Notes under the pieces: model-generated
What the model was told of the DNA's origin: nothing
The model's database searches: none
The model's input: the letters and a program-made list of their open reading frames with translations, nothing else
Translations under genes and position numbers: made by a program
NCBI GenBank assembly: GCA_039000165.1
Contig: JAWBTW010000003.1
Span: forward strand, 21,187-79,355
From: Candidatus Aenigmatarchaeota archaeon
GTDB lineage: Archaea; Aenigmatarchaeota; Aenigmatarchaeia; CG10238-14; SCSR01
Length of the DNA stretch: 58,169 nucleotides
Direction: 5' to 3'
Shown here: one piece after another, positions 1 through 58,169 of the stretch
Layout: every line of letters starts with the position of its first letter
Position numbering within the stretch: position 1 is the stretch's first letter

Positions 1-1
1 C

Positions 2-892
2 AATGGAACTGTAGAAACAGTGTATGGTGAAGAATGCGAACTCCCAAACACTCAAAACAATAATTATTGCACAAATCCTTCTAATCATTGTGAATCTACT
101 CCTGGAAAGTATTGTATTTATAGCGATTTGTACGGTAATTGTAATGAAAATTGCATATGCGTACCTGATACTCCAACTTGTAATTGTTATTGGGGTGGTG
201 ATGGTGAAGGAGAAACTTATTGCAATGCTCAATGTGATTCAGATGACGACTGCCTACCAAGGTTAAGTGGAGATTACTGTTATTACAATAGAAAATGTTT
301 GGACAACTGTGTATGTTCAGAAGGAGATAAAGTGTTTTGTCCTCAAACAGTTCCTTACTTTGACCCTAACACCAACACATGTTACTATGGTGATTATAGA
401 GGATGTAACCAGAACGGATGTACTTTAGCAACTTGTAAGCCTGGACAAGGTGAGGCTTGTACGCAACACGGATGTACCGGTGCTATTGATTTTGATTTGA
501 AAGTTGGTGTAGAAAAACTAAACTCAACTGTTGATCAAACATTCTTTATAAAAGTTTATGTTAAAAACATAGGAAATTACGAGGATAACTATAAGTTTAA
601 GTTAAGCACCACACCAAATGTCCAGGCAAAGCTTTATGATACTGAAATAAGAAATGTTAAGCCGAAATCCTTGGTAACTAATACTATCCAAGCTAAAGTT
701 CTATCTCAAACACAACATGCGGAAATTAACATAACTGTTAGTTCTACCTCACTACCTTCAAGAAACAAAACAGTAGTAGTGGAAATTAAAGCTGAAAAAG
801 CAAATTTGAGTGACTTAAACACTTTTTCAGTAATTTTGCTACTTTTAATTTCTCTTTCAGTTTTAACTAAGAATATCCTAAGCCAAGAGTAA
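2..892 (+). CDS. Cys-rich surface protein, C-terminal part (5'-truncated by window edge), ending in Ig-like domain + SDLxxFS motif + TM anchor
   Basis: Frame is open from position 2 (track starts at GTG 20). Dense Cys motifs (CDSDDDC, C-x3-C-x-C). The last ~135 aa align by eye with the C-terminus of 22559..25633. Hydrophobic tail VILLLLISLSVL followed by K. Confidence 0.85.
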   Translation, partial: NGTVETVYGEECELPNTQNNNYCTNPSNHCESTPGKYCIYSDLYGNCNENCICVPDTPTCNCYWGGDGEGETYCNAQCDSDDDCLPRLSGDYCYYNRKCLDNCVCSEGDKVFCPQTVPYFDPNTNTCYYGDYRGCNQNGCTLATCKPGQGEACTQHGCTGAIDFDLKVGVEKLNSTVDQTFFIKVYVKNIGNYEDNYKFKLSTTPNVQAKLYDTEIRNVKPKSLVTNTIQAKVLSQTQHAEINITVSSTSLPSRNKTVVVEIKAEKANLSDLNTFSVILLLLISLSVLTKNILSQE

Positions 893-1880
893 AAGCATAA
901 ACTTCAAAAAAATCTCCCTTATAAACGTTTATGTAAGAGTTTTCATAACCTAAAACTTTTTTCCCATTCTCTTCATGTTTGTTAGAAGCCCAAAGAATTA
1001 AATAAGTTAAAATCCATTTCTCTTTATCGTCTAGGGAGCCATCTTTAGTTAAGTTTGCAACCCATGCAGTTCTACCATAATCCTTGTTTAAAATAACTGC
1101 CGGAACTTTTACGCCTGTAGAATTTTTGAAATTGAAAAGAATGTTAGCCTCACTTTTTGCTGTTATGTTAGCTAAGTTAAAAGAACTTGAAAAGGTATAC
1201 GGTGAACCAAAAATTCTACGCAGGTATTTCCAAGGCCCATAAACAATATCTCTAGAATTCTCTGGTTTTCTTGAAAGCTCTATGGTTTGAATATTATTTA
1301 TATAACCTGAAGCTGGAACCAAACCAAAAATTTTTTTATGTCCTTCGTCTGCGTCGAGCTGTGTATAGGTTATATCAGAAACTTCAACTATTCCTTTATC
1401 TTCAGCTAAAAAATTCTTTAGCAAATCGAAGTAATCATTTAAGTTGTTATAACCCCAAATCAGAAGAACGTCAGAAGAAGGAATAAGAGTTAAACTTGAA
1501 GAAACGATCTCAAATTTTATCTCCCTTCCGTTTAAAGTTATGGTGTTTAAAAAGGTTCCCAACTCATTTATAACCTCATCGCTACACTTACATGCTATGG
1601 TGATTTTCTTCTTAACAGCATTTTCTGTTGAAGTCCAAGCAACTAAGGGATGATTCACTAAATTTTTCTGGTAAAGAAATTCCGGAGATTCAAAAGAATA
1701 TAAATAAAGCTCTTTGTTTCTTTCCATCGAAAGAATTATGTCTCTTGAAATTAAGTTTAACCAAACCTTATCCCAATTGTGTTTGAAAGAAAGAGAGGGA
1801 AAGAAAAAATTAAACATCACAAAAAGTATTATAACTGCGCTAATCATCTCGACAACAAAAACAAAACCTTTTCTTTCCAT
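867..1880 (-). CDS. Pilin-like/pilus-associated protein with class III-like signal peptide
   Basis: N-terminus MERKG|FVFVVE followed by a hydrophobic helix; last gene of the pilus operon. Confidence 0.6.
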   Translation of the reverse strand: MERKGFVFVVEMISAVIILFVMFNFFFPSLSFKHNWDKVWLNLISRDIILSMERNKELYLYSFESPEFLYQKNLVNHPLVAWTSTENAVKKKITIACKCSDEVINELGTFLNTITLNGREIKFEIVSSSLTLIPSSDVLLIWGYNNLNDYFDLLKNFLAEDKGIVEVSDITYTQLDADEGHKKIFGLVPASGYINNIQTIELSRKPENSRDIVYGPWKYLRRIFGSPYTFSSSFNLANITAKSEANILFNFKNSTGVKVPAVILNKDYGRTAWVANLTKDGSLDDKEKWILTYLILWASNKHEENGKKVLGYENSYINVYKGDFFEVYAFTLGLGYS

Positions 1881-2393
1881 TTACCACACCTGAACCACTA
1901 ATTCAACATAGCCTCCTGTAGATAAAGCTGCTACCCTTCTTACAGTTATATTCGTTGGAGTTATCTTAACTTTCCCGGGAGGCGGGAAGCAACTAACCAG
2001 AATATTACGATTAGGTAATTGGAACATTAGCAAAGAAAAATCAAATTCAGCTCCAATTTTTTCTTTAACTTTTTCGTAGCCTTGAGGTTGACTGCAAAAA
2101 CTGTTCAAGCTATCGATTTTTGTCCGACTAAGAAAGTTTGTTTTGTTTTTTGAGAAATCAGAAAGGCCAAATCTGTTAACTGAATCAAGATCAAGTTCCC
2201 ACTCTATAGGATGACCAAAATCGTTTATTAAAAGTTCAGAAATTTGATAAGCTTCAAGTCTTTTTCTTTCGGTTTCCATTTCTTGGAGATAGATAGGATA
2301 GTACCTTAAAAGTAAGAAAAAAAGATAGGCTACAAAACTTATAAAAACTCCCATAGACGCTATAAATTCCACAAAACTTAGTTCGCCTTTCAT
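1881..2393 (-). CDS. Pilin-like protein (class III-like signal peptide)
   Basis: MKG|ELSFVE plus hydrophobic helix; abuts the TadC-like gene. Confidence 0.6.
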   Translation of the reverse strand: MKGELSFVEFIASMGVFISFVAYLFFLLLRYYPIYLQEMETERKRLEAYQISELLINDFGHPIEWELDLDSVNRFGLSDFSKNKTNFLSRTKIDSLNSFCSQPQGYEKVKEKIGAEFDFSLLMFQLPNRNILVSCFPPPGKVKITPTNITVRRVAALSTGGYVELVVQVW

Positions 2394-3397
2394 TAAGCTC
2401 CCATTATACCAAAGTTTACAAGTATGAAGAAGGAACCAAACGTTATTATAGCCATTATTATGCTATGTTTAACTCCTGAAATAGCAGAGCCCTCGCTAAT
2501 TTCTCCAGCAACCAAACCGCAAAAAATTGATTCAACTATTGCCATTAAGAAGAATAAAGAAGTGTAGTAAGAACCCATATTCTCTGGAGCTCTTATATCA
2601 CTCAAGTTGAAAATTGAAGCAATCCCCCCTAAGATATCGCAAAAAACGCATGAAAATTGAGAGCAAAAAGTACAAGGGTTTTGCAAACCAATCATCTCTA
2701 ATTGACCAATAGCTTCAACCTTGAATATGGGAATCATAAGCCTGTTTATTCCTACAACTATACCGATAAATAAAAAATTAATTATGTACATGAGAATAAC
2801 ATATTGACTAAGCAAACTTTTTCTTTCCTTTTCATAATCATCAAGAACTGTCATATTTTCTGCTACTGTCTCTAGAGTAGAAATTATGTCCCCGCCAGAA
2901 AGATAGGCTTCCTTAATTATTTTTGAGACGATTGTAAGCCTCTTGCTTGCTTTTACTCTTTCTGCAAACTGATCCAAAACTTTATCGAAAGACATGCCCC
3001 AAGAGATTTGGGAAGCCATCTTCTTGATTTCTGGTGTAAGCTTTCCATATTCATACTTACTTGCTATCATCACGGAAGTATGGAGTGGTGAGCCAGACCT
3101 CAAAGCTTCTATAACATCTCTCAAGAAAAAAGGAAATTTTTCTTCCATTTCTTTTATTTCTCTTGCTTTCATATACTTAAAGAAAAACAAAGGTCCAGCT
3201 ACAGCAAAAGCTGAAAGAATTATGGAATTTCCTAGCACTGCTCTATCGTTACTGAGTATTCCAACAGCTAAGAAAAAAGCACAAGCTACAACGGAAGCGA
3301 TCAAAACTTTTGTGTTAGTTGAGAGTTCAAACTTTTTAGGATAAAGCTTAACTTTTTTCGCTGGCTTAACTTTTTTCTCTTCTTTTGCTTTCATCAT
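2393..3397 (-). CDS. Type II secretion system F / TadC-like pilus membrane platform protein
   Basis: FPFFLRDVIEALRSG...YGKLTPEIKKM...GMSFDKVL pattern typical of the T2SSF domain; multiple TM helices; downstream of the pilus ATPase. Confidence 0.88.
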   Translation of the reverse strand: MMKAKEEKKVKPAKKVKLYPKKFELSTNTKVLIASVVACAFFLAVGILSNDRAVLGNSIILSAFAVAGPLFFFKYMKAREIKEMEEKFPFFLRDVIEALRSGSPLHTSVMIASKYEYGKLTPEIKKMASQISWGMSFDKVLDQFAERVKASKRLTIVSKIIKEAYLSGGDIISTLETVAENMTVLDDYEKERKSLLSQYVILMYIINFLFIGIVVGINRLMIPIFKVEAIGQLEMIGLQNPCTFCSQFSCVFCDILGGIASIFNLSDIRAPENMGSYYTSLFFLMAIVESIFCGLVAGEISEGSAISGVKHSIIMAIITFGSFFILVNFGIMGA

Positions 3398-4263
3398 TCA
3401 CCGCCTGGACTTATGCTTTTGATAAAAATTATGAAAGCTAAAGAAACAATAGGCAAGAAAAGAAATATTACTAAAAATTGAAGAAAGATTATGTTGCTTC
3501 CAATTCCTGCCAAACCACTAAAAATTGCTGAAAGAATGGTGAAAAAGACTGCGCCCAAAATTATTGCTGTTATATAAATTTCTATAAACATCGTTAGTTG
3601 ATGAGAAAATTCATAAAGCTTTCTCCTGTATTCTGTCATAAAAGTTCTTGCCTTTTCTCTTAAGAATGAATGAATATCTCCTCCTGTTGTACTCATAGAT
3701 AATAAGCCCCAAAAAAGTTCTCTCAAGTTTTTTGAGGGTGCCCTTTCTACTGCTCTTTCTAGAGCTGTATTTATGTCCATTCCGAAAGTTTCTGTATCGT
3801 TAACTATTGATTTTATTTCTTCTGTGAATTGACCGTATTCACTATAAGTTGAAAAAATCTTGAAAACTTTGTGCAAAGGGACTTTTGATCCTGCTATCGT
3901 TGATAAGTAGACAGAAGCAAAAGGTAAAATTTTATCTATTTCTTTTGCTCTCTCCCTTATTACCAGTTTAGGGTAGCTCATCATGGAATAAAAGAAAGTT
4001 AGGGAAAAGAACATAGAAATAGTAAAGGAAAAGATAAAACTAAACAAAGGGTTTTGGGAAATTATAACAAAAATGACACAAAGCATAGGAAACTCTGCAC
4101 AAAAAACTATTAAGCCTGTTAGGATTGCTATGCTTATGTATTCTTGGATAGAATAGCCCATTCTTGCTCTCCTTAGATCAGTTTTCACTTCTGTATAATA
4201 AGGAGCTAGTTTTTCTCCCCATTCACCAAAGTATCTCATAGCTATGGTAGTGTAAAAACCCAC
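3394..4263 (-). CDS. Type II secretion system F / TadC-like pilus membrane platform protein
   Basis: LPFASVYLSTIAGS...GMDINTALERAVERAPS...GGDI T2SSF pattern; TM helices. Confidence 0.88.
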   Translation of the reverse strand: MGFYTTIAMRYFGEWGEKLAPYYTEVKTDLRRARMGYSIQEYISIAILTGLIVFCAEFPMLCVIFVIISQNPLFSFIFSFTISMFFSLTFFYSMMSYPKLVIRERAKEIDKILPFASVYLSTIAGSKVPLHKVFKIFSTYSEYGQFTEEIKSIVNDTETFGMDINTALERAVERAPSKNLRELFWGLLSMSTTGGDIHSFLREKARTFMTEYRRKLYEFSHQLTMFIEIYITAIILGAVFFTILSAIFSGLAGIGSNIIFLQFLVIFLFLPIVSLAFIIFIKSISPGGE

Positions 4264-6050
4264 TATTTCCCACCCATTATGGAAGCCAAAACTTTTTCTG
4301 GAGAAGTGTAGTACATGTTAAAAACATTGTAAACATCTTTATAGCGGGTAATGTTCTTCTCCACCATCCAATTCAAGACAACCATTCTCCTTTCTAGCTC
4401 CTCTTTTACTTGCTGCTCTGTCAAACCCATAAATTCAGCTATTTTTTTCAAAGTCATACTTTTGTTAACAACTACAATTTTATCTTTCATAGCGTCCCAT
4501 CTAAAAACTTCGTTTACGATTGGCTCTTTCGTTTCTGGGTCTATCCCGACTATTTCTATGATTTGATTAACCTTTCTCACATGCTTTTCTCTGTATCTTA
4601 CTCTCAAAAGAAAAACCACCAAATCCAAACTTCCTATCAAACTAGCAGGTAATGAGATTGGTGGTGTGGTCAACCTATCAATAAGCTTGTTTATGTTTTC
4701 TGCATGAATCGTTGCTAAAGAAGGATGACCGGTTGCCATTTCTTGGAATAAAACATAAGCTTCTCTTCCTCTAACCTCACCTACAACTATATAGTCAGGC
4801 CTTTGTCTCAAGCTTTCTTTGAGTAAATCAAACAAATCTATTTCTCCTCTTAATTTTTTATCTTCAGTTCCTATTGCAGTTCTTGCAACATAAGGAACCC
4901 AGTGAGGATGTGGCAATTTAAGTTCAGGTGTATCTTCTATGGAAACTATTCTTTTTTCTGGCCTGATAAAAAGTGAAAGTACGTTGAGCAGAGTTGTTTT
5001 CCCTGAAGCAGTTCCTCCTGCAACTAAAACACTTCTTCCAAAATCAACAGCGAGCCAGAGAAAAGCCAAGGAAGGAATGTCGATAGTATTATACTTCAAG
5101 AGGTGGATTGGAGTTAAAGGTTCAATCGTAAACTTTCTAATGGTAAAATTGGAACCTCTTCTTGCTATATCCGTAGCCAAAGCTGCTTGGACTCTGCTTC
5201 CGTCGGGAAGCGAACCTCCAACAAGGGGGGTAGCTACTGATATGGATTTTCCACAAAGTTGAGCAAGTCTATGAATGAAAGAATCAAGCTCGTCTGGATC
5301 TTCAAAAACTATGTTTGTGACTATGGATCCTAGCTTAGGGTTTCTGTGAAAAACAAATATGGGAATGCCCACCCCGTCACAACTTATATCTTCTATATTT
5401 TCATCAGCCATTAAAGGTTCTATCCTTCCCAAACCGATGAAATCCCTTTCTATATAGTATCTGATTATGAGCTTTTCTTTCTCGCTTACTTCTATCCTGT
5501 AATAGCTTAGCAAATCGTCTATGGTTTTATAAAGATAATTTTTCATTTCAAATTTTTTCAATTTTCCAAACTCTACATCGAGCTTTTCTTGAATCAATTC
5601 CTTGAGCTTATTTATTATTTCTTTAAGTCTATCTGTTAGTTCAGGTTCGATAACTTGGTAAACATACTTGTTTAACGAAGTATCCCAAAAGATTTTTGCG
5701 TATGCAAAAACAAGCTCATCCTTTTGAGGCTTTCTTGGAATCAAAGGATATGCTAGGGTAATCTTCCTTTTTTCTTCTTCTGTTAAAGGAATCTCACCAA
5801 TCTCTATCTTTTCGGGTATAAATTCTGGTATTTCTATTCCATCTACAAGCTTTGGTTTCTCGACAGGCTTAATTTCTGTTTCCTTTTTTTCTTCCTTTTT
5901 TTCCTCTATCCTCTCTATTTTTATGGGAATTGTAATAGGAGCTAAGCCTTGAAAACCAATTTGCGAAGGCAAAACTTGAATTTGTTTGCTCATGTATTTT
6001 TTATATCCTTCCTTTGCCCTTCTTAAAAAATTTTTTAAAAGCTCCACCAT
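4263..6050 (-). CDS. Type IV pilus assembly ATPase (VirB11/TadA/FlaI family)
   Basis: Walker A GGTASGKTT, Asp box IEDTPE, LRQRPDYIVVGEVRG, His box GHPSLATIHA. Confidence 0.95.
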   Translation of the reverse strand: MVELLKNFLRRAKEGYKKYMSKQIQVLPSQIGFQGLAPITIPIKIERIEEKKEEKKETEIKPVEKPKLVDGIEIPEFIPEKIEIGEIPLTEEEKRKITLAYPLIPRKPQKDELVFAYAKIFWDTSLNKYVYQVIEPELTDRLKEIINKLKELIQEKLDVEFGKLKKFEMKNYLYKTIDDLLSYYRIEVSEKEKLIIRYYIERDFIGLGRIEPLMADENIEDISCDGVGIPIFVFHRNPKLGSIVTNIVFEDPDELDSFIHRLAQLCGKSISVATPLVGGSLPDGSRVQAALATDIARRGSNFTIRKFTIEPLTPIHLLKYNTIDIPSLAFLWLAVDFGRSVLVAGGTASGKTTLLNVLSLFIRPEKRIVSIEDTPELKLPHPHWVPYVARTAIGTEDKKLRGEIDLFDLLKESLRQRPDYIVVGEVRGREAYVLFQEMATGHPSLATIHAENINKLIDRLTTPPISLPASLIGSLDLVVFLLRVRYREKHVRKVNQIIEIVGIDPETKEPIVNEVFRWDAMKDKIVVVNKSMTLKKIAEFMGLTEQQVKEELERRMVVLNWMVEKNITRYKDVYNVFNMYYTSPEKVLASIMGGK

Positions 6051-6051
6051 C

Positions 6052-6462
6052 CTATTCTACCCTTAATTTATTTTCTGTTTTGCTAAATGTTAAAGTTAAT
6101 GTTTTTGTTATAACTGCACTACCAGCTGAACTAACAGAATAATTCAAATTACTTAAAGAAAAAGAGTACCTTCTTTCATTTGGCAATATTATTTCCCAAA
6201 CATTGTCAGCCTTAACTATAAACTCGTAGTTTGGGTTGAGGTTAATAATAACCCTAGAGTCTTCACACTCCTTACAGGAATCTATAAGAGATATGGCTGT
6301 AGAAGTAATATAATCAGCAACAATTTTTGCATTTCTATAGCTCAACTCGTTTATAAAGAAATCAGACTGTATCTTAAAGAAGCTGCCTATACTTAAGAAC
6401 ACCACAAACCCTACAACAAAAAAAATTATGAATTGGATTATGTAACTTTGGGCTTTTTTCAT
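6052..6462 (-). CDS. Putative pilin (class III signal peptide)
   Basis: MKKA|QSYIIQ followed by hydrophobic helix FIIFFVVGFVVFL. Confidence 0.7.
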   Translation of the reverse strand: MKKAQSYIIQFIIFFVVGFVVFLSIGSFFKIQSDFFINELSYRNAKIVADYITSTAISLIDSCKECEDSRVIINLNPNYEFIVKADNVWEIILPNERRYSFSLSNLNYSVSSAGSAVITKTLTLTFSKTENKLRVE

Positions 6463-6464
6463 TC

Positions 6465-7097
6465 TTACCCAAGAAGTATTTGTACTTCTGTAATAATCAA
6501 GTTATTGGTTGGGTCAAACTTTGGCTCGGTTATTCTTGAAATCCTTATTGATTTACCTGTCGAAGCGTTATAACTAGGGTTTCTCGGTAAAAGCCTTGTT
6601 TGATAAATTTTCCCATCTTCAGTAAGGTTTCTTAACCATATTCTATACCTTATTATAAAAGCGTTATCTGAACTTTCGGCCTTAGCTAAAACAACAGTTG
6701 CTTCATCTATACCCACATATCCAGGAGAAATTATACTAGAAGTTTTAAAAGGTATCCAACCTAACTCTGGAGCTATATTAGTTACTTTGCTTCTGAACAT
6801 GAACTCGAGAGAATTGTTCTGAGGGCCAGGATAATCGTAAGGATAAAGTTGCCATATTCCGTCTACTTCTGAATTAAAAGTCTCCTCACCACCATTCCTT
6901 GCAACAAATTCTATTTTTTTCACCAGGGAATTTGCATTATCCCTATCAAAATAGCTTGCAACTTTTTCAACCATTGCAACCTCTTGCCTTTTTTGAACGA
7001 GAGGCATACCCCATAAATAAGCTGAAGTTGTTAAAGTTGCAGCTAAAAGGATTATAATAACGGCAGTAATTACATCTGCTTGACCTTTAAACCCCAT
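6465..7097 (-). CDS. Putative pilin (class III signal peptide)
   Basis: MGFKG|QADVITAVIIILLAATL, a canonical KG|Q archaeal prepilin site. Confidence 0.75.
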   Translation of the reverse strand: MGFKGQADVITAVIIILLAATLTTSAYLWGMPLVQKRQEVAMVEKVASYFDRDNANSLVKKIEFVARNGGEETFNSEVDGIWQLYPYDYPGPQNNSLEFMFRSKVTNIAPELGWIPFKTSSIISPGYVGIDEATVVLAKAESSDNAFIIRYRIWLRNLTEDGKIYQTRLLPRNPSYNASTGKSIRISRITEPKFDPTNNLIITEVQILLG

Positions 7098-7100
7098 AAC

Positions 7101-7565
7101 TTACACTTTTACAGGCTTCACGGGCAAAGCTGGTCTCGTTATTACTGGTCTTTTAAGTTTTTCACTTATCTCACTTAGAACATTCAAAACTGACTGGTTG
7201 TTCTCGATAATCTTCTGATTCTGTTCTATGAGCTTTTCTATTTTTTCGGTCAATGGTTTGAATGAAGGTTGAGTCTCTTCTGGAGCAGAGGCTTTAATAT
7301 AATTTAGCAACTCGTTCAAATTTCCTATGAGTTCGTCTAACCTTGCAGGTAACTTAGAAATTTCTATTCTTAAGGCATCGTTAGCCTTGGCAAGCTCATC
7401 AACTAATTGTTGATTCATTCTAACTATTTCTATTATCTCTTTAAGTATTCCTCTATTATCAACACTCCCAAGAGAAGCTTCTAATTGTTCTATCCTCCTT
7501 TCTAGTCTTCTTAGCGGGGATAAAGGGACTATTTCAACTTCCTCTGTAACCTCATCGTTAACCAT
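7101..7565 (-). CDS. Coiled-coil hypothetical protein heading the pilus operon
   Basis: Heptad-rich sequence; SD AGGTGA upstream; 3 nt gap to the first pilin. Confidence 0.75.
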   Translation of the reverse strand: MVNDEVTEEVEIVPLSPLRRLERRIEQLEASLGSVDNRGILKEIIEIVRMNQQLVDELAKANDALRIEISKLPARLDELIGNLNELLNYIKASAPEETQPSFKPLTEKIEKLIEQNQKIIENNQSVLNVLSEISEKLKRPVITRPALPVKPVKV

Positions 7566-7622
7566 TAATTCACCTAACTAAATATTTCTCTTAGAAATTA
7601 ATAAAAGTTTCTTAAGTCCTTT

Positions 7623-9272
7623 TTAAGCTTCTTCTTCGCTCGTAGTTGGTGTAGAAGGTGTGGTTTTTTCAAGTTTGCTTGCTGCTATAACGTCATCAAT
7701 TCTTAGTATCATTTCTGCAGCTTCTGCAGCTGATTTTATCGCTTGTAATTTTACTTTTAGTGGTTCAATAACTTCCATCTCTTCCGCATCTCTTACTTTT
7801 CCGTTGAAAATATCTAGGCCATAATAAATTTTTCCTTGCTCGTGAGCTGCTCTTAGCTCGACAAGCATATCTATTGGATCTAAACCTGCATTCTCAGCTA
7901 AACTTCTTGGTATGACTTCCATGGCATCAGCAAAAGCAAGTATTGCTAGTTGCTCTCTACCAGAAAACTTCTCTGCAAACTTTCTCAACCTTCTTGCAAT
8001 CTCTGCCTCTGGTGCTCCAGCCCCTGGTATGATTTTTCCTAGCTCAAGAGCAGAAGCTACTGCTCCTACCGCATCTTCCACACTTCTATCAACTTCATCA
8101 ACAACATGTTCTGTGCTTCCCCTTACTAGAATTGTCACTGCTTTCGGATCTTTACACTCGCGAACAAAAGTCATAGCTTCTCCTGCAATTTTCTTTTCTT
8201 CAACAATTTTTGCAAAACCTAAGTCTTCTGGGGTCAAATCATCTAAGTTAGTGACAATTCTTCCTCCTGTAGCTTTTGCCAGAGCTTCCATGTCTGAGCG
8301 TTTTACTCTCCTGCAAGCAAGAATTCCTTCTTTTGCAAGATAATGTTGAGCTAAATCGTCTATTCCTTTCTGGCAGAAAACAACGTTTGCGCCACTTGCC
8401 ACTATCTTCTTTACCATATCCTTTAGCATTTTCTGCTCTTGTTCAAGAAAAGCTTGCATTTGTTCAGGAGAAGTTATCCTTATTTCAGCATCGGTCTCTG
8501 TTTCTTTTATTTCTAAAGCACAATCCAATAAAGCTATTTTAGCGTTTTTAACTGTTTTGGGCATTCCAGGATGAACTACTTCCTTATCTATAACTATTCC
8601 TTTTATAAGCTCAGTATCTTCTACAGAACCACCATGCTTTTTTTCTCTTTTTATGTTTTCTCTGTCAACTATAACTTTTCCGTTCTCTACCCTTGCTACT
8701 GTTGAAACTGCTTCAACAACAAGTTCAGCAATTTTTGGTGAAGCCTTTTCCATAGACTTGCCAGACATTGCTGTCATAGCAATTTTCTTTAAGATTTCTT
8801 TATCCTTTAGCGAAACAGGTTTTGCTATTTCTTCAAGAATTCTTAAAGCTTCATCCTTAGCAATTTTGAAACCTTTTGTTATAACTGTAGGATGAATCTC
8901 TTGGTCTAAAAGCTCTTCTGCTTTTTTAAGGAGTTCACCAGCAAGAACTACTGAAGTAGTTGTACCGTCCCCAACTTCTTCGTTCTGAGTCTTTGCTACT
9001 TCTACCATCATCTTTGCTGAAGGGTGTTCTATTTCCATTTCTTCAAGTATAGTTACCCCATCGTTTGTTATTACTATATCACCAACAGAATCGACAAGCA
9101 TCTTGTCCATTCCTTTTGGTCCTAGCGTTGTTCTTACTGCGTCTGCAACTGCCTTAGCTGCAGCTATGTTATTTCTTTGGGCATCTCTCCCAACAGTCCT
9201 CAGAGTACCTTCTGGAAGTATTAAAACAGGTTGTCCGCCTAACTGACCAATCAAGGCTTTTCCATTAGTCAT
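7623..9272 (-). CDS. ths: Thermosome subunit (group II chaperonin)
   Basis: [26 protein letters not shown] and CQKGIDD motifs; strong SD AGGAGGTG upstream. Confidence 0.98.
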
Positions 9273-9332
9273 AGTACACCTCCTAATCTAGAAATATCTT
9301 AATGTGTATGTAGGTATACAAATATTTAAGCT

Positions 9333-10247
9333 TTACTCCACTCTTTCTTCCATAAGCTTTTCCAATTCTCTCACACTCTCTATCTCTGGAATTTCTGATT
9401 CCAAAATTATCGGCACGTCTTCGACAGATTTTTTCTCGCACTTTTTTGTAACAAAAACGCATCTTGAAGAAAAAAGAAAGGACATTCTTTTAATGTGAGA
9501 CGCTTCCTTCTCAATTTTTTTCATATTGTGCGAAAGCCCTATTATCATGGAAAACTTCTCTTTTCCCACGATTTCAAAAGGTGCAGAATAGGTTGGGCTG
9601 TTACTCAAACCTATTCTTAAAAATTCTTTTGAAACTTTTTCTTGAAATTCGTTTTTAGGCTTAAGGTAGGCTGGCTCTGAGACCCTAAGCCTAAAAGGAG
9701 TTTTTAAGTTAACATTAAGGACTCTTTCTAAATTTTTGACAGTTTTTAAAGAAGGGTTTGCTCTTTTGTTTTCTATTTCATACAAAGCCTTTTTTGTTAT
9801 TCCTACTAACTTTGAAAGTTCCTCAAGGGTAAAACCTAGCTCTTTTCTTCTATTTCTTAAAACCTCAGTGTTTATAGGAACTGTATGTTTTCCTTTTGCA
9901 GCCTCTATTTCTGGAATTTCTCTATTCTCCAAAAATTTTTCGAAAAAGTAAGGGGTAACAACTGGTAAATCAAACCTTGAATAGACTATTTCTTTCCTTA
10001 GGAATTCTCTGTTTGTTTTAAGTGAAACCACAAGAGGGTAAGCAGAAAGAAAGTAAGAAATTGCTTTAAGACTTAAGGCTTGCTCTTTGGTTAAACCATC
10101 CACGTTTATCAAGGCCTTTATAAGCATCAAGAAATCTTTTTTTGCAGCTATGTCAAAAGCCCCTTCGCTAACTAGTACTTGAAACTTGTGAAAAAGTAAA
10201 GAATTTACTATTTTTTCAACTAAAAAAGATTTATTAAACATTTGCAT
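9333..10247 (-). CDS. Archaeal Cro/C1-type HTH transcriptional regulator (COG1395-like)
   Basis: Central HTH RRKELGFTLEELSKLVGITKKALYEIEN flanked by FDIAAK and APFEIVG segments typical of this family. Confidence 0.85.
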   Translation of the reverse strand: MQMFNKSFLVEKIVNSLLFHKFQVLVSEGAFDIAAKKDFLMLIKALINVDGLTKEQALSLKAISYFLSAYPLVVSLKTNREFLRKEIVYSRFDLPVVTPYFFEKFLENREIPEIEAAKGKHTVPINTEVLRNRRKELGFTLEELSKLVGITKKALYEIENKRANPSLKTVKNLERVLNVNLKTPFRLRVSEPAYLKPKNEFQEKVSKEFLRIGLSNSPTYSAPFEIVGKEKFSMIIGLSHNMKKIEKEASHIKRMSFLFSSRCVFVTKKCEKKSVEDVPIILESEIPEIESVRELEKLMEERVE

Positions 10248-10300
10248 CCAAATAATTATTGATAAGGAAAAGGTTAATAAATGTGCATGTAAGTATACAA

Positions 10301-10394
10301 GGGCCTATAGCTCAGCCTGGTTAGAGCAATCGCCTTATATGGCTCGCTTTCGTGAGAAAGCGATAGGTCGAGGGTTCAAATCCCTCTAGGCCCA
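10301..10394 (+). tRNA. tRNA-Ile(UAU) with 19-nt intron at 37/38 (10340..10358)
   Basis: Acceptor GGGCCTA/TAGGCCC, D-stem GCTC/GAGC, anticodon stem ATCGC/GCGAT, loop CT-TAT-A|A, T-arm GAGGG-TTCAAAT-CCCTC. BHB central helix CUUA/UGAG. Spliced length 75 nt; CCA not encoded. Confidence 0.92.
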
Positions 10395-10451
10395 TAAATT
10401 AACCTAATAAATCTCTTTTCCTTAGTAATTTAATTATGGGTAAAAATAAAA

Positions 10452-10684
10452 ATGAATTGGTCTGGAGTTTTATATGGTGGTTTCGGATGTGAACTTGCTT
10501 TGTGCGGTGCGATTGCTGCTTCTTGTCAAATCAATTATGCAAAATAGCTGGCATTACTCTTGTTGCCTCAGGTTCCATGATTGCGTATGCTGGTTTTGTC
10601 GAAGACACTATGTATGAAAAGTATAAACTACATGAAACACTTTATAAAGGCTTAAAAAATTTATATAAAAAGTTGATAAGATAA
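10452..10684 (+). pseudogene. Small two-TM membrane protein gene apparently split by a 1-nt frameshift
   Basis: ATG 10452 frame (MNWSGVLYGGFGCELALCGAIAASCQINYAK*) and the -1 frame (KIAGITLVASGSMIAYAGFVED...) join at the AAAA run 10541-10544 into ~77 aa. Confidence 0.45.
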
Positions 10685-10719
10685 CAGTGTAACTATTTTT
10701 ACTTCTCTTCTATTTTCTT

Positions 10720-11709
10720 TTAAACTACAATGCTCATAAATGCTTCTGCTATTAGAAAGTAAATTGCTAAAGTTAATATATCGCTTAGCAAGGTTGCTAA
10801 AGGCCCAGTTGCTATTGCCGGATCTTTCCCAATTTTTTTGAAGAAAAGGGGTAAAAGACTTGAAACCAAAACTCCAGCAAACATCCCAACAAATAATGCT
10901 ACTCCAACTATACAACTTAATAAAAAATTTTTCCATCCTATTAAAGCGATTAAAGCAAGAGTTAGAGAACAAACAGAAGAAAGAGCAAGAGTAACTTTAA
11001 GCTCTCTTATCATGTAAGACTTAACAGAAAACTTTGGGTCTAAAGCTATACTCCTTACTATCAAAGTTTCTGATTGAGTTCCTATGGAATCTGTTATGTA
11101 AACCATAACTGGAATGAAAGAAGCCAAAGCGAGGAAAACGCTTAAAACACTTTCAAAAAAAGTTACTATTGAAGCTGCTATAATTCCGCCAAAAATTCCT
11201 ACTAAAAGCCATGGTAACCTTGATTTAATCATGTGCTTAGCAGGAGATTTTATTGTTGTATATTCCTTTCCTACTTTGTGAAACAAACCGCCAAACTTAA
11301 AAATATCTTCTCTTACTTCCTGATTAAAAATTGTTAGAATTGTGTCATAAGGAACTACTCCAAGCAAATGATTTTTCTCGTCTACTACAGGAACTGCTTT
11401 TATTCCCTTTGAAAGAGCAAGATAAACTATCCTTTCCTGATGAGTTCTTGGATGAGCAAAAACCAAATCTTTTTTCATGATATCTTTAGCTTTCAAGTTT
11501 TTATCTTTAGCTTTCATAAGTTCTTTAATGGAAAAAACTCCGCAGAGGACTTTTTCTTTATCCACAACGTATATATAATCCAAAACCTCAAATTTCTCTG
11601 CTTCTCTAGTTAAAATTTTCTTAACCTCTTCCAAAGAAGAATCAACGCTAACTACAGGAACTTCTTTTATCATTAAAGATTCTGCAGTTTTTAAACTTTT
11701 TTGTTCCAT
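10720..11709 (-). CDS. mgtE: MgtE-family Mg2+ transporter (CBS pair + TM domain)
   Basis: Two CBS domains, SRLPWLL, FIPVMVYITDSIGTQ, DPAIATGPLATLLSD. ATG 11709 preferred over TTG 11736. Confidence 0.93.
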   Translation of the reverse strand: MEQKSLKTAESLMIKEVPVVSVDSSLEEVKKILTREAEKFEVLDYIYVVDKEKVLCGVFSIKELMKAKDKNLKAKDIMKKDLVFAHPRTHQERIVYLALSKGIKAVPVVDEKNHLLGVVPYDTILTIFNQEVREDIFKFGGLFHKVGKEYTTIKSPAKHMIKSRLPWLLVGIFGGIIAASIVTFFESVLSVFLALASFIPVMVYITDSIGTQSETLIVRSIALDPKFSVKSYMIRELKVTLALSSVCSLTLALIALIGWKNFLLSCIVGVALFVGMFAGVLVSSLLPLFFKKIGKDPAIATGPLATLLSDILTLAIYFLIAEAFMSIVV

Positions 11710-11789
11710 TAAACTCTTCAAAAATAATTTCTTCAATCTTACTTAAAAACTTGCTTAAATTAATAAAAGCAAAAGAATAAAAAGAAAAT

Positions 11790-12164
11790 ATGGAAATACA
11801 AGAAGCTTTTGGAAAAGTTGTTAACCTTTCTCACAAGAGTTTAGAAAAAGCGCTTGAGGTTTTAGAGTTAAGCAAAGATAAACTTGAGAAGAACATAAAA
11901 AATAAGAAATTCTTGATTTCTCATAAAAATTTTGACTTAATAATCGATTACAAACCAAACTCAAAACAAATTGTTCTTTATTTAACTGCAAAAAAATGGA
12001 GTAAAAAGTTGTTAAAAAGCTTAAAAGAAGGGGACGAATTTAAGTCTATGGTTGTTCTTTTAGGAAATACAAAAATTCTTAAAAGTGACTTTGACATAAG
12101 AATAGGTGCTTTTGGTATTCCTAGCTCTGAACTTGTAAGAGCAGTAATCCAGCATAAATCATAA
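11790..12164 (+). CDS. Hypothetical protein
   Basis: 124-aa ORF filling the gap, host-like codon usage; no motif recognised. Confidence 0.7.
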   Translation: MEIQEAFGKVVNLSHKSLEKALEVLELSKDKLEKNIKNKKFLISHKNFDLIIDYKPNSKQIVLYLTAKKWSKKLLKSLKEGDEFKSMVVLLGNTKILKSDFDIRIGAFGIPSSELVRAVIQHKS

Positions 12165-12671
12165 AGATTTTTCTATTAGCTCTAGAATTAACTTAGGTAA
12201 CGAATTTCTGTTTTTTTCCGTAACTTCTATGATTTCGCCAAAATCATTGAATTTTCTTACGAAATTTCTATGCAAAACTGCAACTAAAGGTTTCTCTGAA
12301 AGAAGAACTTGAGTAAGCTTTTCTCTAAACCTTTGACTGAAAAATTCCATTTTCCCTATTTCATCTATCGCTATAACATCACATTCTCTAAGAGCAAAAT
12401 CCATCGCATTTAAAGCAACTCTCTCAAAGTCTTCAAGATTTATTCCATAACCTCCAAGTTGCGGGCCAATCTTTATATCCTTGCTTGCTAAAATTCCAAT
12501 TTCATTAGAAAAGATATCTTTAACACAAAAACCTACTCTCTTGCCTTTTTCTCTTATCTCTGGTGTAACAAAACCACCTACTCTCTTGCCTTTTTCTTTG
12601 AGTAAATTCACGACCTTTTCCAAAACTGTTGATTTCCCGATGCCAGGCTTACCTGTTAAAAAAATTTTCAT
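12159..12671 (-). CDS. Nucleoside-triphosphatase (THEP1/COG1618 family)
   Basis: IFLTGKPGIGKST, GGFVTPEIRE.G.RVGF, VIAIDEIGKME. Confidence 0.95.
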   Translation of the reverse strand: MKIFLTGKPGIGKSTVLEKVVNLLKEKGKRVGGFVTPEIREKGKRVGFCVKDIFSNEIGILASKDIKIGPQLGGYGINLEDFERVALNAMDFALRECDVIAIDEIGKMEFFSQRFREKLTQVLLSEKPLVAVLHRNFVRKFNDFGEIIEVTEKNRNSLPKLILELIEKSL

Positions 12672-12723
12672 AATTTTCTGTTTGGTTGGTTATTTTAAAT
12701 ATTTCATGATGCAACAATAGATT

Positions 12724-13308
12724 ATGATTAAAAAAATAGTTTTGTCCATCCTTCTTCTAGTTGTTTTATTAATGACATTAAACTTTTCTTTAACAAGTTT
12801 TACTTACCATAGCTCTAACTTTAGTTTAAGTTTACTCTTCGGGTTCATAGTTTCTTCTTTTTTATTGTTTTTGCTTTTCAAGAAGAAAGAAGAAAAAATT
12901 TTGGAAAAAGCTGGTATAAAAAAAGAAGTTGAAAAAAACAGGATAATTGAAGAGTATGGTCTAACTAAGTACTCTTGTGAATTAAGAAAAAACATAGAGT
13001 ATGTAAGCAAAATCTACAGTAACATAAGGGAAAAACTTGTTTATTTAGGGTATATGGAAACTGAAGAGATGAAGCAGTTAGAAGAAAGAAGTAGAATTGT
13101 GGAAGAGATGTTAGATAGCTTGTACGATGCTTTAGAAAATCTCAAAAAAGGTAGAGAGTACAACTCTGTTAGTAGTGTAGAGCATGCTTTTAAATTATCA
13201 GAAGATTTACCTTATTCTGAATTGGTTGAAAATCTTAGAAATCTTGCCACAAAAATGAGAGAAGCTTACACCTTAAAAACTATCAAATTAAAAGAGCTAA
13301 AAAATTAA
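12724..13308 (+). CDS. Two-TM membrane protein with helical cytoplasmic domain (paralog A)
   Basis: Two N-terminal hydrophobic helices; similar to 13348..13971. Confidence 0.8.
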   Translation: MIKKIVLSILLLVVLLMTLNFSLTSFTYHSSNFSLSLLFGFIVSSFLLFLLFKKKEEKILEKAGIKKEVEKNRIIEEYGLTKYSCELRKNIEYVSKIYSNIREKLVYLGYMETEEMKQLEERSRIVEEMLDSLYDALENLKKGREYNSVSSVEHAFKLSEDLPYSELVENLRNLATKMREAYTLKTIKLKELKN

Positions 13309-13347
13309 TCACACTTAATAAATATTTTGAAAGCGTAAGATTAAATT

Positions 13348-13971
13348 ATGTTAAAAAAATTTTTTGCAGTTTTCGGAGTATTTCTCTTCTCTTTTATTTC
13401 TTACTTATTCTTAAGCAGTCCTACAGCTATGAGCGTTTCACAAACAAACCCAAACTTTTGGCTTCCTTTGAGCGTTTCAGTAGTATTTTTAGCTCTTCTT
13501 ATAATTCTTCTATCCGTAGATGAAAGAAAACTTGCAGAAAAAGTTGGAATTTTGAAAAGGATAGAAGAACAAGAAGCTATAGAAGAAGTGAGAAAAGTTA
13601 GAAGACTGTTTGGTCTTGAGAAATATCAGGAAGAACTTAGAAAAGCGATAGAAAAAGCTTCGTCTATCTATCAGAATATAAGGAAAGAATTCGCAGAAAG
13701 TGAAAGAAGTGGTCTAAAAGGCGAAGAAGACAAATTGTTTTACGCAAAAACTATGTTTGAAGAGCTTTATGGAGCTGTTCACAATTTGAAGCTTAAAAAG
13801 CCAAACAAAGCGATAAAATACCTAGAAGATGCAAGAAAAGCGTGTGAAGAATTAGGCTATTCTGATTTTGCTGAAGAGCTTGCATATTTGCAAGCAAGGA
13901 TGGAAGTAACTTATACCCAACTGAAAAAAATGCTAAAAGAGATTCAAGAAAAAGTGGAGACCTTTTTATGA
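13348..13971 (+). CDS. Two-TM membrane protein with helical cytoplasmic domain (paralog B)
   Basis: Same architecture as paralog A; EKVGI..FGLEKY..ELRK.IE..S.IY.NIR pattern is shared. Confidence 0.8.
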   Translation: MLKKFFAVFGVFLFSFISYLFLSSPTAMSVSQTNPNFWLPLSVSVVFLALLIILLSVDERKLAEKVGILKRIEEQEAIEEVRKVRRLFGLEKYQEELRKAIEKASSIYQNIRKEFAESERSGLKGEEDKLFYAKTMFEELYGAVHNLKLKKPNKAIKYLEDARKACEELGYSDFAEELAYLQARMEVTYTQLKKMLKEIQEKVETFL

Positions 13972-13976
13972 TTAAA

Positions 13977-14101
13977 TAGCGGGGAGTGGATTTGAACCAC
14001 TGACCTTTCCCCCAGACTTAGTCTGTCCGGGTGTCGCATGAGCAGCCATTATGAGCCATTCGCAAAGCTTCGGCGAGCACTCCAGGCTGCTCTACCCCGC
14101 T
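13977..14101 (-). tRNA. Initiator tRNA-Met(CAU) with three introns (29/30, 37/38, 43/44)
   Basis: A1:U72 acceptor AGCGGGG/CCCCGCT. Removing 14058..14070, 14033..14049 and 14007..14026 yields a 75-nt tRNA with CCGGG-CT-CAT-AA-CCCGG (three G:C pairs, the initiator signature). Each junction has a BHB-like motif. Confidence 0.9.
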
Positions 14102-14233
14102 TTGACATTTTATATTATTGATTAAAAACAACAATTTATATATTTTTTTACTAAGGAAGTGGTATTTTTTGTACCCGTTTTTCACTCTTAAAGTTAAAAA
14201 CCTAATTATTTAGTTTGAAGCAACTTTTTCATC

Positions 14234-14548
14234 ATGTATGAAGAGAAAAGTATCCTTAAAAGAACAAAAAATTACATCAAGAGTTATTTTACTTTACCAT
14301 GTCTAATTGGTGGTGCTACAGGCACTGCCTTAGGCTACTGGGGATCTTTAACTGCATTATCTCTTTACGATATTATAACTAACAAATTGCCACAAGCTAT
14401 AAACACAGGCAATCTTAGCATTTTTCTATATTCAAATTATTGGGATGCTGCAGGAAAAATTGCTTTCGTAAGTGGAATTGCAGGCTTAATTTTAGCAAGA
14501 AGAGTAGAAAGATCGACAATTTCTTTTCTCAAAAGAATCTTAAGGTGA
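14234..14548 (+). CDS. Small membrane protein with glycine-zipper-like helices
   Basis: LIGGATGTALGYWG and FVSGIAGLIL helices; 4 nt upstream of the TrmB gene. Confidence 0.7.
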   Translation: MYEEKSILKRTKNYIKSYFTLPCLIGGATGTALGYWGSLTALSLYDIITNKLPQAINTGNLSIFLYSNYWDAAGKIAFVSGIAGLILARRVERSTISFLKRILR

Positions 14549-14552
14549 AACT

Positions 14553-15362
14553 ATGTTATTTACTAGCGAAGAAGAAACGATAAAGAAAGATGAAATTCTT
14601 AACACTTTCAAAGAACTTGGTTTGAGTGAGTACGAGACAAAAGTCTATTCTGCGTTGTTGTTTCTTGGTCCCTCAAAGGTTGGAAAAATAAGCAAAGTAT
14701 CAAAAGTTCCGCAATCAAAAATTTATGGCGTGCTAGAAGAACTTACGCAAAAGGAGCTAGTTGAGGTTTTTGATGGAAGACCTAAAGAATTCAAGGCAAT
14801 TCCAATAAAAATAGCTTTTAAAAACCTTCTGCACAAAAAAGAAGAAAACCTTAGAATTTTAAAAAGCAGAATAAATTTCTTGACAAAATTATTTAGACCT
14901 TTGAAAAATGATGAAGAATTTTGTGAAGGAATTTGGGTGCAAAAAAATGAAAAAAGTTGGGAAGCTCTAAACAGGTTTTCAACCATGCTAGAAAACTGTA
15001 AAGAATATGTTTTCGATATAACAAAAGATTTTTCCTTAACCCCTTCTTTGAGAGACTCTTTAAGAAGATGTGTGAAAAAAGGTGTAGAACTTAGGGTAAT
15101 AAGTACAACAAAAATTACAAAAGAAAATTTTTGTAGAGCAAAATGGTTTTATGATAACGGTTTCAAAATAAAAGTTTTTGAAGCAGGAAATCATCCAAGA
15201 GTTTTGATAGTAGATGGAAAGGAAGTTGGAATAAAGCTCGAAAGCAACTCGAATAAGTTTTATTTCCAATTCCTTTGGTCTAAAAACAACTCTTTAGTTA
15301 GAATTTTTGATAATTACGCAAAAGCATTATGGAAGATTGCTAAACCGCTAAGAATTAGCTAA
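14553..15362 (+). CDS. TrmB-family transcriptional regulator
   Basis: LGLSEYETKVYSALL...SKVPQSKIYGVLEEL..K.LV N-terminal wHTH, then a PLD-like effector domain (HPRVLIVDGKE). Confidence 0.92.
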   Translation: MLFTSEEETIKKDEILNTFKELGLSEYETKVYSALLFLGPSKVGKISKVSKVPQSKIYGVLEELTQKELVEVFDGRPKEFKAIPIKIAFKNLLHKKEENLRILKSRINFLTKLFRPLKNDEEFCEGIWVQKNEKSWEALNRFSTMLENCKEYVFDITKDFSLTPSLRDSLRRCVKKGVELRVISTTKITKENFCRAKWFYDNGFKIKVFEAGNHPRVLIVDGKEVGIKLESNSNKFYFQFLWSKNNSLVRIFDNYAKALWKIAKPLRIS

Positions 15363-16437
15363 GTGCTTTAGATATAGAGATTATTCTTGTCTTCCCTTTC
15401 ATACCTTTCTTCACTTCTTTTATTTTTATTAGTCCGATTTGATTGAGATGATTGATTAAATCTCTAAAAGCTCTGTCGCTAAGAGGATTTTCCGTTTTTT
15501 TACAATATTCTCTATACAACTCTCCTGAAGTTAAACTTTTTTTCTCTTTCAAGATTTCCAAGATAATTTTTTCATTCTCGCTTATATTTTCTTCCAAAAT
15601 TTTTGGCTTAGCTGGTTTAATTTGTGGCAAAACTTTTTTCACATGAAGAACTTTAAGCTTATCTGAATTTTCACTTTCTGCCAATCTACCAGCCCTAAGT
15701 AAGCATTCCAAACCAACTCTCACGTCACTTCCCTTTTGAACAGCAAAGTTTGCTACTAGAATAGCTACTCCTTCTTCTACAGAGTGGAAAGCATTTTTTA
15801 TTCTTTCCTCAATGATATCTTTCATCTCTTGTACATTATAAGGCTTAAATTCTATTTCCTCTACTCTTAAACTGCTTTTTATTCTTGGATCAAGATTAAC
15901 AAAAACATCTTTGAAATTAGAAATAAAAACAAGACATACTGGGTTTTTTAAGTATTGGTTAATTCTCAACAAATCATAAAGGATTTCCGGACTTTTGAAT
16001 ATTAGTTGATCTACCTCATCCAAACAAACAACCAAACCCCTTTTTGTTTTACCTAAAAATTCTATCATTTTTTCCAGAACTTCATCCTTGCTTATCCCTC
16101 TTCTTGGAGCAAATACGCCTAACTCGTTTGCAATTTTTGTAAGGATAGAAAGAGGAGTATTATAATCCCAACAATTTATGTAAATTGTCTTTATATTTTC
16201 ACTAAAATCTTCAAACTCGCGGAAGACAAATTTAATAACATGCGTCTTTCCTATTCCTGGTGGACCAAAAATAAAAGTGTTTTGTCCTGCTGAACCTCTA
16301 GCTACTGGCATTAAATTCCTTGCTATTTGTTTTATTTTATCTTCTCTGTGTGGTAAAAACTCGGGCAAATAATCAGGAGATAAAACTTCCTCGTTTTTAA
16401 AAATTCTTGATTCGTAAATTTCTGAAAAAGTTTTCAT
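15355..16437 (-). CDS. cdc6: Orc1/Cdc6 replication initiator
   Basis: LSPDYLPEFLPHRE, Walker A GPPGIGKT, Walker B LDEVDQL, C-terminal wHTH. Confidence 0.95.
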   Translation of the reverse strand: MKTFSEIYESRIFKNEEVLSPDYLPEFLPHREDKIKQIARNLMPVARGSAGQNTFIFGPPGIGKTHVIKFVFREFEDFSENIKTIYINCWDYNTPLSILTKIANELGVFAPRRGISKDEVLEKMIEFLGKTKRGLVVCLDEVDQLIFKSPEILYDLLRINQYLKNPVCLVFISNFKDVFVNLDPRIKSSLRVEEIEFKPYNVQEMKDIIEERIKNAFHSVEEGVAILVANFAVQKGSDVRVGLECLLRAGRLAESENSDKLKVLHVKKVLPQIKPAKPKILEENISENEKIILEILKEKKSLTSGELYREYCKKTENPLSDRAFRDLINHLNQIGLIKIKEVKKGMKGKTRIISISKALS

Positions 16438-18035
16438 ATCACTTCCTTCAATTTTTTAATCGAATCTTCTTTTGTTTCGACAAGATAAGGTCCGAGTCTT
16501 GGTCCTTTTTCAACTTTCAAAAGAATTTTATACAAAAGTTTAAAAAAGTCTGCTGGTTTGATTCCATGAGCTCTTGAAATTTCAAAAATTTTTGTTTGCA
16601 TTTTTTCTCCATCTTCTTCTTTCTCTAAACTATCAACAAGCTCTCTTATTGCTTCTTTTTCTTCTTCCGAAATTTCCACTTTTGCTTCTAATTTTTCTTC
16701 TTCAACCCAATTTATAGCAAACTCAAGTCTCTTTTTCAAATCTTCTATTAATTCTGTGTCAAGTTCACTCACAAGTTTCATTTCTTTTAATTTTTGAATT
16801 GCAAACTCCAATCGATTCTTTTCTGGCAACATTCTTGCAATTTCAACAAACCTTGAATAAGGAATTTGTAAAGATGGTTTGTTTGGTGGTTTAAGAAAGT
16901 AAACGTACTCAAAAAGTCTTTTTGCATTGAGTAACTCTCTTTCGTTTTCAACTTTTTCTAAGCCAAAGTATATTCTTTCAAGTTTTATAAGCTCGTCCAT
17001 ATACTTTGGGATATCGCTAATATCAAGCTCTCTTGTTCCTTCAAACCTTTTAAACATTAGTAGAATTAAACTTTGGACACTTCCGTACTTAAACCAAACT
17101 TGAGGGGTAAAGACATTACCATAAGATTTTGAAATTTTTTTCCCTCCTTTTTCTAGAAACATCTCGTACATTATGTGAATCGGGGGTTCAAAACCTAGAA
17201 TTTCTTTACAAATTATATCGTTAACTCTAACAGAATCATGAATGTCTTTTCCATAAGCTTCAAAAACTATTCCCAGAGCTTTCCATCTTGCTGCAAATTC
17301 ACCTTTCCAGCTAAGCTTACCATTTCCTTTAAAGTAGCTTGCCTCACCTTCATAACCGCAACCTTTAACTATTATTTCTTTTCCTGTGTTTAGGTTTTTT
17401 CCGATAAACTCTTGGTCACAAACATACAATACCTTATGCTCTTCAGGAAGAAGCTTATAAGCTCTAGTTGTATAAATTTTTCCACATCTTTCACAAACAG
17501 GAAAATAAGGAAGCATTTCCACAAATTTTTCTTGCCCAAGCAAATCTTTTACTATTCTTCCAATTTTTTCCGCGTTTAGAAGAATTTGCTCTATTTCCTT
17601 ATCTAAAACTCCTTTTCTGTAGTTTTCTGTTCCAGATTGAAAAGTGTAATCTATTCCAGCCTTTTCTATAGCTTCTATAAGTAAAGAGCTCATGTGCTCA
17701 CCATAACTTGAATGACAATTGAAAGGATCGGGAATGTTAGTAACGGGAACTCCTATGTATTTTTCAAGCCAATTTGGCATAGTTAGAGGAACTTTCCTTA
17801 AACCGTCTCTATCGTCAGAGTAAGCAATAAACTCTGATTTAAACCCCAAATCCCTTAAACCTAGGGTCACTCCATACTGCCTAACTACATCACCAAAACT
17901 ACCTAGATGAGGAAAACCAGAAGCTCCTAAACCAGATTCTGTTCTCAAAACCTTTATTCCTCTTTTTAATTTCTCTTCTCTTTCAACTATTTGTTTTGCT
18001 ACTCTATCAATCCAAAACTCGTATTTTTTTTCCAT
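16434..18035 (-). CDS. lysS: Lysyl-tRNA synthetase, class I
   Basis: SGLGASGFPHLGS (HIGH), SDDRDGLRKVP, KISKS (KMSKS), GPRLG. Confidence 0.97.
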   Translation of the reverse strand: MEKKYEFWIDRVAKQIVEREEKLKRGIKVLRTESGLGASGFPHLGSFGDVVRQYGVTLGLRDLGFKSEFIAYSDDRDGLRKVPLTMPNWLEKYIGVPVTNIPDPFNCHSSYGEHMSSLLIEAIEKAGIDYTFQSGTENYRKGVLDKEIEQILLNAEKIGRIVKDLLGQEKFVEMLPYFPVCERCGKIYTTRAYKLLPEEHKVLYVCDQEFIGKNLNTGKEIIVKGCGYEGEASYFKGNGKLSWKGEFAARWKALGIVFEAYGKDIHDSVRVNDIICKEILGFEPPIHIMYEMFLEKGGKKISKSYGNVFTPQVWFKYGSVQSLILLMFKRFEGTRELDISDIPKYMDELIKLERIYFGLEKVENERELLNAKRLFEYVYFLKPPNKPSLQIPYSRFVEIARMLPEKNRLEFAIQKLKEMKLVSELDTELIEDLKKRLEFAINWVEEEKLEAKVEISEEEKEAIRELVDSLEKEEDGEKMQTKIFEISRAHGIKPADFFKLLYKILLKVEKGPRLGPYLVETKEDSIKKLKEVI

Positions 18036-18059
18036 TTTTCTTCACTTTTAAAAAATCTG

Positions 18060-18130
18060 TGGGCCTGCCAGGAATTGAACCTGGTTCTTGGCGTTGTAAG
18101 CGCCACGTCCTACCGTTAGACTACAGGCCC
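18060..18130 (-). tRNA. tRNA-Val(UAC), intronless
   Basis: GGGCCTG/CAGGCCC acceptor, TGGCG-CT-TAC-AA-CGCCA anticodon arm, CCAGG-TTCAATT-CCTGG T-arm; 71 nt; no CCA. Confidence 0.95.
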
Positions 18131-18177
18131 TTAGCCAATATTTATTTTTGTGTCGAGTAAACTAATAAATTATTTTT

Positions 18178-18660
18178 TTAAAGCTTAAGTGAATGCTCAA
18201 TTCTTATAGGAATTTCTTTTGATTTCTTGTTTTTGCCATCATCTAAAACTTTATAAGCTTTTATTAATCCATAACTAACGTAAGAAACATTTCTTTTAAA
18301 AAATTTTTCTTCAAATTCTGCCCTTGCCCACAAAACTATTTCTACATCTTTTACCACATCCAAATCATCCGGGGATAAATCCATTTTACCATTCGGGTGT
18401 GAATGATACTGGAAAAATAAATATTCTGGATTAAATTTCTTAAACATTTTGATGTACATTTCTGTCCTTTGATTATCAACCTCATTATTGCTAGCTTTTT
18501 CGAAAACAGGAATCACTCCTTTCAAGTAGAATTTTTTACCTTTCTTGATTCCGTAAACAAAACCACTAAATTCAGTTCTAGCAAGAGCAGATATTCTTGC
18601 TAGTTCTGTTAGTCTAATGGCATCAACCGTTGACAAATAAATTTCTTCTATTTCTACCAT
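18178..18660 (-). CDS. JAB/MPN (JAMM) metalloprotease-domain protein
   Basis: E(FSG) plus HSHPNGKMDLSPDD = E...HxH-x7-S-x2-D. ATG 18660 preferred over the track start 18726, which overlaps the PIN gene. Confidence 0.8.
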   Translation of the reverse strand: MVEIEEIYLSTVDAIRLTELARISALARTEFSGFVYGIKKGKKFYLKGVIPVFEKASNNEVDNQRTEMYIKMFKKFNPEYLFFQYHSHPNGKMDLSPDDLDVVKDVEIVLWARAEFEEKFFKRNVSYVSYGLIKAYKVLDDGKNKKSKEIPIRIEHSLKL

Positions 18661-18691
18661 AAAAATTAAAGAATCCTCAAACTTTAAATCC

Positions 18692-19168
18692 CTACTTTTT
18701 AACCTTAAGAAAATCAGAATATTCAAGAATCAACTCTTCTGGAACAACTATTTTCTTGTAGCTTAGGATTCCTTTTTCAGCAAGCCTCTTATCACAAGTC
18801 AGAAGAGCTAATTTTTTCCTTTTTGAAATGGATAGATGCAGAGCATCTTTTGCCTCTAAACCGAAATTTTTCACTAAACCAGCAATAGAAGAATTCAGAT
18901 GAAATTCTTCTATTATTTCAGCCTTACTTTCTTCTAGAAACTTTTTAAAAATATTAGAAATTTGACTTTTATCTAGTTTAAACTCTTTCTGCATTATTTC
19001 AAAAACTTCTGCCAAGGTCCATGAAGAAACAAAAATCTTAAAATTATTGTTTGAAGTCAAAGCCTTGATTATAAACGGAACTTTCTTTTTGTTAATCACA
19101 TTCTTAAAGTATCTTAAAACTATGTTTGAGTCAAGGTAAAATTTTTCAATTTCTATAAATTTATGCAT
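18692..19168 (-). CDS. PIN-domain (VapC-like) nuclease
   Basis: YLDSNI, LAEV, KDALHL and TCDKRL supply the four acidic PIN residues. ATG 19168 (or 19177). Confidence 0.88.
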   Translation of the reverse strand: MHKFIEIEKFYLDSNIVLRYFKNVINKKKVPFIIKALTSNNNFKIFVSSWTLAEVFEIMQKEFKLDKSQISNIFKKFLEESKAEIIEEFHLNSSIAGLVKNFGLEAKDALHLSISKRKKLALLTCDKRLAEKGILSYKKIVVPEELILEYSDFLKVKK

Positions 19169-19189
19169 AGAAAACATTTATATACTAGT

Positions 19190-19203
19190 AATATTTAAAT
19201 ATT
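19190..19203. promoter_or_regulatory. Perfect 14-bp palindrome AATATTTAAATATT (bidirectional TATA box or operator)
   Basis: Lies ~28-33 nt from both divergent start codons (19168 and 19229). Confidence 0.55.
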
Positions 19204-19228
19204 TTGAGAGTTCATTTCCGGTGATTTG

Positions 19229-19687
19229 ATGAAAATAAAAAATATAGAGTATGACACAAAAAATGCCCAAAAGATATTTGAACTACTTGAAAAAAGCCCT
19301 AGAGGATTAACCATCAGTGAAATCTCTAAGGAGCTTGGATTGAATCGCCATACCGTAACAAAACTTTTGGAGAGAATGCTCATAGAGAAAAAAGTAAATT
19401 ATGAGGAAAAAGGCCCAGCAAAAATTTTTTACTCAGTTGGGACAAGCAAGTTTGTTGGAAGAATCGATCAAGAGAAATGGGATACATTATGGTTTAATGT
19501 CTTTAGACCAAAGTACCCAGGAGAAGAAGAATTTTTAAGAATAAATCAAACGAAGCACGATTATCTTATTAGGTCTTCTAGTAAGTTTAAGTCTGTTGGT
19601 GCAGTTGCTATTAAAAAAAGTAGTTTAGTAAGCGTGATTAAGTTATTAAAAGAAGTGGCAAAAAGAGAGTTTGGTTTAGAAGTTTAA
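19229..19687 (+). CDS. Winged-helix DNA-binding protein with extra C-terminal beta/alpha domain
   Basis: GLTISEISKELGLNRHTVTKLLERM wHTH; SD GGTGA before ATG 19229. Confidence 0.8.
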   Translation: MKIKNIEYDTKNAQKIFELLEKSPRGLTISEISKELGLNRHTVTKLLERMLIEKKVNYEEKGPAKIFYSVGTSKFVGRIDQEKWDTLWFNVFRPKYPGEEEFLRINQTKHDYLIRSSSKFKSVGAVAIKKSSLVSVIKLLKEVAKREFGLEV

Positions 19688-20406
19688 GAAGCTAGCAACC
19701 CTAGAGTTGCTGCAATTATAAATATGATTTGTCTTATCTCAAACCTTGGTCTCCAGTTAAAGTAGTTAGAAGAAAGTTTGATCGTACCCTTATCTCCGTT
19801 TATAGTTACTTGATATTTACTAGAATTCAGGAATTTTATCTTTGGTCTGAAGCTTATAACTCTTAAGCAGCTAGGAAACTTTGCCAAATAAAAATTAAAC
19901 TTTCTATTTTTTTCCAAATAATTCCCTTTTAAAACTTCATAAATTAAACCTTCTATATTTCTGAACATAGCTTGTTTAAGTTCTATCGCATGCTTTGAAT
20001 AAATTTCCTTAAGTTTTTGTGAATCAAGCTTAAGAGGATAAAACTTTACCTTGAGCAAACTTTCAAGAAGAAGAACTATTTCTTCAGTTTTTTTGTCAGG
20101 ACCTCGGTAAACTTCAAGAGTTTTAGTTAAAGTGTTAATAAAGCAATAAGTTCTTTTCAAGATTTTGTTTTTACCGTTTTGTTTCAAAAAGCTGACTATT
20201 TCATAAATATCTTCTTCTGAGAAAGCTTTTTTTAAAGCATCCTCTAAACTTTCATAGTAAAAATACTGGATAAAAACCTCATTTTTATCGTATCTGCTAA
20301 CCTTTGCTTGAATCCAACCATCTTTAAACTTTTTATTGTTCAAAATGTTACATATCTCAAAAGGGGAACCAAGTTTTTCAAAAAGAAAAATTGTTATGGT
20401 TGGCAT
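19684..20406 (-). CDS. Hypothetical protein
   Basis: 240-aa ORF; no motif recognised. Confidence 0.75.
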   Translation of the reverse strand: MPTITIFLFEKLGSPFEICNILNNKKFKDGWIQAKVSRYDKNEVFIQYFYYESLEDALKKAFSEEDIYEIVSFLKQNGKNKILKRTYCFINTLTKTLEVYRGPDKKTEEIVLLLESLLKVKFYPLKLDSQKLKEIYSKHAIELKQAMFRNIEGLIYEVLKGNYLEKNRKFNFYLAKFPSCLRVISFRPKIKFLNSSKYQVTINGDKGTIKLSSNYFNWRPRFEIRQIIFIIAATLGLLAS

Positions 20407-20462
20407 AATTAAGAAGAGAAAAAATTAAGTTGATAAAAATTTTTAACTTAAAAAAGTGGTAA

Positions 20463-20912
20463 CTACCAAACAATCAACCTTAGCCAAACTCTCTTAATTT
20501 TACCGTTTAAATCTTGAATCAAAATCGGTTCTTCATAAGCTACCCTACTTATCGAGTTAGGAGGAAGTCTTCCATAATAAGGGGAAACTTTAAAGGATGT
20601 GAAGTTAAGAATTCCACTAATGTTGACAAAAAGTTGATAATTTTTGATTTCCTCTGGAGCATTAAAAACACAAGCCCATTGACCATTAGAACTAGTATTG
20701 GGACAATCTCTTTCTCTATCAAAAAAAATTTTCACTTTAGCGTTTGTGACAGGCAAACCGTTAGAGTCTCTTGCCTCGCCATAAGCTAAAATAGCATCCT
20801 CCCACCAGGAAACAGAAGAATTTAATTTCAAGGTTACTGTTCCCTCTTCGGAAGCGAAAGCAAAAACTAAAAAAATTACCGAAAGAATTAAAAAAAGTAA
20901 TAAGAGCTTCAT
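20463..20912 (-). CDS. Secreted protein with Ig-like domain
   Basis: Signal peptide MKLLLLFLILSVIFLVFAFA; G.ARDSNGLPVTNAKVKI and NGQWACVFNAP Ig-like strands. Confidence 0.75.
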   Translation of the reverse strand: MKLLLLFLILSVIFLVFAFASEEGTVTLKLNSSVSWWEDAILAYGEARDSNGLPVTNAKVKIFFDRERDCPNTSSNGQWACVFNAPEEIKNYQLFVNISGILNFTSFKVSPYYGRLPPNSISRVAYEEPILIQDLNGKIKRVWLRLIVW

Positions 20913-20951
20913 GTTTAATATTAAGTTATCTTAAATTAAAATTGTGATAGC

Positions 20952-21353
20952 ATGGAAAAAAAGGAGCTCCAAGAAAAAATCTTAGTTTATAGGCTTTTGG
21001 AAGCTAGGCTCAATTCTCTACTTAAAGAAAGGGAACTGCTGATAGCAAAAATCGTAGAAATTCAAACTACTTTACAAAGTATAGAGGAAATTAAGAAAAG
21101 TGAAGAGGTGCTCTTTGCCTTAGGCTCAGAAGCTTACGCTTTCGGAAAAATAAAAGAAAAAGACAAGATTATAGTTGAAGTTGGTAGTAACATAGCTTTA
21201 GAAAAAAATTTTGACGACGCAAAAAAAACTTTGGAGAAAAGGAGAGTTGAAATAGAAAAAACTTTGAATGATGCAGAAAAGGAAATTAACGAGATTTCTT
21301 TAAGACTTCAAGAACTTGCCCCAGAAATAGAGAAACTAGTTAAAGGGAGTTGA
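20952..21353 (+). CDS. pfdA: Prefoldin subunit alpha
   Basis: Coiled coils around LFALGSEAYAFGKI...IIVEVGSNIALEK; upstream of ftsY as usual in archaea. Confidence 0.93.
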   Translation: MEKKELQEKILVYRLLEARLNSLLKERELLIAKIVEIQTTLQSIEEIKKSEEVLFALGSEAYAFGKIKEKDKIIVEVGSNIALEKNFDDAKKTLEKRRVEIEKTLNDAEKEINEISLRLQELAPEIEKLVKGS

Positions 21354-22490
21354 ATGTTCGGAATTCTTAAGAAAAAAATCTCAAAAGCAATAGAAGCTAT
21401 CTCTGAGAAATTTAAGAAAAAAGAAGAAGTTAGCAAAAGGATTGAGAAAAAAATCGAAGAAATGGAAAAGAAAGAACCTGAAAAAGTTATCGAAGAAATA
21501 AAAAAAGAAACTCAAAGTGAAGAAGTTGAGAGAATTCTTGAAGAAAGTGAAAAGGAAATAAAAGAAGCTAAACCAAAGGAAAGAAAAGGTCTTATCAAAA
21601 AAGTTAAGGAGAAGATAATAAAGAAAATAAGAGAGAAGAAGTTAGAAGAAAAAGATTTGCTTCCTGTTCTTAATGAAATGAAGTTTGACTTGATAGAAGC
21701 TGATGTTGCTTTAGAAGTCGCAGAAAAAATAATAAACGAGCTTAAAAATAGCCTTTTGGGAAAAGAAATTAAGAAAGGTGAAGAGGGAAAGATTATAAAA
21801 GAAGCATTAAGGAAAAGTTTGTTTGAAATTCTTTCGGTTCCAAAAATAAGTCTTGAAGAAACAATAGAAAAAGCAAAAAAAGAAAACAGACCTGCACTTT
21901 TTGTTTTTCTTGGTTTTAATGGTGTAGGAAAATCTTTGAATTTGGCAAAAGTAGCTCTTTGGCTCAAGAATAAAGGTTACAAACCCCTGATAGCAGCAGG
22001 TGATACTTTCAGAGCTGCTGCAATAGACCAAATAGAGGAATACGCAAAACTTGTTGGCGCGCCGGTAATCAAGCAAAAGTATGGGGCTGATTCTTGCGCA
22101 GTAATTTACGATGCAAGAAAAGCTGCAAGCGCAAGAGGTTTTGATGTAGTTTTAGCTGATACTGCAGGAAGAAGCCACATGAATAAAAATTTGATGGAGG
22201 AACTAAACAAGATTTGTAGGATAAACAAACCAGACCTTAAAATTTTAGTTCTGGATAGCTTAAGCGGAAGTGATGTCATTAATCAGTTTAACTTTTTTGA
22301 TAAGGCTGTAGGTGTGGATGCGGTTATATTTTCAAAAGTTGATGTTAACGAGAAAGGTGGAAACATTCTTTCTGTTTGTTACTCTTTTAAAAAACCAATT
22401 TTATTCATTGGTATTGGCCAGAAACCTGAGGATTTGATGGAATATAACCCGAACTTTTTTGTTTCAAACTTACTAGAAAATAACGTTTAA
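21354..22490 (+). CDS. ftsY: Signal recognition particle receptor FtsY
   Basis: GFNGVGKS, AGDTFRAAAIDQ, DTAGR, SKVD..KGG; charged N-terminal region. Confidence 0.96.
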   Translation: MFGILKKKISKAIEAISEKFKKKEEVSKRIEKKIEEMEKKEPEKVIEEIKKETQSEEVERILEESEKEIKEAKPKERKGLIKKVKEKIIKKIREKKLEEKDLLPVLNEMKFDLIEADVALEVAEKIINELKNSLLGKEIKKGEEGKIIKEALRKSLFEILSVPKISLEETIEKAKKENRPALFVFLGFNGVGKSLNLAKVALWLKNKGYKPLIAAGDTFRAAAIDQIEEYAKLVGAPVIKQKYGADSCAVIYDARKAASARGFDVVLADTAGRSHMNKNLMEELNKICRINKPDLKILVLDSLSGSDVINQFNFFDKAVGVDAVIFSKVDVNEKGGNILSVCYSFKKPILFIGIGQKPEDLMEYNPNFFVSNLLENNV

Positions 22491-22558
22491 CTCTTTATTT
22501 TAAATAAAAAAGTCTAGAAAAGCGACCGAACAACAATTAAAAATTATATCACTGAGAA

Positions 22559-25500
22559 TTACATGCTATTGCTGTACATTCTCTTTATTAAAAAAATTAC
22601 CGAAACTCCTATAATCAAAACAATAGAGAAAACATCTAAATCGCTCATGCTACTACTTCCAATTTTAAGTTTTATGGTAATTTCTTTACTTCTTCTTGAG
22701 CTTTTTGAGGTTACGAGAACTTTAACTTCTTCTCCTTGGGAAGAAAATGCAAAAACTTTTATTTCTACTTTTGTAGAAACTACCGAACCTGGTAAAACAT
22801 TTGAAATTTCTTTATCATAAACTCTCGCTTGAACGTTAGAAGAAGTTGTAACGCTGAAATTGTAAGAATCTTTTGTTAATCCTGTATTTTTTACGTAAAT
22901 AGAAACAGGAAAAGCTTGACCTACAGTAACGCTTAATTCGCCAATTCCAGTCCAAATATCAAAATCAGCTTGTGTGCTACCTATACACTTGCAAGAAGCG
23001 TCACAAGTACCACCTGTACCACAGTCTGAACCTACTTTTTTACCATCACATTCTAAATCAGCTCCACATGCAGCATTACATATATCAGTACAAGAACCTG
23101 CTGAACAACCAAAAGGATTACAGGTTTGAGTATTTGCCAATTGCCAAAACTTATTACAATTTCCGAACCCGTCACATCTATATAGTTTTTGACCTTTTGT
23201 ACAAGGATCTTCACACTCATTTTGAATTAAGCAAGCAACAGAAGACAAACATTGCCCAGCTGAACAAGAGGTATCTACAGGACAATTTTCTGTATGACTA
23301 TAAACGCAATTGCAAGAACTATCGTAAACATAAACTTTTCTTCCACATGAACCATCACATTCTGACTTACATCTGTCGCCTGGAGTGCATGTTACACTTC
23401 CAGATACATTATAACTACCTGTAGCAACCGTATTTCCGTTAGGATCTTTTATTTTTAAATCCAAAGTACAACTTGTACCAGCTCTCTTAACTGTCACGCT
23501 AAAAGCATTAGTCAAAGTGCTACCTCTGTTTATAGAGAAAGAATTTGTGCTTATGCCAGTACTTGCGGAATCACAGCTTCCTGAAGTTGAATAAGAAATA
23601 GAATAAGTTATTGGGGAAATGCAATGACTGTTTGAAGAATCGGTAACATTTATGTTCCAAGTCTTAGTAGTATCACTCCAGGTTTCAAACTCAGGAGTAA
23701 TCGATAAGGAATAAGAACAGGCTCCACAGGGAGTTGTTTGCCATTTATATCCGTTATCGTAACAACACCAATAATCTGTGTTGTTGCAAGATTGCTTAGT
23801 GTTCACCTTAGTGGAATCACAAGTCCATTCATTTTTTACTATCCAATCACCAGTCCAGGCACAAACATTGCCAAACAAAGGAACACACTCATAATCTCTA
23901 CATTCTTCCCTTAGTTTTGAACCATACACAGCACACCTGCAATAATTGTTATCGTAATTGTCACAATTCTCAGATTGGTAAACACAATTTCCGTTTGAGC
24001 ATGTACCATAATGAACATAGTCACAAGTAATATCCTTACATTCATCTCCTGAAGAATGCGTGGCAGATTTTGAACAATGTTTTGTTCCGCAAGGGGCACC
24101 ATTATTGTAATCAAAATTAGCAGTTTGAGTAGGAGTATTACCTTTATCTGCGAACAAAATAGCTTCCATATCAATCTTTACAGTTGCAGGATTTGCTGTT
24201 CCTGTGTAGCCACCGCTCCAATTAGCAGTCCAGTTTTTGAATAGGTAACAAGTATAAGGAGATGCTGAGATAGACGCATTTGCGCCGTAATTGTACCATC
24301 CTGCGCCGGAAATATTGCCCCAGCTAGGATTGTTAGCTGTAACATTTAGGTAAACCTGATAAGCATAATAGGCTGTATAGGTTGCTGGGTAAGAAGGAGT
24401 AATTATCGAATGTGTTTGAGATCCTCCATCAGACCAGCTTAAAAAAATGAAACGAATAGCTGGTTTTCCTTTTAGATAATTGGGAGAAGGTGCTGATAGA
24501 TTATGTGAAGATCCTGGCAACCACTCAAAATAGCTTGGAGTTCGGTAAGGAACTTTGTCTACTTCTATAGTCAAACCCTGAGGAGATGAGTCGATTGTAA
24601 TTATCACAGGTTGAATTTTTGTATAACTACATACCTTTCTGTTCACAATGATGCTACAATTTTGTATTTCATCCATATAAGAGTCTGAGTAATTACACTG
24701 ATAAGCATCGCTAGAAGTTCCGGACATAACTCTTACTTTATAAGTATAGGAAGTATTTGTAACTACACATTTATCTATGGTAGACGGATCGTTATCGTTA
24801 CAATCGGAATCACTGTTACATTGATTGCTACCTGGCGCAATTAGAGTTTTAGAGTAATAGTTCCAAGTACATGCATCTTTGTCATAAACATTACATGCTT
24901 CTTGTTTTGAACCTTGATAGATGGAGATAACCTGCCACCAGTAGGCACCTGGAGCGGCAGTACCATAATCCGTTCCCTTAAAGTAAAAGGAAATGTTAAA
25001 AGGGTCTCCTACATTTACAACTGAAGGGCAACTTAAATCTTTAATCTTAGACTTGCTTACAGGTGTTTCGTCTAAATCAGCAGGAGCACCACAAGCAGAT
25101 TCACATTCTTTATCACCTTCTTTAGGTTCATCTCTTGGATAAATCGTAGTAGTGTCTGCCATGATTTTAACCTCTATTGGAGAATAAGCATCACATACCA
25201 CACACTTACCTTCTTTCCCATCAAATTTACCTTCATACCTGTCACAATAACATCCCCAATCCCACCTGTCATAATAAACTGCACAAACGGTATCTTCGGT
25301 AGAACCTGGGCAAGAACCTGTTTTGCATGCTGAATAGTACCCTGGACAACCTGCTAGACCTCCACAACAGTCTGGAAAGCCTCTACACAATTCGGAACCT
25401 ATTGCACAACTTTGCCAAGGTGACCAACCTATTTTAGCAAAACCACCTTCGCAGTACCAAAAAACCCCATCAGTACACTTATAACTTGGAGCTGGTCTAC

Positions 25501-25633
25501 CGCCACAATCGCAACCGCAAGCGGCAAAAGAATCCTTTACCATCAGTAGAAAGGAAAAAACTATTAGAGGTATTAAAATTGTGTTCCAAACTTTCAATCT
25601 CTTGAAGTTCATTGCCAACACTACCATTAACAC
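22559..25633 (-). CDS. Large Cys-rich surface protein with InlB B-repeat-like and Ig-like domains and C-terminal SDLxxFS-TM anchor
   Basis: N-terminal signal peptide (likely start ATG 25612 or 25627); many Cys clusters; GNISGAGWYNYGANASISASP..YLFKNWT repeat-like unit; C-terminal module shared with 2..892. Confidence 0.88.
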   Translation of the reverse strand: MLMVVLAMNFKRLKVWNTILIPLIVFSFLLMVKDSFAACGCDCGGRPAPSYKCTDGVFWYCEGGFAKIGWSPWQSCAIGSELCRGFPDCCGGLAGCPGYYSACKTGSCPGSTEDTVCAVYYDRWDWGCYCDRYEGKFDGKEGKCVVCDAYSPIEVKIMADTTTIYPRDEPKEGDKECESACGAPADLDETPVSKSKIKDLSCPSVVNVGDPFNISFYFKGTDYGTAAPGAYWWQVISIYQGSKQEACNVYDKDACTWNYYSKTLIAPGSNQCNSDSDCNDNDPSTIDKCVVTNTSYTYKVRVMSGTSSDAYQCNYSDSYMDEIQNCSIIVNRKVCSYTKIQPVIITIDSSPQGLTIEVDKVPYRTPSYFEWLPGSSHNLSAPSPNYLKGKPAIRFIFLSWSDGGSQTHSIITPSYPATYTAYYAYQVYLNVTANNPSWGNISGAGWYNYGANASISASPYTCYLFKNWTANWSGGYTGTANPATVKIDMEAILFADKGNTPTQTANFDYNNGAPCGTKHCSKSATHSSGDECKDITCDYVHYGTCSNGNCVYQSENCDNYDNNYCRCAVYGSKLREECRDYECVPLFGNVCAWTGDWIVKNEWTCDSTKVNTKQSCNNTDYWCCYDNGYKWQTTPCGACSYSLSITPEFETWSDTTKTWNINVTDSSNSHCISPITYSISYSTSGSCDSASTGISTNSFSINRGSTLTNAFSVTVKRAGTSCTLDLKIKDPNGNTVATGSYNVSGSVTCTPGDRCKSECDGSCGRKVYVYDSSCNCVYSHTENCPVDTSCSAGQCLSSVACLIQNECEDPCTKGQKLYRCDGFGNCNKFWQLANTQTCNPFGCSAGSCTDICNAACGADLECDGKKVGSDCGTGGTCDASCKCIGSTQADFDIWTGIGELSVTVGQAFPVSIYVKNTGLTKDSYNFSVTTSSNVQARVYDKEISNVLPGSVVSTKVEIKVFAFSSQGEEVKVLVTSKSSRRSKEITIKLKIGSSSMSDLDVFSIVLIIGVSVIFLIKRMYSNSM

Positions 25634-25743
25634 TACTAATATATATTTGTATTTTTTTGATGTTTAAAGTTCTCGATTAAACTTAACTTTGTTTTCTTCA
25701 AATTAAGTATTTATTATCTAAGCTTAGAAGTATTAATGGGAAA

Positions 25744-27066
25744 ATGTTCGATAGCCTGGGAAAAAACCTTAGTGGTTTGATAAGAAGAATAATAACAGGC
25801 GTTACCATAGACAAAAAAGCAGTAGAAGAAATTTTAGACAATTTAAAAGTAATTCTGTTGCAAGCTGATGTTGACGCTAAGCTTACCGAGGAGCTAATAA
25901 CAAAAATAAAGAGAAAATGTTTAGAAGAAAAAATTCCTGCAGGCTTAACTCTCAGAGAGCATGTGTTAAAGGTAATATATGAAGAACTGGTAAATTTGCT
26001 TGGAGGAAGACCATCTACTCTAATTGGAAAGAAAAAAATAATGGTTGTTGGTTTGTTTGGCTCAGGAAAAACAACAAGCATAGCGAAAATTGCAAAGTAT
26101 TTCCAAAAGCAAGGATTAAAGCCTGCTTTAGTTGCCTTAGATTATCATAGACCTGCTGCTGTTGAGCAACTTTTACAGTTAGGGAAACAAATTAACGTTC
26201 CTGTCTATTTTGATGAAAGTAAAGACCCTTACAAATGCGCAAAAGATGCTTTGGAGAGATTTAAAAACTATGATACAATAATTTTTGACACTGCAGGAAG
26301 GGATGCTTTAGATAAAGAGTTAGCAGAAGAATTAAGAAAATTGGGGGAAATAATTAAGCCAGATGAAGTTTTGCTAACGATTCCTGCAGATATAGGTAAA
26401 ATTGCTGGTCCTCAAGCAAATGAATTCAACAAGCTAGTAGGAATTACAGGAGTAATAGTAACTAAAATGGACGGCACGGCAAAAGGAGGAGGAGCCTTAA
26501 CTTCTTGCTTTGCTACAGGGGCAAAAGTTAAATTCATAGGAACAGGAGAAAAGCTAGAAGATCTAGAAGTTTATAACCCAGAAAGGTTTGTTTCTAGGTT
26601 GCTCGGCTTAGGTGATTTACAAACTTTGTTAGAAAAAGCAAGAGAAGCAGAAATCAAGCCTGAGAAAGTTGAAAAAATAATTGAAGGTAAGTTTACCCTT
26701 CAAGATTTTTACGAGCAAATTCAGGCTATGCAAAAAATGGGACCGCTTTCAAAAGTAATACAAATGATTCCAGGTTTAGGAATGCAGCTTCCAGAAGAAC
26801 TTTTAGAAAAACAGGAAGAGAAACTAAGGAACTATAAGTACATTATTGATAGTATGACCAAAGAAGAAAGGGAAAACCCAGAGATAATAAACTCAAGTAG
26901 AATTTCAAGAATTGCTAAAGGGAGCGGAAGACCTGAATCTGAAGTTAGGGAATTGCTTAGCCAGTATGAGAAAATGAAAAAGTTACTAAAAACTTTTGGT
27001 GGAAAGGCTGGACTCGAAAGAGGAAACTTGAAAAAGCTTGCAAAACAATTTGGATTTAGGTTTTAA
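25744..27066 (+). CDS. srp54: Signal recognition particle protein Srp54
   Basis: GLFGSGKTT, DTAGR, TKMDGTAKGGG, Met-rich M domain (SRISRIAKGSG). Confidence 0.97.
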   Translation: MFDSLGKNLSGLIRRIITGVTIDKKAVEEILDNLKVILLQADVDAKLTEELITKIKRKCLEEKIPAGLTLREHVLKVIYEELVNLLGGRPSTLIGKKKIMVVGLFGSGKTTSIAKIAKYFQKQGLKPALVALDYHRPAAVEQLLQLGKQINVPVYFDESKDPYKCAKDALERFKNYDTIIFDTAGRDALDKELAEELRKLGEIIKPDEVLLTIPADIGKIAGPQANEFNKLVGITGVIVTKMDGTAKGGGALTSCFATGAKVKFIGTGEKLEDLEVYNPERFVSRLLGLGDLQTLLEKAREAEIKPEKVEKIIEGKFTLQDFYEQIQAMQKMGPLSKVIQMIPGLGMQLPEELLEKQEEKLRNYKYIIDSMTKEERENPEIINSSRISRIAKGSGRPESEVRELLSQYEKMKKLLKTFGGKAGLERGNLKKLAKQFGFRF

Positions 27067-27067
27067 A

Positions 27068-27922
27068 ATGGGGGAGAAAAAAGTAGTTTTATTTTTTGCT
27101 GGAATTTTTCTTTTAACTCAAATTCTAGGGCTTTACATAGGTAACGAATATATTCAGCTAATAAAAGCTGGCGAAGCTGAACCTTTTTTTGAGAACCCAG
27201 AAAGCGTTGAAAATTCCGTCATTCTATTGATTTATATGCTTTTAATGACAGCTTTAGTACTACTAATAATCAAATACAGAATAGCCCTTATAAGAGCTTT
27301 GGAAGCAGTTGCTATTTTTGTTGCTTCGGCTTGGACTTTCGATTTCCTTTTTCCTGTTGTAATTTATTTCATCCCAGTCTCTTTAATTCTTGCTTCAGCT
27401 TTGACTGCCTGGAAAATTTTAAGGCCAAGTGTGTTAAACCAAAATCTTGCCCTCATTTTTTCAATAGCTGGGGTAGGAGCAATATTGGGTGCTTCTCTAG
27501 GAGTTTTTCCTGTTTTAGTTTTCATAGCGTGTATAGCAATTTATGACTTTATCTCTGTTTTTTTAACAAAACATATGGTTTATATAGCAAAAGAAATAAC
27601 AAAAACTCCAACTGCCTTTACTGTTGCTTTCCCTTATAAATTTGAAAAACCAAAAAAGGTTATCTTGAAAGAGAAAAAAATGAAGAAAAAAATCCATGTA
27701 TTTCAACTTGGAGGCGGCGACATAGCTTTACCCTTAATTTTTTCGGTTTCTGTGCTCAAAAGTTTTGGTTTAATTCAAGCGATTTTTTCAGTTTTTGGCG
27801 CTTTACTCTTTCTTTCTATTCTTGTTTATTATGTTACAAAAAGGCCAGGCACAGCTTTACCAGGAATTCCATGGATAAGCTGCGGGATGCTTACTTTTTT
27901 CATAATTTCTCTAGCATTTTAG
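27068..27922 (+). CDS. Presenilin/SPP-like GxGD intramembrane aspartyl protease
   Basis: YD motif (IYDFISV), LGGGD and ALPGIP; multi-TM. ATG 27068 sits 1 nt after the srp54 stop. Confidence 0.9.
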   Translation: MGEKKVVLFFAGIFLLTQILGLYIGNEYIQLIKAGEAEPFFENPESVENSVILLIYMLLMTALVLLIIKYRIALIRALEAVAIFVASAWTFDFLFPVVIYFIPVSLILASALTAWKILRPSVLNQNLALIFSIAGVGAILGASLGVFPVLVFIACIAIYDFISVFLTKHMVYIAKEITKTPTAFTVAFPYKFEKPKKVILKEKKMKKKIHVFQLGGGDIALPLIFSVSVLKSFGLIQAIFSVFGALLFLSILVYYVTKRPGTALPGIPWISCGMLTFFIISLAF

Positions 27923-28617
27923 GTTTTTCCTATAAAGATTTGCTCTTTTGGAAAAACTACCAAACCATTCTTTGTTATTTGAAGAGGATGAACTCCAGAG
28001 TCATGATTGGTAGCTCTCATTTTCCTGACGCACAAACCTCTCGTATAAAAACCTGCTTCCTTTATGTAGTAAAGTATAATTATTCCGTCAACAACAAATT
28101 CTTCCACCCCTAGACCAGAAATTTTCTTAGAACCTTCTTCTATTTCTGAAACAAGAACTGTTGTACAACCCAAGCGTTTAACCAACCTTGTTAGGTCTAA
28201 AATGCTTTTTCTAACCTCTAAAGTTTTTTCAAAGTATAAGCCTAAAATTGTTGAAGGATCTATAACAAGCCTTTTTGCTTTTATTTTTGTTGCTTCACTT
28301 TCTATTAAGTCTCTTAATTTTTCAAAACTATACATTTCTGCGGAAACGAAAGAAACCATTTTTTTATCTATAAGTTCTTTAAAATTCCAGTTGAATTCTT
28401 CCGTGGCATAATTAATAAGTCTTTCAGGCTCTTCTTCCAAAGAAATATAAACTCCTGGCTCGTTATAAACATAAGCTCCGTTGTAAATAAACTGCAAACA
28501 AAATATTGTCTTTCCTGCACCAGCGACACCAGAAAGCAGTATAGTAGAAGATTGAGGAAAGCCTCCAGCTATCAAATCATCTAAGCCAGGAATTCCTGTC
28601 TTTACCCTTTCCACCAT
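27919..28617 (-). CDS. KaiC-like (RAD55/COG0467) ATPase, single domain
   Basis: TGIPGLDDLIAGGFP, GVAGAGKT, YISLEE, EFVVDGIIIL, VRKMRATNH. Confidence 0.93.
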   Translation of the reverse strand: MVERVKTGIPGLDDLIAGGFPQSSTILLSGVAGAGKTIFCLQFIYNGAYVYNEPGVYISLEEEPERLINYATEEFNWNFKELIDKKMVSFVSAEMYSFEKLRDLIESEATKIKAKRLVIDPSTILGLYFEKTLEVRKSILDLTRLVKRLGCTTVLVSEIEEGSKKISGLGVEEFVVDGIIILYYIKEAGFYTRGLCVRKMRATNHDSGVHPLQITKNGLVVFPKEQIFIGKT

Positions 28618-28671
28618 AATAAAGAGTTGAATTTCTATTAAATTAAATTTAAAATTACATAAGTTGATTTA

Positions 28672-29274
28672 ATGAGAGAATTTATACTCAGAGCTTCAAA
28701 AGCAGTTACTACGCCAGATTTTAACTTAAATGATTTAGCAGGTTCGGCAGGAAGAATGGACTTGGTTTGTAGATGCATTTCTAGTGCTCTCTGGATTTCT
28801 AACGATTTGAGAAGAGATGCTAGAATATTTGTGGTTTTGGAAGGACCACCAGTTCCACCAAAGATGTTAGTATTTGAAGGAAGCTCTTTAAAAGGAGTTA
28901 ACCCTGACGAAAGGAACATAGCCTCGCATATAAAAAAAGCTTTGAGGCTTGGTCTTAACTTAAAACTTAACGAGGAAATAGAAGTTTCTCCTGGAATCAA
29001 GGTTGCAAAAAAAAGTTTTGAAACTCTGATAAAAGAAAAAATAAAAGAAACTCAAGTTTTATACTTACATCCAAAAGGAAAGGATATAAAGGAAGTGGAA
29101 GCTAAAGAAAAAGTTGCTTTCGTCTTAGGCGATCATGTGGGAATTGCCAGAAAAACTGAAAAGTTGATGGAAAGACTCGGTATAGAGAAAGTTTCGCTAG
29201 GAAAAACGATTTATTTGGCAAGTCATGCTATAGTTATAGTAAATTACGAGTTAGATAGAAGATGGTTAAAATGA
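28672..29274 (+). CDS. trmY: tRNA (pseudouridine54-N1)-methyltransferase
   Basis: LNDLAGSAGRMDLVCRC, NPDERNIA, FVLGDH.G SPOUT motifs. Confidence 0.95.
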   Translation: MREFILRASKAVTTPDFNLNDLAGSAGRMDLVCRCISSALWISNDLRRDARIFVVLEGPPVPPKMLVFEGSSLKGVNPDERNIASHIKKALRLGLNLKLNEEIEVSPGIKVAKKSFETLIKEKIKETQVLYLHPKGKDIKEVEAKEKVAFVLGDHVGIARKTEKLMERLGIEKVSLGKTIYLASHAIVIVNYELDRRWLK

Positions 29275-30554
29275 AAATAGAAGAAATCGCCTTAAAAGTT
29301 TTGAAAAATTATACATTATGCGACAATTGTTTAGGAAGGATTTTTGGTCAAGTTCTAACTGGCCTTACCAACAAAGAAAGAGGAAAAATAATAAGGTACT
29401 TTATAGCTTTTTTGCTAGATTCTGGAGAAAAAATAGAAGTAAAACCTTCGAATTTTTACAAAATTGAGTTCAGAAACATAAGCTTAAAGGTAGAAAAACC
29501 TGAAAGATGCTCTCTTTGTAGAAACATATTTGAAAAAAAGGAAAAAATAGCAGAAAAGATAGCAGAAAAGTTGAAAGGAATAGAGTTTGAGACTTTTGTT
29601 ATAGGATCAAAAATTCCTGACGAAATTCTAAAGGTTGAAGAAAAAATTTGGGAAGAAGTTGGAATAGAATTTGTTGAATCAATAAAGTCAGAAATAAATA
29701 GAGAAATAGGGAAAGAAGTTGCAAGAATTACAAAGAAAAAATTTGAACCAAAAAATCCTGACATTACTGTCCTGATAGATTTAGAAAAAGGAAGAATAAA
29801 GATTGAAATAAGAAGCTTGTTTGTTTTTGGTGGTTATAAAAAACTTGTTAGGAACATACCTCAATCAAAATGGGTTTGTAGTAGATGTAAGGGAAAAGGA
29901 TGCAAATATTGTAAAGGAAAAGGGAAACTATATCCAACTTCCGTTCAAGAAATAATAGAAAAACCTTTGTTGAAAGCCACGAGAGGAAAAAGAAGTTTCA
30001 TGCACGCAACAGGAAGAGAAGACATAGATGCAAGATGTTTAGATTACAGACCATTTATAATAGAAATCGAAAACCCTTTAAGAAGAAACATCAACTTGAA
30101 GAAAATCGAAAAAGAAATAAACAAGTCAAAAAAGGTTAAGGTAAAAGGCTTGAGAATGACTGAAAAGGAGTTTATAAAAATTTTAAAGTCTGCTAGATTG
30201 GACAAAACTTATTTAGCTGAAGTTGAGTTTGAAAAAAATGTAGAGAAAAGTAAGTTAAAAGAGCTAAAAATTTTGGAAAAAGAGCCGATACTTCAAAAAA
30301 CTCCTCTGAGAGTTTTACATAGAAGAGCTGACAAGTTCAGGAAAAGAAAAGTGAAAAGCATTTCCTATAAGCTTTTGGGAAAGAAAAAGCTTCTTTTAAA
30401 AATAAAGGCTGAAGCAGGACTTTACATAAAAGAACTGATTACAGGAGATGAAGGAAGAACTAAGCCTAACGTACAAGAAATTTTGGGGAACAAAGTTAAA
30501 AAGATAAAGTTAGATGTTATAAAAATACATGATGAAAAACTAAAATTTTGGTGA
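29271..30554 (+). CDS. pus10: tRNA pseudouridine(54/55) synthase Pus10
   Basis: [13 protein letters not shown] domain, catalytic [22 protein letters not shown] 29271 overlaps the trmY stop (ATGA). Confidence 0.96.
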
Positions 30555-30558
30555 TGCT

Positions 30559-30843
30559 ATGGTTAAAAAATCAAGAGGATTGCGAACAAAAACAAGGGAA
30601 AAATTAAGACAAAAACCAGGTTATAGGCCTGCGATAACAAAGTTTTTGCAAGAATTTAACAAAGGGCAAAGAGTAGTAATAGTACAAGAACCTTCTTCCC
30701 ATAAAGGAATGCCGCATCCAAGATTTAAAGGAAGAGTGGGAAAGGTTATAGGGAAAAGGGGAAAAAGTTATATTGTTGAAATAACAGATGGAAATAAGGT
30801 TAAAAAGATAATTTCAAGACCTGAACACTTAAAGGCGGTTTAA
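30559..30843 (+). CDS. rpl21e: 50S ribosomal protein L21e
   Basis: [28 protein letters not shown]. Confidence 0.97.
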
Positions 30844-31170
30844 ATGAAGATAATAGCAGAAGAAACAATAACCAATGCGGAAGCAAAAGAAATACTTGAA
30901 AATAGGGCAAAAGAAGTTGAGCTAAAATACGAGCAAAAAAATGCCCTAGAAATTTTGAGAAAGTTTGTTAAGCTTGATTCTGAAAAGGCGAAAAAGCTTG
31001 CTGAAGAGCTAAAAAAAATTGAAAAATTAAGGGAAAGACAAATAGTTGAAATAATCAACTTTTTACCGGAAGATAAAGATGAGTTAAGAGTTGTGCTTCA
31101 CAAGGAATACAACAGTTTTACACCCGAAGAAATAGACATGATTTTAGAAATAGTAAAAAAGTATATCTAG
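30844..31170 (+). CDS. rpo4: RNA polymerase subunit Rpo4 (F)
   Basis: ITNAEAKEIL...YEQKNALE...IINFLPEDKDELR; conserved position after rpl21e. Confidence 0.93.
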   Translation: MKIIAEETITNAEAKEILENRAKEVELKYEQKNALEILRKFVKLDSEKAKKLAEELKKIEKLRERQIVEIINFLPEDKDELRVVLHKEYNSFTPEEIDMILEIVKKYI

Positions 31171-31188
31171 CCCTTTCTGGCGATTGAA

Positions 31189-31737
31189 ATGATGAAAGAC
31201 GAATATGCAATAGTTTTAGATTTTCTTCCTCACGGAAAACCTGGGGATAGAAAAGCAGAACCTATAGCTCAAGCTATAGGAGAGAAATTCTTTAACCTTT
31301 TAGAGTTAGCTATAAGAGAGGGGGTGGAAGTTAAACCAAAGGAAAGGGTTTATATAGGAGAAGATAAAAGAGATAAGGTAAAGTACATAAGAGGGAGAAT
31401 AAGCTATAACGAGCTTACAAATTTTGCAAAAAATGAACTAGAAGAAGTTTTGCTTGAGCAGATAACGAAAGATGAAAAAAGATTCGTGAATATTTTTAAC
31501 AAGGCCGGACCTATTTCAACAAGAATGCACGCCTTAGAACTATTACCTGGAATAGGAAAAAAACACCTTTGGGATATAATAAGTGAAAGAAAGAAAAAAC
31601 CTTTTGAAAGTTTTAAGGAGTTACAGGAAAGGATAGAAATGCTTCCAGATCCCAAAAAAATGATATTAAAGAGAATTTTAAGCGAACTTGAAGGAAAAGA
31701 TAGACACAAACTTTTTGTCGGTTTTTCCTTAGTTTAA
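31189..31737 (+). CDS. DUF655 RNA-binding protein
   Basis: EYAIVLDFLPHG, TRMHALELLPGIGKK (HhH); conserved position after rpo4. Confidence 0.93.
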   Translation: MMKDEYAIVLDFLPHGKPGDRKAEPIAQAIGEKFFNLLELAIREGVEVKPKERVYIGEDKRDKVKYIRGRISYNELTNFAKNELEEVLLEQITKDEKRFVNIFNKAGPISTRMHALELLPGIGKKHLWDIISERKKKPFESFKELQERIEMLPDPKKMILKRILSELEGKDRHKLFVGFSLV

Positions 31738-31952
31738 CTCTCTTCTTCTATTTCTTTTATCGCAACTGCAACAGAAATCCAGAGTAGGCCACCTACTAAA
31801 AAAAGGACAAAAGCAATTAGCAAAGCTAAAGAGAAGCTCATATCACTTACACCCAAACCCTTTTCCAAATGACCAGCAATCATAGAAGCAAAGAGTATAC
31901 AAATAGAACCCAAAACCCAAAAACTTACTATCTTCCAGTTTCTCTTTACCAT
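31734..31952 (-). CDS. Small two-TM membrane protein
   Basis: Two hydrophobic helices and an acidic tail; downstream of ef1b. Confidence 0.7.
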   Translation of the reverse strand: MVKRNWKIVSFWVLGSICILFASMIAGHLEKGLGVSDMSFSLALLIAFVLFLVGGLLWISVAVAIKEIEEES

Positions 31953-31982
31953 CTTCTCTTAAATTAGATAGTTTTTCAAAAT

Positions 31983-32240
31983 TTATAAACTTCTTGTTAT
32001 CCCTGTAACTTCTACTTCTCCTACTTCCTCTATTTCCTTAAGTTTATTTTCTAGCTTCTCTACTTCTCCTCCTGCGTCTGGAACTATTTTAACAACATGA
32101 ATAGCAACTAAACCAAAAGCAATAGGCTCGCGGGAAATTTTTTCTGGTTTTATCGCATTCTCTATTTTTTCTTCTAACTTATCTAAGTCAACTTCTATTG
32201 TTTTTGGAAGAACCTTTAATCCAACTATTACTTCTCCCAT
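31983..32240 (-). CDS. ef1b: Elongation factor 1-beta
   Basis: MGEVIVGLKVLP...EPIAFGLVA...VGEVEV. True start is ATG 32240; the track extension overlaps the DUF1610 gene. Confidence 0.95.
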   Translation of the reverse strand: MGEVIVGLKVLPKTIEVDLDKLEEKIENAIKPEKISREPIAFGLVAIHVVKIVPDAGGEVEKLENKLKEIEEVGEVEVTGITRSL

Positions 32241-32242
32241 TT

Positions 32243-32404
32243 TTACGGCCCCGTAAACCCACATTTTGGGCAAGTATACTTATTGCTTAAAGCTTTACAA
32301 GTTGAGCATCTAACTATTAAAGCTTCCCCGCAACTTGGACACTCAAACTTAACGAAATTTTCTTTTGCTAAAACATTAACCTTACAAGTTGAGCATTTAA
32401 ACAT
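32243..32404 (-). CDS. DUF1610 zinc-ribbon protein (53 aa, not in ORF track)
   Basis: Hand translation MFKCSTCKVNVLAKENFVKFECPSCGEALIVRCSTCKALSNKYTCPKCGFTGP; canonical neighbour of ef1b. Confidence 0.92.
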   Translation of the reverse strand: MFKCSTCKVNVLAKENFVKFECPSCGEALIVRCSTCKALSNKYTCPKCGFTGP

Positions 32405-32443
32405 TATTTAAGCTTAGTATTAATAATTTTTATAGGTTACGCT

Positions 32444-32528
32444 GCCCCTGTAGTCTAGCCTGGACAGGATAGAAGCTTGCGGTAAGAGTGAAAAGCTTCT
32501 GGCCCGGGTTCGAATCCCGGCAGGGGCA
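32444..32528 (+). tRNA. tRNA-Arg(GCG) with 11-nt intron at 37/38 (32483..32493)
   Basis: GCCCCTG/CAGGGGC acceptor, GAAGC/GCTTC anticodon stem, TT-GCG-G|A loop; central helix UUGC/GUGA; spliced length 74 nt. Confidence 0.92.
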
Positions 32529-32570
32529 TTAAAAATTTAAAATACCAATTCCTAAAAATTGTTAGAGAAA

Positions 32571-32753
32571 ATGCCAAATTTAATTCTTATAATCATCTTA
32601 CTAATCCTAATTTTTCTTCTCTTCCTAAACTTAGACTGTATAATGGAAGGAATAAACAGAGAAAACAAAGCTTTTTGCTTTTACCAAGATTTTGGGTTGA
32701 ACAAAATAGGCGCAAAAACTATTCCTTTAAGCAAATGTGTTTGTTTCCCTTAA
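32571..32753 (+). CDS. Small membrane-anchored Cys-containing protein
   Basis: ATG 32571, strongly hydrophobic N-terminus, four Cys; downstream of tRNA-Arg. Confidence 0.5.
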   Translation: MPNLILIIILLILIFLLFLNLDCIMEGINRENKAFCFYQDFGLNKIGAKTIPLSKCVCFP

Positions 32754-33658
32754 TTTTTTAAAACAACCTTCATAAAATCATAAGCAACTTTCGTGTTTTC
32801 AAAAATCTTTTTTGCATTTTCTTCTAAATCTTTTACGTCAGTATACCTTCTACTTATGTGAGTTAAGATTAATTGTTTAACGTTTGCCTTTTTTGCTATT
32901 CTTGCTGCTTGTTTAACGTCAGCATGAGCTTTTCCACTTTCTTCCTCAAGAAAAGTTCCGTCATGAATTAGCAAATCAGCGTTTTCAGAAATTTTTACAA
33001 TATTATCGCAAGGTTTTGTATCACCTGTATAAACAACCTTTAAACCTTTCTTTAAATTTGCTACTTCTTCGATTCTAATCTCTTTTCCCTTATATTCTGC
33101 TTTCCCATATTTTTTAAGTTTCTTGAGCCAATAACCTCTTTTTAAACCAAGCTTTTTCATTTTTTCCAAATCAATACTCCATCTATCCTTTTCCTTAAAA
33201 GCATAAGCTACAGAAGGAATAGAATGAAAAGCTGGAATTGAAAAAATTTGATAATCTTCTGTTTCATCTATAAGAGTAACTTTTTCACCATGAAAAGGAA
33301 CGTTTATAGCAACAACAGGAAACCTACAACCAAAATAGCCTAAGCTTAAAATGTTTGCCACAAACTTTTCAGCTTCTGGGGCAAAAATTTTCAATTCTTT
33401 TTTTCTTTTTTCCAAGCTCATAGTTTGGAGCAAAGGAATTAAACCAGCAAAATGATCAGCATGCCAATGAGTTATGAAAATCTTATCTATTTTCATAAAG
33501 CTAATTCCAGCAAGCATTAATTGCTTTTGGGTTCCTTCACCGCAATCAAAAAGTAAAGTTTCTTTTTTCTTGCTATAGTACTCTAAAGCTATTGCTGGGT
33601 GGTTTCTTTCTTTGCTCGGTATACCAGAAACCGTGCCCAAAAAAGTTATTTCTATCAC
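32750..33658 (-). CDS. rnz: Ribonuclease Z
   Basis: FLGTVSGIPS..R, LFDCGEGTQ, THWHADH, YTGDT, LIHDGT, LTHISRRY. Confidence 0.97.
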   Translation of the reverse strand: MIEITFLGTVSGIPSKERNHPAIALEYYSKKKETLLFDCGEGTQKQLMLAGISFMKIDKIFITHWHADHFAGLIPLLQTMSLEKRKKELKIFAPEAEKFVANILSLGYFGCRFPVVAINVPFHGEKVTLIDETEDYQIFSIPAFHSIPSVAYAFKEKDRWSIDLEKMKKLGLKRGYWLKKLKKYGKAEYKGKEIRIEEVANLKKGLKVVYTGDTKPCDNIVKISENADLLIHDGTFLEEESGKAHADVKQAARIAKKANVKQLILTHISRRYTDVKDLEENAKKIFENTKVAYDFMKVVLKN

Positions 33659-33680
33659 AATCCTAATTATAGGAAAATCT

Positions 33681-35111
33681 TTATATTAGGCTTTCCTTTT
33701 CAAAGTATTTTCTCAAGAATATGCCAAAATTTTCATCTTTTTTAACAAGCTCCATTATCTTTTCATTCTCGTAAATTAGCTCAAAACCTTTTACTATTTG
33801 TTCAGCTATGTGATTTGGTATTCCTTTTGCTTTAAGCACTTCCAGATTCTTGCTTAGACTGTCAAAAATTTTCTCTCTTGCGGTGATGAATTTTCTTTTA
33901 ACTTCAACACACCAGAAATTGTCTTCTATAAAAGGTCCAGTAATTGCTTGAGTTTTATACTTTTCTAAAAACCTTTCAGAATCGTCCAAATCAAAAATTT
34001 TCGGTCCAATTCTTTTTTGAATTAAAGGCAGCTTGGAAACTTCCATCTCAAGTAGAACTACAGCCAAATCTTTTTCATTTGTATAAACATCCTTCCTTAA
34101 AACTTTAAACTCATACTTAACTTCTTCCAAGATACTTTGAATCCTTTCAGCAAATTTTCTTAGCTGAGGCCAAAGAATGTCAGGGACAACTTTTGGCGGT
34201 GAAAATTTAATAAGTATTATTTCCGTTCTTCTTTTCATTTGATAAACTATTAGTTCATTTTCAGTTATTGGCTCGATTTTTCTCTTAAAGAAAAGCTCTT
34301 CTCTCGGGTTTTCCAAGAATTCTTTAGCCAGTTTTTTAAACTTGAAGAAATTAGTAGAAGAGAGGGCAGCACAGGTATTTCTGTTTTTGTCTGTCGGGTC
34401 TATAAGAATTAAAGCTTGGTTTTTAAACATCCTTATAAGCTTAGGATAATCACTTTTCGAATAATAATTTTTTATTTGAATTATTTCACCTGGTTTCCAG
34501 TTTGCAGCCTTTTTCATGAGTTTAAGGAAACTCTTGTACTTTATTATAAGCAACTCACAAACATAACCAGAAAAACCTTCAGTTTTTGCATCAGCTCCAT
34601 ATATTTCGTTAGCCTCACAAAACTTCTTCAAAAGTCTTACTTCCTCTGCCATTTTTTTAGTTAAATTCTTTTCTATGAACCTAACATGGAAAGGAGTTCT
34701 GTCTACTGCGGACTTTATTTTTTCTGGACTTTCTACTTCATAACAAGGCACTATATCAACGCTTATTTCTTTAATTTTCCCTGAAACATAAGGATGTTGC
34801 GCATACTCTATTGTGTATTCTCCCTTCATCCTTTCTATAACTTTTTTTCCTATTTCTAGACCAAGCTTTTCGAGCTCTTTTTCTTTCAGTTCAGGAGGGA
34901 AAAGAATGAAAACGTCAAACTCTCTTTTTTCTGGAAGCCAAGTATCTCTTGTTATACTTCCTACAAGCATAGCTTTTGCCTTGTATTTTTTTGCTTCCTC
35001 GTTAGCAATTTTTAGAACACGCTGAGCTAAAGATTTCAGTCTTCTCTCTTCCTCTTTCTTTGGCTTTATTTTTTCAAGTACTTCTTTCAATACTTTTGCG
35101 TGCTTATCCAT
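33681..35111 (-). CDS. cca: CCA-adding enzyme, archaeal class I
   Basis: GSITRDTWL...EFD, YAQHPYV, VDIVPC, SAVDRTPFH, GFSGYVCELL, IDPTD..RN. Confidence 0.96.
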   Translation of the reverse strand: MDKHAKVLKEVLEKIKPKKEEERRLKSLAQRVLKIANEEAKKYKAKAMLVGSITRDTWLPEKREFDVFILFPPELKEKELEKLGLEIGKKVIERMKGEYTIEYAQHPYVSGKIKEISVDIVPCYEVESPEKIKSAVDRTPFHVRFIEKNLTKKMAEEVRLLKKFCEANEIYGADAKTEGFSGYVCELLIIKYKSFLKLMKKAANWKPGEIIQIKNYYSKSDYPKLIRMFKNQALILIDPTDKNRNTCAALSSTNFFKFKKLAKEFLENPREELFFKRKIEPITENELIVYQMKRRTEIILIKFSPPKVVPDILWPQLRKFAERIQSILEEVKYEFKVLRKDVYTNEKDLAVVLLEMEVSKLPLIQKRIGPKIFDLDDSERFLEKYKTQAITGPFIEDNFWCVEVKRKFITAREKIFDSLSKNLEVLKAKGIPNHIAEQIVKGFELIYENEKIMELVKKDENFGIFLRKYFEKESLI

Positions 35112-35115
35112 TCTT

Positions 35116-36087
35116 TCACTTTATTTCAAACTCTCTTTCGATGCATCTTACCTTTCCTGTTACTTCACATCCTCCGTACTGAAGGCCTCCTTTGTAAGAA
35201 GTATAATAACAAAACATTGCTTTGTACTTTCCTGGTTCTGCCATTTTTTCCTCGTTGCAATTCTTTGGGAATGTCCTATTTCCAGAAGTACAGTTTATTG
35301 TTTTTGGTTCATAAACTTTTTGGTTCCATACATAACTAAATACTCCAAGAGGTTTAATTTCTGAGCAAAGTTTAGCCTTTGCAGGGCATAATGGACAAGC
35401 TAAACAATCACAGGGGCATGGACAGTAAACTTTTATTTCTTGTTCTACCCATTCACCGTTTTTATACAAGTATAGAAACTTCTCGTCCCAGTCGTAAAAA
35501 TCTACGTAAATCGAAGAATTAAGGTTGTTTATTATCTTAAACTCAATATCTTCTCCCTGTTTATAAGATTCTTTAAGAAGGAAGTTCACCCCTGGCTCAA
35601 GCCCACAAACCTCTTCTATTTCTATTTCTTTGTCTCCAACTCGAACGTATGCGCATGAAAATTCACCTTTCTCTCCAACTAAACCAATTAAGTAATAAAC
35701 CTTGCAATGTGGTAAGTAAGCTTCACAACCTTCAGGCTCTTTTTTCCAAAGTTTTGAAGCTCTAAAAACTTCTACACTAGTGTTTGGCTTAATGTAATCC
35801 TCTATGCCGTCGCAACTTTTTTTAAGAGTATTGAACAAATTTTCATCTACAAAAAGAGATACTTTACTTATTTCTTCAAAGCTAGTTCCGCATTTTGCTA
35901 TTTTTTGATTTATAAGGTTGAGTGCTTCTTCATTTGTTATTTCAACAGGAAAAGGTTTTGGTGAATAGTACAAATAGTATAAAACTATTATTACTACAGT
36001 TAAAACCATTACTGGTATGACTAGGCTCTTCCAGCTTATTTCTTTCTTAACTCTTTTAGCTTCCTTTTCTCTTGCTTTTTTCGCCAT
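35116..36087 (-). CDS. Membrane-anchored extracellular protein with Cys cluster and Ig-like C-terminal domain
   Basis: Basic N-terminus + TM helix; CPCPCDCLACPLCP; YKQGEDIEFKIINN...SYVWNQ...PGKYKA Ig-like pattern. Confidence 0.78.
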   Translation of the reverse strand: MAKKAREKEAKRVKKEISWKSLVIPVMVLTVVIIVLYYLYYSPKPFPVEITNEEALNLINQKIAKCGTSFEEISKVSLFVDENLFNTLKKSCDGIEDYIKPNTSVEVFRASKLWKKEPEGCEAYLPHCKVYYLIGLVGEKGEFSCAYVRVGDKEIEIEEVCGLEPGVNFLLKESYKQGEDIEFKIINNLNSSIYVDFYDWDEKFLYLYKNGEWVEQEIKVYCPCPCDCLACPLCPAKAKLCSEIKPLGVFSYVWNQKVYEPKTINCTSGNRTFPKNCNEEKMAEPGKYKAMFCYYTSYKGGLQYGGCEVTGKVRCIEREFEIK

Positions 36088-36120
36088 AATTATTTTTTTC
36101 TTTTTTATAACTTAAATTTG

Positions 36121-36741
36121 CTAGTAAAAGAAAAGAAAGAAAATCAGAAAGATTAGTAAGGAAACCAAAAGGATTAAAGGAGAGGTTTGAGGATAAGGCA
36201 AAGAGAAAAAACCAGTAGTTGTACTCGAAACAAAGAAAGCCAAAAATCCTAGGAAAAATAAAGGAATAAGTTTTATAAACTCTTTAAAGCCAAACTTTTT
36301 CTCAATTTTAATTTCTTTTTTAGTAAGTAAAGATTCTAAGCAGCTCTGAAGCATTTTATAAACTTCTCTTCCATAGCCCACTTTTAACAACAAATCCTCC
36401 GCTGGGATTAAGCCTTTTTCAATATAAACCTTGAACCTGGAGTAAATTCCGTTTTTGTAAAGATTATACAAGAGTTTTCTTGCTTCTTCACTTAAGCTTA
36501 TTTCTATTTTTCTCCTGTAAGAATAATCCTTTTTTCCATAGCCCATAAGTTCAAAAGAAGTTTGGGGTAAGTATTCAAGAGTTAAATTGTTTGTCTCTTG
36601 TTTTAAAACAACTCTTTTTCTTTTTTCTAAAGGTAACTTTTCCCAATAAATTTCAAAAATCCTTCCTAAGCTCTTAGCAATTTCAGAAGTAAGGCTATTA
36701 TTTTGATACAAACTCTTGCTCAGATTTGAAAAAAAGCTCAT
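36121..36741 (-). CDS. Hypothetical protein with two C-terminal TM helices
   Basis: 206 aa; C-terminal helix-TTGFFS-helix hairpin. Confidence 0.72.
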   Translation of the reverse strand: MSFFSNLSKSLYQNNSLTSEIAKSLGRIFEIYWEKLPLEKRKRVVLKQETNNLTLEYLPQTSFELMGYGKKDYSYRRKIEISLSEEARKLLYNLYKNGIYSRFKVYIEKGLIPAEDLLLKVGYGREVYKMLQSCLESLLTKKEIKIEKKFGFKEFIKLIPLFFLGFLAFFVSSTTTGFFSLPYPQTSPLILLVSLLIFLIFFLFFY

Positions 36742-36773
36742 TATTTAATTTTTGTTTTTCCCTTACCTTAACT

Positions 36774-37010
36774 CTAACTCCTAGCTAAACATTTTTCCAT
36801 TTCTGCTATAACTTCAGAGTAAGGTTCCTTATCGTAACTTGTATAATTTTTCTTTAAGTAATTGTACACAACCAAAGCCTCCCATTTTGGAAGAGCTCGA
36901 AACTCTTTCAAAGCTTCTTCTATGCTAATCCCTCGGAAAATGCTGTAAGGACAAGGAAAATTACAACTCTTAAGCAATAATTCAAAAGTTTCGATTAAAA
37001 GTTGGTTCAT
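36774..37010 (-). CDS. Small hypothetical protein
   Basis: 78-aa ORF just downstream of elp3 on the same strand. Confidence 0.6.
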   Translation of the reverse strand: MNQLLIETFELLLKSCNFPCPYSIFRGISIEEALKEFRALPKWEALVVYNYLKKNYTSYDKEPYSEVIAEMEKCLARS

Positions 37011-37031
37011 ACTCTATTAATAGCAAAAAAA

Positions 37032-38591
37032 CTATAAAAGTTTTGAAACATAAGCTCCATCTTGTTTATAACCAAGTCTGTAGTAGTATTTTTTGACGCC
37101 TGCTCCACTAATAACAACAATTTTATTTTTATCAAACTCTTCCTTTGCAATTCTTTCTGCCTCTTCTAAAAGTCTTCTTCCAAAACCTTTGTGCTGAAAA
37201 GCTTCTTCTTTAAACTCTCCTACAGGAACCAAAGGCCCATAAACATGAAGCTCCCTTACTAGAGCAGTTTTTTCTGTTATTTCCTTTCTAAAAGGTTTGA
37301 ACGGAATCCTTAATCTAAGGAAAGCGATTAAAATATCATTTTTTATATCTTCAAAACTTAAGAAAACTTCTTCTCCCTGTGAAGCCTCATAATCAAGCCT
37401 ACAAAGCTTTATTTTATCAAAATCAATGCTCACACCTTTTTCAAGCTTATGACCAACTTCTCTGTATCTTATCTCTTTTATCTTTATTCCCAGTTCTTCT
37501 GCTCTTTTCTCGACAAATTCTCTTAGATTGCTTTTCTTAACTCCCGCAACTATATGAGTTGCAGGTATATCTCTTTGAACCCTTATTATTCTGCAATACT
37601 TTGGAATGTACTTCAAAGCTCTTGCTATTAGTTCTATTGCTTCCTTTTCTTCCAAAGGTTTATACTCACCTTTTTTCCACATTTCATAAAGTTTTGTTCC
37701 CTTAATCACAAGAGTAGGGTAAATTTTAAGTGAGTCTGGTCTAAAGTCAGGGTTTTCAAAAATTTCTTTAAATTGATTTAAATCTTCTTCAAAACTTGTA
37801 AACAGGCCTGGCATAACATGCCAAGTAATTTTTAAGCAAGAGTCTTTTGCTAGTTGCGTTGCTTTAATAACATCTTCTAAAGAATGAATTCTTTGCGCTT
37901 TCCTCAAAATTTCCGGATAAATAGACTGAACTCCAATTTCGACTCTTGTCGTAGCTAGTTTAAGCATTTGATTTATATGCTTCTCAAAACAAAAATCAGG
38001 TCTTGTTTCTATGGTTAAACCAGAACACCTTATTCTTCCTTCCTCGTTTAGTCTTATAGCTTCTTCTAAGCTTTTTGCCTCACTTCCGTTCAAAGCATCA
38101 AAAAGTCTTTTAACAAACCATTCTTGATATTCTTTTTCTAAAGCAAGAAAAGTTCCACCTATTATTATAAGCTCAACCTTATCGATGCTGTGACCCATTA
38201 AACGATACTGATTTATTCTACAATTCACCTGAAGAAAAGGATCATAATTATTCTGTATAGCCCTTTGAATCGCAGGTTCTAAACCAACGTAGCTTTGTGG
38301 TGCATTCTCACCTTTTGGGCAATAAATACATATACCAGGACATTTTGCAGGTTTAGGTACAACAGTGATAACTGAAACTCCAGAAATTGTTCTTCCTGGT
38401 TTCATAACTAAAAAATCCTTAAGCTTTTCCCTTTCTTCTTTTGTGCAAGCTTGAAGAATTTGAATGCTTGTTGGAATTTTCTTTGCATTATATTTTTTAC
38501 AAACTCTTTTAACTATTGACCAAGCTTTTTCTCTTGTAAGCTTTTCTTTTTTTAGTTCCTCGATTATCTCTCTTAGCAGTTTTTCTTCCAT
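37032..38591 (-). CDS. elp3: tRNA uridine(34) acetyltransferase Elp3 (radical SAM + KAT)
   Basis: RTISGVSVI, CPGICIYC (CxxxCxxC), IETRPD, LRLR, RELHVYG, QHKGFG. Confidence 0.97.
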   Translation of the reverse strand: MEEKLLREIIEELKKEKLTREKAWSIVKRVCKKYNAKKIPTSIQILQACTKEEREKLKDFLVMKPGRTISGVSVITVVPKPAKCPGICIYCPKGENAPQSYVGLEPAIQRAIQNNYDPFLQVNCRINQYRLMGHSIDKVELIIIGGTFLALEKEYQEWFVKRLFDALNGSEAKSLEEAIRLNEEGRIRCSGLTIETRPDFCFEKHINQMLKLATTRVEIGVQSIYPEILRKAQRIHSLEDVIKATQLAKDSCLKITWHVMPGLFTSFEEDLNQFKEIFENPDFRPDSLKIYPTLVIKGTKLYEMWKKGEYKPLEEKEAIELIARALKYIPKYCRIIRVQRDIPATHIVAGVKKSNLREFVEKRAEELGIKIKEIRYREVGHKLEKGVSIDFDKIKLCRLDYEASQGEEVFLSFEDIKNDILIAFLRLRIPFKPFRKEITEKTALVRELHVYGPLVPVGEFKEEAFQHKGFGRRLLEEAERIAKEEFDKNKIVVISGAGVKKYYYRLGYKQDGAYVSKLL

Positions 38592-38662
38592 AATTTCATG
38601 GTTATCAAGAGTTTATAAAAGCTTGATTTTCTAAGTTTTATTTAATCACTATTCTTTAGTAG

Positions 38663-38677
38663 CGAAATCTTTAAATA
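38663..38677 (+). promoter_or_regulatory. BRE-TATA promoter (CGAAA...TTTAAATA) for a probable leaderless gene at 38701
   Basis: The TATA box ends ~24 nt before ATG 38701. Confidence 0.55.
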
Positions 38678-38700
38678 GTATCACTTATAAATAGTAACAC

Positions 38701-38856
38701 ATGAAAAAAAATACAGAGGAAATAGCATTGATAGAAGAGCAGCTTTACGAAGCACAAATGGCTTTGTTTAAAGCAAAAACAGTGAGAGAAGCAAAGTTCT
38801 TGCAAAACAAAATAGAATACTTAAAGAAAAGAGCAAAAGAACTAGGAATAATTTAA
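38701..38856 (+). CDS. Small helical protein (51 aa, not in ORF track)
   Basis: MKKNTEEIALIEEQLYEAQMALFKAKTVREAKFLQNKIEYLKKRAKELGII; well-placed promoter upstream. Confidence 0.7.
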   Translation: MKKNTEEIALIEEQLYEAQMALFKAKTVREAKFLQNKIEYLKKRAKELGII

Positions 38857-38907
38857 AGTTTTAATTCTTGAGTCCGCTTACAATTTATAGAAACTAGAAA
38901 AATAATT

Positions 38908-40356
38908 TTAACTTTTTTCTGCTGTAACTTTTATTATACTTGGTGTCTCATACAGCATATCGCCAAACGCAATTTCAAACGGCTTGTAAAGCAACCAATC
39001 CCCTGTATGCCAATAAAAGTCCTCAATATAATAATGTGAAAACCTTCTTGCCAACTTACTAAGATATTTTTTATTTTCACCTAGCTTTTCTTCTAATTTT
39101 TCTAATACCTCATTTGCCCAGATAATATCATTTGGACTAACTTTTGTCATAAAATAGATTTTAATTACTTCGTTAACAACCCCTATTTTTTCTTCTGGAA
39201 CTATTGTTTGAATAGCTTTTTGTAAAATTGTTTGAGTATGTACAGGGTTGTCTTTGTAATTCTTTTTTATTATGTACTTAACACCATATTTGTCTACTTT
39301 CTTTTTATCTACTTTCTTTAAAGGCAAATTGTTTGCTGCACTTTTACAAACCTCTTCAACATAATCTATAACACTTCCTAATTTCCTGAGATTTTCTACA
39401 CTTTTAAGGTTTCTTAAAATTTGAAGGAAATCCGTATCAGCCTTACGAAACCCGACAACAGGCAAATAATTAATCAAAAACTCATAAAATTGGTATGTCT
39501 GTCTTTCCACTTTTTCTCTTAATAATTCCAAAGCTTTTATTTTAATTTCATCTAGATTTATACAAGTTTTAGGTTGAAAGAGTTTTACAAATCTAACGAA
39601 ACTTCTTGGTTTAGGACTGATTCTGTACAACACTTGTTGGAAAGATTCTTCTAAGAAAATTCCATAATCTTCGATAAGACTGCACCATTCCAAATAGGTA
39701 TATGTAGGAATTTCCCTAAAAGCTAGATAATCAATCTTTTCTGAAAAACTTTCCCATTCTTCTTTAGTTTTGTAAAAACTCCGAGGATGAATACCAAACT
39801 TAGGCCAAACATCATCAAACTCTTTCATTTTTAAATTTTCCGTATAAAAGGATGGTATATCCTCAGAAATTAGAACTACTTTTTTTCCTGAATCAACGAA
39901 GTTGAGTATTTCTTTTAAAAATTTCAAAAAATCCTCTGGGGTATACTCTCCTTTCGCTATTGCTTCACAAACGTAATGAATATCATCAACCACTATAACA
40001 TTTGACAAATCTAACAAATCCTTTGTATCACTTGAATATACCTTAAGCCTATCTTTCCATATTTCTGGTGCTGCTAGTTTTAATGGATTAAGAATCTGTC
40101 TTCCTAAACCTTCCTTAAATATGAACATAGTTGGTATTAGTTTTTCATTTTCTCTTACCACCTCACTTAAGCTTTTCATTACCTGAAATGTTTTACCGGA
40201 ACCCTTAGGTCCTAGCACAAACAAAGGTCTTTTTTCTTCTGAAAGAAAGTATTCTTTTAATCTTTCCTTGAAATGAAAGAGTGCTGATTCTAACTCATTA
40301 AGAGTCGCAAAATCTAAGTTTTCTGCTCTTTCCTCTATTAAAACCATAGACTTCAC
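38908..40356 (-). CDS. P-loop ATPase (AAA+/archaeal ATPase-like) with unknown C-terminal region
   Basis: LFVLGPKGSGKT Walker A; VIVVDDIH Walker B. Confidence 0.8.
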   Translation of the reverse strand: MKSMVLIEERAENLDFATLNELESALFHFKERLKEYFLSEEKRPLFVLGPKGSGKTFQVMKSLSEVVRENEKLIPTMFIFKEGLGRQILNPLKLAAPEIWKDRLKVYSSDTKDLLDLSNVIVVDDIHYVCEAIAKGEYTPEDFLKFLKEILNFVDSGKKVVLISEDIPSFYTENLKMKEFDDVWPKFGIHPRSFYKTKEEWESFSEKIDYLAFREIPTYTYLEWCSLIEDYGIFLEESFQQVLYRISPKPRSFVRFVKLFQPKTCINLDEIKIKALELLREKVERQTYQFYEFLINYLPVVGFRKADTDFLQILRNLKSVENLRKLGSVIDYVEEVCKSAANNLPLKKVDKKKVDKYGVKYIIKKNYKDNPVHTQTILQKAIQTIVPEEKIGVVNEVIKIYFMTKVSPNDIIWANEVLEKLEEKLGENKKYLSKLARRFSHYYIEDFYWHTGDWLLYKPFEIAFGDMLYETPSIIKVTAEKS

Positions 40357-40427
40357 TTTTAATTAGAATAGCAAAAAAATTAATTCCTTTGGTTTTTAGT
40401 TTATGCAATTAGTTAAACAAAGTAGTA

Positions 40428-40523
40428 TAGCCCCGAGCGGATTCGAACCGCTGTCACGAGGTTTCTCCCAGCGACCAGAGCCTTCTACCCTTTTCGTATG
40501 CTTGGCCGCTGCACCACGGGGCT
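40428..40523 (-). tRNA. tRNA-Gln(CUG) with two introns (29/30 and 37/38)
   Basis: AGCCCCG/CGGGGCT acceptor. Removing 40483..40493 (11 nt) and 40463..40474 (12 nt) gives CGAGG-CT-CTG-GA-CCTCG and a 73-nt tRNA. Central helices AUAC/GUAG (3 of 4 pairs) and CUCU/GGAG. Confidence 0.9.
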
Positions 40524-40614
40524 ATATGTAATAATTAAGGGGACAAAATTAAAAATGTGACATTTGGAAAAATATTTTAACTTATTCTTTTTAAAAATAT
40601 TTTAAGTGAAAAGG

Positions 40615-40894
40615 ATGAAAGGTGAATTAGAAACAAATCGTAATTTCTTCTTATTCTGACTTGTTTAAATCTTCTTCTCTAGTTAGCTACTTACACTTTA
40701 GAAAATTCTTGAGCAAGAGAATGTTAGAATTTATCCTTAAAAACTGTAAAAACATAAAAATTATTTCAATGTCAAAGTATGCTTATAAGAGATGCGACAA
40801 AAAAATTATAGAATTAATAGAAAAGCGAGGTATAAAATTAATTGTTAGACAAAACTTAGGAAGACCAAGCATAATAGAGAGGCGAATGAAATGA
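40615..40894 (+). CDS. DUF1699-like small protein with interrupted 5' end (frameshift or in-frame TAG)
   Basis: KQIVISS...YLHFRKF...FILKNCKNIKII.MSKYAY...GIKL resembles DUF1699 as I recall it. The frame is open from 40631 with no ATG before the conserved first strand. Confidence 0.5.
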
Positions 40895-42747
40895 GAATCT
40901 TACAATTGCATGCAGATTTCATAGAATATGAACCGATAAAAAAAGAAATTGCCCAAGCAGAAGATGCCGAAAAGAAAAAATACAAGTTTGAAGAAATTCT
41001 AGTCTTATTAACTTGTGTAGAAGAAGGAGATAACCAGGAAGTTGCAAGAGAAGCTATAGAAGAAACAAAAGAATTTCTCCAAAAATTAAAGTTAAACAGG
41101 ATTTTGATCTATCCTTTTGCTCATTTAAGCTCAGACATCGCAAAACCTACCGAAGCCCTAAAGATAATAAAGGAAATGGAAAGTTATGCAAAAAAAATTG
41201 GAATAGAAACTTTCAGGGCCCCTTTTGGTTGGAACAAAGCTTTGCAAATAAAAGTTAAAGGCCATCCGTTAGCTGAGCAGTCAAGGCACATAACAGCAAA
41301 GAAAAAAGAGGAAAAAGTTTCCGAAGCAGTAAAAGCAGAAGAAAAAATTAAATCTTTTTGGTTCATCCTTTTGCCTGACGGAAAACTAGTAGAAGTGGAA
41401 AAGTTTGATTTTTCGAAACATCCTAACCTTAAAAAATTTGCAGATTATGAGATAAGCAAAGTTAGAGCAGTTCAACAAGTTCCTCCTCATGTTACCTTAA
41501 TGAAAAAACTAGAAATAGCAGATTATGAAGAAGGTTCAGACCCAGGAAACCTAAGATGGTATCCGAAGGGAAGATTAATTAAATCTTTACTTGAAAATTT
41601 TGTTACTCAAAAAGTCTTAGAGTATGGAGGAATGGAAGTCGAAACTCCAATAATGTATGACTTTAACCATCCTGCTCTAGCAAATTATTTAAACAGATTT
41701 CCTGCAAGGCAGTATGTGGTTAAATCTGAAGATAAAGAGCTTTTCCTTAGGTTTTCAGCATGCTTTGGCCAGTTTTTAATGAGTAAGGACGCTCAAATTT
41801 CTTACAAAAACTTGCCTTTTAGGATATACGAGCTTACAAGATACAGCTTCAGAAGAGAAAAAAGTGGGGAAGTTGTTGGGCTTAAAAGATTAAGAGCGTT
41901 TACTATGCCAGACGTCCATGCATTTTGTGAAGACATAGAACAAGCTAAGGAAGAATTTATAACCAGGTTTAAACTTTGTATGGAAGTTCTGAGGGAGATA
42001 GGCTTAGAAAAGGAAGATTATGAGCTTGCTATAAGGTTTACCAAGGATTTTTATGAGAAAAATAAGAATTTTATAGTTTCCTTAGTCAAGCAGTTTGGTA
42101 AGCCTGCGTTGGTTGAGATGTGGAACGAAAGGTTTTTCTACTTTGTTTTGAAATGGGAATTCAACTTTGTCGATAACTTGAACAAAGCTGCAGCTCTCTC
42201 TACGGATCAAATTGATGTTGAAAACGCTGAAAGATATGGAATAACTTATATTGACAAAAAAGGCAAGAAAAGGTATCCAATAATACTTCATTGCTCGCCT
42301 AGTGGAGCGATAGAAAGATGTATTTATGCTCTTTTAGAAAAAGCTTATTCAGACCAACAGAAAGGAAAGGTCCCAAAAATTCCATTATGGCTCTCTCCCA
42401 CACAAGTAAGGCTTGTTCCTGTTTCGAACAAATTCTTAAGTTTTGCGGAAAAAGTAGCTGAAAGTTTAGAAAAAAATTGCATAAGGGTTGATATAGATGA
42501 TAGAGAAGAAACTGTAAATAAAAAAATAAGAGAAGCTGAGATTGAATGGGTTCCCTTTATCTGCGTTTTAGGTGAAAAAGAAGTCAAGAATAATATTTTG
42601 GCAGTTAGAATAAGGGAGAAAAAAGAAGTTAAAGAAATGAAAATAGAAGAATTGATAGAAATGATTAAAGAAGAAGTGAAAGGGAAGCCTTTCAAGACTC
42701 TTTCTTTACCAAAGTATTTGTCGAGGCGTGCTATTTTTGTTAGCTAA
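40891..42747 (+). CDS. thrS: Threonyl-tRNA synthetase (archaeal type with N-terminal editing domain)
   Basis: MRILQLHADFIEY, YPFAHLSS, LRFSACFG, RLRAFTMPDVH, ILHCSPSGAIER. Confidence 0.97.
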   Translation: MRILQLHADFIEYEPIKKEIAQAEDAEKKKYKFEEILVLLTCVEEGDNQEVAREAIEETKEFLQKLKLNRILIYPFAHLSSDIAKPTEALKIIKEMESYAKKIGIETFRAPFGWNKALQIKVKGHPLAEQSRHITAKKKEEKVSEAVKAEEKIKSFWFILLPDGKLVEVEKFDFSKHPNLKKFADYEISKVRAVQQVPPHVTLMKKLEIADYEEGSDPGNLRWYPKGRLIKSLLENFVTQKVLEYGGMEVETPIMYDFNHPALANYLNRFPARQYVVKSEDKELFLRFSACFGQFLMSKDAQISYKNLPFRIYELTRYSFRREKSGEVVGLKRLRAFTMPDVHAFCEDIEQAKEEFITRFKLCMEVLREIGLEKEDYELAIRFTKDFYEKNKNFIVSLVKQFGKPALVEMWNERFFYFVLKWEFNFVDNLNKAAALSTDQIDVENAERYGITYIDKKGKKRYPIILHCSPSGAIERCIYALLEKAYSDQQKGKVPKIPLWLSPTQVRLVPVSNKFLSFAEKVAESLEKNCIRVDIDDREETVNKKIREAEIEWVPFICVLGEKEVKNNILAVRIREKKEVKEMKIEELIEMIKEEVKGKPFKTLSLPKYLSRRAIFVS

Positions 42748-43558
42748 CAGCTTTTGAATGACTCCAAACTAGGTTGAACAAAGGCTCAAGCACTTGGCTT
42801 GCTGCATGCTCACTTTTGCTCCAAACAACCAAATCTTGAGTTGAGTGTACACTTTTAGGGTCAGTTAAACCAAAAATTAACTGACTTCCGTCTACAACTG
42901 CAAACCTTCCGCTTATTGGCACTTCTTTTTCGTTAGCAACCCTTATTTCTGCTAGGCTGCTCAAAGCTTTTATCGCATCAGAGCATCTTTCACTGCTACT
43001 TGTTACTATCTTGATTTCCACTCCTTTTTCTTTTGCCTTTTTCAGGGCTTCAAAATGGTTTGAAAATAAATCGTTTAAGCCTTCTGGAGTAGTTACTATG
43101 TTAATCTTTTGAGTTGCGTTTCTTATCATTGAATCAAGCTGCTGAAAGACAGAAAACTTTCCTTTTAAAGTTCCTGTAACTTCTTCAGGAGAAATAACTT
43201 TTAACCCTTGAGAATAAATGTCCATAAGCTCTCTCATTACTGGCGACTCCTTAAGCGTGTTTATCCTTTCTACCATGGCCTTAAAATCTTCCTCTAGCTT
43301 TTTCTTTGCTCTTTCTAGAGCTTCGTCGGGAGAAACTGCCACATAGCGAATAGGCTTTCCTGTTTGAACGACAACAAAACCCTTTTCTGCTAGGCTTTGA
43401 AGAACATCATAGGCTCTGCTTCTTGGCACTCCAGCAATCTCAGAGAGCTCGCCTGCTGTTGAATTCCCCCTTGCTAAAAGAGCTATCCAAAGTTTTCTTT
43501 CATACAAATTTAGTCCTATACCTTTCAAAGCATCTAAAACTTTTGTTGAGGCTATCAT
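42740..43558 (-). CDS. TrmB-family regulator (TrmBL2-like)
   Basis: GLNLYERKLWIALL...EIAGVPRSRAYDVL.SL..KGFV wHTH, coiled coil, then PLD-like domain (RFAVVDG). Confidence 0.93.
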   Translation of the reverse strand: MIASTKVLDALKGIGLNLYERKLWIALLARGNSTAGELSEIAGVPRSRAYDVLQSLAEKGFVVVQTGKPIRYVAVSPDEALERAKKKLEEDFKAMVERINTLKESPVMRELMDIYSQGLKVISPEEVTGTLKGKFSVFQQLDSMIRNATQKINIVTTPEGLNDLFSNHFEALKKAKEKGVEIKIVTSSSERCSDAIKALSSLAEIRVANEKEVPISGRFAVVDGSQLIFGLTDPKSVHSTQDLVVWSKSEHAASQVLEPLFNLVWSHSKAVS

Positions 43559-43639
43559 TTTCTCCCTTGTTACTATGTAGTGATTTAATTTATAAATTAT
43601 TAAATTTAACTATTGTTGGTGTAGATAATTTTAAATACT

Positions 43640-45346
43640 TTAGCCCCTTAATCCTTGAGATTTGTAAAGCTCTATTAATCTATCTATGGTGTCAGCTTCT
43701 TCAGGACCTTTATCCTCCCTTATCCTTACCAAACGAGGAAATCTTAGGGCATAGCCTGAAGAGTAATTTGGCGATTTTTGAATTTCTTGAAAAGCCACTT
43801 CTACAACAATCTTTGGTCTTATTCTTACCTCCCTTCCCTTTTCTTCAACTATCAAATCTTTTAAAGTATCTGTCATTAGTTGAAATTGTTCTTCTGTCAA
43901 ACCTGTGCCCATCATACCGCAAGGTAAAAATTCCCCTGTATCAGGGTCTCTACAAGCTAAAACATAAGAACTTAACCATTTTGCTCTTAGGCCTTCGCCA
44001 TAAGTTGCACCAACTATTACTAAATCTAGAGTTTCCATTATTGGTTTAATCTTATACATAGTTCCCACATGCCTTCCAAAGACATAAGGAGAATCTAAAA
44101 CTTTAAGCATCAGACCTTCTTGCTTTGCGTTCAAAGCCTCTTGATAAAATTCTTCTGCTTCCTTTAAATCAGAAGTAACTATCTGCTTTGCAAGCTCAAC
44201 TTTCCCAGGAATAACTTTAACTATTTTTTCTAAGATTTTTCTCCTCTCTTTAAAAGTTTTTTCAAAAAGTTGTTTTCCCTCAAGATAAACTACATCAAAC
44301 AAATGGATTTGAACAGGAATTTCTTTTATCATTTTTTCTATCTCATACTTTCTATGAATTCTTTGAGAAAGAACTTGAAAAGGTGAGGGTAAACCAGTTT
44401 TTGGATTAACTGCTAAAGCTTCGCCTTCAACTATACATTCATCCGGCTTTAAAGCTTCTCTCAAGTATTGAACCAAATCTGGAAATTGTTTTGTGACTTC
44501 CTCTTCTCTTCTAGTAAAAAGCCAAATTTTATCTCCTTGTTTATGAACTTGCATTCTTGCTCCGTCATACTTATATTCTGCTGCTATTTTTTTGAATTCG
44601 TCCAAGACTTCCTTTATACTTTCAGCTTTTTCACCAAGCATTACTTGTATAGGTCTACCAAGTTTTACTTTCACGCTTTTTAACCCTTCTACACCTTTTT
44701 CCTTAGCTATTCTTGCAACCTCACCAAAATCTGAAACGATGTTCCAAGCATACTCCACAGCTTCCGTCAATTTTTCTTTTTCTTCTTTGTCCATTCCTTT
44801 TCGAAAAAGAAAAGCATCAACTATAGCATCTCTTATTATTCCTTCAGCAACTCCTATTCTTAACTCTTGAAGAATCGTTCTTACTATATACCTTGCTTCT
44901 TCCGGTTTTGCTGAAGCAAGAAGCTCTGCTATTATTTTTAACTTTTTTTCCTGCGAACCTTTACCAGTAACTACAGCCAATTCTTGTAAATTTTTAAAGA
45001 CAAAATCTACTGTCAGTTTTTTCGTAAAAAGTGTAACTTGTTTTTTCATTTTAACGCATTGTTCGGCTGCAAGTCCTAAATCTCCTGTTTCTTTAAACTT
45101 TTCTTCCACAACCTCAGGCTTAATTCCAGTTGCTTTTGATATTGCCTTTATCATCATTTGAGTTGCAATTCCCAGCTCCAAGCCAGTATACTTAGGATAA
45201 ACTAACCCTTGAACAAGTAAAACTACTTTTTCCAGGTCTTGTGTTGGAGTTTGAGAAAAGAGTTTCGCAAGTATTTCAGTCTTTTTTAATTTTGCTGAAA
45301 CAGCTTCTAATTCTTTGTAAACTTCAACTAGTGTAGAGTAATCCAT
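43640..45346 (-). CDS. lig: ATP-dependent DNA ligase
   Basis: Motif I EYKYDGAR, EGEA, LFDV, EGLMLK, KIKP, ALRFPR...R.DK. Confidence 0.97.
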   Translation of the reverse strand: MDYSTLVEVYKELEAVSAKLKKTEILAKLFSQTPTQDLEKVVLLVQGLVYPKYTGLELGIATQMMIKAISKATGIKPEVVEEKFKETGDLGLAAEQCVKMKKQVTLFTKKLTVDFVFKNLQELAVVTGKGSQEKKLKIIAELLASAKPEEARYIVRTILQELRIGVAEGIIRDAIVDAFLFRKGMDKEEKEKLTEAVEYAWNIVSDFGEVARIAKEKGVEGLKSVKVKLGRPIQVMLGEKAESIKEVLDEFKKIAAEYKYDGARMQVHKQGDKIWLFTRREEEVTKQFPDLVQYLREALKPDECIVEGEALAVNPKTGLPSPFQVLSQRIHRKYEIEKMIKEIPVQIHLFDVVYLEGKQLFEKTFKERRKILEKIVKVIPGKVELAKQIVTSDLKEAEEFYQEALNAKQEGLMLKVLDSPYVFGRHVGTMYKIKPIMETLDLVIVGATYGEGLRAKWLSSYVLACRDPDTGEFLPCGMMGTGLTEEQFQLMTDTLKDLIVEEKGREVRIRPKIVVEVAFQEIQKSPNYSSGYALRFPRLVRIREDKGPEEADTIDRLIELYKSQGLRG

Positions 45347-45385
45347 AACATTAAATTATTGTAAGTTTAAATATTTTATGGAAAA

Positions 45386-45550
45386 ATGGCGGGCTATACT
45401 TGGACGTTCGGCTTTTGCGAAACTTGTTTAAAAAATTCGCACGAGAAAGTGAAACTTGTTAGAAGAAGAATTATTTCTGGGGATTTGGAAGGTAAATGTT
45501 CAAGAGAATTTTGGGTTTGTCCTATTTGTGGAGCAACCAAAAGGTTATGA
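45386..45550 (+). CDS. Small zinc-ribbon protein (54 aa, not in ORF track)
   Basis: MAGYTWTFGFCETCLKNSHEKVKLVRRRIISGDLEGKCSREFWVCPICGATKRL has CxxC and CPxCG knuckles; divergent from lig. Confidence 0.75.
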   Translation: MAGYTWTFGFCETCLKNSHEKVKLVRRRIISGDLEGKCSREFWVCPICGATKRL

Positions 45551-45717
45551 TTAAGAATTATCCCTAATAAACTCTATGCCTTTTGAAAGGTAAGGATTCC
45601 TTCTTTTGGATGAAAACTGTATAAAATCTTATAAACCTTAGTTCCAAAAATTTGAAACTTACAAAATTCTTTAACCTAAAAGCTTTAATGGTTAAAATAA
45701 AAATTTAATTAGAGAAA

Positions 45718-46371
45718 ATGAACGTCTTTGAGGCAATCTTCGGAAGAAGAAGTATAAGAAGTTTTAAGAAAGAAGAGATTGACGATAGACTTATTGGTTT
45801 AATGCTTTATTGTGCAACCCAAGCACCTTCAGCCGGAAACACTCAAGACTGGGTTTTTATAGTTGTGAAAGATGAAAAAGTAAAAAGAAAGTTAGCAAAA
45901 GCTGCTTTAGACCAAGACTTCATAGCAGAAGCTCCTGTAGTTATAGTTGCTTGCTCGGACTTGAAAAAGATAAGCTTAAGGTATGAAGAAAGGGGTGAAA
46001 GACTTTATTCCATTCAAGATGTTGCTGCAGCCATTCAAAATATACTATTAGCTGCTTATGCCTTAGGCTTGGGTTCTTGTTGGGTTGGTGCTTTCGACGA
46101 GGAAGAGGTTAAGTTCATTTTAGAGTTACCAGAGCATATAAGACCTTTGGCAATAATTCCTGTTGGTTATCCAGAAGAAAAACCAGAAGCTCCGTCAAGA
46201 ATTCCTTTTGAAAACCTTACCTATTTAGACAGGTTTGGCGGAAAGTATCAAATCGAGTTTAAACCTTTAGAAACCTATTTGAGAGAAGCTTTAAAAAAGA
46301 TTAAAACTATGGAAAAGAAACCAACTAAAAGAATTAGTTTTGAAGAATTCATCAAAAGATTAGTTAAATAA
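45718..46371 (+). CDS. Nitroreductase-family protein
   Basis: RRSIRSF, APSAGNTQDW.F, QNILLAAYALGLGSCWVGAF, IIPVGYP. Confidence 0.95.
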   Translation: MNVFEAIFGRRSIRSFKKEEIDDRLIGLMLYCATQAPSAGNTQDWVFIVVKDEKVKRKLAKAALDQDFIAEAPVVIVACSDLKKISLRYEERGERLYSIQDVAAAIQNILLAAYALGLGSCWVGAFDEEEVKFILELPEHIRPLAIIPVGYPEEKPEAPSRIPFENLTYLDRFGGKYQIEFKPLETYLREALKKIKTMEKKPTKRISFEEFIKRLVK

Positions 46372-46405
46372 ATATTAAATTCAAAAATATATTAAGGTTG
46401 AGTAG

Positions 46406-47830
46406 ATGAAAAAGTTAATTTTCTTTTTCATTCTTGGAATAGTTTTGTTAGCTGAACCGGTTTTTGCCCAAGATGTAGAACTTTATCTTGAAACTTCCCA
46501 ACTAAAAATATACGCAGGAAAATCTGGCTCCGTAGAAGTGAATGTTTTTAACAACCAAAATTTTACTGATACTTTTTCCATAACAATATGGCCTACTCAG
46601 TTTGCCGATGTTATAACAACTGTAGAAAACCCAAACTTAAGAATAAACGCAAAAAGCAATGCTAGCACAAAAATTTATTTTTTTGCTTCTGAATGCGCAG
46701 ACGAATCCACGATTCAATTTGAAATTACAGCAAGTTCTACGACAAGCAATGCATCGAAATCAAAAAACCTCTTGCTTAGTGTTTTAAGAACTTTCATAGT
46801 TTGTATTTCAGATTTTAAACTTGACAAGTATGGTGAAATTGAACCCAACGAATCTCTTAAAATAACAACATACCTTACAAACCCTACTTATAAGATTTCA
46901 CCTCAATTTTTTGTTCAGACTAACATCAAACTTGAAAACAAAACTATAGAAAGTTTTGACGAGACTGTTCAACCCATGTCACAAAAGTCGACGAAAATTT
47001 TAAGTTTAACCTATAATTTTAGCGAATACGCAAGCCCAGGAATCTACAGGATAGAAGTTTTACTTAAGGATGAACTTAACAACCTAGTAACAAAGAAAGA
47101 AGAAACAATTAGAATGAAAATAGTGAACAAAACTTCTACCCAAAGCTGGACTGACATAGGAATTCTTTCTGCAGTAACAACAGTAAAAATAAAGAATGAA
47201 GGAAATGTAGTAGTTCCTATAAAAATAACAACCTCTATTCCAAGTTTTGTTAAAAACCTTTTCTTCCCAGAAATTCAACCTACCCGTGAAAAAACACAAG
47301 ATGGTTGGATAGAATACGTGTGGGAATTTGAGAACGTTAAGCCAGGAGAAGAAGTTATAGTAAGGTATGAAATAAAGCTTCTTTATGTTTGGCTTTTCTC
47401 CTTGGGTATAGTAATTGTAGTAATTCTTGCTTTTAAGTTTGTTTATGGCCCTACTGTTGTCAAAAAATATAAGCCAATAGTTCCAACTTTGGGAAAGGAA
47501 ATTACTATCGCTCTAGAAATTAAAAATAAAAGCAAGCATGAAATAGAAGATGTTGAAGTTAGGGATTTTGTTCCTACATTGTTCGAGGTTAGTGAAAAGT
47601 TCGATACTGTTAGACCAGACTCAGTCAAAAAAGTTAAAGGTGGGACCATAATAACCTGGAAGTTTAACTCGCTTAAACCCCTAGAAGAAAGAGTTTTAAC
47701 TTATAAGATTAAACCAAAAATGGAAATAAGTGGAACTTTCAAGCTACCAAACGCTTATATGAAGTACTTGGACAAGAAAAAAGAAGTTAAAAGTATAGTT
47801 TCCAAATCTATTTTACTTAAAGCAGAATAA
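46406..47830 (+). CDS. Single-pass membrane protein with Ig-like domains on both sides of the membrane
   Basis: Signal peptide, several Ig-like segments, TM (LYVWLFSLGIVIVVILAF), then a DUF11-like domain (ITIALEIKN...VEVRDFVP...WKF..L). Confidence 0.8.
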   Translation: MKKLIFFFILGIVLLAEPVFAQDVELYLETSQLKIYAGKSGSVEVNVFNNQNFTDTFSITIWPTQFADVITTVENPNLRINAKSNASTKIYFFASECADESTIQFEITASSTTSNASKSKNLLLSVLRTFIVCISDFKLDKYGEIEPNESLKITTYLTNPTYKISPQFFVQTNIKLENKTIESFDETVQPMSQKSTKILSLTYNFSEYASPGIYRIEVLLKDELNNLVTKKEETIRMKIVNKTSTQSWTDIGILSAVTTVKIKNEGNVVVPIKITTSIPSFVKNLFFPEIQPTREKTQDGWIEYVWEFENVKPGEEVIVRYEIKLLYVWLFSLGIVIVVILAFKFVYGPTVVKKYKPIVPTLGKEITIALEIKNKSKHEIEDVEVRDFVPTLFEVSEKFDTVRPDSVKKVKGGTIITWKFNSLKPLEERVLTYKIKPKMEISGTFKLPNAYMKYLDKKKEVKSIVSKSILLKAE

Positions 47831-47864
47831 AATTTAAAAAACCTTGCTACAATTTTTATTATAG

Positions 47865-47978
47865 CCCCGCTTAGCTCAATGGTAGAGCGACCGGCTGTAG
47901 GCGAGCGCTTTGGCGCTTGCTAGTAGCTATCGCTCGGTCAATACCGGTAGGTTGGGAGTTCAAGTCTCCCAGCGGGGA
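47865..47978 (+). tRNA. tRNA-Tyr(GUA) with 42-nt intron at 37/38 (47901..47942)
   Basis: C1:G72 acceptor CCCCGCT/AGCGGGG, ACCGG/CCGGT stem, CT-GTA-G|A loop; spliced length 72 nt. The junction motif is non-canonical. Confidence 0.88.
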
Positions 47979-48048
47979 CTATTATTTTTAGGCTATAAAA
48001 ACCAAAAACTTTAAAAGTTTTTAAATTCCAAATATCATAAATATATTC

Positions 48049-48164
48049 GTTGGCGGCCAAAGCGGGGAGGAAACATCTGTTCCCGTTCCGAACACAGTAA
48101 TTAAGCTCCCCAGCGATCTGGGTTGTACTTTCCGAAAGGAAGGGAACTCCAGGACGCCGCCAAC
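48049..48164 (+). rRNA. rrf: 5S rRNA (stand-alone, not with 16S/23S)
   Basis: Terminal helix GTTGGCGGC/GCCGCCAAC, CCCGTTCCGAACACAG..TTAAGC core, TTCC-GAAA-GGAA loop; 116 nt. Confidence 0.95.
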
Positions 48165-48239
48165 AATTTAAATTGGTGTCTGTATTAAAGAAAAAACAGA
48201 GAATGATGACTTTTCCTTAGAATTCCATGAAATAAGGAT

Positions 48240-48325
48240 GCCTCGGTGGTGTAGGGGCCTAATGGATAGGCTAAGCATACGAGCCTGTCACGCTCGTGAC
48301 ACGGGTTCAAATCCCGTCCGAGGCG
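48240..48325 (+). tRNA. tRNA-Asp(GUC) with 13-nt D-arm intron at 21/22 (48262..48274)
   Basis: GCCTCGG/CCGAGGC acceptor, G73, CGAGC-CT-GTC-AC-GCTCG arm. The 22-nt D-loop resolves via BHB (GGCC/GGCU helix, UA|A and AA|G bulges). Spliced length 73 nt. Confidence 0.9.
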
Positions 48326-48337
48326 TTTGGTGAAATT

Positions 48338-48568
48338 ATGGAAATAGAGAGCCATAGACTCGTACCGAAACATATTTTGTTAAGTGAAAAAGAAAAAGAA
48401 GAACTTTTGAAAAAATACGGAATAACACTTAAGGAATTACCAAGAATTTTATCTTCAGACCCGATGGTAAAAGCTTTAAACGCCAAAGTTGGTGATGTTA
48501 TAAAAATAATAAGGAAAAGCCCGACCGCTGAGGTAAGTGAATATTATAGGGTAGTTGTAAAGGGGTGA
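48338..48568 (+). CDS. rpo5: RNA polymerase subunit Rpo5 (H)
   Basis: [11 protein letters not shown]...LPRILSSDP...[12 protein letters not shown]. True start ATG 48338 after SD GGTGA; the track extension runs through tRNA-Asp. Confidence 0.96.
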
Positions 48569-48575
48569 AATTTGT

Positions 48576-50054
48576 TTGAATGAAACTTTCCTTACCTTGT
48601 TGGAAGTATTCACTAGAGAAAAAGGTTTTGTTAGGTTTCAGATAGATTCTTATAACGACTTTATAACAAGAAGAATACCAAAGGTCCTTTCAGAAATAGG
48701 TGTAATAAAACCAGAGGTTCCAGAGCTTGGAGAGTTCAAAATTAAACTCGGGGAATTTAAAATAGGAGAACCCACAGTTAAAGAAGCGGACGGATCTACT
48801 AGACCAATACTACCAATGGAAGCAAGAATTAGGAATTTGACCTATGCTGCTCCAATGTATGTGGAAATGACCCCAGTACTTAACAATATAGAAAGTGAAA
48901 GTGTTGTTGTTAATTTTGGTGACATGCCGGTAATGGTAAAGTCAAAGATCTGTCCTCTTTCTTACATGAGTAAACAAGAACTCATAGAAGCTGGTGAAGA
49001 CCCTGAAGATCCAGGAGGGTACTTTATAATTAACGGTACAGAAAGAATTCTTGTTTTGGTAGAGGAAATAGCACCAAATAGAATAATAGTTTCTAAGGTT
49101 GACACAGGGAGCATTACAGAAATTGCTAGAATTCATTCCGAAAAAGACGGCTATGTTCAAAGGCATTTACTCGAAAGGAAAAATGATGGTTTGATATTCA
49201 TAAGTTTTGCTAATATAACAAGGTTACCTATAGCTGTTATTTTAAAGGCTTTAGGTCTTGAATCTGATAAAGATATAGTTACCGCAATTTCACTTGATCC
49301 AGAAGTTCAAGAAGAATTTTATGTTAACCTTTATGAGACTGAAATTTCAACAAGAAATGAAGCTTTGGATGAAATTGGTAAGCATATAAAAATACCTCAA
49401 AAGGAGTACAGAATTGACAGGGCCACAAAGCTTATAGATAAGTACTTACTTCCTCACTTAGGCCAGAACCCTGAAAACAGAATGGAAAAAGCTATTTTCT
49501 TGGCAAAGGCTGTTGGTAAGCTAATTAAATTACATCTTGGGAAGATTGAGGAAGACGATTTGGACCATTATTCTAACAAAAGAATTAAGCTTGCTGGTGA
49601 TTTGTTAGAAATTCTACTTAGGTCTATTCTCCTTGGAAAATGGGGATTGATAACAAGAATCACTTACAACTATCAAAAACTGACAAAAAGAGGAAGATTA
49701 CCTCCTCTACAAGCAATAGTAGAATCCAATGTTTTAACAAACCAGATTGTCTCTGCTCTAGCAATAGGTTCATGGGTTGGTGGAAGAACAGGAGTAAGCC
49801 AAAGGTTGGAAAGGGGTAGCTATATAAAGACTTTATCCCATATGAGAAACGTGCTTTCACCTCTAACTTCAACTCAGGAGCACTTCGAAGCAAGAGAGCT
49901 TCACCCAACTCATTGGGGTAAGTTATGTACAAGCGAAACACCAGAAGGTGCAACAATAGGGTTAAGAAAATACTTAGCTTTGATGGCTGAGGTAACTAGC
50001 GGCTTAGGAGAAAAAGAAAAGAAAGCAATCTTAAACATAGTAAAAGGTGGTTGA
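48576..50054 (+). CDS. rpo2N: RNA polymerase subunit Rpo2N (B'')
   Basis: QIDSYNDF, EARIRNLTYAAP, GGYFIINGTE, RELHPTHWG, TPEG. Confidence 0.96.
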   Translation: MNETFLTLLEVFTREKGFVRFQIDSYNDFITRRIPKVLSEIGVIKPEVPELGEFKIKLGEFKIGEPTVKEADGSTRPILPMEARIRNLTYAAPMYVEMTPVLNNIESESVVVNFGDMPVMVKSKICPLSYMSKQELIEAGEDPEDPGGYFIINGTERILVLVEEIAPNRIIVSKVDTGSITEIARIHSEKDGYVQRHLLERKNDGLIFISFANITRLPIAVILKALGLESDKDIVTAISLDPEVQEEFYVNLYETEISTRNEALDEIGKHIKIPQKEYRIDRATKLIDKYLLPHLGQNPENRMEKAIFLAKAVGKLIKLHLGKIEEDDLDHYSNKRIKLAGDLLEILLRSILLGKWGLITRITYNYQKLTKRGRLPPLQAIVESNVLTNQIVSALAIGSWVGGRTGVSQRLERGSYIKTLSHMRNVLSPLTSTQEHFEARELHPTHWGKLCTSETPEGATIGLRKYLALMAEVTSGLGEKEKKAILNIVKGG

Positions 50055-51851
50055 ATGGCTGATATATTCTTAGACGGAAAGTATATTGGCTCAACAAACG
50101 AACCAGAAAAATTGGTTGAAAAGATAAGAAACGAAAGAAGAAGTGGTTTAATTTCCAGCCAAGTAAACGTCGTTTATTACAAAGAATTAGATGAGATAAG
50201 AATTCTAACTGATCCTGGAAGAGTAAGAAGGCCTTTAATAATCGTGGAAAACGGAAAACCAAAACTAACTCAAGAACATATAGAAAAATTGAAAAGAGGA
50301 GAAATGAAGTGGGACGATTTGCTTAAAAACGGAATTATCGAATATCTAGATGCAGAAGAAGAGGAAAATGCATATATAGCACTTAAACCAGAAGATGTTA
50401 CTCCAGAACATACTCATTTAGAATTAGACCCTTCTTTAATTCTTGGCCTTTCTGCTTCTTTCATTCCTTATCCTGAATTTAACAGGGGTGATAGGGTAAA
50501 CTATGGAGCCAAAATGATTGGTCAATCCATTGGTTTATTCATAACAAACTATCTTAGCCGAGTGGACACAAAATCCAATGTTTTAATTTATCCGCAAGTT
50601 CCTATAGTTCAAACTTATTCCCATAAAATTATAAATTATGAAAAGCATCCTAGTGGGGCTAATATCATAATTGCTGTTGCTTCTTTCCAAGGATACAACA
50701 TGGAAGATGCCATTATAATAAATGCTAGCTCTTTGCAAAGAGGTTTGTTCTGGTCTTACATGTTTAGAACTTATGAAGCTGAACAGAAAAGATATATGGG
50801 TGGACAAGAAGATATTATAGGAATACCTGAACCTGGAGTAAGGGGTTATGCTGGAGAAGACGCTTACAAGCACCTACCAGAAGATGGGATAGTTAATCCT
50901 GAAACAATCGTTAACTCAGACCAAGTGCTTATAGGAAGAATTTCACCTCTCAGGTTCTTGGGCTCGATGGACCAGTTTGTTACTGGAATCGAAAACATAA
51001 GGGAAACTTCTGTCAGACTAAGACACGGAGATACAGGAATTGTTGACAGAGTTTTCTTAACCGAAACCGTAGACGGAACGAAACTTGTAAAAGTTGTGGT
51101 TAGAGACTTGAAAATTCCTGAAATAGGTGATAAATTTGCTAGTAGACACGGACAAAAAGGAGTAATCGGTTTAATAGTTCCTCAAGAAGATATGCCTTTT
51201 ACAGAAGATGGAATAGTTCCAGATATAATTTTTAATCCTCATGGTATACCTTCAAGAATGACGATGGGTCAACTTTTGGAAATAATTGCAGGAAAGGTTG
51301 GTGCACTTTCTGGTAAATATATCTTATCTCCACCTTTCAATCCAACATCAGAAAAAGAGTTAAGAAGCATGCTTGAAGCCTATGGTTTTAGGAACGACGG
51401 AAAAGAAACAATGTACGACGGTATAACCGGGAAAAAGTTTGAAGCACAAATTTTTATAGGAAGCTGTTTCTATCAGAAATTGGACCATCTTGTATCAAAC
51501 AAAATTCATGCAAGGTCAAGGGGACCTGTTGCATTATTAACCAAACAACCTACAGAAGGAAGGAGCAAGGAAGGAGGATTAAGGCTGGGAGAAATGGAGA
51601 AAGATTGCTTAATTGCACATGGAGCTGCTCTTGCTTTAAAAGAAAGGTTTGATTCTGACAAAACAACCGTATCAGTTTGTAGTGAATGTGGTCTGATTGC
51701 TATATTCGATAGGATAAAAAACAAAAAGTATTGTCCAGTTTGTAAAGAGTCAAAAATAGTTGACATTGAAATGAGCTATGCTTTCAAGTTAATGCTTGAT
51801 GAACTCAAAAGCATGCTTATTTACCCGAAAATAGTTGTGAAGGAGGAGTAA
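50055..51851 (+). CDS. rpo2C: RNA polymerase subunit Rpo2C (B')
   Basis: GYNMEDA, GDKFASRHGQKG, NPHGIPSRMT, GGLRLGEME, C-terminal Zn finger. Confidence 0.97.
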   Translation: MADIFLDGKYIGSTNEPEKLVEKIRNERRSGLISSQVNVVYYKELDEIRILTDPGRVRRPLIIVENGKPKLTQEHIEKLKRGEMKWDDLLKNGIIEYLDAEEEENAYIALKPEDVTPEHTHLELDPSLILGLSASFIPYPEFNRGDRVNYGAKMIGQSIGLFITNYLSRVDTKSNVLIYPQVPIVQTYSHKIINYEKHPSGANIIIAVASFQGYNMEDAIIINASSLQRGLFWSYMFRTYEAEQKRYMGGQEDIIGIPEPGVRGYAGEDAYKHLPEDGIVNPETIVNSDQVLIGRISPLRFLGSMDQFVTGIENIRETSVRLRHGDTGIVDRVFLTETVDGTKLVKVVVRDLKIPEIGDKFASRHGQKGVIGLIVPQEDMPFTEDGIVPDIIFNPHGIPSRMTMGQLLEIIAGKVGALSGKYILSPPFNPTSEKELRSMLEAYGFRNDGKETMYDGITGKKFEAQIFIGSCFYQKLDHLVSNKIHARSRGPVALLTKQPTEGRSKEGGLRLGEMEKDCLIAHGAALALKERFDSDKTTVSVCSECGLIAIFDRIKNKKYCPVCKESKIVDIEMSYAFKLMLDELKSMLIYPKIVVKEE

Positions 51852-51853
51852 AA

Positions 51854-54385
51854 ATGCAAGTTGATAGAATAGAGTTTTCAATTTTGAGCCCAGAAATGAT
51901 TAAGAAAATGAGCGTAGCAAAGATAACAAAAACTGAACTTTATGACCAAGAAGGTTATCCAATAGAAGGTGGGCTAATGGACCCAAGGCTTGGTGTAGTT
52001 GACCCAGGAATAAGGTGTAGAACATGTGGGGGAAGTGTTGGGGAATGTCATGGCCATTTTGGCTATCTTGAACTTACTCGTCCTGTAGTTCATGTTCACT
52101 ATGCAAAAATAATTTTAAGTCTCTTGAAATTGTGTTGCAAAAAGTGTGGTAGAGTTTTAATAGCTGAAAAGGATATACAAAAAATAAAAACGAAAAAAAT
52201 TCCTTTGAAGGAGATAGCCAAGCTTGCTAAAAAGAAATGTCCTTATTGTAACGCTGAACAAGGTAAAATAAAATTCATCAAACCTTACACTTTTCTTGAA
52301 GATAACGAAATCTTAAACCCGATAAAATTGAGAGAAAGACTTGAAAAAATTCCAAACGAAGACCTCGAAATTTTAGGTTTCAGGAACATGCGCCCAGAAT
52401 GGCTTATTTTAACGCTTTTGCCCATTCCTCCAGTAACTGTTAGACCTTCTATCACCTTAGAAACTGGTGAAAGATCAGAAGATGATTTAACACATAAGCT
52501 TGTTGATATTGTAAGGATTAATGAAAGGTTAAAAGAAAACATAGATCTTGGGGCGCCTGAGTTTATTATAGAAGATCTTTGGGAACTTTTACAATATCAT
52601 GTTGCAACATTTTTCGATAATGAAATAACAGGTGTACCCCCTGCAAGACATCGCTCAGGAAGAGTTCTTAAAACTTTATCACAAAGATTAAAAACAAAAG
52701 AGGGAAGATTCAGAGGAAACTTAGCAGGAAAAAGGGTAAACTTTTCGGCAAGGACTGTCATAAGTCCTGACTCGATGATTGATATAGATGAGGTTGGAGT
52801 TCCAGAAGCCATAGCAAAAGAACTAACAATTCCTGTAAGAGTTAACGAAAAAAATCTAGAAGAAATGAGAAGATTAGTTCTTAACGGAACTAATTGGCCT
52901 GGAGCTAACTACATAATAAGGCCAGATGGAAGAAGGAAAAAAGTAACCAATGAAAATAAAGAAGATTTAGCAAAAGAACTAGCTCCTGGCTATATAGTTG
53001 AAAGACATATAAGAGATGGTGACATAGCTCTTTTTAACAGACAACCAAGCTTACATAGAATGAGCTTAATGGCCCATAGGGTAAGAGTAATGCCTTTCAA
53101 AACTTTCAGGCTGAACTTATGTACTTGTCCTCCTTATAATGCAGATTTTGACGGTGATGAAATGAACCTTCATATCCCGCAGACAGAAGAGGCACAAGTC
53201 GAAGCACAAGAATTAATGATAGTACCTAAGCACATTAGAAGCCCTAGGTTTTCTGGACCGATAATAGGTGCTGTAAAAGATCATATTACTGGTTTGTACT
53301 TGTTAACTCATGGAAATAAAAAGTTTAAAAGAGAAGAGTTTGTCCAACTTATAAGAGCTGTTGATCAAGAAATAGAAATACCAGAAAAAGAGTATATGAC
53401 CGGGAAAGAGATATTTAGCCTTTTCCTTCCGAAAGACTTTTCTATAGAGCACAAAGCCAAATCATGCAGAGGTTGTGAAAAATGTTTGAAGGAAAAGTGT
53501 CCTTATGATGCTTATGTTGTAATAAAGAATGGAAAACTAATATGTGGAACTATAGATAAAGCAGCACTTGGAGAGGAAGACGGGAAAGTAATAGATAAAA
53601 TGGAGAAAGAATACGGAGCAATGTTCTTGAAAAAGTTTCTTTTCAATATTACAAGACTTTCTATTCAAGTTTTGATGAATTCCGGGTTTTCAATTAGTAT
53701 CTCAGATCAAGACCTGACAGAAGAAGAAACAAGAGAAATTAAAAATATCCTTGAAAAAATAAGAAAAGAAGTCGACGAACTCATAGAATCTTATGAAAAA
53801 GGGGAAATAAGAATTCTTGCCGGAAGAACTCCGAAAGAAAGTTTAGAGCATTTGATTAAGATAAAATTGAGGAACGGTTTAAACGAAGTAGGAAAGATTT
53901 TAGCTGAACGTATGAAAGAAAACCCAACCATAATAATGGCCAAAAGTGGAGCAAGGGGAAGTCTTGTAAACCTTGTTCAGACTGCAGCAGTCATAGGACA
54001 AGAGACTGTTATGGGTGAAAGAATGGAAAGAGGTTATCGCGAAAGAACATTCCCACATTTCAGAAGAGGGGATGTGAGTCTAGAAGCAAAAGGTTTTGTA
54101 GCAAGAGGGTTTAAAAATGGTCTAACACCTTTTGAATTTTTCTTTGATGCAATTAACAGTAGAGAGTCCTTGATGGACAAATCCCTCAAAACAAGACACT
54201 CGGGATACATGGAAAGAAGATTGGTAGGAGCTTTACAAGATTTGAAAGTAGAATATGATGGTAGTGTGAGAGATAGTGCTAAGAGAATTATTCAATTCTT
54301 ACCAGGGGAAGATGGACTCGACCCTTCAAAAATTAAAAAGGTGGGTATAGATGTCAGAGGAATTGCAGAAAAACTATTTGGATGA
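51854..54385 (+). CDS. rpo1N: RNA polymerase subunit Rpo1N (A')
   Basis: Zn motif CRTCG...CHGHFG; catalytic [11 protein letters not shown]. Confidence 0.98.
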
Positions 54386-55484
54386 AATAGCCTTGCCCAG
54401 AAAAATTGTTAAGGAAATAGAAGAAGTTGCTAAGGAGAAAAAATTAACTAAGGAACAGGTAAAGAAGTTAGAGGAAGAAGTAAAAAAAGAATATTTAAAA
54501 TCCATGTTTGAGCCTGGAGAAGCCATAGGCATAATCGCAGCTCAAAGCATTTCTGAACCTGCAACCCAAATGACCATGCGAACTTATCATTTTGCTGGCT
54601 CTGCTGGTATAAAAGTTACTTATGGATTACCCCGCTTAATTGAAATTTTCGACGCGAAGAAAAATCCTGAGACACCTATGATGACTATTTATCTTAAAAA
54701 AGAGTTTAACAACAAAGATGATGCAAAAAAAGTTGCTGAAAAAATTCTTGAAAAAAATGTTTCAAAATTGATGAAAAGAGCTTCTATAAACTTAAGTGAA
54801 GGTTTTATAGAAATTGAACCAATCGACCTAAGAAAAACTGAAAGTATCGGGAATGCTATAAAAGAAAATTTCAAAGACTTAAAGGTTTTGATAAAAAAGG
54901 ATAGAATAATAGCTAAACCTAAAAAAGAAATTGAAGTAAGGGAACTACAGAGATTAAGAGAAAAAATTCTGAACACAAAAGTCAGTGGAATAAAAGGTAT
55001 TTCCAACGTTATTGTGAGAAAAGAGGGTGAAGATTGGATAATAAACACCATAGGTTCTAACTTAGAAGAAGTTCTTAAGATGAAAGAAGTTGACTGTACC
55101 AGAACTATCACAAATGATATATACGAAACTGCTAGAGTTTTGGGAATAGAAGCTGCAAGGAACCTTATAATTAACGAGGCTCTTAAAACTTTAGAAGAAC
55201 AAGGATTAAACGTTGATATTCGTCATTTAATGCTTGTCGGAGATATAATGACAAGAAGCGGGACAATAAAACCAATAGGGAGATATGGAGTTGCAGGAGC
55301 TAAATCTTCAATATTAGCAAGAGCAGCTTTCGAAGAAACAATTAAACACTTAGTTAAAGCTTCTGTTAGAAATGAGATTGATAATTTCCAAGGAATCTTT
55401 GAAAATGTTATGATTGGACAAGTGGTTCCTGCCGGAACTGGAATGTTTGAACTAGTAGCAAGATTTGAAGAGGAAGAACAATGA
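54351..55484 (+). CDS. rpo1C: RNA polymerase subunit Rpo1C (A'')
   Basis: [42 protein letters not shown]. Start is ATG 54351 or TTG 54378. Confidence 0.97.
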
Positions 55485-55741
55485 GTTTAGCAAAAATAAT
55501 TCAAGATGCAATAAAAAGCAAAAAAGCGATAATAGGTTATAGAGAATCGATTAAATATTTGAAGTTAAACAGAGCAGAATTAATCATATTAGCAGAAAAC
55601 TCACCTGAAAAAATAAAAAAAGAAATTGAACATATAGCAAAAATTGGAAATATAAAGTTAGAGACTGTGAAAGAAAGCAAAGAACTAGGAATAATTTGCG
55701 GAAAACCGTTTCCAGTAACAACTGTAGTGATTAAAGGATAA
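55481..55741 (+). CDS. rpl30e: 50S ribosomal protein L30e
   Basis: IIGYRESIK...[12 protein letters not shown]; conserved operon position. Confidence 0.95.
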
Positions 55742-55743
55742 CT

Positions 55744-56166
55744 ATGAGCTTGACTTTCAACACAGAAACTATAAGGCTTATAACGCTATTCGAGAACCTT
55801 ACTGGAGCTAGAGTTAGAGATTGTATAGTAGACAAGGAAACAAATACTGTTTATTTTCTTGTAGAAGAAGGAATGGTAGGAAAAGCCATAGGAAAAAACG
55901 GAAACGTAGTTAAAAACACAGAAAAATTAATAGGAAAGAACATCAAAATATTCGAATTTTCAAACGACTTGAGAACTTTTGTTAAAAAGCTCATACCGCA
56001 AGCCAACGAAATAAGGATAAAAAATGAAAATAACACGATAACCGTAGAGGTAAAAGTAGATAAAAAAGAAAAACCTTTAATCATAGGAAGAGATGAGAAA
56101 AACTTAAAAATATTAAAACAATTATTTCAAAGAAATCACAAGGTTAGTGATTTAATTGTAAGGTGA
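55744..56166 (+). CDS. nusA: Transcription factor NusA (archaeal, KH domains)
   Basis: [27 protein letters not shown]; conserved position. Confidence 0.95.
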
Positions 56167-56170
56167 GAAA

Positions 56171-56596
56171 ATGGGAAGAGGTTTATTTGCGGCGAGGAAA
56201 TTGAAGAAAACAAGGAAAAAAATGAAATGGAAAGATATACACTATAAAAGAAGAGTCTTACAACTTTGGAAAAAAGATCCCTTAGAAGGGGCTCCTCAAG
56301 CTAGGGGAATTGTTATAGACAAACGTGGAGTAGAACAAAGAAAACCTGCTTCTGGTTTAATAAAGGCTGTAAGAGTCCAACTCCTTAAAAATAACGTCCA
56401 AGTTACCGCTCACGTTCCTGGAGAAGGAGCAATAGATATAATTAACGAGCACGATGAAGTACTTATAGAAAGTATTGGTGGCGCGCAAGGTGGGCCAAAA
56501 GGAAGTATGTGGGGGATAAAATATAAAGTTGTAAAAGTTAATGGAGTAGCTTTAAGTGAAATTTTAGCTGGAAAGAAACAAAAACCAACAAGGTAA
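56171..56596 (+). CDS. rps12: 30S ribosomal protein S12 (uS12), divergent
   Basis: [48 protein letters not shown]. Confidence 0.96.
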
Positions 56597-56602
56597 AAGA
56601 TT

Positions 56603-57202
56603 ATGGAAATAAAAATTTTTGGAAAATGGAGTACAGAGGGGATAGAAGTTAAAGATCCTGGTTTAGCAAAATACATAAACCTTAAACCAGTAATAGTTCC
56701 TCGCTCTGGAGGAAAGCACGCTAAACAACAATTCCATAAGTCTAAAATGAACATTGTTGAAAGACTTATGAATAAGCTTATGGTTCCTGGCCATAGAGGG
56801 AAGAAACATGTAATCAGCTCAGATCATTGTGTGGGAAAAACTTCTATTCAATATAAAATTGTTAAAAAAGCTTTTGAAAAAATTGAACAAATAACGAAGA
56901 AAAACCCGATAGAAGTTTTGGTAGGAGCTATAGAAAACGCTGCACTAAGAGAAGAGATAACTTCCTATCAACTTGGAGGAATAATCGTTAGAAGAGCTGT
57001 AGTTACTAGTCCACAAAGAAGAGTCGACTTGGCTTTGAGAAATATAGTTCAAGCAGCTTACAGGAAAGCTTTTGGTAAAAAGGAAAATATGGTTGATGCC
57101 TTAGTAAACGAAATAATTGCTGCTTATAATAATGATGCAAGTAAGAGTGAAGCAATAAAAGAAAAGGAAAGAATAGAAAGGGAAGCTGAAGGTGCAAGAT
57201 AA
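56603..57202 (+). CDS. rps7: 30S ribosomal protein S7 (uS7)
   Basis: NIVERLMNKLM, NPIEVLV.AIENAALREE, SPQRRVD.A, EGAR. Confidence 0.97.
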   Translation: MEIKIFGKWSTEGIEVKDPGLAKYINLKPVIVPRSGGKHAKQQFHKSKMNIVERLMNKLMVPGHRGKKHVISSDHCVGKTSIQYKIVKKAFEKIEQITKKNPIEVLVGAIENAALREEITSYQLGGIIVRRAVVTSPQRRVDLALRNIVQAAYRKAFGKKENMVDALVNEIIAAYNNDASKSEAIKEKERIEREAEGAR

Positions 57203-57400
57203 AAATGTTAAAATTTTGGATACAATTTTAACTAGTTTGTTCAAAACTAAAGAATAGAATAATTCTCTGGCCGAAATCTTTTTACCTTTGGGTTTTACCT
57301 TTTGGTTAGCCAAAAAATGACAAAGAATAAAAATTTATAATCGAAAAGTGAAGATTATAACTTATAATTGCAAAAAAAAAGATTAAGGAGGCGAAAACAA

Positions 57401-58169
57401 TTGGCAAAAAAAGAGATGATCGAAAGAATTAAGGAAGTGATGAAGGATCCAGCAAGAATAAGAAATGTTGCAACAAGCTCCCATGTACATCATGGTAAAA
57501 CAGCCTTAACTGATAATCTAATGGCTGGAGCAGGAATGCTAGCAGAAGAAATGGCAGGAAAAGTAATGTATACTTGGTTTGATGAACAAGAAAGGAGAAG
57601 ACAATTAACAATTTATGGAGCAAACGTTTCAATGGTTCATGAATATGAAGGTAAAGATTATTTGATTAACTTAGTGGATACACCTGGTCATGTAGATTTT
57701 GGTGGTGATGTAACCAGAGCTATGCGTGCTGTCGATGGCACCATTGTTTTGGTCTGCGCAGTAGAGGGGATAATGCCACAAACAGAGACTGTTTTTAGAC
57801 AAGCTTTAAGGGAATATGTTAAACCTGTACTTTTTATAAACAAGACTGACAGACTGATTAAAGAATTAAAACTATCACCCGAAGACATACAAAAAAGATT
57901 TGAGGAAATTATTCGAGATGTTAATATTTTGATTCAAAAGTATGCTCCTGAAGAATTTAAAAATAAATGGTTGGTAAGTGTTGCCAATGGAAGTGTAGCC
58001 TTTGGTTCTGCAACCAAAAGATGGGCAATCTCTATTCCTTACATGCAAAAAACTGGAATCACTTTCAAGGAAATTATCGAGCTAACCTTAGCTGGAAAAG
58101 AAGATGAACTAGCTAAAAAAGCTCCTTTACATCAGGTTGTTTTGGATATGATTATTAAACATCTACCAA
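57401..58169 (+). CDS. fusA: Elongation factor 2 (N-terminal G domain; runs off the window end; absent from ORF track)
   Basis: TTG start after SD AAGGAGG; [59 protein letters not shown]; follows rps7. Confidence 0.96.

What the first reader, a model, noticed from the sequence alone, without database searches (positions are those of the whole stretch)
485..892. Shared C-terminal Ig + SDLxxFS + TM module: candidate new archaeal surface-sorting signal
Seen: two Cys-rich surface proteins 22 kb apart (2..892 and 22559..25633) end in the same ~135-aa module. Shared elements are DFD, TV.Q.F, YVKN.G..D.Y.F and NVQA..YD.EI.NV.P.S.V, then LSDLNTFS (806..829) vs MSDLDVFS (22625..22648) directly before a hydrophobic helix and a short tail with basic residues. 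Known: motif + TM + basic tail is the layout of PGF-CTERM and PEF-CTERM signals processed by archaeosortases. Inference: SDLxxFS-CTERM may be an undescribed sorting or anchoring signal shared by a paralogous adhesin family with interchangeable Cys-rich N-termini.
Basis: partly seen in the sequence, partly recalled or inferred. Interest (0 to 1): 0.75.

Follow-up and report, generated by a model that had tools for sequence, protein, structure and literature searches.

The report
Conserved C-terminal membrane-anchor module, DPANN surface proteins
Two large cysteine-rich surface proteins of a tiny symbiotic-type archaeon (Aenigmatarchaeota) end in the same undescribed cassette (an Ig-like domain, a short conserved acidic motif, one membrane helix and a basic tail) that most likely pins them to the cell membrane; there is no evidence yet that the tail is cut off like a sortase-type signal.

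Summary
Proteins A (2..892, a fragment; 922 aa in full) and B (22559..25633) share a ~140-aa C-terminal module (BLASTP E 1e-30, 39% identity) at the stated coordinates.

An exhaustive profile search finds 44 cluster representatives with the whole module at the extreme C-terminus. The nearest are from Candidatus Aenigmatarchaeota MAGs.

The module is a 9-strand NEW3/CARDB-like Ig sandwich, an 8-residue linker, a TM helix and a K/R tail (AlphaFold pLDDT 92.5). The motif lies in the linker and helix cap, not in the last Ig strand.

Across the family the motif reads [SN]-[LM]-x-[DE]-Φ-[DN]-x-Φ-[SG]. The acidic residue is invariant (40/40). One branch reads SLPEFD. The motif is the most conserved part of the module.

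No Pfam or NCBIfam model, CTERM models included, matches it.

Against a portable sorting signal:
- The tail was never seen without the Ig domain, including 11/11 hits of a motif-only DNA scan.
- No archaeosortase-like gene lies in ~300 kb of window and related loci.

Best reading: a retained type I anchor or pedestal cassette carrying variable ectodomains (0.5). Rival: a new processed CTERM signal (~0.27). The gene sits tail-to-tail with a type IV pilus operon in four genomes.

The parts
2..892 (+). 3' part (296 codons + stop) of surface-protein gene A. The full protein is 922 aa with an N-terminal signal peptide and 7.4% Cys.
   Evidence: the full length from L037 is identical over the window part
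491..796 (+). Ig-like beta-sandwich of A (9 strands). It is a divergent NEW3/FixG_C/CARDB-type domain.
   Evidence: AlphaFold2 with a 37-sequence alignment, pLDDT 92.5, strands at model residues 10-111. Foldseek gives PapD/ASH/MSP/FixG-like Ig folds. Pfam CARDB/DUF11/HYDIN-Ig hits are only below threshold. A profile links it to NEW3/FixG_C repeats.
797..829 (+). Juxtamembrane linker and helix N-cap of A, KANLSDLNTFS. The invariant acidic residue is D (812..814).
830..865 (+). Hydrophobic transmembrane core of A (VILLLLISLSVL).
866..892 (+). Short cytoplasmic tail TKNILSQE plus stop. It overlaps the 3' end of the convergent pilin-like gene by 26 bp.
22559..25633 (-). Surface-protein gene B (1022-1024 aa): signal peptide, Cys-rich ectodomain with an InlB B-repeat-like stretch, and the C-terminal module.
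   Evidence: It is identical to database protein P0001.
22562..22969 (-). C-terminal module of B: Ig domain, GSSSMSDLDVFS motif (MSDLDVFS = 22625..22648), TM 22586..22624 and tail KRMYSNSM.
867..7097 (-). Type IV pilus-like operon convergent with gene A: pilin-like genes 867..1880, 1881..2393, 6052..6462 and 6465..7097; two T2SSF platform genes 2393..4263; T2SSE ATPase 4263..6050. Tail-to-tail adjacency with a module gene is conserved in four genomes.
21354..22490 (+). FtsY (SRP receptor), convergent neighbour of B.
   Evidence: The same adjacency is seen in L011.
25744..27922 (+). SRP54 (25744..27066) and a presenilin/SPP-type GxGD intramembrane aspartyl protease (27038..27922), divergent neighbours of B. 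This is a housekeeping cluster that also exists without B in L013.

Best explanation
The shared ~135-140-aa segment is one evolutionary and structural unit, a membrane-anchoring cassette of type I surface proteins of DPANN archaea. The window's branch is Candidatus Aenigmatarchaeota.

Proposed mechanism:
1. The proteins are exported through Sec by an N-terminal signal peptide.
2. Translocation stops at the single C-terminal helix. The K/R-containing tail stays in the cytoplasm, as the positive-inside rule predicts.
3. A rigid NEW3/CARDB-like Ig sandwich then sits only ~8 residues above the membrane. It acts as a pedestal for very different ectodomains, many of them Cys-rich, which are presumably adhesion or host-contact domains.
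4. The conserved acidic motif ([SN]-[LM]-x-[DE]-Φ-[DN]-x-Φ-[SG]) forms the linker and the N-terminal cap of the helix at the membrane surface. Its function is an interface element of the mature protein: contact with lipid head groups or cations, docking on the base of the Ig domain, or contact with a partner. It is not a cleavage site.

Shown: the family, its position in the protein, the fold, the conservation pattern, the signal peptides, and the synteny with a type IV pilus operon.

Inferred: the topology, retention of the helix in the mature protein, and the adhesin role.
For: - Homology is real (E 1e-30). The family has 44 cluster representatives with the whole module at the extreme C-terminus, plus 15 further proteins and 4 loci in Aenigmatarchaeota MAGs.
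- Structure: 9-strand Ig at residues 10-111, linker 112-119, helix 120-141, pLDDT 92.5.
- 44 of 50 Met-started members have an N-terminal hydrophobic signal-like segment. Full-length A and B have one too.
- K/R follows the helix: K27/R4 of 40 at the main column.
- The tail is never separated from the Ig domain. This holds for all profile hits and all loci. In a scan for the motif alone at DNA level, 13 of 21 hits were C-terminal tails, and all 11 with enough upstream sequence carry the Ig domain (E 1e-5 to 1e-21).
- Minimal proteins of ~155-175 aa are only signal peptide + Ig + helix. One of them occupies the conserved pilus-adjacent position in L013. The cassette therefore has a role of its own.
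- The helix carries position-specific polar or small residues: Q in 22/40 and S/A/C in 36/40.
- P0022 is a fusion of two tandem module proteins. Its internal tail, basic loop and second signal peptide form a topologically consistent hairpin.
- No archaeosortase, exosortase, rhomboid or CPBP hit among the annotated or polytopic proteins of the window (58 kb), +10 kb and -4 kb of flank, and ~240 kb of related loci.
Against: - The motif is the most conserved part of the module, while the helix and tail evolve faster than the Ig domain: identity 0.68 versus 0.61, 0.43 and 0.38 in close pairs. This pattern is also what a cleaved tripartite signal would show.
- One branch reads L-P-[DE]-F, reminiscent of PEF/PEP-CTERM.
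- Whole genomes could not be searched, so a processing enzyme encoded elsewhere is not excluded.
- No experimental data exist.
- The specific role proposed for the acidic motif is inference only.
Confidence: 0.5

Rival explanations
1. The tail is a new processed C-terminal sorting signal. After export a membrane enzyme recognises the acidic motif at the outer membrane face and removes the helix and basic tail. It then attaches the protein to a lipid or to the envelope, as ArtA does with PGF-CTERM. The enzyme could be an archaeosortase-like transpeptidase or an unrelated intramembrane protease. The Ig domain would be a fixed 'pre-signal' domain.
For: - Tripartite layout at the extreme C-terminus in all members.
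- The motif is more conserved than the Ig core, while the helix and tail evolve fast.
- The L-P-[DE]-F variant resembles PEF/PEP-CTERM.
- There are several paralogues per genome with unrelated ectodomains: 2 in the window, 2 in MAG KM4338-55 (L011 and L014), and a tandem pair in P0022.
- No existing model describes it.
- From my own knowledge (Haft's 'PGF-pre-PGF' domain), a fixed domain in front of a CTERM signal has a precedent.
Against: - No archaeosortase or exosortase family hit in about 300 kb examined.
- Archaeosortases are reported from a subset of Euryarchaeota (PMC6098224). No held paper links them to DPANN lineages.
- Motif positions other than the acidic residue are variable, with S/P/D/K/T/A before it. 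PGF and PEP are near-invariant by contrast.
- The tail is never found without the Ig domain.
- Minimal Ig-only proteins would leave a bare Ig domain as the whole mature product.
Confidence: 0.27
2. The Ig + helix cassette is an accessory membrane component, or cargo, of the neighbouring type IV pilus-like machinery. Examples would be a membrane-anchored Ig protein that docks the pilus base or an envelope layer, or an adhesin whose expression and placement are coupled to the pilus. Its conserved helix and motif would contact pilus platform or pilin-like proteins.
For: - The module gene lies tail-to-tail with the 337-aa pilin-like gene that ends the pilus operon in the window, L012, L013 and L014. 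This holds although the ectodomain varies from none (157-aa protein) to about 980 aa, and although L013 is only 37-39% identical in the pilin-like protein.
- In a distant branch a prepilin peptidase (Peptidase_A24) lies 2.4 kb upstream.
- The helix has conserved polar or small positions.
Against: - Paralogue B and its orthologue (L011) are not next to a pilus locus but next to FtsY.
- The distant ~270-aa branch is instead coupled to a large secreted protein and to GT-C glycosyltransferases.
- The orientation is convergent, so the genes are not co-transcribed.
- The four genomes belong to one phylum, so inherited gene order is an alternative explanation.
Confidence: 0.15
3. The C-terminal helix is a substrate of a GxGD intramembrane aspartyl protease, namely the presenilin/SPP homologue encoded 1.4 kb from B. 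Cleavage would allow regulated release (shedding) of the ectodomain.
For: - The SPP-family gene 27038..27922 lies next to SRP54 and B.
- SPP is also within 5 kb of the module gene in L013.
- Another GxGD protease (A24) lies near the module gene in L001 and L003.
- Type I single-pass helices with short tails are the substrate class of presenilin-type enzymes (general knowledge).
Against: - SPP-SRP54-FtsY-prefoldin is a housekeeping cluster that exists without an inserted module gene in L013, so proximity to B is probably incidental.
- Paralogue A and most family members have no such neighbour.
- There is no functional evidence.
Confidence: 0.06
4. The similarity is chance, or comes from low-complexity hydrophobic composition.
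For: None beyond the fact that TM segments are compositionally biased.
Against: - E 1e-30 with composition-adjusted BLASTP.
- 17 database representatives at E <= 1e-10 in a search of 1.84 billion sequences.
- A confident common fold.
Confidence: 0.01

Closest known systems
PGF-CTERM / archaeosortase A, and PEF-CTERM / archaeosortase C, tripartite sorting signals (Haft, Payne & Selengut 2012; reviewed in PMC6098224)
   Same: - A short signature motif directly before a single hydrophobic helix and a basic tail, at the extreme C-terminus of Sec-exported archaeal surface proteins.
- Several paralogues per genome with different ectodomains.
- One branch of the family even reads L-P-E-F.
   Different: - No match to any NCBIfam CTERM model.
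- Only the acidic residue is invariant.
- The tail is always fused to one particular Ig domain.
- No archaeosortase was found nearby.
- The host lineage (DPANN) is not known to use archaeosortases.
- Cleavage and lipidation are unknown.
NEW3 (NPCBM_assoc, PF10633) / FixG_C (PF11614) / CARDB (PF07705) / DUF11 Ig-like domains of archaeal and bacterial surface proteins
   Same: - The same beta-sandwich fold and the typical V.V.N.G...D.Y strand pattern.
- The module profile hits tandem NEW3/FixG_C repeats of large archaeal surface proteins at E 1e-13 to 1e-5, exactly where Pfam places those domains.
- NCBI names one family member a 'NEW3 domain-containing protein'.
   Different: - The module's own Ig domain stays below every Pfam gathering threshold.
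- It occurs once per protein, always last.
- It is welded to a conserved motif + helix + tail that those families do not have.
C-terminally TM-anchored archaeal envelope proteins that are not processed (for example Sulfolobus SlaB, as described in PMC6098224)
   Same: Sec-exported, with a single C-terminal helix as a permanent anchor and beta-rich domains as a stalk next to the membrane.
   Different: - No sequence relationship was tested or found.
- SlaB is an S-layer stalk with a coiled coil. Here a single Ig pedestal carries variable Cys-rich ectodomains.
Loki-CTERM / Heimdall-CTERM sorting domains (NCBIfam NF033507, NF045529)
   Same: They are recently defined archaeal lineage-specific CTERM tails, which shows that such signals are still being discovered lineage by lineage.
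   Different: The tail of a related NEW3-repeat protein (P0055...EIPGFT...) scores against them (E 0.0037 and 0.14). None of ten tails of this family does.

Membership tests
Archaeosortase-type CTERM sorting signal (PGF-/PEF-/PIP-/VPXXXP-/Loki-/Heimdall-CTERM) | Tripartite C-terminus: signature motif, then a hydrophobic helix, then a basic cluster, at the very end of a signal-peptide protein | tested here: met
Archaeosortase-type CTERM sorting signal (PGF-/PEF-/PIP-/VPXXXP-/Loki-/Heimdall-CTERM) | Match to one of the curated CTERM profile models | tested here: not met
   NCBIfam scan of both full proteins and of ten tails at E <= 10 gave no CTERM model. As a control, the tail of P0055 gives Loki-CTERM at E 0.0037.
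Archaeosortase-type CTERM sorting signal (PGF-/PEF-/PIP-/VPXXXP-/Loki-/Heimdall-CTERM) | A cognate archaeosortase/exosortase-family gene in the same genome | tested here: inconclusive
   None among Pfam-annotated or polytopic ORFs of the window, its flanks and ~240 kb of related loci. Whole genomes could not be searched.
Archaeosortase-type CTERM sorting signal (PGF-/PEF-/PIP-/VPXXXP-/Loki-/Heimdall-CTERM) | The signal is portable: it is found behind many unrelated domains | tested here: not met
   All 44 profile hits and all loci have the Ig domain directly upstream. So do 11 of 11 assessable hits of the motif-only DNA scan. Caveat: that scan covered only the ASLP[DE]F...G[IV].QI variant.
Archaeosortase-type CTERM sorting signal (PGF-/PEF-/PIP-/VPXXXP-/Loki-/Heimdall-CTERM) | Proteolytic removal of the helix and tail, and covalent lipid attachment | not testable with these tools
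   Needs proteomics or biochemistry.
NEW3/FixG_C/CARDB-like Ig (E-set) domains | Beta-sandwich Ig fold | tested here: met
   AlphaFold2 pLDDT 92.5 with 9 strands. Foldseek hits to PapD/ASH/MSP, FixG-related (2r39) and HYDIN Ig domains at E 1e-5 to 1e-4.
NEW3/FixG_C/CARDB-like Ig (E-set) domains | Score above the Pfam gathering threshold of one of these families | tested here: not met
   Best values are CARDB E 0.0088 in 6 of 37 members, DUF11 0.0064 and HYDIN-Ig 0.0015, all below cut-off. Remote homology is nevertheless supported by profile hits on NEW3/FixG_C repeats.
Type I single-pass membrane (C-terminally anchored) surface protein | N-terminal signal peptide | tested here: met
   B: MNFKRLKVWNTILIPLIVFSFLLMVKDSFA. 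Full-length A: MLRKKIKFLIFFSFLLFLVIFLSISKG. 44 of 50 family members also have one, judged by hydropathy only and not by a dedicated predictor.
Type I single-pass membrane (C-terminally anchored) surface protein | One C-terminal hydrophobic helix followed by a positively charged cytoplasmic tail | tested here: met
   Helix at model residues 120-141. K/R columns follow the helix.
Type I single-pass membrane (C-terminally anchored) surface protein | The helix is retained in the mature protein | not testable with these tools
   Inferred only.

The most novel reading that the evidence does not exclude
The cassette carries a DPANN-specific sorting signal of a new type. The invariant acidic juxtamembrane motif, read together with the adjoining Ig domain, would be recognised by an as yet unidentified membrane enzyme that is not a classical archaeosortase. 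That enzyme would cleave or lipid-anchor host-contact adhesins of ultrasmall episymbiotic archaea. This would be the first surface-protein sorting system defined for DPANN.
Probability: 0.2. Interest if true: 0.75.

Novelty: new member of a known kind. Interest (0 to 1): 0.42.

Why it matters
DPANN archaea live attached to other cells, and their surface proteins are the likely tools of that contact. Almost all of these proteins are annotated 'hypothetical'.

A recognisable C-terminal cassette is a practical handle for finding and classifying the surface proteome in DPANN metagenome bins. It consists of an Ig pedestal, an acidic motif, a helix and a basic tail. It is present on proteins from 126 to more than 1000 aa, and it lies next to a type IV pilus operon in four Aenigmatarchaeota genomes.

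The cassette also poses a clear, testable question: is the tail retained or processed? If it is processed, it would define a new sorting pathway in a superphylum where none is known. If it is retained, it is a new domain family worth a Pfam or NCBIfam model, but not a new principle.

Tried and rejected
- Word-indexed homologue search with the two-sequence alignment found nothing.
A 40-49-aa tail alignment found nothing at E <= 10, because the profile is too short for a database of 5.8 billion sequences. The portability test was therefore done with a degenerate DNA pattern instead.
It was repeated with the 8 closest sequences.
- PDB sequence search gave only FlaF at E 0.26, which is not significant.
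- The first single-sequence AlphaFold model (pLDDT 74) placed the helix start at the motif. It was superseded by the alignment-based model.
- The Haft 2012 paper could not be read because it is not held. Statements about PEF-CTERM, ArtC and PGF-pre-PGF therefore rest on the review PMC6098224 and on my own knowledge.
- Literature searches found no paper that links archaeosortases to DPANN lineages or describes this motif.
- I considered that the 'LPEF' branch makes the family PEF-CTERM. I rejected membership because the model does not match and P is not conserved.
- I considered recent gene conversion between A and B. I rejected it because the modules are only 39% identical.
- I considered SPP adjacency as a functional link. 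I downgraded it because the same cluster exists without the module gene.
Full report
OBSERVATION. Translating 2..892 (+) and 22559..25633 (-) gives the two proteins described. BLASTP of one against the other gives a single significant alignment (E 1e-30). It covers the last ~140 residues and, with long gaps, part of the Cys-rich region before them. Aligned alone, the last 140 residues are 39% identical. A script confirmed the coordinates: module start of A at 485, LSDLNTFS at 806..829, MSDLDVFS at 22625..22648, hydrophobic cores at 830..865 and 22586..22624. It also confirmed that the ectodomains are Cys-rich (23/161 and 74/888) while the modules contain no Cys. A six-frame HMM search finds only these two copies in the window. 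Protein A is truncated by the window edge. The identical gene on another contig is 922 aa with a typical signal peptide, and A and B resemble each other only in the C-terminal part (A 654-920 vs B 803-1019, 30%).

ORGANISM AND CONTEXT. The window is archaeal. It encodes a thermosome, class I LysRS, Cdc6, Pus10, split RNA polymerase B, SRP54/FtsY and prefoldin, and its G+C content is ~33%. The closest relatives of the module are in MAGs labelled Candidatus Aenigmatarchaeota, and B itself is in NCBI assemblies of that group. Gene A is convergent with a type IV pilus-like operon and overlaps its last gene by 26 bp. The operon holds four pilin-like genes, two T2SSF genes and a T2SSE ATPase. Gene B lies between FtsY and SRP54. 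A presenilin/SPP-type protease follows SRP54.

THE FAMILY. The word-indexed search found nothing. An exhaustive HMMER search of 1.84 billion cluster representatives with the two-sequence profile gave 73 hits, which fall into two classes.
- In 44 hits the whole profile (Ig + motif + helix + tail) matches once, within 25 residues of the C-terminus.
- In the rest only the Ig part matches, several times per protein. These stretches coincide with Pfam NEW3 (NPCBM_assoc), FixG_C, CARDB and DUF11 domains.
A second search with 37 aligned modules added 15 proteins.
Family members are 126-1022 aa long (median 271). Of 50 that start with Met, 44 have an N-terminal hydrophobic signal-like segment. Several (~155-175 aa) are nothing but signal peptide + Ig + tail. 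NCBI calls one member a 'NEW3 domain-containing protein' because of an internal domain, and the others 'hypothetical'.

STRUCTURE. AlphaFold2 with the 37-sequence alignment gives pLDDT 92.5. It shows nine strands (residues 10-111 of the 142-aa query), a less confident linker at 112-119 (KANLSDLN) and a helix at 120-141. Foldseek finds generic Ig sandwiches: PapD/ASH/MSP, a FixG-related protein, HYDIN, and an Ig domain of archaeal Fsx1. The motif is therefore not the last strand of the Ig fold. It is the juxtamembrane linker plus the N-terminal cap of the helix.

THE MOTIF. Forty confidently aligned members were analysed; five very divergent ones were set aside. The columns read G(28) x [AS] [S25/N11] [L25/M14] [S14/P14/D4/K3] [E25/D15] [F22/I8/L7] [D23/E5/N3] x [F/L/I/Y] [S15/G15]. 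The helix follows, with Q (22) or L (11) at its third column and a small residue (S20/A12/C4) five positions later, and then K/R. The only invariant property is the acidic residue. 'SDLxxFS' is the local form. A distant branch reads A-S-L-P-[DE]-F-[DT]-x-F-G-I-x-Q-I. Pairwise identity is highest in the motif at every level of divergence: 0.68 against 0.61 for Ig, 0.43 for the helix and 0.38 for the tail in close pairs.

KNOWN MODELS. Pfam gives only sub-threshold CARDB, DUF11 and HYDIN-Ig hits on the Ig part. NCBIfam includes the PGF-, PEF-, PIP-, Loki- and Heimdall-CTERM models. It gives nothing for the two proteins or for ten tails at E <= 10. As a control, the PGF-like tail of a NEW3-repeat protein from the same search (P0055) does hit Loki-CTERM (E 0.0037) and Heimdall-CTERM (E 0.14). 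The module is therefore undescribed in these libraries. The literature searches found no description of it.

IS THE TAIL A PORTABLE SIGNAL? A tail-only HMM finds only family members among all ORFs of the window and the fetched loci. A tail-only profile is too short for the big database. I therefore scanned the metagenome contigs for the DNA pattern encoding A-S-L-P-[DE]-F-x3-G-[IV]-x-Q-I, which does not depend on the Ig domain. There were 21 hits. Eight are unrelated internal matches. Thirteen are C-terminal tails with a helix, a basic end and a stop 27-33 codons after the motif start. All 11 with enough upstream sequence carry the Ig domain (E 1e-5 to 1e-21). So the tail behaves as part of one cassette, not as a free signal. 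The caveat is that only one motif variant could be scanned this way.

IS THERE A PROCESSING ENZYME? No exosortase/archaeosortase, rhomboid or CPBP family hit appears among the proteins of the window, among 10 kb beyond its right end and ~4 kb beyond its left, or among the called genes of related loci. About 300 kb were examined in all. The polytopic proteins found are T2SSF, MgtE, SPP, prepilin peptidase A24, PMT_2-like GT-C glycosyltransferases and UbiA. This is not a whole-genome test. The review PMC6098224 describes archaeosortases as found in a subset of Euryarchaeota.

SYNTENY. In four Aenigmatarchaeota genomes (window, L012, L013, L014) a module gene lies tail-to-tail with the homologue of the 337-aa pilin-like gene. 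The ectodomain at that position ranges from none (157-aa protein) to ~980 aa. The second paralogue is next to FtsY in the window and in L011. In L013 the SPP-SRP54-FtsY-prefoldin cluster exists without an inserted module gene, so the proximity of SPP to B is probably incidental. In the distant ~270-281-aa branch the gene always follows a large secreted protein by 18-20 bp (DUF2341 in one case). GT-C glycosyltransferases are often nearby.

INTERPRETATION. The best-supported reading (confidence 0.5) is a retained type I anchoring cassette. Sec export proceeds through the signal peptide, transfer stops at the C-terminal helix, and the K/R tail stays inside. An Ig pedestal eight residues above the membrane then carries variable ectodomains, often Cys-rich. 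In DPANN these are plausibly adhesion or host-contact domains. The acidic motif would be an interface element of the mature protein.

The tripartite layout, the very strong conservation of the motif, the fast-evolving helix and tail, and the LPEF variant speak for it. The obligatory Ig domain, the variable motif positions, the lack of any sortase-like gene in the sampled DNA and the existence of Ig-only minimal proteins speak against it.

A link to the pilus machinery (0.15) and cleavage by the SPP homologue (0.06) remain possible. Chance is excluded.

VERDICT. This is a new, undescribed domain-plus-anchor family in DPANN archaea: a new member of the known kind 'C-terminally anchored Ig-stalk surface proteins'. 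There is a roughly one-in-five chance that it is also a new sorting signal. Interest is moderate (0.42).

Noticed in passing
window 867..7097 (-) with 2..892 (+); L012 539..2433; L013 9950..11599; L014 5343..9699: A module-protein gene is convergent with the last (337-aa, pilin-like) gene of a type IV pilus-like operon in four Aenigmatarchaeota genomes; the 3' ends overlap by 26 bp in the window and by 12 bp in L013, nearly abut in L012, and lie about 100 bp apart in L014. The ectodomain size at that position varies from 0 to about 980 aa.
   Followed up: partly
window 20952..27922; L013 4448..8830: Gene B is inserted into an otherwise conserved secretion/chaperone cluster, SPP (presenilin-type protease) - SRP54 - [B] - FtsY - prefoldin alpha. 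In L013 the cluster lacks the insertion.
   Followed up: partly
window 10301..10394 (+): ARAGORN calls this a 'tRNA-Stop (tta)'. The Rfam alignment shows an intron-containing tRNA (about 20-nt intron after position 37) whose anticodon reads UAU, that is tRNA-Ile(UAU). From my own knowledge this is unusual and has been reported for Nanoarchaeum and Korarchaeum. The suppressor call is a mis-parse.
   Followed up: partly
window 47865..48326 (+): A 5S rRNA (48049..48165) is flanked by two tRNAs. The upstream one (47865..47978, 114 nt, presumably with an intron) is found by Rfam but missed by ARAGORN. ARAGORN in turn reports a tRNA-Ser at 40427..40524 (-) that Rfam's gathering threshold did not list.
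   Followed up: no
window 46406..47830 (+): This is another signal-peptide protein (474 aa) with the V.V.N...D.F strand pattern near its N-terminus, a sub-threshold DUF11 hit at residues 351-436, and an internal hydrophobic segment near residue 321. It is a different architecture and is not hit by the module HMM.
   Followed up: no
protein P0022 (604 aa): Two complete module proteins are fused in tandem: tail 1 (VSLDEFNSKIF...RKLKKKR) runs directly into a second signal peptide, ectodomain, Ig and tail. It is either a real fusion or a missed stop. It shows that family genes occur in tandem.
   Followed up: partly
proteins P0016, P0035, P0042, P0049, P0070 and P0024, P0027, P0039: Large NEW3/FixG_C-repeat archaeal surface proteins end in two other recurrent tails: '..LSIPWLQIIIIAA..GYLTRRRGRGGRR..' and '..ELPVPLAIS..LLRRRPKKAARRR..'. 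Neither matches a CTERM model above threshold: only one of the eight tails scanned (P0049) gives a weak Loki-CTERM hit (E 0.21, 12 bits, cut-off 19.9), and P0027 was not scanned. They may be further undescribed C-terminal signals.
   Followed up: partly
L001 8271..10813; L004 8579..10840; L009 8683..10846; L041 7849..10816; L043 1314..3950: In the distant 270-281-aa branch the module gene always lies 18-41 bp (18-20 bp in four of the five loci listed, 41 bp in L001) downstream of a 430-710-aa secreted protein (DUF2341 or CarboxypepD_reg in two cases). Several 520-810-aa polytopic proteins are often nearby, one with a PMT_2 hit and others with no Pfam match. L001 and L003 also have a prepilin peptidase and radical-SAM/HxsD genes upstream.
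   Followed up: partly
window 11790..12164 (+); L001 10944..11318; L009 10957..11328; L004 11629..11997: A conserved ~123-aa cytoplasmic protein without a Pfam hit (M.I.EAF..V.N...) lies just downstream of the module gene in the distant branch. By eye it resembles the window ORF 11790..12164. Its function is unknown.
   Followed up: no

Follow-up and report, generated by a model that had tools for sequence, protein, structure and literature searches.

An intron-containing tRNA-Ile(UAU) gene of an Aenigmatarchaeota archaeon and its counterparts across the DPANN archaea

The codons AUA and AUG differ in the wobble base only, and every organism therefore needs a device that reads AUA as isoleucine and spares methionine. 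Most archaea read AUA through agmatidine on C34, using tRNA-Ile2(CAU) and the agmatidine synthetase TiaS. An isoleucine tRNA with an encoded UAU anticodon is an alternative solution, although UAU is generally unused in prokaryotes according to a 2022 review. The closest described systems are those of the ARMAN archaea, since ARMAN-2, ARMAN-4 and ARMAN-5 possess a tRNA-Ile(UAU) while tRNA-Ile(CAU) and TiaS are absent (Fujishima et al. 2011, PMC3239211). The ARMAN-2 precursor, which contains a 25-nt intron at position 37/38, was cleaved in vitro by its own endonuclease, and the ARMAN tRNA-Ile(UAU) was interpreted as a substitute for tRNA-Ile2(CAU) and TiaS (PMC3239211). Nanoarchaeum equitans and Korarchaeum cryptofilum were the two of 167 genomes found with a tRNA-Ile(UAU) (PMC6000648), and the same type was named 'Ile3(UAU)' in the tRNAscan-SE 2.0 paper (PMC8450103). 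Among bacteria, Mycoplasma mobile (PMC3575796) and a suppressor of the Bacillus subtilis tilS deletion (PMC3919564) decode AUA with a UAU tRNA and lack the C34 enzyme.

Here we analysed a stretch of 58,169 nucleotides from a Candidatus Aenigmatarchaeota archaeon, a member of the DPANN archaea; this whole stretch is called the window below. We consider with good confidence that positions 10301-10394 are a functional, intron-containing gene for an AUA-decoding tRNA-Ile(UAU). The gene resembles those of the ARMAN archaea in its DPANN origin, its UAU anticodon and its intron at the canonical position 37/38. It differs from them in phylum (Aenigmatarchaeota instead of Micrarchaeota or Parvarchaeota) and in the intron, which is 25 nt long with a strict hBHBh' motif in ARMAN-2, whereas here it is 19 nt long with a relaxed motif and a 5' splice site in a 7-nt loop. 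N. equitans and K. cryptofilum share with it an archaeal isoleucine tRNA with UAU, and their genomes are described without tRNA-Ile2(CAU); in Korarchaeum, too, the UAU gene is interrupted by an intron, and the GAU paralogue is intronless. Both belong to other lineages and have been treated as rare exceptions, in contrast to a trait that is common in DPANN. The canonical tRNA-Ile2(CAU) serves the same codon with the same isoleucine-type body, but its C34 is modified at C2, whereas U34 is encoded in the window gene.

The eukaryotic cytoplasmic tRNA-Ile(UAU), with the anticodon pseudouridine-A-pseudouridine, likewise has a 37/38 intron that pairs with the anticodon (PMC6582322). Eukaryotic splicing measures from the mature domain, whereas the machinery expected to splice the window gene recognizes a bulge-helix-bulge (BHB) motif. 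In yeast this intron keeps Elongator (Elp3) from making ncm5U34 (PMC6582322). The Mycoplasma and Bacillus UAU tRNAs differ in being bacterial and intronless with an unmodified U34, and their fidelity comes from a co-adapted IleRS and ribosome.

The tRNA gene was delimited by covariance-model alignment and hand parsing, and the following features were assigned:

10274..10281, plus strand: candidate archaeal TATA box TTAATAAA, inferred from sequence, with the mature 5' end lying about 24 nt downstream

10301..10394, plus strand: pre-tRNA-Ile(UAU) gene, 94 nt, without an encoded CCA, matched by Rfam RF00005 and given the same boundaries by ARAGORN

10301..10339, plus strand: 5' exon, tRNA positions 1-37, from the covariance-model alignment and the hand parse

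10334..10359, plus strand: relaxed BHB motif, paired by hand

10336..10338, plus strand: anticodon TAT (U34, A35, U36), with C32 and U33 before it and A37 after it

10340..10358, plus strand: 19-nt intron TGGCTCGCTTTCGTGAGAA at the canonical 37/38 site

10359..10394, plus strand: 3' exon, tRNA positions 38-73

The RF00005 model scored 65.0 bits at 10301-10394 of the plus strand (gathering score 29, E = 6.9e-12, model positions 1-71). In its alignment the anticodon loop reads C-U-U-A-U-A; an insertion of 20 nt, made up of the intron and A38, comes next, and the anticodon stem then resumes with its 3' strand. The acceptor stem is GGGCCTA/TAGGCCC with the discriminator A73 at 10394, the D arm is GCTC-AGCCTGGTTA-GAGC, and the anticodon stem ATCGC/GCGAT encloses the loop CTTATA, the intron and A38. 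The variable loop is AGGTC (5 nt) and the T arm is GAGGG-TTCAAAT-CCCTC. When 10340-10358 were removed, the minimum free energy (MFE) fold of the remaining 75-nt RNA was a mismatch-free cloverleaf with stems of 7, 4, 5 and 5 bp (-31.3 kcal/mol). The conserved bases of a tRNA could be read from the sequence (U8, A14, G18-G19, U33, T54-T55-C56 and A58). The body is of the isoleucine type, with A73, C4-G69, U12-A23, C29-G41, A37 and A38, which form the tRNA-Ile identity set of E. coli, a set that may not hold for archaea. The TAT anticodon at 10336-10338, the Ile-like body and A73 had been put forward in a first-pass annotation of this DNA, and each of these particulars proved correct by the covariance model and the sequence. 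That annotation had left the 19-nt intron implicit. Upstream of the tRNA genes of the window, a fixed promoter spacing, a sign of leaderless transcription, was searched for and no consistent pattern was found.

The intron can be paired with the anticodon loop in a form that resembles an archaeal splice motif. The central helix has 4 bp and joins CTTA (bases 32-35, 10334-10337) to TGAG (10353-10356), one G-U pair included. The 3' bulge AAA (10357-10359) has 3 nt and abuts the anticodon stem. Helix and bulge are arranged as is canonical for archaeal introns at 37/38. At the 5' splice site an asymmetric loop of 7 nt (10338-10344) stands in place of a 3-nt bulge, so that the motif departs from the strict hBHBh' form, and this loop is closed by a hairpin of a mere 2 bp, CG/CG (10345-10346 with 10351-10352), with the loop CTTT (10347-10350). 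U34 and A35 are thus placed within the central helix and U36 and A37 within the 5' loop, so that in the predicted precursor the intron pairs with the anticodon. The geometry of the central helix was matched in 56 of 70 intron-containing homologues among the matches listed. Moving both cuts by one base gives an identical mature sequence, and the anticodon is therefore independent of that ambiguity. Relaxed BHB motifs are cut by the broad-specificity splicing endonucleases of DPANN archaea (PMC3239211), and we propose that the modelled precursor would be cleaved at such a motif here.

The precursor as a whole folded far better than its shuffled versions (z = -4.65, with none of 200 shuffles equal to it). 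In its predicted MFE fold (-43.7 kcal/mol), the intron segment UCGCUUUC is base-paired to GAAAGCGA, and the anticodon stem is destroyed. GAAAGCGA is made up of the final G of the central helix and the 3' bulge, together with four anticodon-stem bases from the 3' strand. The splice-competent conformer was calculated at -29.7 kcal/mol against -43.7 kcal/mol for this competing fold. Comparable competing folds were predicted for most homologues, and in 60 of 70 among the matches listed the MFE fold likewise had no anticodon stem or splice motif. Since the anticodon stem and the motif were not reproduced by it, the plain MFE fold was not used for placing the splice sites, which were assigned from the covariance model, the BHB geometry and the homologues. 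We treat the competing fold as an unexplained trait of such introns and not as evidence against splicing.

Two further copies of the locus show how the gene is conserved. On contig JAWCFS010000002.1 (L121), from the independent assembly GCA_039091995.1, a thermosome gene again lies beside the tRNA, and the locus has four mismatches to the window in 7650 bp (99.95% identity), with an identical tRNA gene, T34 included. A metagenome collection was then scanned with the 5' half of the tRNA, position 34 being left free, and this recovered contig Ga0190363_1013264 (L123), a more distant relative. Its tRNA exons are identical to those of the window at 75 of 75 positions, again including T34. Its intron is 21 nt long against 19 nt in the window and differs in sequence, and its flanks have diverged, with 74% identity on the side of the thermosome and the helix-turn-helix (HTH) protein and 78% on the LysRS side, where the gene order is another. 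Frozen exons between a drifting intron and drifting flanks indicate that the exons, with T34, have been held by purifying selection, the pattern expected of a functional tRNA. The same metagenome scan also matched L124, with the anticodon CAU, and L125, with GAU, which share the D arm and the anticodon stem with the window tRNA and lie on unrelated contigs.

The distribution of the gene type was determined in the GTDB representatives, with one genome per species, using a pattern made of the D arm TAGCTCAG...AGAGC and the loop CTTATA. At least 120 matches were obtained. By record title they belonged to Woesearchaeota (at least 32), unclassified archaea (at least 24), Micrarchaeota (at least 17), bacterial labels (at least 12), Pacearchaeota (at least 10), Nanoarchaeota (at least 9), Iainarchaeota/Diapherotrites (at least 7), other archaeal labels (at least 6), Aenigmatarchaeota (at least 2) and Parvarchaeum (at least 1). 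A gene of the tRNA-Ile(UAU) type was thus found in at least 108 archaeal-labelled genomes, almost all of them DPANN. Among the matches listed, the gene is interrupted directly after A37 in 80 of the 108 archaeal-labelled cases and uninterrupted in 28, and 2 of the 12 bacterial-labelled matches are interrupted at this place, one of these with a thermosome gene.

The Aenigmatarchaeota relatives deserve separate description. Two metagenome-assembled genomes of this phylum (L017 and L104) and the syntenic loci L084 and L089 carry a tRNA-Ile(UAU) gene, and in all four there is a second intron in the T loop. The window's order of thermosome, HTH protein and tRNA-Ile(UAU) recurs in L084, and a thermosome gene adjoins the tRNA in about a dozen loci among the matches listed. 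The first-pass annotation had held that UAU-type isoleucine tRNAs are known from few lineages, a restriction contradicted by the at least 108 archaeal genomes and by the ARMAN paper of 2011 (PMC3239211). Genes of this kind have been on record since 2003 and 2011, and within DPANN they are common, not rare. The survey shows that an encoded UAU anticodon is the rule and not the exception in many DPANN lineages; the phenomenon is known, while its breadth in DPANN appears to be under-reported.

The rest of the window (G+C 31-37%) encodes a thermosome, a class I LysRS, an archaeal ThrRS with an editing domain, a split RpoB, Cdc6/Orc1, Pus10, Elp3 and an ATP-dependent ligase. Proteins with at least 90% identity to its RpoB, S7 and LysRS bear the label Candidatus Aenigmatarchaeota archaeon, which agrees with a DPANN host. 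Four of its genes touch on tRNA maturation or modification:

29262-30554: Pus10, the sole pseudouridine synthase among the 40 open reading frames (ORFs) scanned

32750-33658: RNase Z

33681..35111, minus strand: CCA-adding enzyme (Pfam tRNA_NucTransf2, CAA_C and NTP_transf_2), needed because the tRNA gene has no encoded CCA

37032..38591, minus strand: Elp3, full length (Pfam ELP3_N, Radical_SAM, Radical_SAM_C and GNAT)

Codon usage was counted in 53 ORFs covering 89% of the window. The isoleucine codons were 789 ATA, 570 ATT and 155 ATC, so that ATA, noted as frequent in the first pass, turned out to be the commonest, with 52% of the isoleucine codons. It occurs 46 times per 1000 codons, nearly three times as often as ATG (16 per 1000). 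To our knowledge AUA is not readable by an isoleucine tRNA with G34, and because ATA is frequent and the G34 tRNA cannot read it, a dedicated and abundant AUA decoder is required.

In the proposed course of events, the 94-nt precursor would be transcribed, possibly from the TATA-like box at 10274-10281, and the archaeal splicing endonuclease would cut it at the relaxed BHB motif, whose central helix pairs bases 32-35 of the anticodon loop with the intron's 3' end. Ligation of the two halves and addition of CCA would follow. A37 would presumably be converted to t6A, since U36-A37 is the universal determinant of this modification. IleRS would charge the tRNA with isoleucine, and AUA, the leading isoleucine codon, could then be read. 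On the analogy of the ARMAN archaea, Nanoarchaeum and Korarchaeum, tRNA-Ile(UAU) most likely takes the place of tRNA-Ile2(CAU) and TiaS in this Aenigmatarchaeota lineage, and the host genome has likely lost tiaS.

The TiaS domains PF08489, PF22641 and PF23783 gave no Pfam match in the 40 window ORFs scanned, which included every listed ORF of at least 180 aa. The TiaS of A. fulgidus was also used as a query; its sequence aligns with PDB chain 4RVZ_Z, which is named TiaS, over 420 residues at 100% identity. By tblastn this query found no match in the 58-kb window (best E = 1.3) and none in the 120 listed loci with a UAU tRNA. In a protein search, the named sequences among the best 120 of 6639 homologues were all from relatives of Archaeoglobus. 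No CAU anticodon was present among the window tRNA genes with a readable anticodon, a tRNA-like gene at 40427-40524 being left out for its unparsable anticodon arm. Beyond the ARMAN paper, our literature search returned no survey of TiaS or agmatidine across DPANN, and TiaS does not appear in the supplements to the Undinarchaeota/DPANN paper.

Within the host genome, these searches for tiaS and Ile2(CAU) covered the 58-kb window only, which leaves room for another reading, in which the UAU gene would be an extra copy, redundant or in decay, and AUA would still be decoded by a TiaS-modified tRNA-Ile2(CAU) encoded elsewhere in the genome. The environmental CAU tRNA on L124, with the same D arm and anticodon stem, shows that such genes occur in nature. 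We regard this as improbable, because a decaying copy is at odds with the perfect state of all four stems of the window tRNA, with exons that stayed the same in a relative despite a divergence of about 25% in its flanks, and with the retention of the gene type in more than 100 DPANN genomes. ATA as the major isoleucine codon of the window also speaks against it, as do the ARMAN genomes, in which a UAU tRNA goes together with the lack of both TiaS and Ile2(CAU) (PMC3239211).

A much less probable reading takes the labels of ARAGORN at face value. Depending on where the intron is placed, the program called the gene 'tRNA-Stop (tta)' or, with the intron option, 'tRNA-Ser (aga)', which would make it a stop-codon suppressor (UUA) or a serine tRNA (AGA). 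Under the UUA reading, position 33 would be C instead of U and the anticodon stem would be disrupted, and the AGA reading cuts inside the central helix and gives A34. The variable loop of 5 nt belongs to a class I body, in contrast to the long arm of serine tRNAs, and the covariance model aligns UAU as the anticodon. A suppressor of UAA would moreover act on the main stop codon of the window, since TAA ends 31 of the 53 ORFs, including the genes for the thermosome, SRP54, ThrRS, DNA ligase and ribosomal protein S7. ARAGORN went wrong in a similar way on 21 DPANN homologues among the matches listed, which it labelled Ser(tga). Both labels were rejected as intron-placement artefacts, in which the intron was slid along the sequence and the BHB geometry ignored. 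Such mislabels mean that automatically annotated DPANN genomes can wrongly seem to have an altered genetic code or to lack an AUA decoder.

An error of sequencing or assembly at 10336, where the true base would be C or G, had been named in the first pass as what could overturn the UAU anticodon. It is excluded, since the same base stands in the independent assembly (L121) and in the diverged metagenome contig (L123) and the same anticodon in at least 108 archaeal genomes.

With tRNA-Ile(UAU) as the AUA decoder, the chemistry of U34 comes to the fore. Elp3, which combines a radical-SAM and an acetyltransferase part, modifies C5 of U34 and is a general enzyme for tRNAs with U34. Its presence in the window had been remarked on in the first pass, and the gene is complete with four Pfam domains. 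Elp3 is a candidate modifier of tRNA-Ile(UAU), and nothing links the enzyme specifically to this tRNA. Three fates of U34 have been described in isoleucine tRNAs with UAU, which are unmodified U34, cnm5U and pseudouridine (PMC3895270, PMC6582322). U34 is unmodified in M. mobile and the B. subtilis suppressor, and no notable misreading of AUG is reported there (PMC3895270). A haloarchaeal tRNA-Ile engineered to U34 received cnm5U, bound AUA better than AUG and AUG better than AUU, and slowed growth, and such engineered tRNAs were poor substrates of IleRS (PMC3895270). Because these engineered U34 versions are poor substrates and bind AUG, a natural UAU tRNA needs some adaptation. Yeast forms pseudouridine 34 only while the precursor still has its intron, and when the tRNA-Ile intron was deleted, part of the tRNA received the Elongator-type ncm5U34 (PMC6582322).

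The introns of the DPANN genes may be considered in this light. Among the matches listed, an intron is present in 80 of 108 archaeal tRNA-Ile(UAU) genes against 4 of 34 neighbouring tRNA-Glu(UUC) genes. By analogy with yeast, this higher frequency could fit an intron-dependent step, and it could equally reflect phylogenetic inertia. As a speculative extension, which we think rather doubtful, DPANN archaea as a group might have given up agmatidine and kept the intron either to direct an early formation of pseudouridine 34 or to block the formation of xm5U34 by Elp3. In the latter case, xm5U34 made by Elp3 would also read AUG.

If this were true, these archaea would have solved the AUA/AUG problem in a eukaryote-like way, with a U34 chemistry that is new for a natural archaeal tRNA-Ile(UAU). 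With the window gene, the alternative solution of AUA decoding by an encoded UAU anticodon gains an example from the Aenigmatarchaeota. Since ATA is the main isoleucine codon here, a DPANN archaeon in culture would be well suited to settling the mechanism of fidelity.

Minimum free energy folding of the tRNA-Ile(UAU) precursors predicted structures that compete with the one required for splicing. In the best predicted fold of the window precursor, the intronic segment UCGCUUUC pairs with GAAAGCGA, which includes the 3' bulge and bases from the anticodon stem's 3' strand (window 10344-10363). The predicted energy of this fold is -43.7 kcal/mol, versus -29.7 kcal/mol for the splice-competent relaxed bulge-helix-bulge. 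For the woesearchaeal, pacearchaeal and nanoarchaeotal homologues, an intronic copy, TCTCTTAG, was predicted to be able to capture CTAAGAGA, the strand expected to pair with the anticodon loop. Among the listed matches of the pattern scan (L001-L120), the anticodon stem was retained in just 10 of 70 intron-containing precursors.

The window gene carries the canonical intron as its sole one, unlike the tRNA-Ile(UAU) genes of L017, L084, L089 and L104, all four of which have, besides the intron at the 37/38 site, a second one that follows GGTTCAAA or GGTTCGAA in the T loop. Two of the four, L017 and L104, bear the label Aenigmatarchaeota, and the tRNA genes of L084 and L089 are similar. tRNA-Ile(UAU) genes with an interruption after A37, as in DPANN genes, were also found in L029 and L033, and in L030, L041, L050 and L059, on contigs labelled 'bacterium', 'Omnitrophota' or 'Methanosarcinales'; L029 additionally encodes a thermosome. 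The bins of these six loci may be mislabelled or contaminated.

The other tRNA, rRNA and tRNA synthetase genes noted in the window were as follows:

16434-18035, class I LysRS gene
32444-32528, plus strand, tRNA gene labelled Pro(cgg) by ARAGORN
40427-40524, minus strand, tRNA-like gene scoring under the Rfam gathering score
40891-42747, ThrRS gene
47865-47978, plus strand, tRNA-Tyr(GUA) gene, 58.7 bits in Rfam
48049-48165, plus strand, 5S rRNA gene, 80 bits
48239-48326, plus strand, tRNA-Asp(GUC) gene

The last three lie in this order immediately 5' of the split rpoB genes. The tRNA-Tyr gene, in which the intron is about 43 nt long and follows G37, has a C1-G72 pair and was wholly undetected by ARAGORN despite its Rfam score. 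The D loop of tRNA-Asp, labelled Ala(ggc) by ARAGORN, holds about 17 additional bases that look like a non-canonical intron. When the Pro(cgg) gene was read with a canonical 37/38 intron, an 11-nt intron (helix TTGC:GTGA with an AAA bulge) and the anticodon GCG (Arg) were obtained; since the two readings disagree, the isotype given by automated annotation is uncertain. In the tRNA-like gene the acceptor stem is of the A1-U72 type and both the D arm and the T arm are good, but the anticodon arm resists parsing, and the gene may contain several introns. Its ARAGORN label, Ser(aga), is not credible.

Genes for tRNA maturation are concentrated at 28672-38591, where a TrmY-like methyltransferase gene (PF04013) lies immediately 5' of, and overlaps, that of Pus10, with RNase Z, the CCA-adding enzyme and Elp3 encoded beyond. 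The LysRS and ThrRS genes are located near this region.

The metagenome contigs matched by the 5' half of the window tRNA-Ile(UAU) with position 34 left free included:

L125 (SDBT01001342.1, 43 kb), 10009-13237, array of 11 tRNA genes
L124 (Ga0172365_10108201, 1.8 kb), 1477-1553, minus strand, intronless CAU tRNA gene

The L125 array contains Asn, Ile, Lys, Ala and Val tRNA genes, with duplicates, inside 3.3 kb, and was matched solely through tRNA-Ile(GAU), which has the D arm and anticodon stem in common with the window tRNA. The CAU tRNA of L124 is identical to the window UAU tRNA in the D arm and anticodon stem and about 83% identical overall (by eye), and may represent a tRNA-Ile2(CAU) counterpart.

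Follow-up and report, generated by a model that had tools for sequence, protein, structure and literature searches.

What are the short inserts that interrupt nearly every tRNA gene in this stretch of DNA, and how could a functional tRNA be made from such genes? The stretch, hereafter the window, is 58,169 nucleotides long and originates from a hot-spring Aenigmatarchaeota (DPANN) MAG with a GC content of about 33%. It contains seven tRNA genes, six of which are interrupted, by nine inserts in all, which corresponds to a density of about 1.3 per gene. We consider it very probable that the inserts are genuine archaeal tRNA introns of the BHB class, that is, a known kind of feature, present here at unusually high density. 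The genes and introns are the following.

10301..10394, + strand: tRNA-Ile(UAU) gene, 94 nt, one intron (Rfam tRNA, 65 bits; spliced form tRNA-Ile(tat) in ARAGORN; blind solver)
10340..10358, + strand: Ile intron, 19 nt, 37/38 (splice-site scoring, blind solver)
13977..14101, − strand: initiator tRNA-Met(CAU) gene (iMet), 125 nt, three introns (GC island and T-arm motif; spliced form tRNA-Met(cat) in ARAGORN; solver)
14058..14070, − strand: iMet intron 1, 13 nt, 29/30 (splice-site scoring, blind solver)
14033..14049, − strand: iMet intron 2, 17 nt, 37/38 (splice-site scoring, blind solver)
14007..14026, − strand: iMet intron 3, 20 nt, 43/44 (splice-site scoring, blind solver)
18060..18130, − strand: tRNA-Val(UAC) gene, 71 nt, the sole intron-free gene (ARAGORN, Rfam, solver)
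32444..32528, + strand: tRNA-Arg(GCG) gene, 85 nt, one intron (Rfam, 51.7 bits; spliced form tRNA-Arg(gcg) in ARAGORN)
32483..32493, + strand: Arg intron, 11 nt, 37/38 (splice-site scoring, blind solver)
40428..40523, − strand: tRNA-Gln(CUG) gene, 96 nt, two introns (spliced form tRNA-Gln(ctg) in ARAGORN; solver)
40483..40493, − strand: Gln intron 1, 11 nt, 29/30 (splice-site scoring, blind solver)
40463..40474, − strand: Gln intron 2, 12 nt, 37/38 (splice-site scoring, blind solver)
47865..47978, + strand: tRNA-Tyr(GUA) gene, 114 nt, one intron (Rfam, 58.7 bits; spliced form tRNA-Tyr(gta))
47901..47942, + strand: Tyr intron, 42 nt, 37/38 (splice-site scoring, blind solver)
48240..48325, + strand: tRNA-Asp(GUC) gene, 86 nt, one D-loop intron (spliced form tRNA-Asp(gtc) in ARAGORN; Rfam, 35.8 bits, with a broken acceptor)
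48262..48274, + strand: Asp intron, 13 nt, 21/22 (splice-site scoring, blind solver)

Intron coordinates were obtained by reading the sequence and by scripted scoring of splice sites, and were then checked a second time. The iMet gene has three introns, the Gln gene two, and the Ile, Arg, Tyr, and Asp genes one each; five introns lie at position 37/38 (Ile, iMet, Arg, Gln, Tyr) and four at non-canonical sites (21/22, 29/30 twice, and 43/44). The exons are colinear in all seven genes, with the 5′ and 3′ halves within 71–125 nt of each other, and no split or permuted gene was seen among them. An A1:U72 pair and an anticodon stem with three G-C pairs mark the iMet gene as that of an initiator. 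Once the introns are removed, all seven sequences give canonical cloverleaves in which the conserved tRNA nucleotides are present, and ARAGORN recognizes all seven in silico spliced sequences as normal tRNAs of the claimed identities.

On the unspliced window, ARAGORN called five genes and misnamed four of them (as Stop, Pro, Ser, and Ala); Arg became Pro(cgg), Gln became Ser(aga), and Asp became Ala(ggc). Two interrupted genes were missed, including iMet, which also escaped Rfam: this search found five tRNAs but neither iMet nor Gln, even at E ≤ 1. Because standard finders misname or miss interrupted tRNAs in this way, tRNA counts in MAG quality standards, as well as inferences on codon usage and decoding, would be wrong for Aenigmatarchaeota unless intron-aware tools are used. 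We also ran an independent blind solver, which scans for a T-arm and acceptor, removes introns under BHB constraints, and then tests for a cloverleaf. It returned exactly the same seven genes and nine introns from the window; in a control on 80 related loci, it found 165 genes on the real sequence and one on the reversed sequence. The initial annotation had listed seven tRNAs with nine introns in six of them, at the positions given above, four being non-canonical and eight of the nine introns being 11–20 nt long. The solver, ARAGORN on the spliced forms, and the re-derived sizes (with the 42-nt Tyr intron as the exception) bear this out in full.

The source being a MAG, the inserts might be thought to be artefacts of assembly or binning, or they might be real but never removed, so that the mature RNA would have expanded loops. 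Nothing specific favours this explanation, and we regard it as extremely improbable. The interrupted genes are identical in independent assemblies, both NCBI MAGs (GCA_044343425.1, Aenigmatarchaeota) and single-run Logan assemblies (SRR21619498), and the interrupted structures recur unchanged in four sister species. Retention is contradicted by the introns at 29/30 and 43/44: they split the anticodon stem, and a tRNA that kept them would lose its fold.

The reading of the inserts as introns is carried by their pairing with the exons. Over the nine introns, 31 of 36 possible pairs of the BHB central helix are formed, compared with a mean of 14.2 when the introns are shuffled, and none of 200,000 shuffles reached 31. 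The helix is complete (4/4) in five introns, has three of four pairs in three, and two of four in one (Tyr). The 3′ bulges are rich in A, with 'AA|N' in six of the nine. The strict hBHBh′ form demands 2 bp or more in both the outer and the inner helix, and none of the nine introns has it in the precursor before splicing; all are relaxed, being BHL-like, HBh′-like, or mismatched, as the initial annotation had said of many of them. Both flanking helices reach 2 bp only in iMet intron 2, the central helix of which contains a U.C mismatch (3/4) and the inner helix of which has 3 bp.

The other introns depart from the strict motif in different ways. The Ile intron is of the BHL type, with a complete central helix and a 5-bp outer helix but no inner helix; the Arg intron, whose complete central helix includes two G.U pairs, leaves no room for an inner helix at its 11 nt and is likewise of the BHL type, as is Gln intron 1 (three of four central pairs, outer helix of 3 bp). 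Gln intron 2 has a complete central helix. In iMet intron 1, the central helix (4/4) is formed with nucleotides 24–27 of the 3′ strand of the D-stem and flanked by a 2-bp outer and a 1-bp inner helix; in iMet intron 3, it uses C39–C41 (3/4) and is followed by a 5-bp inner helix, giving an HBh′ type. The Asp intron pairs GGCC with GGCU (4/4) and has a 1-bp inner helix with a 4-nt loop. The Tyr intron has a 6-bp inner helix and a clean 5′ bulge, but its two central pairs of four are both G.U, which places the 3′ site in an internal loop (HBh′ type). When whole precursors were folded without constraints, the central helix was highly probable in only three of the nine introns, namely iMet intron 1 (pair probabilities of 0.81–0.97), the Asp intron (0.91–0.96), and, in part, Gln intron 1.

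These structures suggest how maturation might proceed. A colinear precursor would be transcribed from each gene, and the RNA at the exon–intron junctions would fold into a 4-bp helix between two 3-nt bulges; introns not long enough to form an inner helix would have a terminal loop in place of one bulge. EndA, presumably encoded elsewhere in the genome, would cleave within both bulges, and an RtcB-type ligase would join the exons. Since CCA is not encoded in any of the seven genes, the 3′ CCA would be added by a CCA-adding enzyme whose gene lies in the window. Genes for RNase Z, Elp3, Pus10, and TrmY, which also belong to tRNA maturation, are likewise located in the window. In iMet and Gln, the intron at 29/30 splits the anticodon stem, which is the outer helix of the intron at 37/38. 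If the 29/30 intron is taken out first, this outer helix grows in iMet from 2 to 5 bp and in Gln from 3 to 7 bp; a preferred order of splicing is therefore likely in these two precursors.

Comparison with related species shows which parts of these genes are held constant. In 80 other Aenigmatarchaeota species, the solver found 165 tRNA genes, 130 of them with introns, and 160 introns, 75 of which lie away from 37/38; these counts are approximate, as they include some wrong parses (for example, 28-nt 'introns' in some Tyr genes; L033, L038, L061, and L073), and they come mostly from three orthologous genes (Tyr, Asp, and Gln) rather than from a genome-wide sample. Exon sequences are kept across species and intron loops vary, while those intron nucleotides that pair with the exon are retained. 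Thus, in the Asp intron of relatives L005–L008, the loop is variable and the 3′ end 'aggctaa' constant. Gln intron 1 is common to the window and to L005, L007, L008, L030, and L032, and shows one compensatory exon–intron change, from U25-A in the window to C25-G in L032. The Tyr intron, of about 40–45 nt, occurs throughout the phylum. In 45 species its central helix is 86% paired and canonical in most, the clade of the window being the deviant one; the inner helix adjacent to the bulge is 64% paired, versus at most 43% in slid registers, and four of its five pairs show changes on both sides.

The same comparison bears on the alternative that the interrupted genes are decaying pseudogenes, with intact functional copies elsewhere in the genome. 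Only 58 kb of the genome were seen and further copies may exist, but the exons are fully compatible with a cloverleaf and conserved across species while the introns diverge, the interrupted state persists at the same syntenic sites in relatives, the 4-bp complementarity of the inserts to the adjacent exon far exceeds chance, and the initiator tRNA itself is interrupted. We therefore consider decay very improbable. Orthologues of tRNA-Asp carry introns at at least nine different positions, or none, depending on the species; in the survey, 18 of 62 tRNA-Asp and 14 of 31 tRNA-Gln(CUG) genes are intron-free. At the syntenic site in L058, the tRNA-Asp gene is intron-free and aligns to the spliced product of the window with a score of 134 out of a maximum of 146. 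Introns have been gained, lost, and re-positioned between species, and high intron density combined with fast turnover is a trait of the phylum. A further proposal of the initial annotation, that BHB introns might hide in protein genes, finds no support in the window, where no split or frameshifted coding sequence is evident; a generic scan of the window for strict BHB motifs gave 180 matches, against 162–179 in shuffled sequences, and has no discriminating power.

Which enzyme could process such sites? As all nine motifs are relaxed, a broad-specificity endonuclease would be required, one that cuts BHL and HBh′ motifs in this lineage. The search for EndA and RtcB domains was negative for every open reading frame of the window, for about 10 kb of the source contig beyond the right end, for the left flank as represented by contigs from near-identical relatives, and for 80–85 related loci. 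The suggestion in the initial annotation that such an endonuclease is encoded outside the window thus fits the relaxed motifs and the content of the window, although its premise that relaxed motifs need an (αβ)2 or ε2 enzyme is not supported as it stands. Classical biochemistry, for which PMC4033280 and the abstract of PMC5829648 give summaries, assigns the cutting of BHL, hBH, and HBh′ motifs to (αβ)2 and ε2 enzymes, and both types occur in DPANN, the former in N. equitans and the latter in ARMAN-1/2. However, Kaneta et al. 2018 (PMC5829648) described α4 EndAs that carry an additional 'L3' loop and occur in several DPANN lineages with many disrupted tRNA genes and concluded that subunit type makes the least contribution to substrate recognition. 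The simple dichotomy is therefore outdated, and finding a homomeric EndA alone would not refute splicing. The DPANN-like EndA matches that we retrieved, which carry no taxonomic label, are all single units of 168–190 amino acids with Tyr/His/Lys catalytic residues. Weighing these points, we think it somewhat unlikely that the EndA is specifically of the (αβ)2 or ε2 type rather than a homomeric α4 enzyme. Typing it would pit subunit architecture against added loops as the basis of the predicted specificity.

Among known systems, the canonical 37/38 introns with strict hBHBh′ motifs (for example, Euryarchaeota tRNA-Trp, Tyr, and Met) share their position with five of the nine window introns. The latter differ in being relaxed: three (11–19 nt) lack an inner helix, the central helix of the iMet intron contains a mismatch, and that of the Tyr intron has lost two of its four pairs. 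Other DPANN (PMC5829648; PMC3239211) resemble the present case in their small genomes and in their non-canonical and multiple tRNA introns with relaxed motifs; their EndAs are ε2 (ARMAN-1/2, Mancarchaeum), (αβ)2 (N. equitans), or α4 with the L3 loop (Pace-, Woese-, and Nanohaloarchaea). The literature that we searched contained no survey of tRNA introns or EndA types in Aenigmatarchaeota.

There is also a likeness to the Thermoproteales (Crenarchaeota, e.g., Pyrobaculum, Thermofilum, Caldivirga; PMC4033280), in which a tRNA gene can likewise hold as many as three introns, many of the positions are non-canonical, the introns are short with relaxed BHB motifs, and intron content varies between related species. 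The window has the density reported for that order, and two of its genes, iMet and Gln, show the same pattern of two to three introns per gene at non-canonical positions. No sign of intron transposition, seen in Thermoproteales as similar introns in different tRNAs, emerged from an all-versus-all comparison of 169 introns, a small sample dominated by three tRNA families in which the only cross-type matches come from mis-parsed Tyr genes. Unlike the Thermoproteales, whose EndA is an (αβ)2 enzyme with the crenarchaeal loop, the window belongs to a DPANN phylum and is known from a MAG of about 33% GC. It is plausible, though tentative, that Aenigmatarchaeota represent an independent hotspot of non-canonical tRNA introns, not described before, with turnover at the species level. 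It would be served by an endonuclease of neither of the two architectures classically associated with relaxed motifs, possibly an α4 enzyme with an added loop or a more divergent one. If so, the phylum would offer a natural series for the gain and loss of BHB introns and for the determinants of EndA specificity; a syntenic gene that lacks an intron or carries introns at many sites already forms a dense comparative series for gain, loss, and sliding outside the Thermoproteales.

Scripted scoring of every possible pair of splice sites in the tRNA genes of the window returned nine introns, all at the positions listed in the initial annotation; the mature tRNA numbering was re-derived and the coordinates were verified. 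When ARAGORN was run on the sequences spliced in silico, all seven genes were recognized, as Ile(tat), Met(cat), Val(tac), Arg(gcg), Gln(ctg), Tyr(gta) and Asp(gtc). On the window itself, which has a base composition of ~33% G+C, the same program reported five genes, four of them under wrong names (Stop(tta), Pro(cgg), Ser(aga) and Ala(ggc)), and missed two interrupted genes; Rfam retrieved five tRNAs and the 5S rRNA, missing iMet and Gln even at E≤1. A GC island and a T-arm motif on the minus strand led to the initiator tRNA gene; the other regions were read directly. The initiator gene contains an A1:U72 pair and three G-C pairs in the anticodon stem, both typical of archaeal initiators. [quoted passage not shown] Applied to 1.4 Mb of related loci, it identified 165 tRNA genes versus a single one on the reversed sequences. 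Scripted scoring, in-silico splicing and the blind solver confirm the observation of nine introns in the window's tRNAs. At the nine junctions, 31 of the 36 possible central-helix pairs are formed, compared with a mean of 14.2 for shuffled introns, and none of 200,000 shuffles reached 31. The splice site in the 3' bulge is preceded by AA in six of the nine introns.

The tRNA-Ile gene (10301-10394) carries the anticodon UAU instead of the usual archaeal CAU, which is modified to agmatidine. A UAU tRNA-Ile has otherwise been reported in Nanoarchaeum equitans and Korarchaeum cryptofilum, two archaea without TiaS; no gene resembling TiaS was seen in the window.

The description of the motifs as relaxed also held, since none of the nine has the strict hBHBh' form. 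Four introns of 11-19 nt (Ile, Arg and both Gln introns) are of the BHL type: they form a good outer helix, the 3' bulge and the central helix, and are too short to hold an inner one. The first iMet intron and the D-loop intron of Asp combine a perfect central helix with an inner helix of 1 bp and a short outer helix, and the third iMet intron and the Tyr intron are of the HBh' type, with strong inner helices (5 and 6 bp, respectively) and a weak outer half. The second iMet intron is near-canonical apart from a single U.C mismatch. For its central helix, iMet intron 1 draws on the D-stem (nucleotides 24-27) and iMet intron 3 on the anticodon stem (nucleotides 39-41), so that the splicing-competent fold and the cloverleaf are mutually exclusive there. 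After the 29/30 intron is taken out, the 37/38 intron has an outer helix of 5 bp instead of 2 bp in iMet and of 7 bp instead of 3 bp in Gln, which suggests an order of removal in these two precursors. Unconstrained minimum free energy folding of whole precursors gave a highly probable central helix in only three of the nine introns, a result that we regard as non-diagnostic and do not count against the motifs.

The window encodes a 598-aa fragment of RNA polymerase subunit B. Relatives were collected with the RpoB fragment next to it, in a scan covering a single genome for each GTDB species that yielded 80 loci, nearly all titled 'Candidatus Aenigmatarchaeota archaeon'. The 598-aa fragment itself is identical on contig JAWCDU010000001.1 (142 kb; GCA_044343425.1) and in Logan assemblies of run SRR21619498. 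The closest of the 80 loci belong to hot-spring MAGs with 91-95% identity (isolates DRTY-6 and JZ-1), names that are consistent with a study of MAGs from Tengchong hot springs (PMC11094006). These matches place the source organism among the DPANN archaea, in the phylum Aenigmatarchaeota. The loci cover the syntenic tRNA-Tyr/5S/tRNA-Asp/rpoH region and the tRNA-Gln gene ~8 kb upstream; relative to the rpoB match, tRNA-Asp lies ~0.3-1.5 kb and tRNA-Gln ~8-9 kb upstream. In segment 47865-48568 of the window, the 5S rRNA gene (48049-48165) is flanked by tRNA-Tyr and tRNA-Asp and lies immediately upstream of rpoH and of the split rpoB and rpoA; no 16S or 23S rRNA gene was found near it.

The Asp 21/22, Gln 29/30 and 37/38, and Tyr 37/38 introns are common to the window and the four closest species, in which the exons hardly differ, the intron loops vary, and the intron nucleotides that pair with the exons are retained. 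Each of the four has an Asp intron ending in aggctaa, and in Gln intron 1 of one related locus (L032), a change of exon U25 to C is matched by a change of A to G in the intron, preserving the central helix. Across the phylum, most species have a Tyr intron of 39-45 nt. Over 45 species, 86% of its central helix is paired, and the small clade of the window is the one that has lost two of the four pairs. The inner helix of this intron shows compensatory changes in the register adjacent to the bulge. The intron (47901-47942 in the window) contains an internal hairpin, GAGYGC...GCRCTT, that is conserved across the phylum, and no C/D-box motifs were found in the Tyr introns of the window and of the related loci (L005-L083).

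Elsewhere in the phylum, the solver survey found tRNA-Asp to be without an intron in approximately 18 of 62 species; its introns occupy sites 15/16, 21/22, 24/25, 27/28, 29/30, 37/38, 38/39, 43/44 and 45/46, mostly with all four central-helix pairs. Similarly, about 14 of 31 tRNA-Gln(CUG) genes have no intron, and the others carry introns at at least eight positions. In total, introns were present in 130 of 165 genes and 75 of 160 introns were non-canonical, counts that are approximate, as they include a few wrong parses and come from a sample dominated by three gene families; matches in an intron transposition comparison on this sample were artefacts only. On the basis of this survey, a heavy load of introns with relaxed motifs, turning over rapidly, characterizes the phylum and is not peculiar to the window.

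Genes for tRNA maturation in the window encode RNase Z, the CCA-adding enzyme, Elp3, Pus10, TrmY, class I LysRS and ThrRS. Three of these form a string on the minus strand (32750-38591) that is split by two unannotated ORFs:

Elp3/CCA/RNase Z string of the window
37032-38591, minus strand: Elp3
36121-36741, minus strand: unannotated ORF, 206 aa, hydrophobic tail at the C-terminus, no family or PDB match
35116-36087, minus strand: unannotated ORF, 323 aa, membrane anchor at the N-terminus, Cys-rich, no family or PDB match
33681-35111, minus strand: CCA-adding enzyme
32750-33658, minus strand: RNase Z

At 28672-30554, the gene for TrmY (NCBIfam equivalog, 245 bits), the tRNA pseudouridine-54 N1-methyltransferase, overlaps that for Pus10 at the latter's start, and the two form a predicted two-gene unit for m1-pseudouridine 54. 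ThrRS (40891-42747) shares ~69-89% identity with its counterparts in some species of the related loci and 31-36% in others, a distribution that suggests that one ThrRS type was exchanged for another within the phylum. Elsewhere in the window, a type IV pilus or archaellum-like assembly cluster (2393-7565, minus strand) encodes two T2SSF-family membrane proteins and a T2SSE ATPase, along with three short ORFs, unannotated and possibly encoding pilins. Orc1/Cdc6 is represented by one clear gene (15355-16437); another AAA+ ORF (38908-40356), divergent and adjoining the tRNA-Gln gene, has only weak matches of the Orc/Cdc6-like kind.

Nothing similar to the splicing endonuclease EndA or the ligase RtcB was found in the window, in ~10 kb past its right end on the same contig or in the 80 related loci, the left flank being covered through contigs of near-identical relatives. 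Pfam scans of the window ORFs and the annotations of neighbors showed no EndA. A phmmer query with M. jannaschii EndA, its sequence validated against PDB 1a79 at E=8e-111, had no match in the window or the related loci searched, nor did an EndA HMM in the window and 84 loci, and comparing 20 unannotated window ORFs with an EndA alignment by hhalign yielded probabilities of less than 2%. The two ORFs within the Elp3/CCA/RNase Z string were rejected as EndA candidates, having no family or PDB match and a membrane-anchored appearance; the gene in a supposed syntenic EndA slot of one Aenigmatarchaeota locus (L080) is TrmY. In a large protein database, an EndA search gave 106 matches, mostly from Methanococcales and DPANN-like genomes, none labelled Aenigmatarchaeota, and in profile searches of the same database the best 120 matches were mostly two-domain alpha'2 proteins, with none labelled Aenigmatarchaeota among the matches listed. 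Five single-unit EndAs from the database matches (168-190 aa) are catalytically complete and come from low-GC MAGs of unassigned taxonomy. Four such EndA loci (L091, L092, L093 and L095) share synteny, with large Ig-like secreted proteins upstream of EndA and, downstream, a convergent gene that weakly matches metallo-beta-lactamases in L091 and has no annotation in the other three, followed by a Lon-type protease and aminoacyl-tRNA synthetases. One of these contigs, JAUWZX01, belongs to a cold-seep MAG series that also includes two Aenigmatarchaeota MAGs.

The initial annotation had held that relaxed motifs require an EndA of the (alpha-beta)2 or epsilon2 type, to be refuted by a genome with only a strict homomeric enzyme. 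Both this dichotomy and the proposed refutation are weakened by the alpha4 EndAs with an 'L3' loop that Kaneta et al. 2018 (PMC5829648) report from several DPANN lineages rich in disrupted tRNA genes; on their argument, broad specificity comes from inserted loops and not from the subunit type. The further suggestion of the initial annotation that BHB introns might hide in protein genes found no support within the window, where no split or frameshifted CDS was seen and rpoB and rpoA are split in the way usual for archaea. Scanning the window for generic strict-BHB motifs was not discriminating, with 180 matches versus 162-179 in shuffles. Overall, the interpretation offered for the introns is partly supported.

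The practical weight of these results lies in the tRNA annotation of DPANN MAGs: given the genes missed by ARAGORN and Rfam and the misnaming, tRNA counts from standard pipelines for Aenigmatarchaeota MAGs are expected to be too low or wrong. The literature searched does not cover tRNA introns in Aenigmatarchaeota. Raised tRNA disruption has already been noted for several DPANN lineages (PMC5829648), and the mechanism and the motif classes are known; what is new is the lineage, a density of nine introns over seven genes, and the extent to which introns turn over from species to species.

Follow-up and report, generated by a model that had tools for sequence, protein, structure and literature searches.

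A three-intron initiator tRNA gene with overlapping splice motifs in a thermophilic DPANN archaeon

In a stretch of archaeal DNA of 58,169 nt, hereafter called the window, we have identified a gene for the initiator tRNA-Met(CAU) that is interrupted by three short introns, whose splice motifs in part draw on the same nucleotides. The gene, which is located on the (-) strand at positions 13977..14101, is complete with a length of 125 nt and does not encode CCA. The removal of all three BHB introns yields a canonical tRNA, as is the case for multi-intron archaeal tRNA genes, which are defined by carrying at least two introns of this kind. We are nearly certain of the gene and of its intron structure as modelled and consider it quite likely, based on the comparison of sequences, that the locus constitutes the orthologous and functional initiator tRNA gene of thermophilic Aenigmatarchaeota, with introns at 29/30, 37/38 and 43/44. 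It resides in an intergenic gap with ORFs on either side (13348-13971 and 14234-14548) and has a G+C content of 58%, compared to about 33% in the window. TATA-like AT-rich stretches are found upstream of the gene, which are uninformative in a genome with a G+C content of 33%.

The mature sequence is distributed over four exons. Exon 1 (14071..14101, (-)) encompasses tRNA positions 1-29 with the 5' strand of the acceptor stem, the D-arm, G26 and C27-G29, and its RNA sequence AGCGGGG UA GAGC AGCCUGGAGU GCUC G CCG is identical to the exon sequence of the related locus L004. Exon 2 (14050..14057, (-); positions 30-37, GGCUCAUA) holds the CAU anticodon and is followed by a micro-exon of 6 nt, exon 3 (14027..14032, (-); positions 38-43, ACCCGG), and by exon 4 (13977..14006, (-); positions 44-73, AGGUC AGUGG UUCAAAU CCACU CCCCGCU A), which contributes the variable loop, the T-arm, the 3' strand of the acceptor stem and the discriminator A73. 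Excision of introns of 13, 17 and 20 nt, which make up 50 of the 125 nt of the gene, leaves a product of 75 nt that folds into a perfect cloverleaf (-34.1 kcal/mol) of standard organization, presents the CAU anticodon within a 7-nt loop and is called as tRNA-Met(CAU) by ARAGORN. Hallmarks of archaeal and eukaryal initiators are an A1:U72 pair and three consecutive G:C pairs (G29-G31:C39-C41), both of which are contained in the spliced product (AGCGGGG...CCCCGCU and CCGGG/CCCGG). The identity as initiator tRNA-Met, the lengths and positions of the introns and the coordinates that were proposed in a first-pass annotation of the window are exact, with a perfect 75-nt initiator tRNA as product. 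Since the gene ends at A73, which is followed by TTTAAT, CCA must be added post-transcriptionally.

The gene is detected neither by ARAGORN in its default mode nor by Rfam at gathering or permissive thresholds, and because standard finders miss it, the genome would seem to be devoid of an initiator tRNA. Its description enables a concrete correction to the annotation of Aenigmatarchaeota MAGs. In its intron mode (-i), ARAGORN mis-calls the gene as tRNA-Leu(UAA) containing a single intron of 45 nt. Although this output assigns a leucine identity to the locus, the underlying model places G.G and A.G mismatches within the anticodon stem, is devoid of the long variable arm that is typical for tRNA-Leu and passes over the perfect three-intron solution, which matches the relatives exon for exon. 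We attribute practically no probability to this assignment, which is refuted by the comparative alignment described below.

BHB splice motifs consist of two 3-nt bulges located on opposite strands with a 4-bp helix in between and are cut after the second bulge nucleotide on each side. Their strict hBHBh' form includes two flanking helices, h and h', each with a minimum length of 2 bp. For the analysis of the gene, we derived a register from the 37/38 case, in which the 4-bp helix H is followed by two bulge nucleotides of the exon, the cut and one nucleotide of the intron, with a mirrored arrangement on the 3' side. Intron 1 (14058..14070, (-); 13 nt, AAGCUUUGCGAAU, site 29/30) belongs to the relaxed hBH type. 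All four pairs are formed in its central helix U24-C27/GCGA (UCGC/GCGA), which is accompanied by an outer helix of 2 bp (C23:G31 and G22:C32) and an inner helix of 0-1 bp. Intron 2 (14033..14049, (-); 17 nt, AUGGCUGCUCAUGCGAC) occupies the canonical 37/38 site. Its central helix C32-A35/UGCG (CUCA/UGCG) contains three of four pairs and a U33.C mismatch, its inner helix comprises 3 bp and its outer helix, which initially consists of G31:C39 and G30:C40, is extended from 2 to 5 bp after the loss of intron 1, at which stage the motif has acquired the strict hBHBh' form. Intron 3 (14007..14026, (-); 20 nt, ACAGACUAAGUCUGGGGGAA, site 43/44) is of the HBh' type, with three of four pairs in the central helix A38-C41/GGGG (ACCC/GGGG), an inner hairpin of 5 bp (CAGAC/GUCUG) and an outer helix of 0-1 bp. 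As in motif 2, there is one mismatch in its 4-bp helix (A38.G), which is replaced by an A:U pair in the relatives L001 and L008. The helices named for the three introns in the first-pass annotation are all found in the canonical BHB register with zero boundary shift. Relaxed BHB forms are described as substrates only of an EndA of broad specificity (PMC5829648), and because one of the flanking helices is missing in motif 1 as well as in motif 3, and the central helices of motifs 2 and 3 contain a mismatch, such an enzyme has to be assumed here.

The affiliation of the host and the conservation of the locus emerge from a comparison with related genomes. Homologues of the adjoining class I LysRS are named Candidatus Aenigmatarchaeota at identities of 100%, 89%, 84%, 76% and 72%, and the syntenic MAG loci are titled Aenigmatarchaeota, with several of them originating from the Tengchong hot spring DRTY-6, for which a temperature of 50-60 C is reported (PMC8407114). 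From these names, titles and the temperature of the spring, we infer that the window derives from a thermophilic DPANN archaeon. A LysRS-based scan of genome contigs provided 8 loci, in which the 75-nt product was aligned, with introns left free, to the corresponding intergenic region next to TrmB, Orc1/Cdc6 and LysRS. In these 8 MAG loci, we find an orthologue of the initiator gene at the syntenic position. The gene of L004/L010 (LysRS identity 76%) is interrupted once, by an intron of 18 nt at 10/11, and the exons equal the product of the window in 75 of 75 nt. The genes of L001/L002/L005 (LysRS identity 89%) are interrupted at the same three sites as the gene of the window by diverged introns of 13, 16 and 21 nt, and L001 shows a compensatory change in the T-stem, where AGUGG/CCACU is converted to GCACG/CGUGC. 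L006 contains a single intron at 13/14. The remaining genes harbour four (L008, 3532-3678), five (L007, 3157-3336) and six BHB introns (L003, 4265-4453, and L009, 14081-14253), with introns that all fit the BHB register and the shortest exons measuring 5-6 nt. According to ARAGORN, all syntenic genes splice to a 75-nt tRNA-Met(CAU). By scanning metagenomes for the conserved 5' portion of the gene, we obtained 120 further loci, and the comparative set encompasses 61 distinct genes with 142 introns. Multi-intron initiator genes are common in these Aenigmatarchaeota relatives, and intron-free copies are present among the related metagenome genes. The introns of the 61 genes cluster at 10/11, 20a/21, 29/30, 37/38, 43/44 and 59/60, which identifies the three sites of the window as recurrent hot spots. 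High-intron spliced alignments of L109 and L111 obtained low scores and were discarded as spurious, and intron calls at 62/63-65/66, 40/41 and 42/43, which show poor BHB scores, probably result from misplaced boundaries.

The larger set of sequences also allowed us to assess the splice motifs themselves. The BHB register fits 29 of 29 introns in the 8 syntenic genes with three or four of the four central pairs formed, and a one-base shift is confined to L006. At least three of four central-helix pairs are found in 89.5% of the 142 introns from the 61 related genes, compared to 17% in random pseudo-introns. When pairs were counted on fixed-register blocks of homologous introns, those of the window were found to be conserved in introns from 10-21 other genes. 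In case of the 29/30 central helix, 100% of the cells are paired in 16 homologous introns, compared to 28-53% in slid controls, and a compensatory double change from C27:G to U27:A is observed among homologues. For the 37/38 motif, 77.8% are paired and for the 43/44 motif 92.5%, in both cases with a score that was reached in 0 of 500 shuffles. The inner helix of the 43/44 motif displays compensatory changes at four of four tested pairs in 10 genes.

These comparisons bear on the question of whether the locus might be a decaying pseudogene, with the work being done by a separate intact initiator gene elsewhere in the genome. The failure of standard tRNA finders to call the gene would fit such a scenario, yet the exons show 100% identity to those of a relative that is only 76% identical in its LysRS, the T-stem of L001 has changed in a compensatory manner, the pairs of the BHB motifs are kept by covariation and the synteny of the locus is conserved. 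In addition, a second copy of the initiator gene is absent from all 8 syntenic loci. We thus consider decay as highly improbable. Altogether, the identity of the exons and the fact that the syntenic genes splice to tRNA-Met(CAU) lead us to exclude chance, a pseudogene and the call as tRNA-Leu(UAA) as explanations for the observed arrangement.

The first-pass annotation had pointed out that the motifs share nucleotides, with C32 serving motifs 1 and 2 and A38-C41 serving motifs 2 and 3. We can reproduce both overlaps and find that G31 is also common to motifs 1 and 2. Within motif 1, G31 and C32 are both part of the outer helix, whereas in motif 2 they belong to the outer (G31:C39) and central (C32:G) helices, respectively. 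Similarly, A38-C41 constitute the central helix of motif 3, and the same nucleotides supply motif 2 with its 3' bulge and outer helix. The mutual exclusivity that was claimed on this basis holds for the 37/38 motif, which is incompatible with either neighbour, but not for the motifs at 29/30 and 43/44, which share nothing and can coexist. The related statement that the anticodon stem supporting the 37/38 motif would be unable to form before the outer introns are removed is too strong, as G30:C40 and G31:C39 are available beside helix H already in the primary transcript. Intron 3 flanks the anticodon stem and does not split it.

To quantify the energetic requirements to display each motif, we employed constrained nearest-neighbour folding in ViennaRNA at temperatures between 37 and 80 C, an approach that takes no account of proteins, pseudoknots or tertiary contacts. 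For the primary transcript, an MFE of -54.3 kcal/mol is calculated, and the H helix of motif 1 is already part of this fold. Display of motif 1 in the primary transcript costs +2.4 to +6.9 kcal/mol and that of motif 3 about +6 kcal/mol. Conversely, motif 2 requires +24.5 kcal/mol at 37 C and +13.7 kcal/mol at 80 C, and these costs drop stepwise upon removal of introns 1 and 3 to +10.4 and +4.4 kcal/mol, respectively. The same ranking of the motifs is obtained for L001 and L008. As the last remaining intron, 37/38 is thus still penalised by +4 to +10 kcal/mol, which either reflects the incompleteness of the model or a step that needs help.

Based on these calculations and on the analogy to a characterized tRNA, we somewhat favour a pathway in which the introns at 29/30 and 43/44 would be removed first, in either order, and the intron at 37/38 last. 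The primary transcript would present the 29/30 and 43/44 motifs, and the loss of both introns would permit the formation of the G:C-rich anticodon stem and with it the presentation of the canonical 37/38 motif as final step. The analogy is provided by the three-intron tRNA-Ile of the red alga Cyanidioschyzon merolae, where RT-PCR has revealed that the outer introns are removed first, with introns 1 and 3 leaving in either order, and 37/38 last (PMC3728597). The general idea of an ordered removal is already incorporated in tRNAscan-SE 2.0. As a different possibility, splicing might be unordered, with alternative folds being sampled, each BHB motif forming transiently and EndA removing introns in any order, such that the overlaps would be kinetically irrelevant. 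This is consistent with the fact that the primary transcript can be folded so as to contain any of the motifs, including motif 2 with an outer helix of at least 2 bp, with the mutual compatibility of motifs 1 and 3, with smaller energy differences between motifs at 50-80 C and with the variable order in which introns 1 and 3 leave in C. merolae. Yet for the primary transcript, the display of motif 2 requires 10-18 kcal/mol more than that of motifs 1 and 3 at all modelled temperatures, and in C. merolae, the sole experimental precedent that we found, no intermediate had lost the 37/38 intron first. Unordered splicing therefore appears rather unlikely to us. With respect to the obligatory order asserted in the first-pass annotation, an ordered removal is plausible from folding, but its obligatory character finds no support, given the compatibility of motifs 1 and 3 and the possibility to fold each motif in the primary transcript.

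The folding calculations have also drawn our attention to a potential interaction between introns. Intron 2 contains a segment (nt 3-10 of the intron, GGCUGCUC, 14040..14047, (-)) that is the Watson-Crick complement of G10-C17, its predicted partner (GAGCAGCC, 14085..14092, (-)), which covers the 5' strand of the D-stem and the start of the D-loop. The resulting 8-bp helix is present in the MFE structure at 37-80 C, and a complement of 8 nt is found in 0.3% of trials with shuffled introns (p = 0.003). A complement of at least 6 nt to positions 8-17, in slightly varying registers, exists in 11 of 12 genes that combine a 29/30 intron with a short 37/38 intron and in one of 15 genes that lack a 29/30 intron (Fisher p = 1e-5, a value that ignores kinship). 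In silico deletion or shuffling of intron 2 raises the cost of motif 1 in the gene of the window by +4.4 or +2.7 kcal/mol, respectively, and over 11 genes by about 2 kcal/mol on average (Wilcoxon p ~0.01). An open D-stem is precisely what motif 1 requires, since helices of the motif use the D-stem nucleotides 22-25. The pairing between GGCUGCUC and the 5' strand of the D-stem would thus melt the latter and free nucleotides 22-27 for the 29/30 motif. Within the window, a comparable case is offered by tRNA-Gln(CUG) (40428-40523, (-)), which carries A1:U72 and introns at 29/30 (11 nt) and 37/38 (12 nt). In its MFE structure, which includes the 29/30 helix, C13-G18 of the D-arm are paired with nucleotides 1-6 of the 37/38 intron (shuffle p = 0.04 for the complement). 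We tentatively propose from these models that the 37/38 intron might act in cis as folding helper for the 29/30 motif, which would render the introns interdependent with 37/38 leaving last, although we would place this proposal somewhat below even chances. If true, the cooperation of introns could partly explain the accumulation of up to six introns in one essential tRNA gene. The co-occurrence of a complement against the D-stem in the 37/38 intron with an intron at 29/30, as predicted from sequence and folding, may be new. A second class of 37/38 introns, GCUCCAGG[CU], is found in L003, L062, L107 and L131 and complements positions 14-21 of the D-loop instead of the D-stem; in three of these four genes, it accompanies an intron at 32/33.

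It had been suggested in the first-pass annotation that the interlocked introns of the one tRNA needed for all initiation might have been selected as a control point of translation initiation or as protection from integrative elements that target tRNA genes. The gene is indeed the sole initiator gene within the window, and the idea of a protection against integration exists for split tRNA genes in PMC4033280, where it is cited as an untested hypothesis of Randau and Soll. Still, no particular architecture is conserved, as the syntenic orthologues carry 1, 3, 4, 5 or 6 introns at varying sites and metagenome relatives none. Introns are found in six of the seven tRNA genes of the window (one each in Ile-UAU, Arg-GCG, Tyr and Asp, two in Gln-CUG, three in the initiator and none in Val), which does not single out the initiator, and there is neither an integrase nor an att-like remnant among the scanned ORFs of the window. 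The proposed roles thus find no support, and we regard either of them as improbable. Since intron number and site vary among syntenic orthologues and metagenome copies are intron-free, the interlocked architecture is evolutionarily labile. This variability fits a rapid turnover of BHB introns, the same behaviour that is reported for Thermoproteales (PMC4033280, PMC4090602) and for the Asgard lineages Atabeyarchaeia and Freyarchaeia (PMC11291895). As judged from the compared sequences, the arrangement is not a conserved regulatory device but reflects how quickly such introns are acquired and lost in a lineage where relaxed motifs are evidently tolerated.

The initially stated rarity of triple-intron tRNAs has to be corrected as well, given that multi-intron initiator genes are common in the Aenigmatarchaeota clade and that a three-intron initiator tRNA(CAU) is tabulated for the Asgard archaeon Atabeyarchaeia-2 (PMC11291895 Supplementary Data 4). 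In the latter genome, more than 90% of the tRNA genes contain introns (PMC11291895). The likeness of its initiator gene, which rests on the table entry, is limited by the affiliation with another superphylum and by much longer introns in a gene of about 190 nt, and the study analyses neither overlaps between motifs nor the order of splicing (PMC11291895). Similarities to the multi-intron tRNAs of Thermoproteales (Sugahara et al. 2007/2008, as summarised in PMC8450103, PMC4033280 and PMC4090602) concern adjacent introns that can be so close to each other that one has to leave before the next motif can form and a rapid, lineage-specific gain of introns. Unlike in these Crenarchaeota, the host is a DPANN archaeon, whose relatives exceed three introns and reach numbers of 4-6. 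The nuclear tRNA-Ile(UAU) of C. merolae shares with the gene of the window three BHB introns including one at 37/38, and the order of removal determined by RT-PCR equals the one predicted here (PMC3728597). It differs in its eukaryotic origin and in the location of its outer introns in the D-stem and T-loop with motifs that are independent, whereas nucleotides are shared in our case. Non-canonical and multiple tRNA introns are also found in ARMAN and other DPANN, where they are tolerated by virtue of EndA variants with an extra loop; ARMAN-2 has at most two introns per gene, and Aenigmatarchaeota are outside of these studies (PMC3239211, PMC5829648).

Three-intron archaeal tRNA genes, including an initiator gene, are thus already known, and the gene of the window is the first described for its lineage. 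The maximum number of introns in archaeal tRNA genes is given as 'up to three' (PMC8450103) or 'a maximum of three' (PMC4033280), and in our literature search we have found no report of archaeal tRNA genes with more than three introns or of tRNA introns in Aenigmarchaeota. The 4-6 BHB introns that are predicted from sequence in one tRNA gene of the relatives, up to twice the published maximum, may thus be new; their confirmation would call for a revision of the textbook value of at most three introns in a tRNA gene. Our results extend heavy disruption of tRNA genes to a DPANN lineage that has been outside of surveys of EndA/tRNA co-evolution. Together with its relatives, the gene forms a naturally occurring series in which one essential tRNA carries 0 to 6 introns and which is well suited for the study of how motifs with shared nucleotides are resolved, of the mutual assistance of introns and of the rate of gain and loss of BHB introns.

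With respect to maturation, the 125-nt transcript would, by the established archaeal pathway, be cut by EndA at the 3-nt bulges on either side of each 4-bp helix, and the exons would be joined by an RtcB-type ligase followed by the addition of CCA. The CCA-adding enzyme (33681-35111, (-)) is encoded in the window, where it adjoins tRNase Z (32750-33658, (-)). Genes involved in tRNA maturation are concentrated at 32750-35111 (-), 29262-30554 (+) and 37032-38591 (-) and include Pus10 and an Elp3-like radical-SAM/GNAT protein. Neither EndA nor RtcB is found among 30 window ORFs scanned with Pfam, and a tblastn search with M. jannaschii EndA (sequence as in PDB 1a79) has given no match to EndA in the window or in 132 loci. 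The EndAs of DPANN archaea show several architectures with extra loops that are linked to disrupted tRNA genes, in a survey that does not cover Aenigmatarchaeota (PMC5829648). Among other proteins encoded in the window are those of a type IV filament gene cluster with T2SS-E/F-like components (867-6050, (-)) and a 1024-aa protein (22559-25633, (-)), for which Pfam identifies solely an InlB B-repeat-like domain. Pfam matches are absent from several ORFs nearby.

The remaining tRNA genes of the window display features of their own. tRNA-Ile(UAU) (10301-10394, (+)) contains a canonical intron of 19 nt with a perfect BHB motif and is named 'tRNA-Stop(tta)' by ARAGORN in its default mode, and tRNA-Gln(CUG) is mis-called by the same program as Ser or Phe. 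In tRNA-Tyr(GUA) (47865-47978, (+)), the 42-nt insert at 37/38 fits the BHB motif poorly, with two of four central pairs, and may contain nested introns or have other boundaries. The gene for tRNA-Asp(GUC) (48240-48325, (+)) holds 9-13 extra nucleotides in the D-loop, for which there are three alternative placements, each with four of four pairs in the BHB central helix. Together with a 5S rRNA (48049-48165, Rfam 80 bits) located between them, the genes for tRNA-Tyr and tRNA-Asp form a compact cluster at 47865-48325 (+).

Follow-up and report, generated by a model that had tools for sequence, protein, structure and literature searches.

The tRNA-Gln(CUG) gene of this hot-spring Aenigmatarchaeota (DPANN) archaeon is 96 nt long and lies on the minus strand, running from 40523 to 40428 of the window (the whole 58,169-nt stretch of DNA that was analysed). 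It starts with the acceptor strand, ends with the complement of that strand followed by A73, and is interrupted twice. The features of the locus are as follows.

40428..40523, minus strand: tRNA-Gln(CUG) gene, positions 1-73 with two introns and no encoded CCA (Rfam RF00005, cloverleaf parse, ARAGORN on the spliced form)
40494..40523, minus strand: exon 1, tRNA positions 1-29 (acceptor 5' strand, D arm, C27 G28 A29)
40483..40493, minus strand: intron 1, AAAGGGTAGAA, 11 nt, site 29/30
40475..40482, minus strand: exon 2, positions 30-37 (G30 G31 C32 U33 C34 U35 G36 G37), with the anticodon CUG inside
40463..40474, minus strand: intron 2, TCGCTGGGAGAA, 12 nt, canonical site 37/38
40428..40462, minus strand: exon 3, positions 38-73 (anticodon-stem 3' strand, 4-nt variable loop, T arm, acceptor 3' strand, A73)
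40546..40555, minus strand: putative A/T-rich TATA-like box, TTTTTAATTT, 23-32 nt upstream of position 1, placed by eye only

The gene is absent from the list produced by an Rfam gathering-threshold run over the whole window. In a local E-value run it scores 40 bits against the Rfam tRNA model RF00005, with a 34-nt unaligned insert in the anticodon arm. On the unspliced gene ARAGORN calls Ser-AGA or Phe-GAA, and we rejected both calls as products of forcing a single intron. In our own cloverleaf search, which allowed up to three inserts at any place, the only mismatch-free stem solutions take 11 nt out after position 29 and 12 nt out of the anticodon loop, and a score of 60 with 0 mismatches is reached solely on removal of both inserts. 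ARAGORN identifies the doubly spliced 73-mer as tRNA-Gln(ctg). The spliced product has a standard 7-nt loop (CUCUGGA) with U33 and a purine at 37. Its A1:U72 pair, typical of archaeal tRNA-Gln, and its A73 are common to the UUG isoacceptor, and the exons of the two Gln genes are identical save positions 34 and 38. No other CUG gene is present in the 783-kb assembly (33% G+C, 92% complete).

Splice junctions were placed by scoring bulge-helix-bulge (BHB) motifs, with the cut after the second letter of a 3-nt bulge and a 4-bp helix between bulges. Intron 2 was set at 37/38, where all four pairs of the central helix form (at most three in neighbouring registers); the other registers from 33/34 to 39/40 were rejected on motif score. 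Register 28/29 for intron 1 is sequence-equivalent to 29/30 and was also rejected on motif score (2 pairs versus 3). With boundaries drawn from structure and comparison, the locus is confirmed as a real tRNA-Gln(CUG) gene with two mini-introns, and the 11-nt insert at 29/30 reported in the first-pass annotation stands. Two other tRNA genes of the window also escape the standard tools: the initiator tRNA (13977-14101, minus strand) is missed by ARAGORN and by the Rfam gathering threshold, and ARAGORN takes tRNA-Asp (48239-48326, plus strand; with an insert in its D-loop) for Ala.

Letters 6 to 8 of intron 1 (i6-i8) pair with C27, A26 and U25 (C27:G, A26:U, U25:A), and i9 (G) lies opposite A24, giving a central helix of three pairs and an A24.G mismatch. 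The 3' splice site is within a 3-nt bulge of i10, i11 and G30 (A-A-G30) and the 5' splice site within a 7-nt hairpin loop, an arrangement of the bulge-helix-loop type. We know of no citable, experimentally tested substrate with a central helix as weak as this one. The strict hBHBh' form (two 3-nt bulges, a 4-bp helix between them and flanking helices of at least 2 bp on each side) does not describe this motif, as there is one bulge only, three base pairs plus A.G, and a 5' site in the loop. The structure has instead the relaxed BHL or hBH form, in which one intact 3-nt bulge lies between the outer and central helices and the other splice site is in a loop (PMC5829648).

The outer helix of this motif has three contiguous pairs, and up to 12 if one bulged C is allowed. 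Its exon-exon part consists of C23-G31, G22-C32 and A21-U33, then bulged C34, then A20b-U35, C20a-G36 and C20-G37. The helix continues with six D-loop letters paired to the first six nt of the 37/38 intron, which are complementary to D-loop positions 13-19. Its two strands are:

40500..40511, minus strand: outer helix 5' strand, tRNA positions 13-23 (D-loop and part of the D-stem 3' strand), in the MFE and centroid folds
40469..40481, minus strand: outer helix 3' strand, G31 C32 U33 (C34 bulged) U35 G36 G37 and the first six letters of intron 2 (i1'-i6'), letters that the 37/38 motif also needs

The 29/30 motif is present in the primary transcript's MFE fold and in its centroid fold (-40.7 kcal/mol, z = -1.96). 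It had been proposed that the helix is built from nucleotides 24-27, in the same register as in the initiator tRNA, and flanked by the outer pairs G22-C32 and C23-G31. The register is the same, although 25-27 pair and A24 does not; the two outer pairs are present, as part of a set of six exon-exon pairs with up to six more involving intron 2. The exon-exon part of the outer helix is found in every tRNA-Gln of the order, which may be the reason that tRNA-Gln is a permissive host.

The mismatch has counterparts elsewhere. Among 40 distinct introns (the 29/30 introns of this genome and its relatives), the letter facing position 24 is G in 20, and it is then opposite A24 or G24; such introns occur in Gln-CUG, Pro-CGG, Gly-GCC and Val-GAC genes (L171-L175, L195-L197, L216). 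Thus, a mismatch of two purines beside the 3' bulge is recurrent and conserved, and is no accident of the Gln-CUG gene.

The 37/38 intron forms a more regular structure. Letters i7'-i10' pair with U35, C34, U33 and C32 to give a 4-bp central helix with one G.U, and the bulges are G36 G37 i1' and i11' i12' A38. Only one C:G pair makes up the inner helix, and this keeps the motif from the strict hBHBh' form in spite of its helix and both bulges; it is a nearly canonical motif in relaxed form. Its outer helix is the anticodon stem. When intron 1 is present, this stem is reduced to G31:C39 and G30:C40, supplemented by the chance pairing of U41 with the A that ends intron 1.

Comparison with relatives bears on both motifs. 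The introns are at the same sites in all seven gene copies of the genus and in two other genera (G054, G047). Across these nine orthologues the exons are nearly invariant and the intron letters vary. A compensatory change occurs in G054, where the central-helix pair 25:i8 has gone from U25:A to C25:G. In the alignment of the nine, 94% of cells in the outer helix are paired (22-46% in slid controls). One outer-helix pair, between position 16 and i3', shows covariation on both sides: it is U:A in four sequences, C:G in three, U:G in one and mismatched in one. As the nine sequences are related and 16 of 500 shuffles reach the observed covariation, the support that it lends to the outer helix is modest.

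The complementarity between intron 2 and the D-loop is complete (6 of 6) in the Gln-CUG gene described here, in two other members of the genus and in the two other genera with both mini-introns. Three more copies from the genus have 4-5 of the 6 pairs, the second copy of G064 has two contiguous pairs only, and Gln genes lacking a 29/30 intron have about 3 of 6 on average. A metagenome scan gave 101 pattern matches, of which 94 were attributed to chance and seven were added as genes. D-loop pairing is 6 of 6 in one of the seven and 4 of 6 in two, and three of them have a 29/30 intron without any 37/38 intron. Those three genes, together with the genus copy that has two contiguous pairs, led us to drop the idea that the 29/30 motif requires the 37/38 intron. 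Intron 2 can reinforce the motif of intron 1, yet it is not required. Some Gln(CUG) genes are more heavily interrupted. In G010 the 29/30 intron is 25 nt long (L011:1501-1613, plus strand), forms a full hBHBh' motif with a 7-bp inner helix, and reads like two tandem mini-intron units, each ending in a helix strand and AA. An extra D-stem intron of about 19 nt at 10/11 occurs in other Gln(CUG) genes, with or without a 37/38 intron (L007:1501-1616, minus strand, in G047; L077, L082, L122). The introns of G047 at 10/11, 29/30 and 37/38 were read by eye, as the three-intron search did not resolve them.

The two motifs of the Gln-CUG gene overlap. The first-pass annotation had them competing for C32; they do, but the contested stretch is longer and extends from G31 to G37 plus i1'. 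Formation of the 29/30 helix uses up the 5' strand and 5' bulge on which the 37/38 motif depends, and the D stem is opened as well. Thus, the motifs exclude each other by geometry and cannot coexist. For the primary transcript at 37 C, the predicted pairing probability of the 29/30 motif is 0.6 for the central helix and 0.95 for the outer helix, and that of the 37/38 motif is about 0. Most orthologues behave alike at 37 and 70 C (0.6-0.96 for the 29/30 motif), with the 37/38 motif at about 0 in all nine. When intron 2 is removed in silico from the gene described here, the 29/30 central helix is still predicted (0.89) and the outer helix no longer is. When intron 1 is removed, the long D-loop helix is still favoured over the cloverleaf and the 37/38 motif has a probability below 0.1. 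The folding model is therefore a weak guide to order. Four metatranscriptome runs from the same study place essentially no reads on window positions 32000-48400, even on the 5S rRNA, and so provide no test.

Removal of one intron before the next motif can form is an established idea for Thermoproteales (PMC8450103). From the predicted folds, ordered splicing of the two Gln-CUG introns is plausible, and the chance that the 29/30 intron would be cut first is a little over one half. The alternative that splicing is unordered, with two real introns, a precursor that exchanges folds, cutting of whichever motif is presented and productive intermediates of either kind, we regard as possible but rather improbable. 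Neither motif needs the other intron to be gone before it can form (the unspliced transcript still allows the 37/38 motif four central-helix pairs and three outer-helix pairs), the 29/30 central helix outlives the removal of intron 2 in the predictions, and there are genes with a 29/30 intron and no 37/38 intron, all of which would suit a process without fixed order. This alternative is harder to reconcile with the near-zero probability of the 37/38 motif in the primary transcripts of all nine orthologues, most of which present the 29/30 motif, or with the loss of the 29/30 outer helix from the prediction once intron 2 is gone. Far less credible is a decaying tRNA pseudogene from which the inserts are not removed. 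The weak 29/30 motif, with three pairs and a mismatch, and the low Rfam score would be in keeping with decay, but this is the only CUG gene of the genome, its exons have stayed nearly invariant beside changing introns, compensatory changes keep the motif, and the paralogous Gln-UUG gene has the same architecture.

We infer that both introns of a functional gene are actually cut, and in a preferred order. Cleavage would fall to the single alpha-type EndA, and ligation of the exons to RtcB. The 29/30 intron would be cut first, from an alternative fold in which the D-loop and the 3' strand of the D-stem are paired to G31-G37 and the start of intron 2; the anticodon stem would then close, and the 37/38 intron would be cut from a cloverleaf-like fold.

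The genome encodes the enzymes for these steps, and the set (EndA and RtcB) is as the literature predicts. EndA is encoded by one gene (188 aa; L031:1474-2040, minus strand; G000:C4) with Pfam domains PF02778 and PF01974, and exactly one EndA gene is present in 64 of the 70 genomes of the family. RtcB is present (549 bits). The closest public EndA records are from hot-spring MAGs named Candidatus Aenigmatarchaeota. The closest solved relative, matched over its full length, is the alpha4 homotetramer of M. jannaschii, relative to which the protein has a basic six-residue insertion just before the catalytic His, aligned to the loop of the N. equitans alpha subunit. The insertion fits the published position of the L3 loop (PMC5829648), and it is by position only that it would be identified as L3. 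In DPANN archaea, L3-bearing alpha4 EndAs have been associated with large numbers of disrupted tRNA genes (Kaneta et al., 2018, PMC5829648), and relaxed BHL/hBH substrates have been described for the epsilon2 EndA of ARMAN-2 (Fujishima et al., 2011, PMC3239211). The EndA described here resembles the L3-loop alpha4 enzymes of DPANN in being a single gene, in having a basic insertion that may correspond to L3 and in the load of relaxed introns in its genome (PMC5829648; PMC3239211), and it is predicted to act on BHL motifs. The enzyme is nearest to the strict M. jannaschii alpha4 type, yet relaxed, non-canonical introns abound in the tRNA genes; judged from its sequence, the basic insertion before the catalytic His is an obvious candidate for the cause of a broadened specificity.

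The 29/30 site is the commonest non-canonical intron site in this genome. Introns of 11-13 nt occupy it in six tRNA genes (Gln-CUG, Gln-UUG, iMet, Pro-CGG, Gly-GCC and Thr-GGU), and Asn-GUU has an intron at 30/31. Across the family, introns of 10-13 nt are present at 29/30 in at least seven or eight tRNA species, and their presence is specific to lineages. The catalogue of such introns in the genome and its relatives that had been proposed as a check now covers 70 genomes from 27 genera of the family, and the occupancy is patchy:

iMet: 29/30 intron in six genera; absent or different in four genomes
Thr-GGU: four genera
Gln-CUG: own genus; G047; G010 (25-nt version with the full BHB); one of four genomes of genus g24
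Gln-UUG: own genus; one genome of g16
Pro-CGG: own genus; two g24 genomes (two other g24 genomes have a 37/38 intron instead)
Gly-GCC: own genus only
Val-GAC: G053 only, as a clean 11-nt insertion (L216:1411-1492, plus strand); the same exons are uninterrupted in three congeners and in this genome

The Val-GAC case is a presence/absence polymorphism of a tRNA intron within a genus. The direction of change (gain or loss) was assigned by parsimony at the level of genera, by which the patchiness of Gly-GCC, Val-GAC and Gln-CUG corresponds to recent gain, as in a transposed intron family. The Pro-CGG gene with a 29/30 intron is 98% identical between the own genus (L171) and G058 of g24 (L174), a likeness that reflects either gene transfer between genera or a mis-binned contig; the g24 loci L202 (G054) and L204 (G057) hold a different Pro-CGG gene, with a 37/38 intron. 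Longer introns show a likeness of their own. The 37/38 introns of 31-35 nt in five tRNA genes of this genome (G000) share a module of YTGA, a few A and AGATGA (Gln-UUG, C9:15028-15146; Trp, C4:46764-46873; Cys, C13:14411-14514; Met-CAU, C8:10369-10476; Leu-CAA, C9:26832-26949). The module is kept in Gln-UUG orthologues of other genera and, at the level of its letters, looks like a box D'/C' K-loop.

The gene with which the Gln-CUG intron had been compared is in the same window:

14058..14070, minus strand: 29/30 intron of iMet, 13 nt, in the three-intron initiator gene (14101-13977), with 4 of 4 central-helix pairs and an outer helix of 2 pairs

The two genes are alike in the site, the register and the overlap of the 29/30 motif with the 37/38 motif. 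The iMet motif has a fully paired central helix and a short outer helix, whereas the Gln-CUG motif combines three pairs and A.G with a longer outer helix, and the iMet intron is old (six genera) whereas that of Gln-CUG is patchy. A special pairing of Gln-CUG with iMet does not hold up, given that Gln-UUG, Pro-CGG, Gly-GCC and Thr-GGU have the intron as well. The fourth central pair, replaced by the mismatch in Gln-CUG, is present in iMet and in Gln-UUG. By sequence, the closest relative of the Gln-CUG intron is that of the paralogous Gln-UUG gene, which is outside the window, and not that of iMet. As the Gln exons are near-identical and the UUG gene keeps all 4 bp of the central helix, the most fitting view of the Gln-CUG intron is that of a sibling of the Gln-UUG intron which has decayed slightly.

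The earlier expectation that intron sequences differ as pairing with each exon requires is borne out. It is only the helix-forming letters that differ, following host positions 25-27, and A-R-N-U-U-A is common to the unpaired parts in different tRNA species. Measured as edit distance, the nearest intron of another tRNA is on average 1.40 away, compared with 1.85 +/- 0.095 in letter shuffles, none of which (0 of 2,000) is as low. Also found are individual cases of close likeness. The Thr-GGU intron of G002 and the Gly-GCC intron of this genome are the same 12-mer (12 of 12). In G064 the Gly-GCC and Gln-UUG introns are identical at 10 of 12 letters, and the two that differ are those paired to positions 25 and 26 of the host. 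Deleting one A from the Pro-CGG intron of a congener gives the Gln-CUG intron of G054. The Val-GAC intron of G053 bears the GCGG helix strand typical of Gly and Thr introns, and in its own host this strand forms a wobble and a mismatch. Similar introns thus occupy one site in different tRNAs, the pattern on which transposed families have been recognised (Fujishima 2010) and one that copying with later co-adaptation would predict. The first-pass annotation had suggested spread followed by co-adaptation, or repeated gain at a favoured site; six occupied genes here, at least seven or eight tRNA species in the family and the motif shared by the free parts support it.

Some of this likeness could arise without copying. 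The A-R-N-U-U-A motif could be a structural requirement rather than a mark of common descent. On this alternative reading the 29/30 introns would have independent origins, through local duplication or slippage at a permissive site, and would resemble each other through the demands of the endonuclease. The shared part is indeed A/T-rich and no longer than 5-7 nt, the 37/38 introns of this genome likewise finish with AA, and the free part diverges fast among orthologues of one tRNA. Independent origin does not readily explain the 12-mer identity between Thr-GGU and Gly-GCC, nor the pair of introns in G064 of which both differences are compensatory, nor the Val-GAC intron of G053, in which a strand of Gly/Thr type fits its own host badly, as a copy not yet adapted would. 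We consider such an origin possible but rather improbable. A stronger version of the copying view can be held only tentatively. It would make the 29/30 introns a mobile family that copies between tRNA genes wherever positions 22-27 and 31-33 allow docking and is retuned by two or three substitutions; the 37/38 intron of Gln-CUG would have been recruited into the 29/30 helix, tying the two into one cooperative unit with obligatory order, and Val-GAC would be a snapshot of transposition before adaptation.

Position 29/30 is presumably already among the intron positions listed for Thermoproteales. The introns described here are at the short end of the range seen in that order (10-13 nt), and the host differs: it is a DPANN archaeon with a genome of less than 1 Mb and a single alpha-type EndA rather than an (alpha-beta)2 enzyme. 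In addition, the recognition helix of the first Gln-CUG intron seems to be extended, and not merely blocked, by the second. Multi-intron tRNA genes of Thermoproteales are reported to have two to three short BHB-type introns per gene, many of them non-canonical (Sugahara et al., 2007, 2008, as summarised in PMC4033280 and PMC8450103), and Gln-CUG is like them in having several short BHB-type introns and non-canonical sites. The same order is reported to have transposed intron families, with similar introns at the same position of different tRNAs and a patchy distribution, interpreted as gain at the DNA level (Fujishima et al., 2010, as summarised in PMC4090602 and PMC4033280). The 29/30 family matches this picture in its same-site likeness across tRNAs and its patchiness among close relatives. 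It differs in its site and its lineage, and it includes one clean within-genus case (Val-GAC, G053); the shared part is about 6 nt only, so homology is less secure than in the Thermoproteales families. To our knowledge, published evidence for tRNA intron transposition comes from one crenarchaeal order. The kind of intron and the existence of spreading families were known already, and what is added is the 29/30 catalogue, the within-genus gain in Val-GAC and the long helix that ties the two Gln introns together.

In summary, we consider it probable that this is a functional gene with two mini-introns, spliced along a path that begins at 29/30, and that its 29/30 intron belongs to a lineage-specific family. 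The family, with introns of 10-13 nt, would have colonised position 29/30 at various times in no fewer than seven or eight tRNA species, with only three or four helix letters retuned to each host; copying as the means of this spread we infer from the introns themselves. Automatic tRNA sets are unreliable in this lineage, and the tRNA sets of DPANN genomes look incomplete because standard tRNA finders mis-assign or miss such genes. Very small introns at a fixed site, with few and readable host-fitting letters and clean presence or absence among close genomes, make the mechanism of intron gain testable, and likewise the minimal substrate of an alpha-type, L3-bearing EndA.
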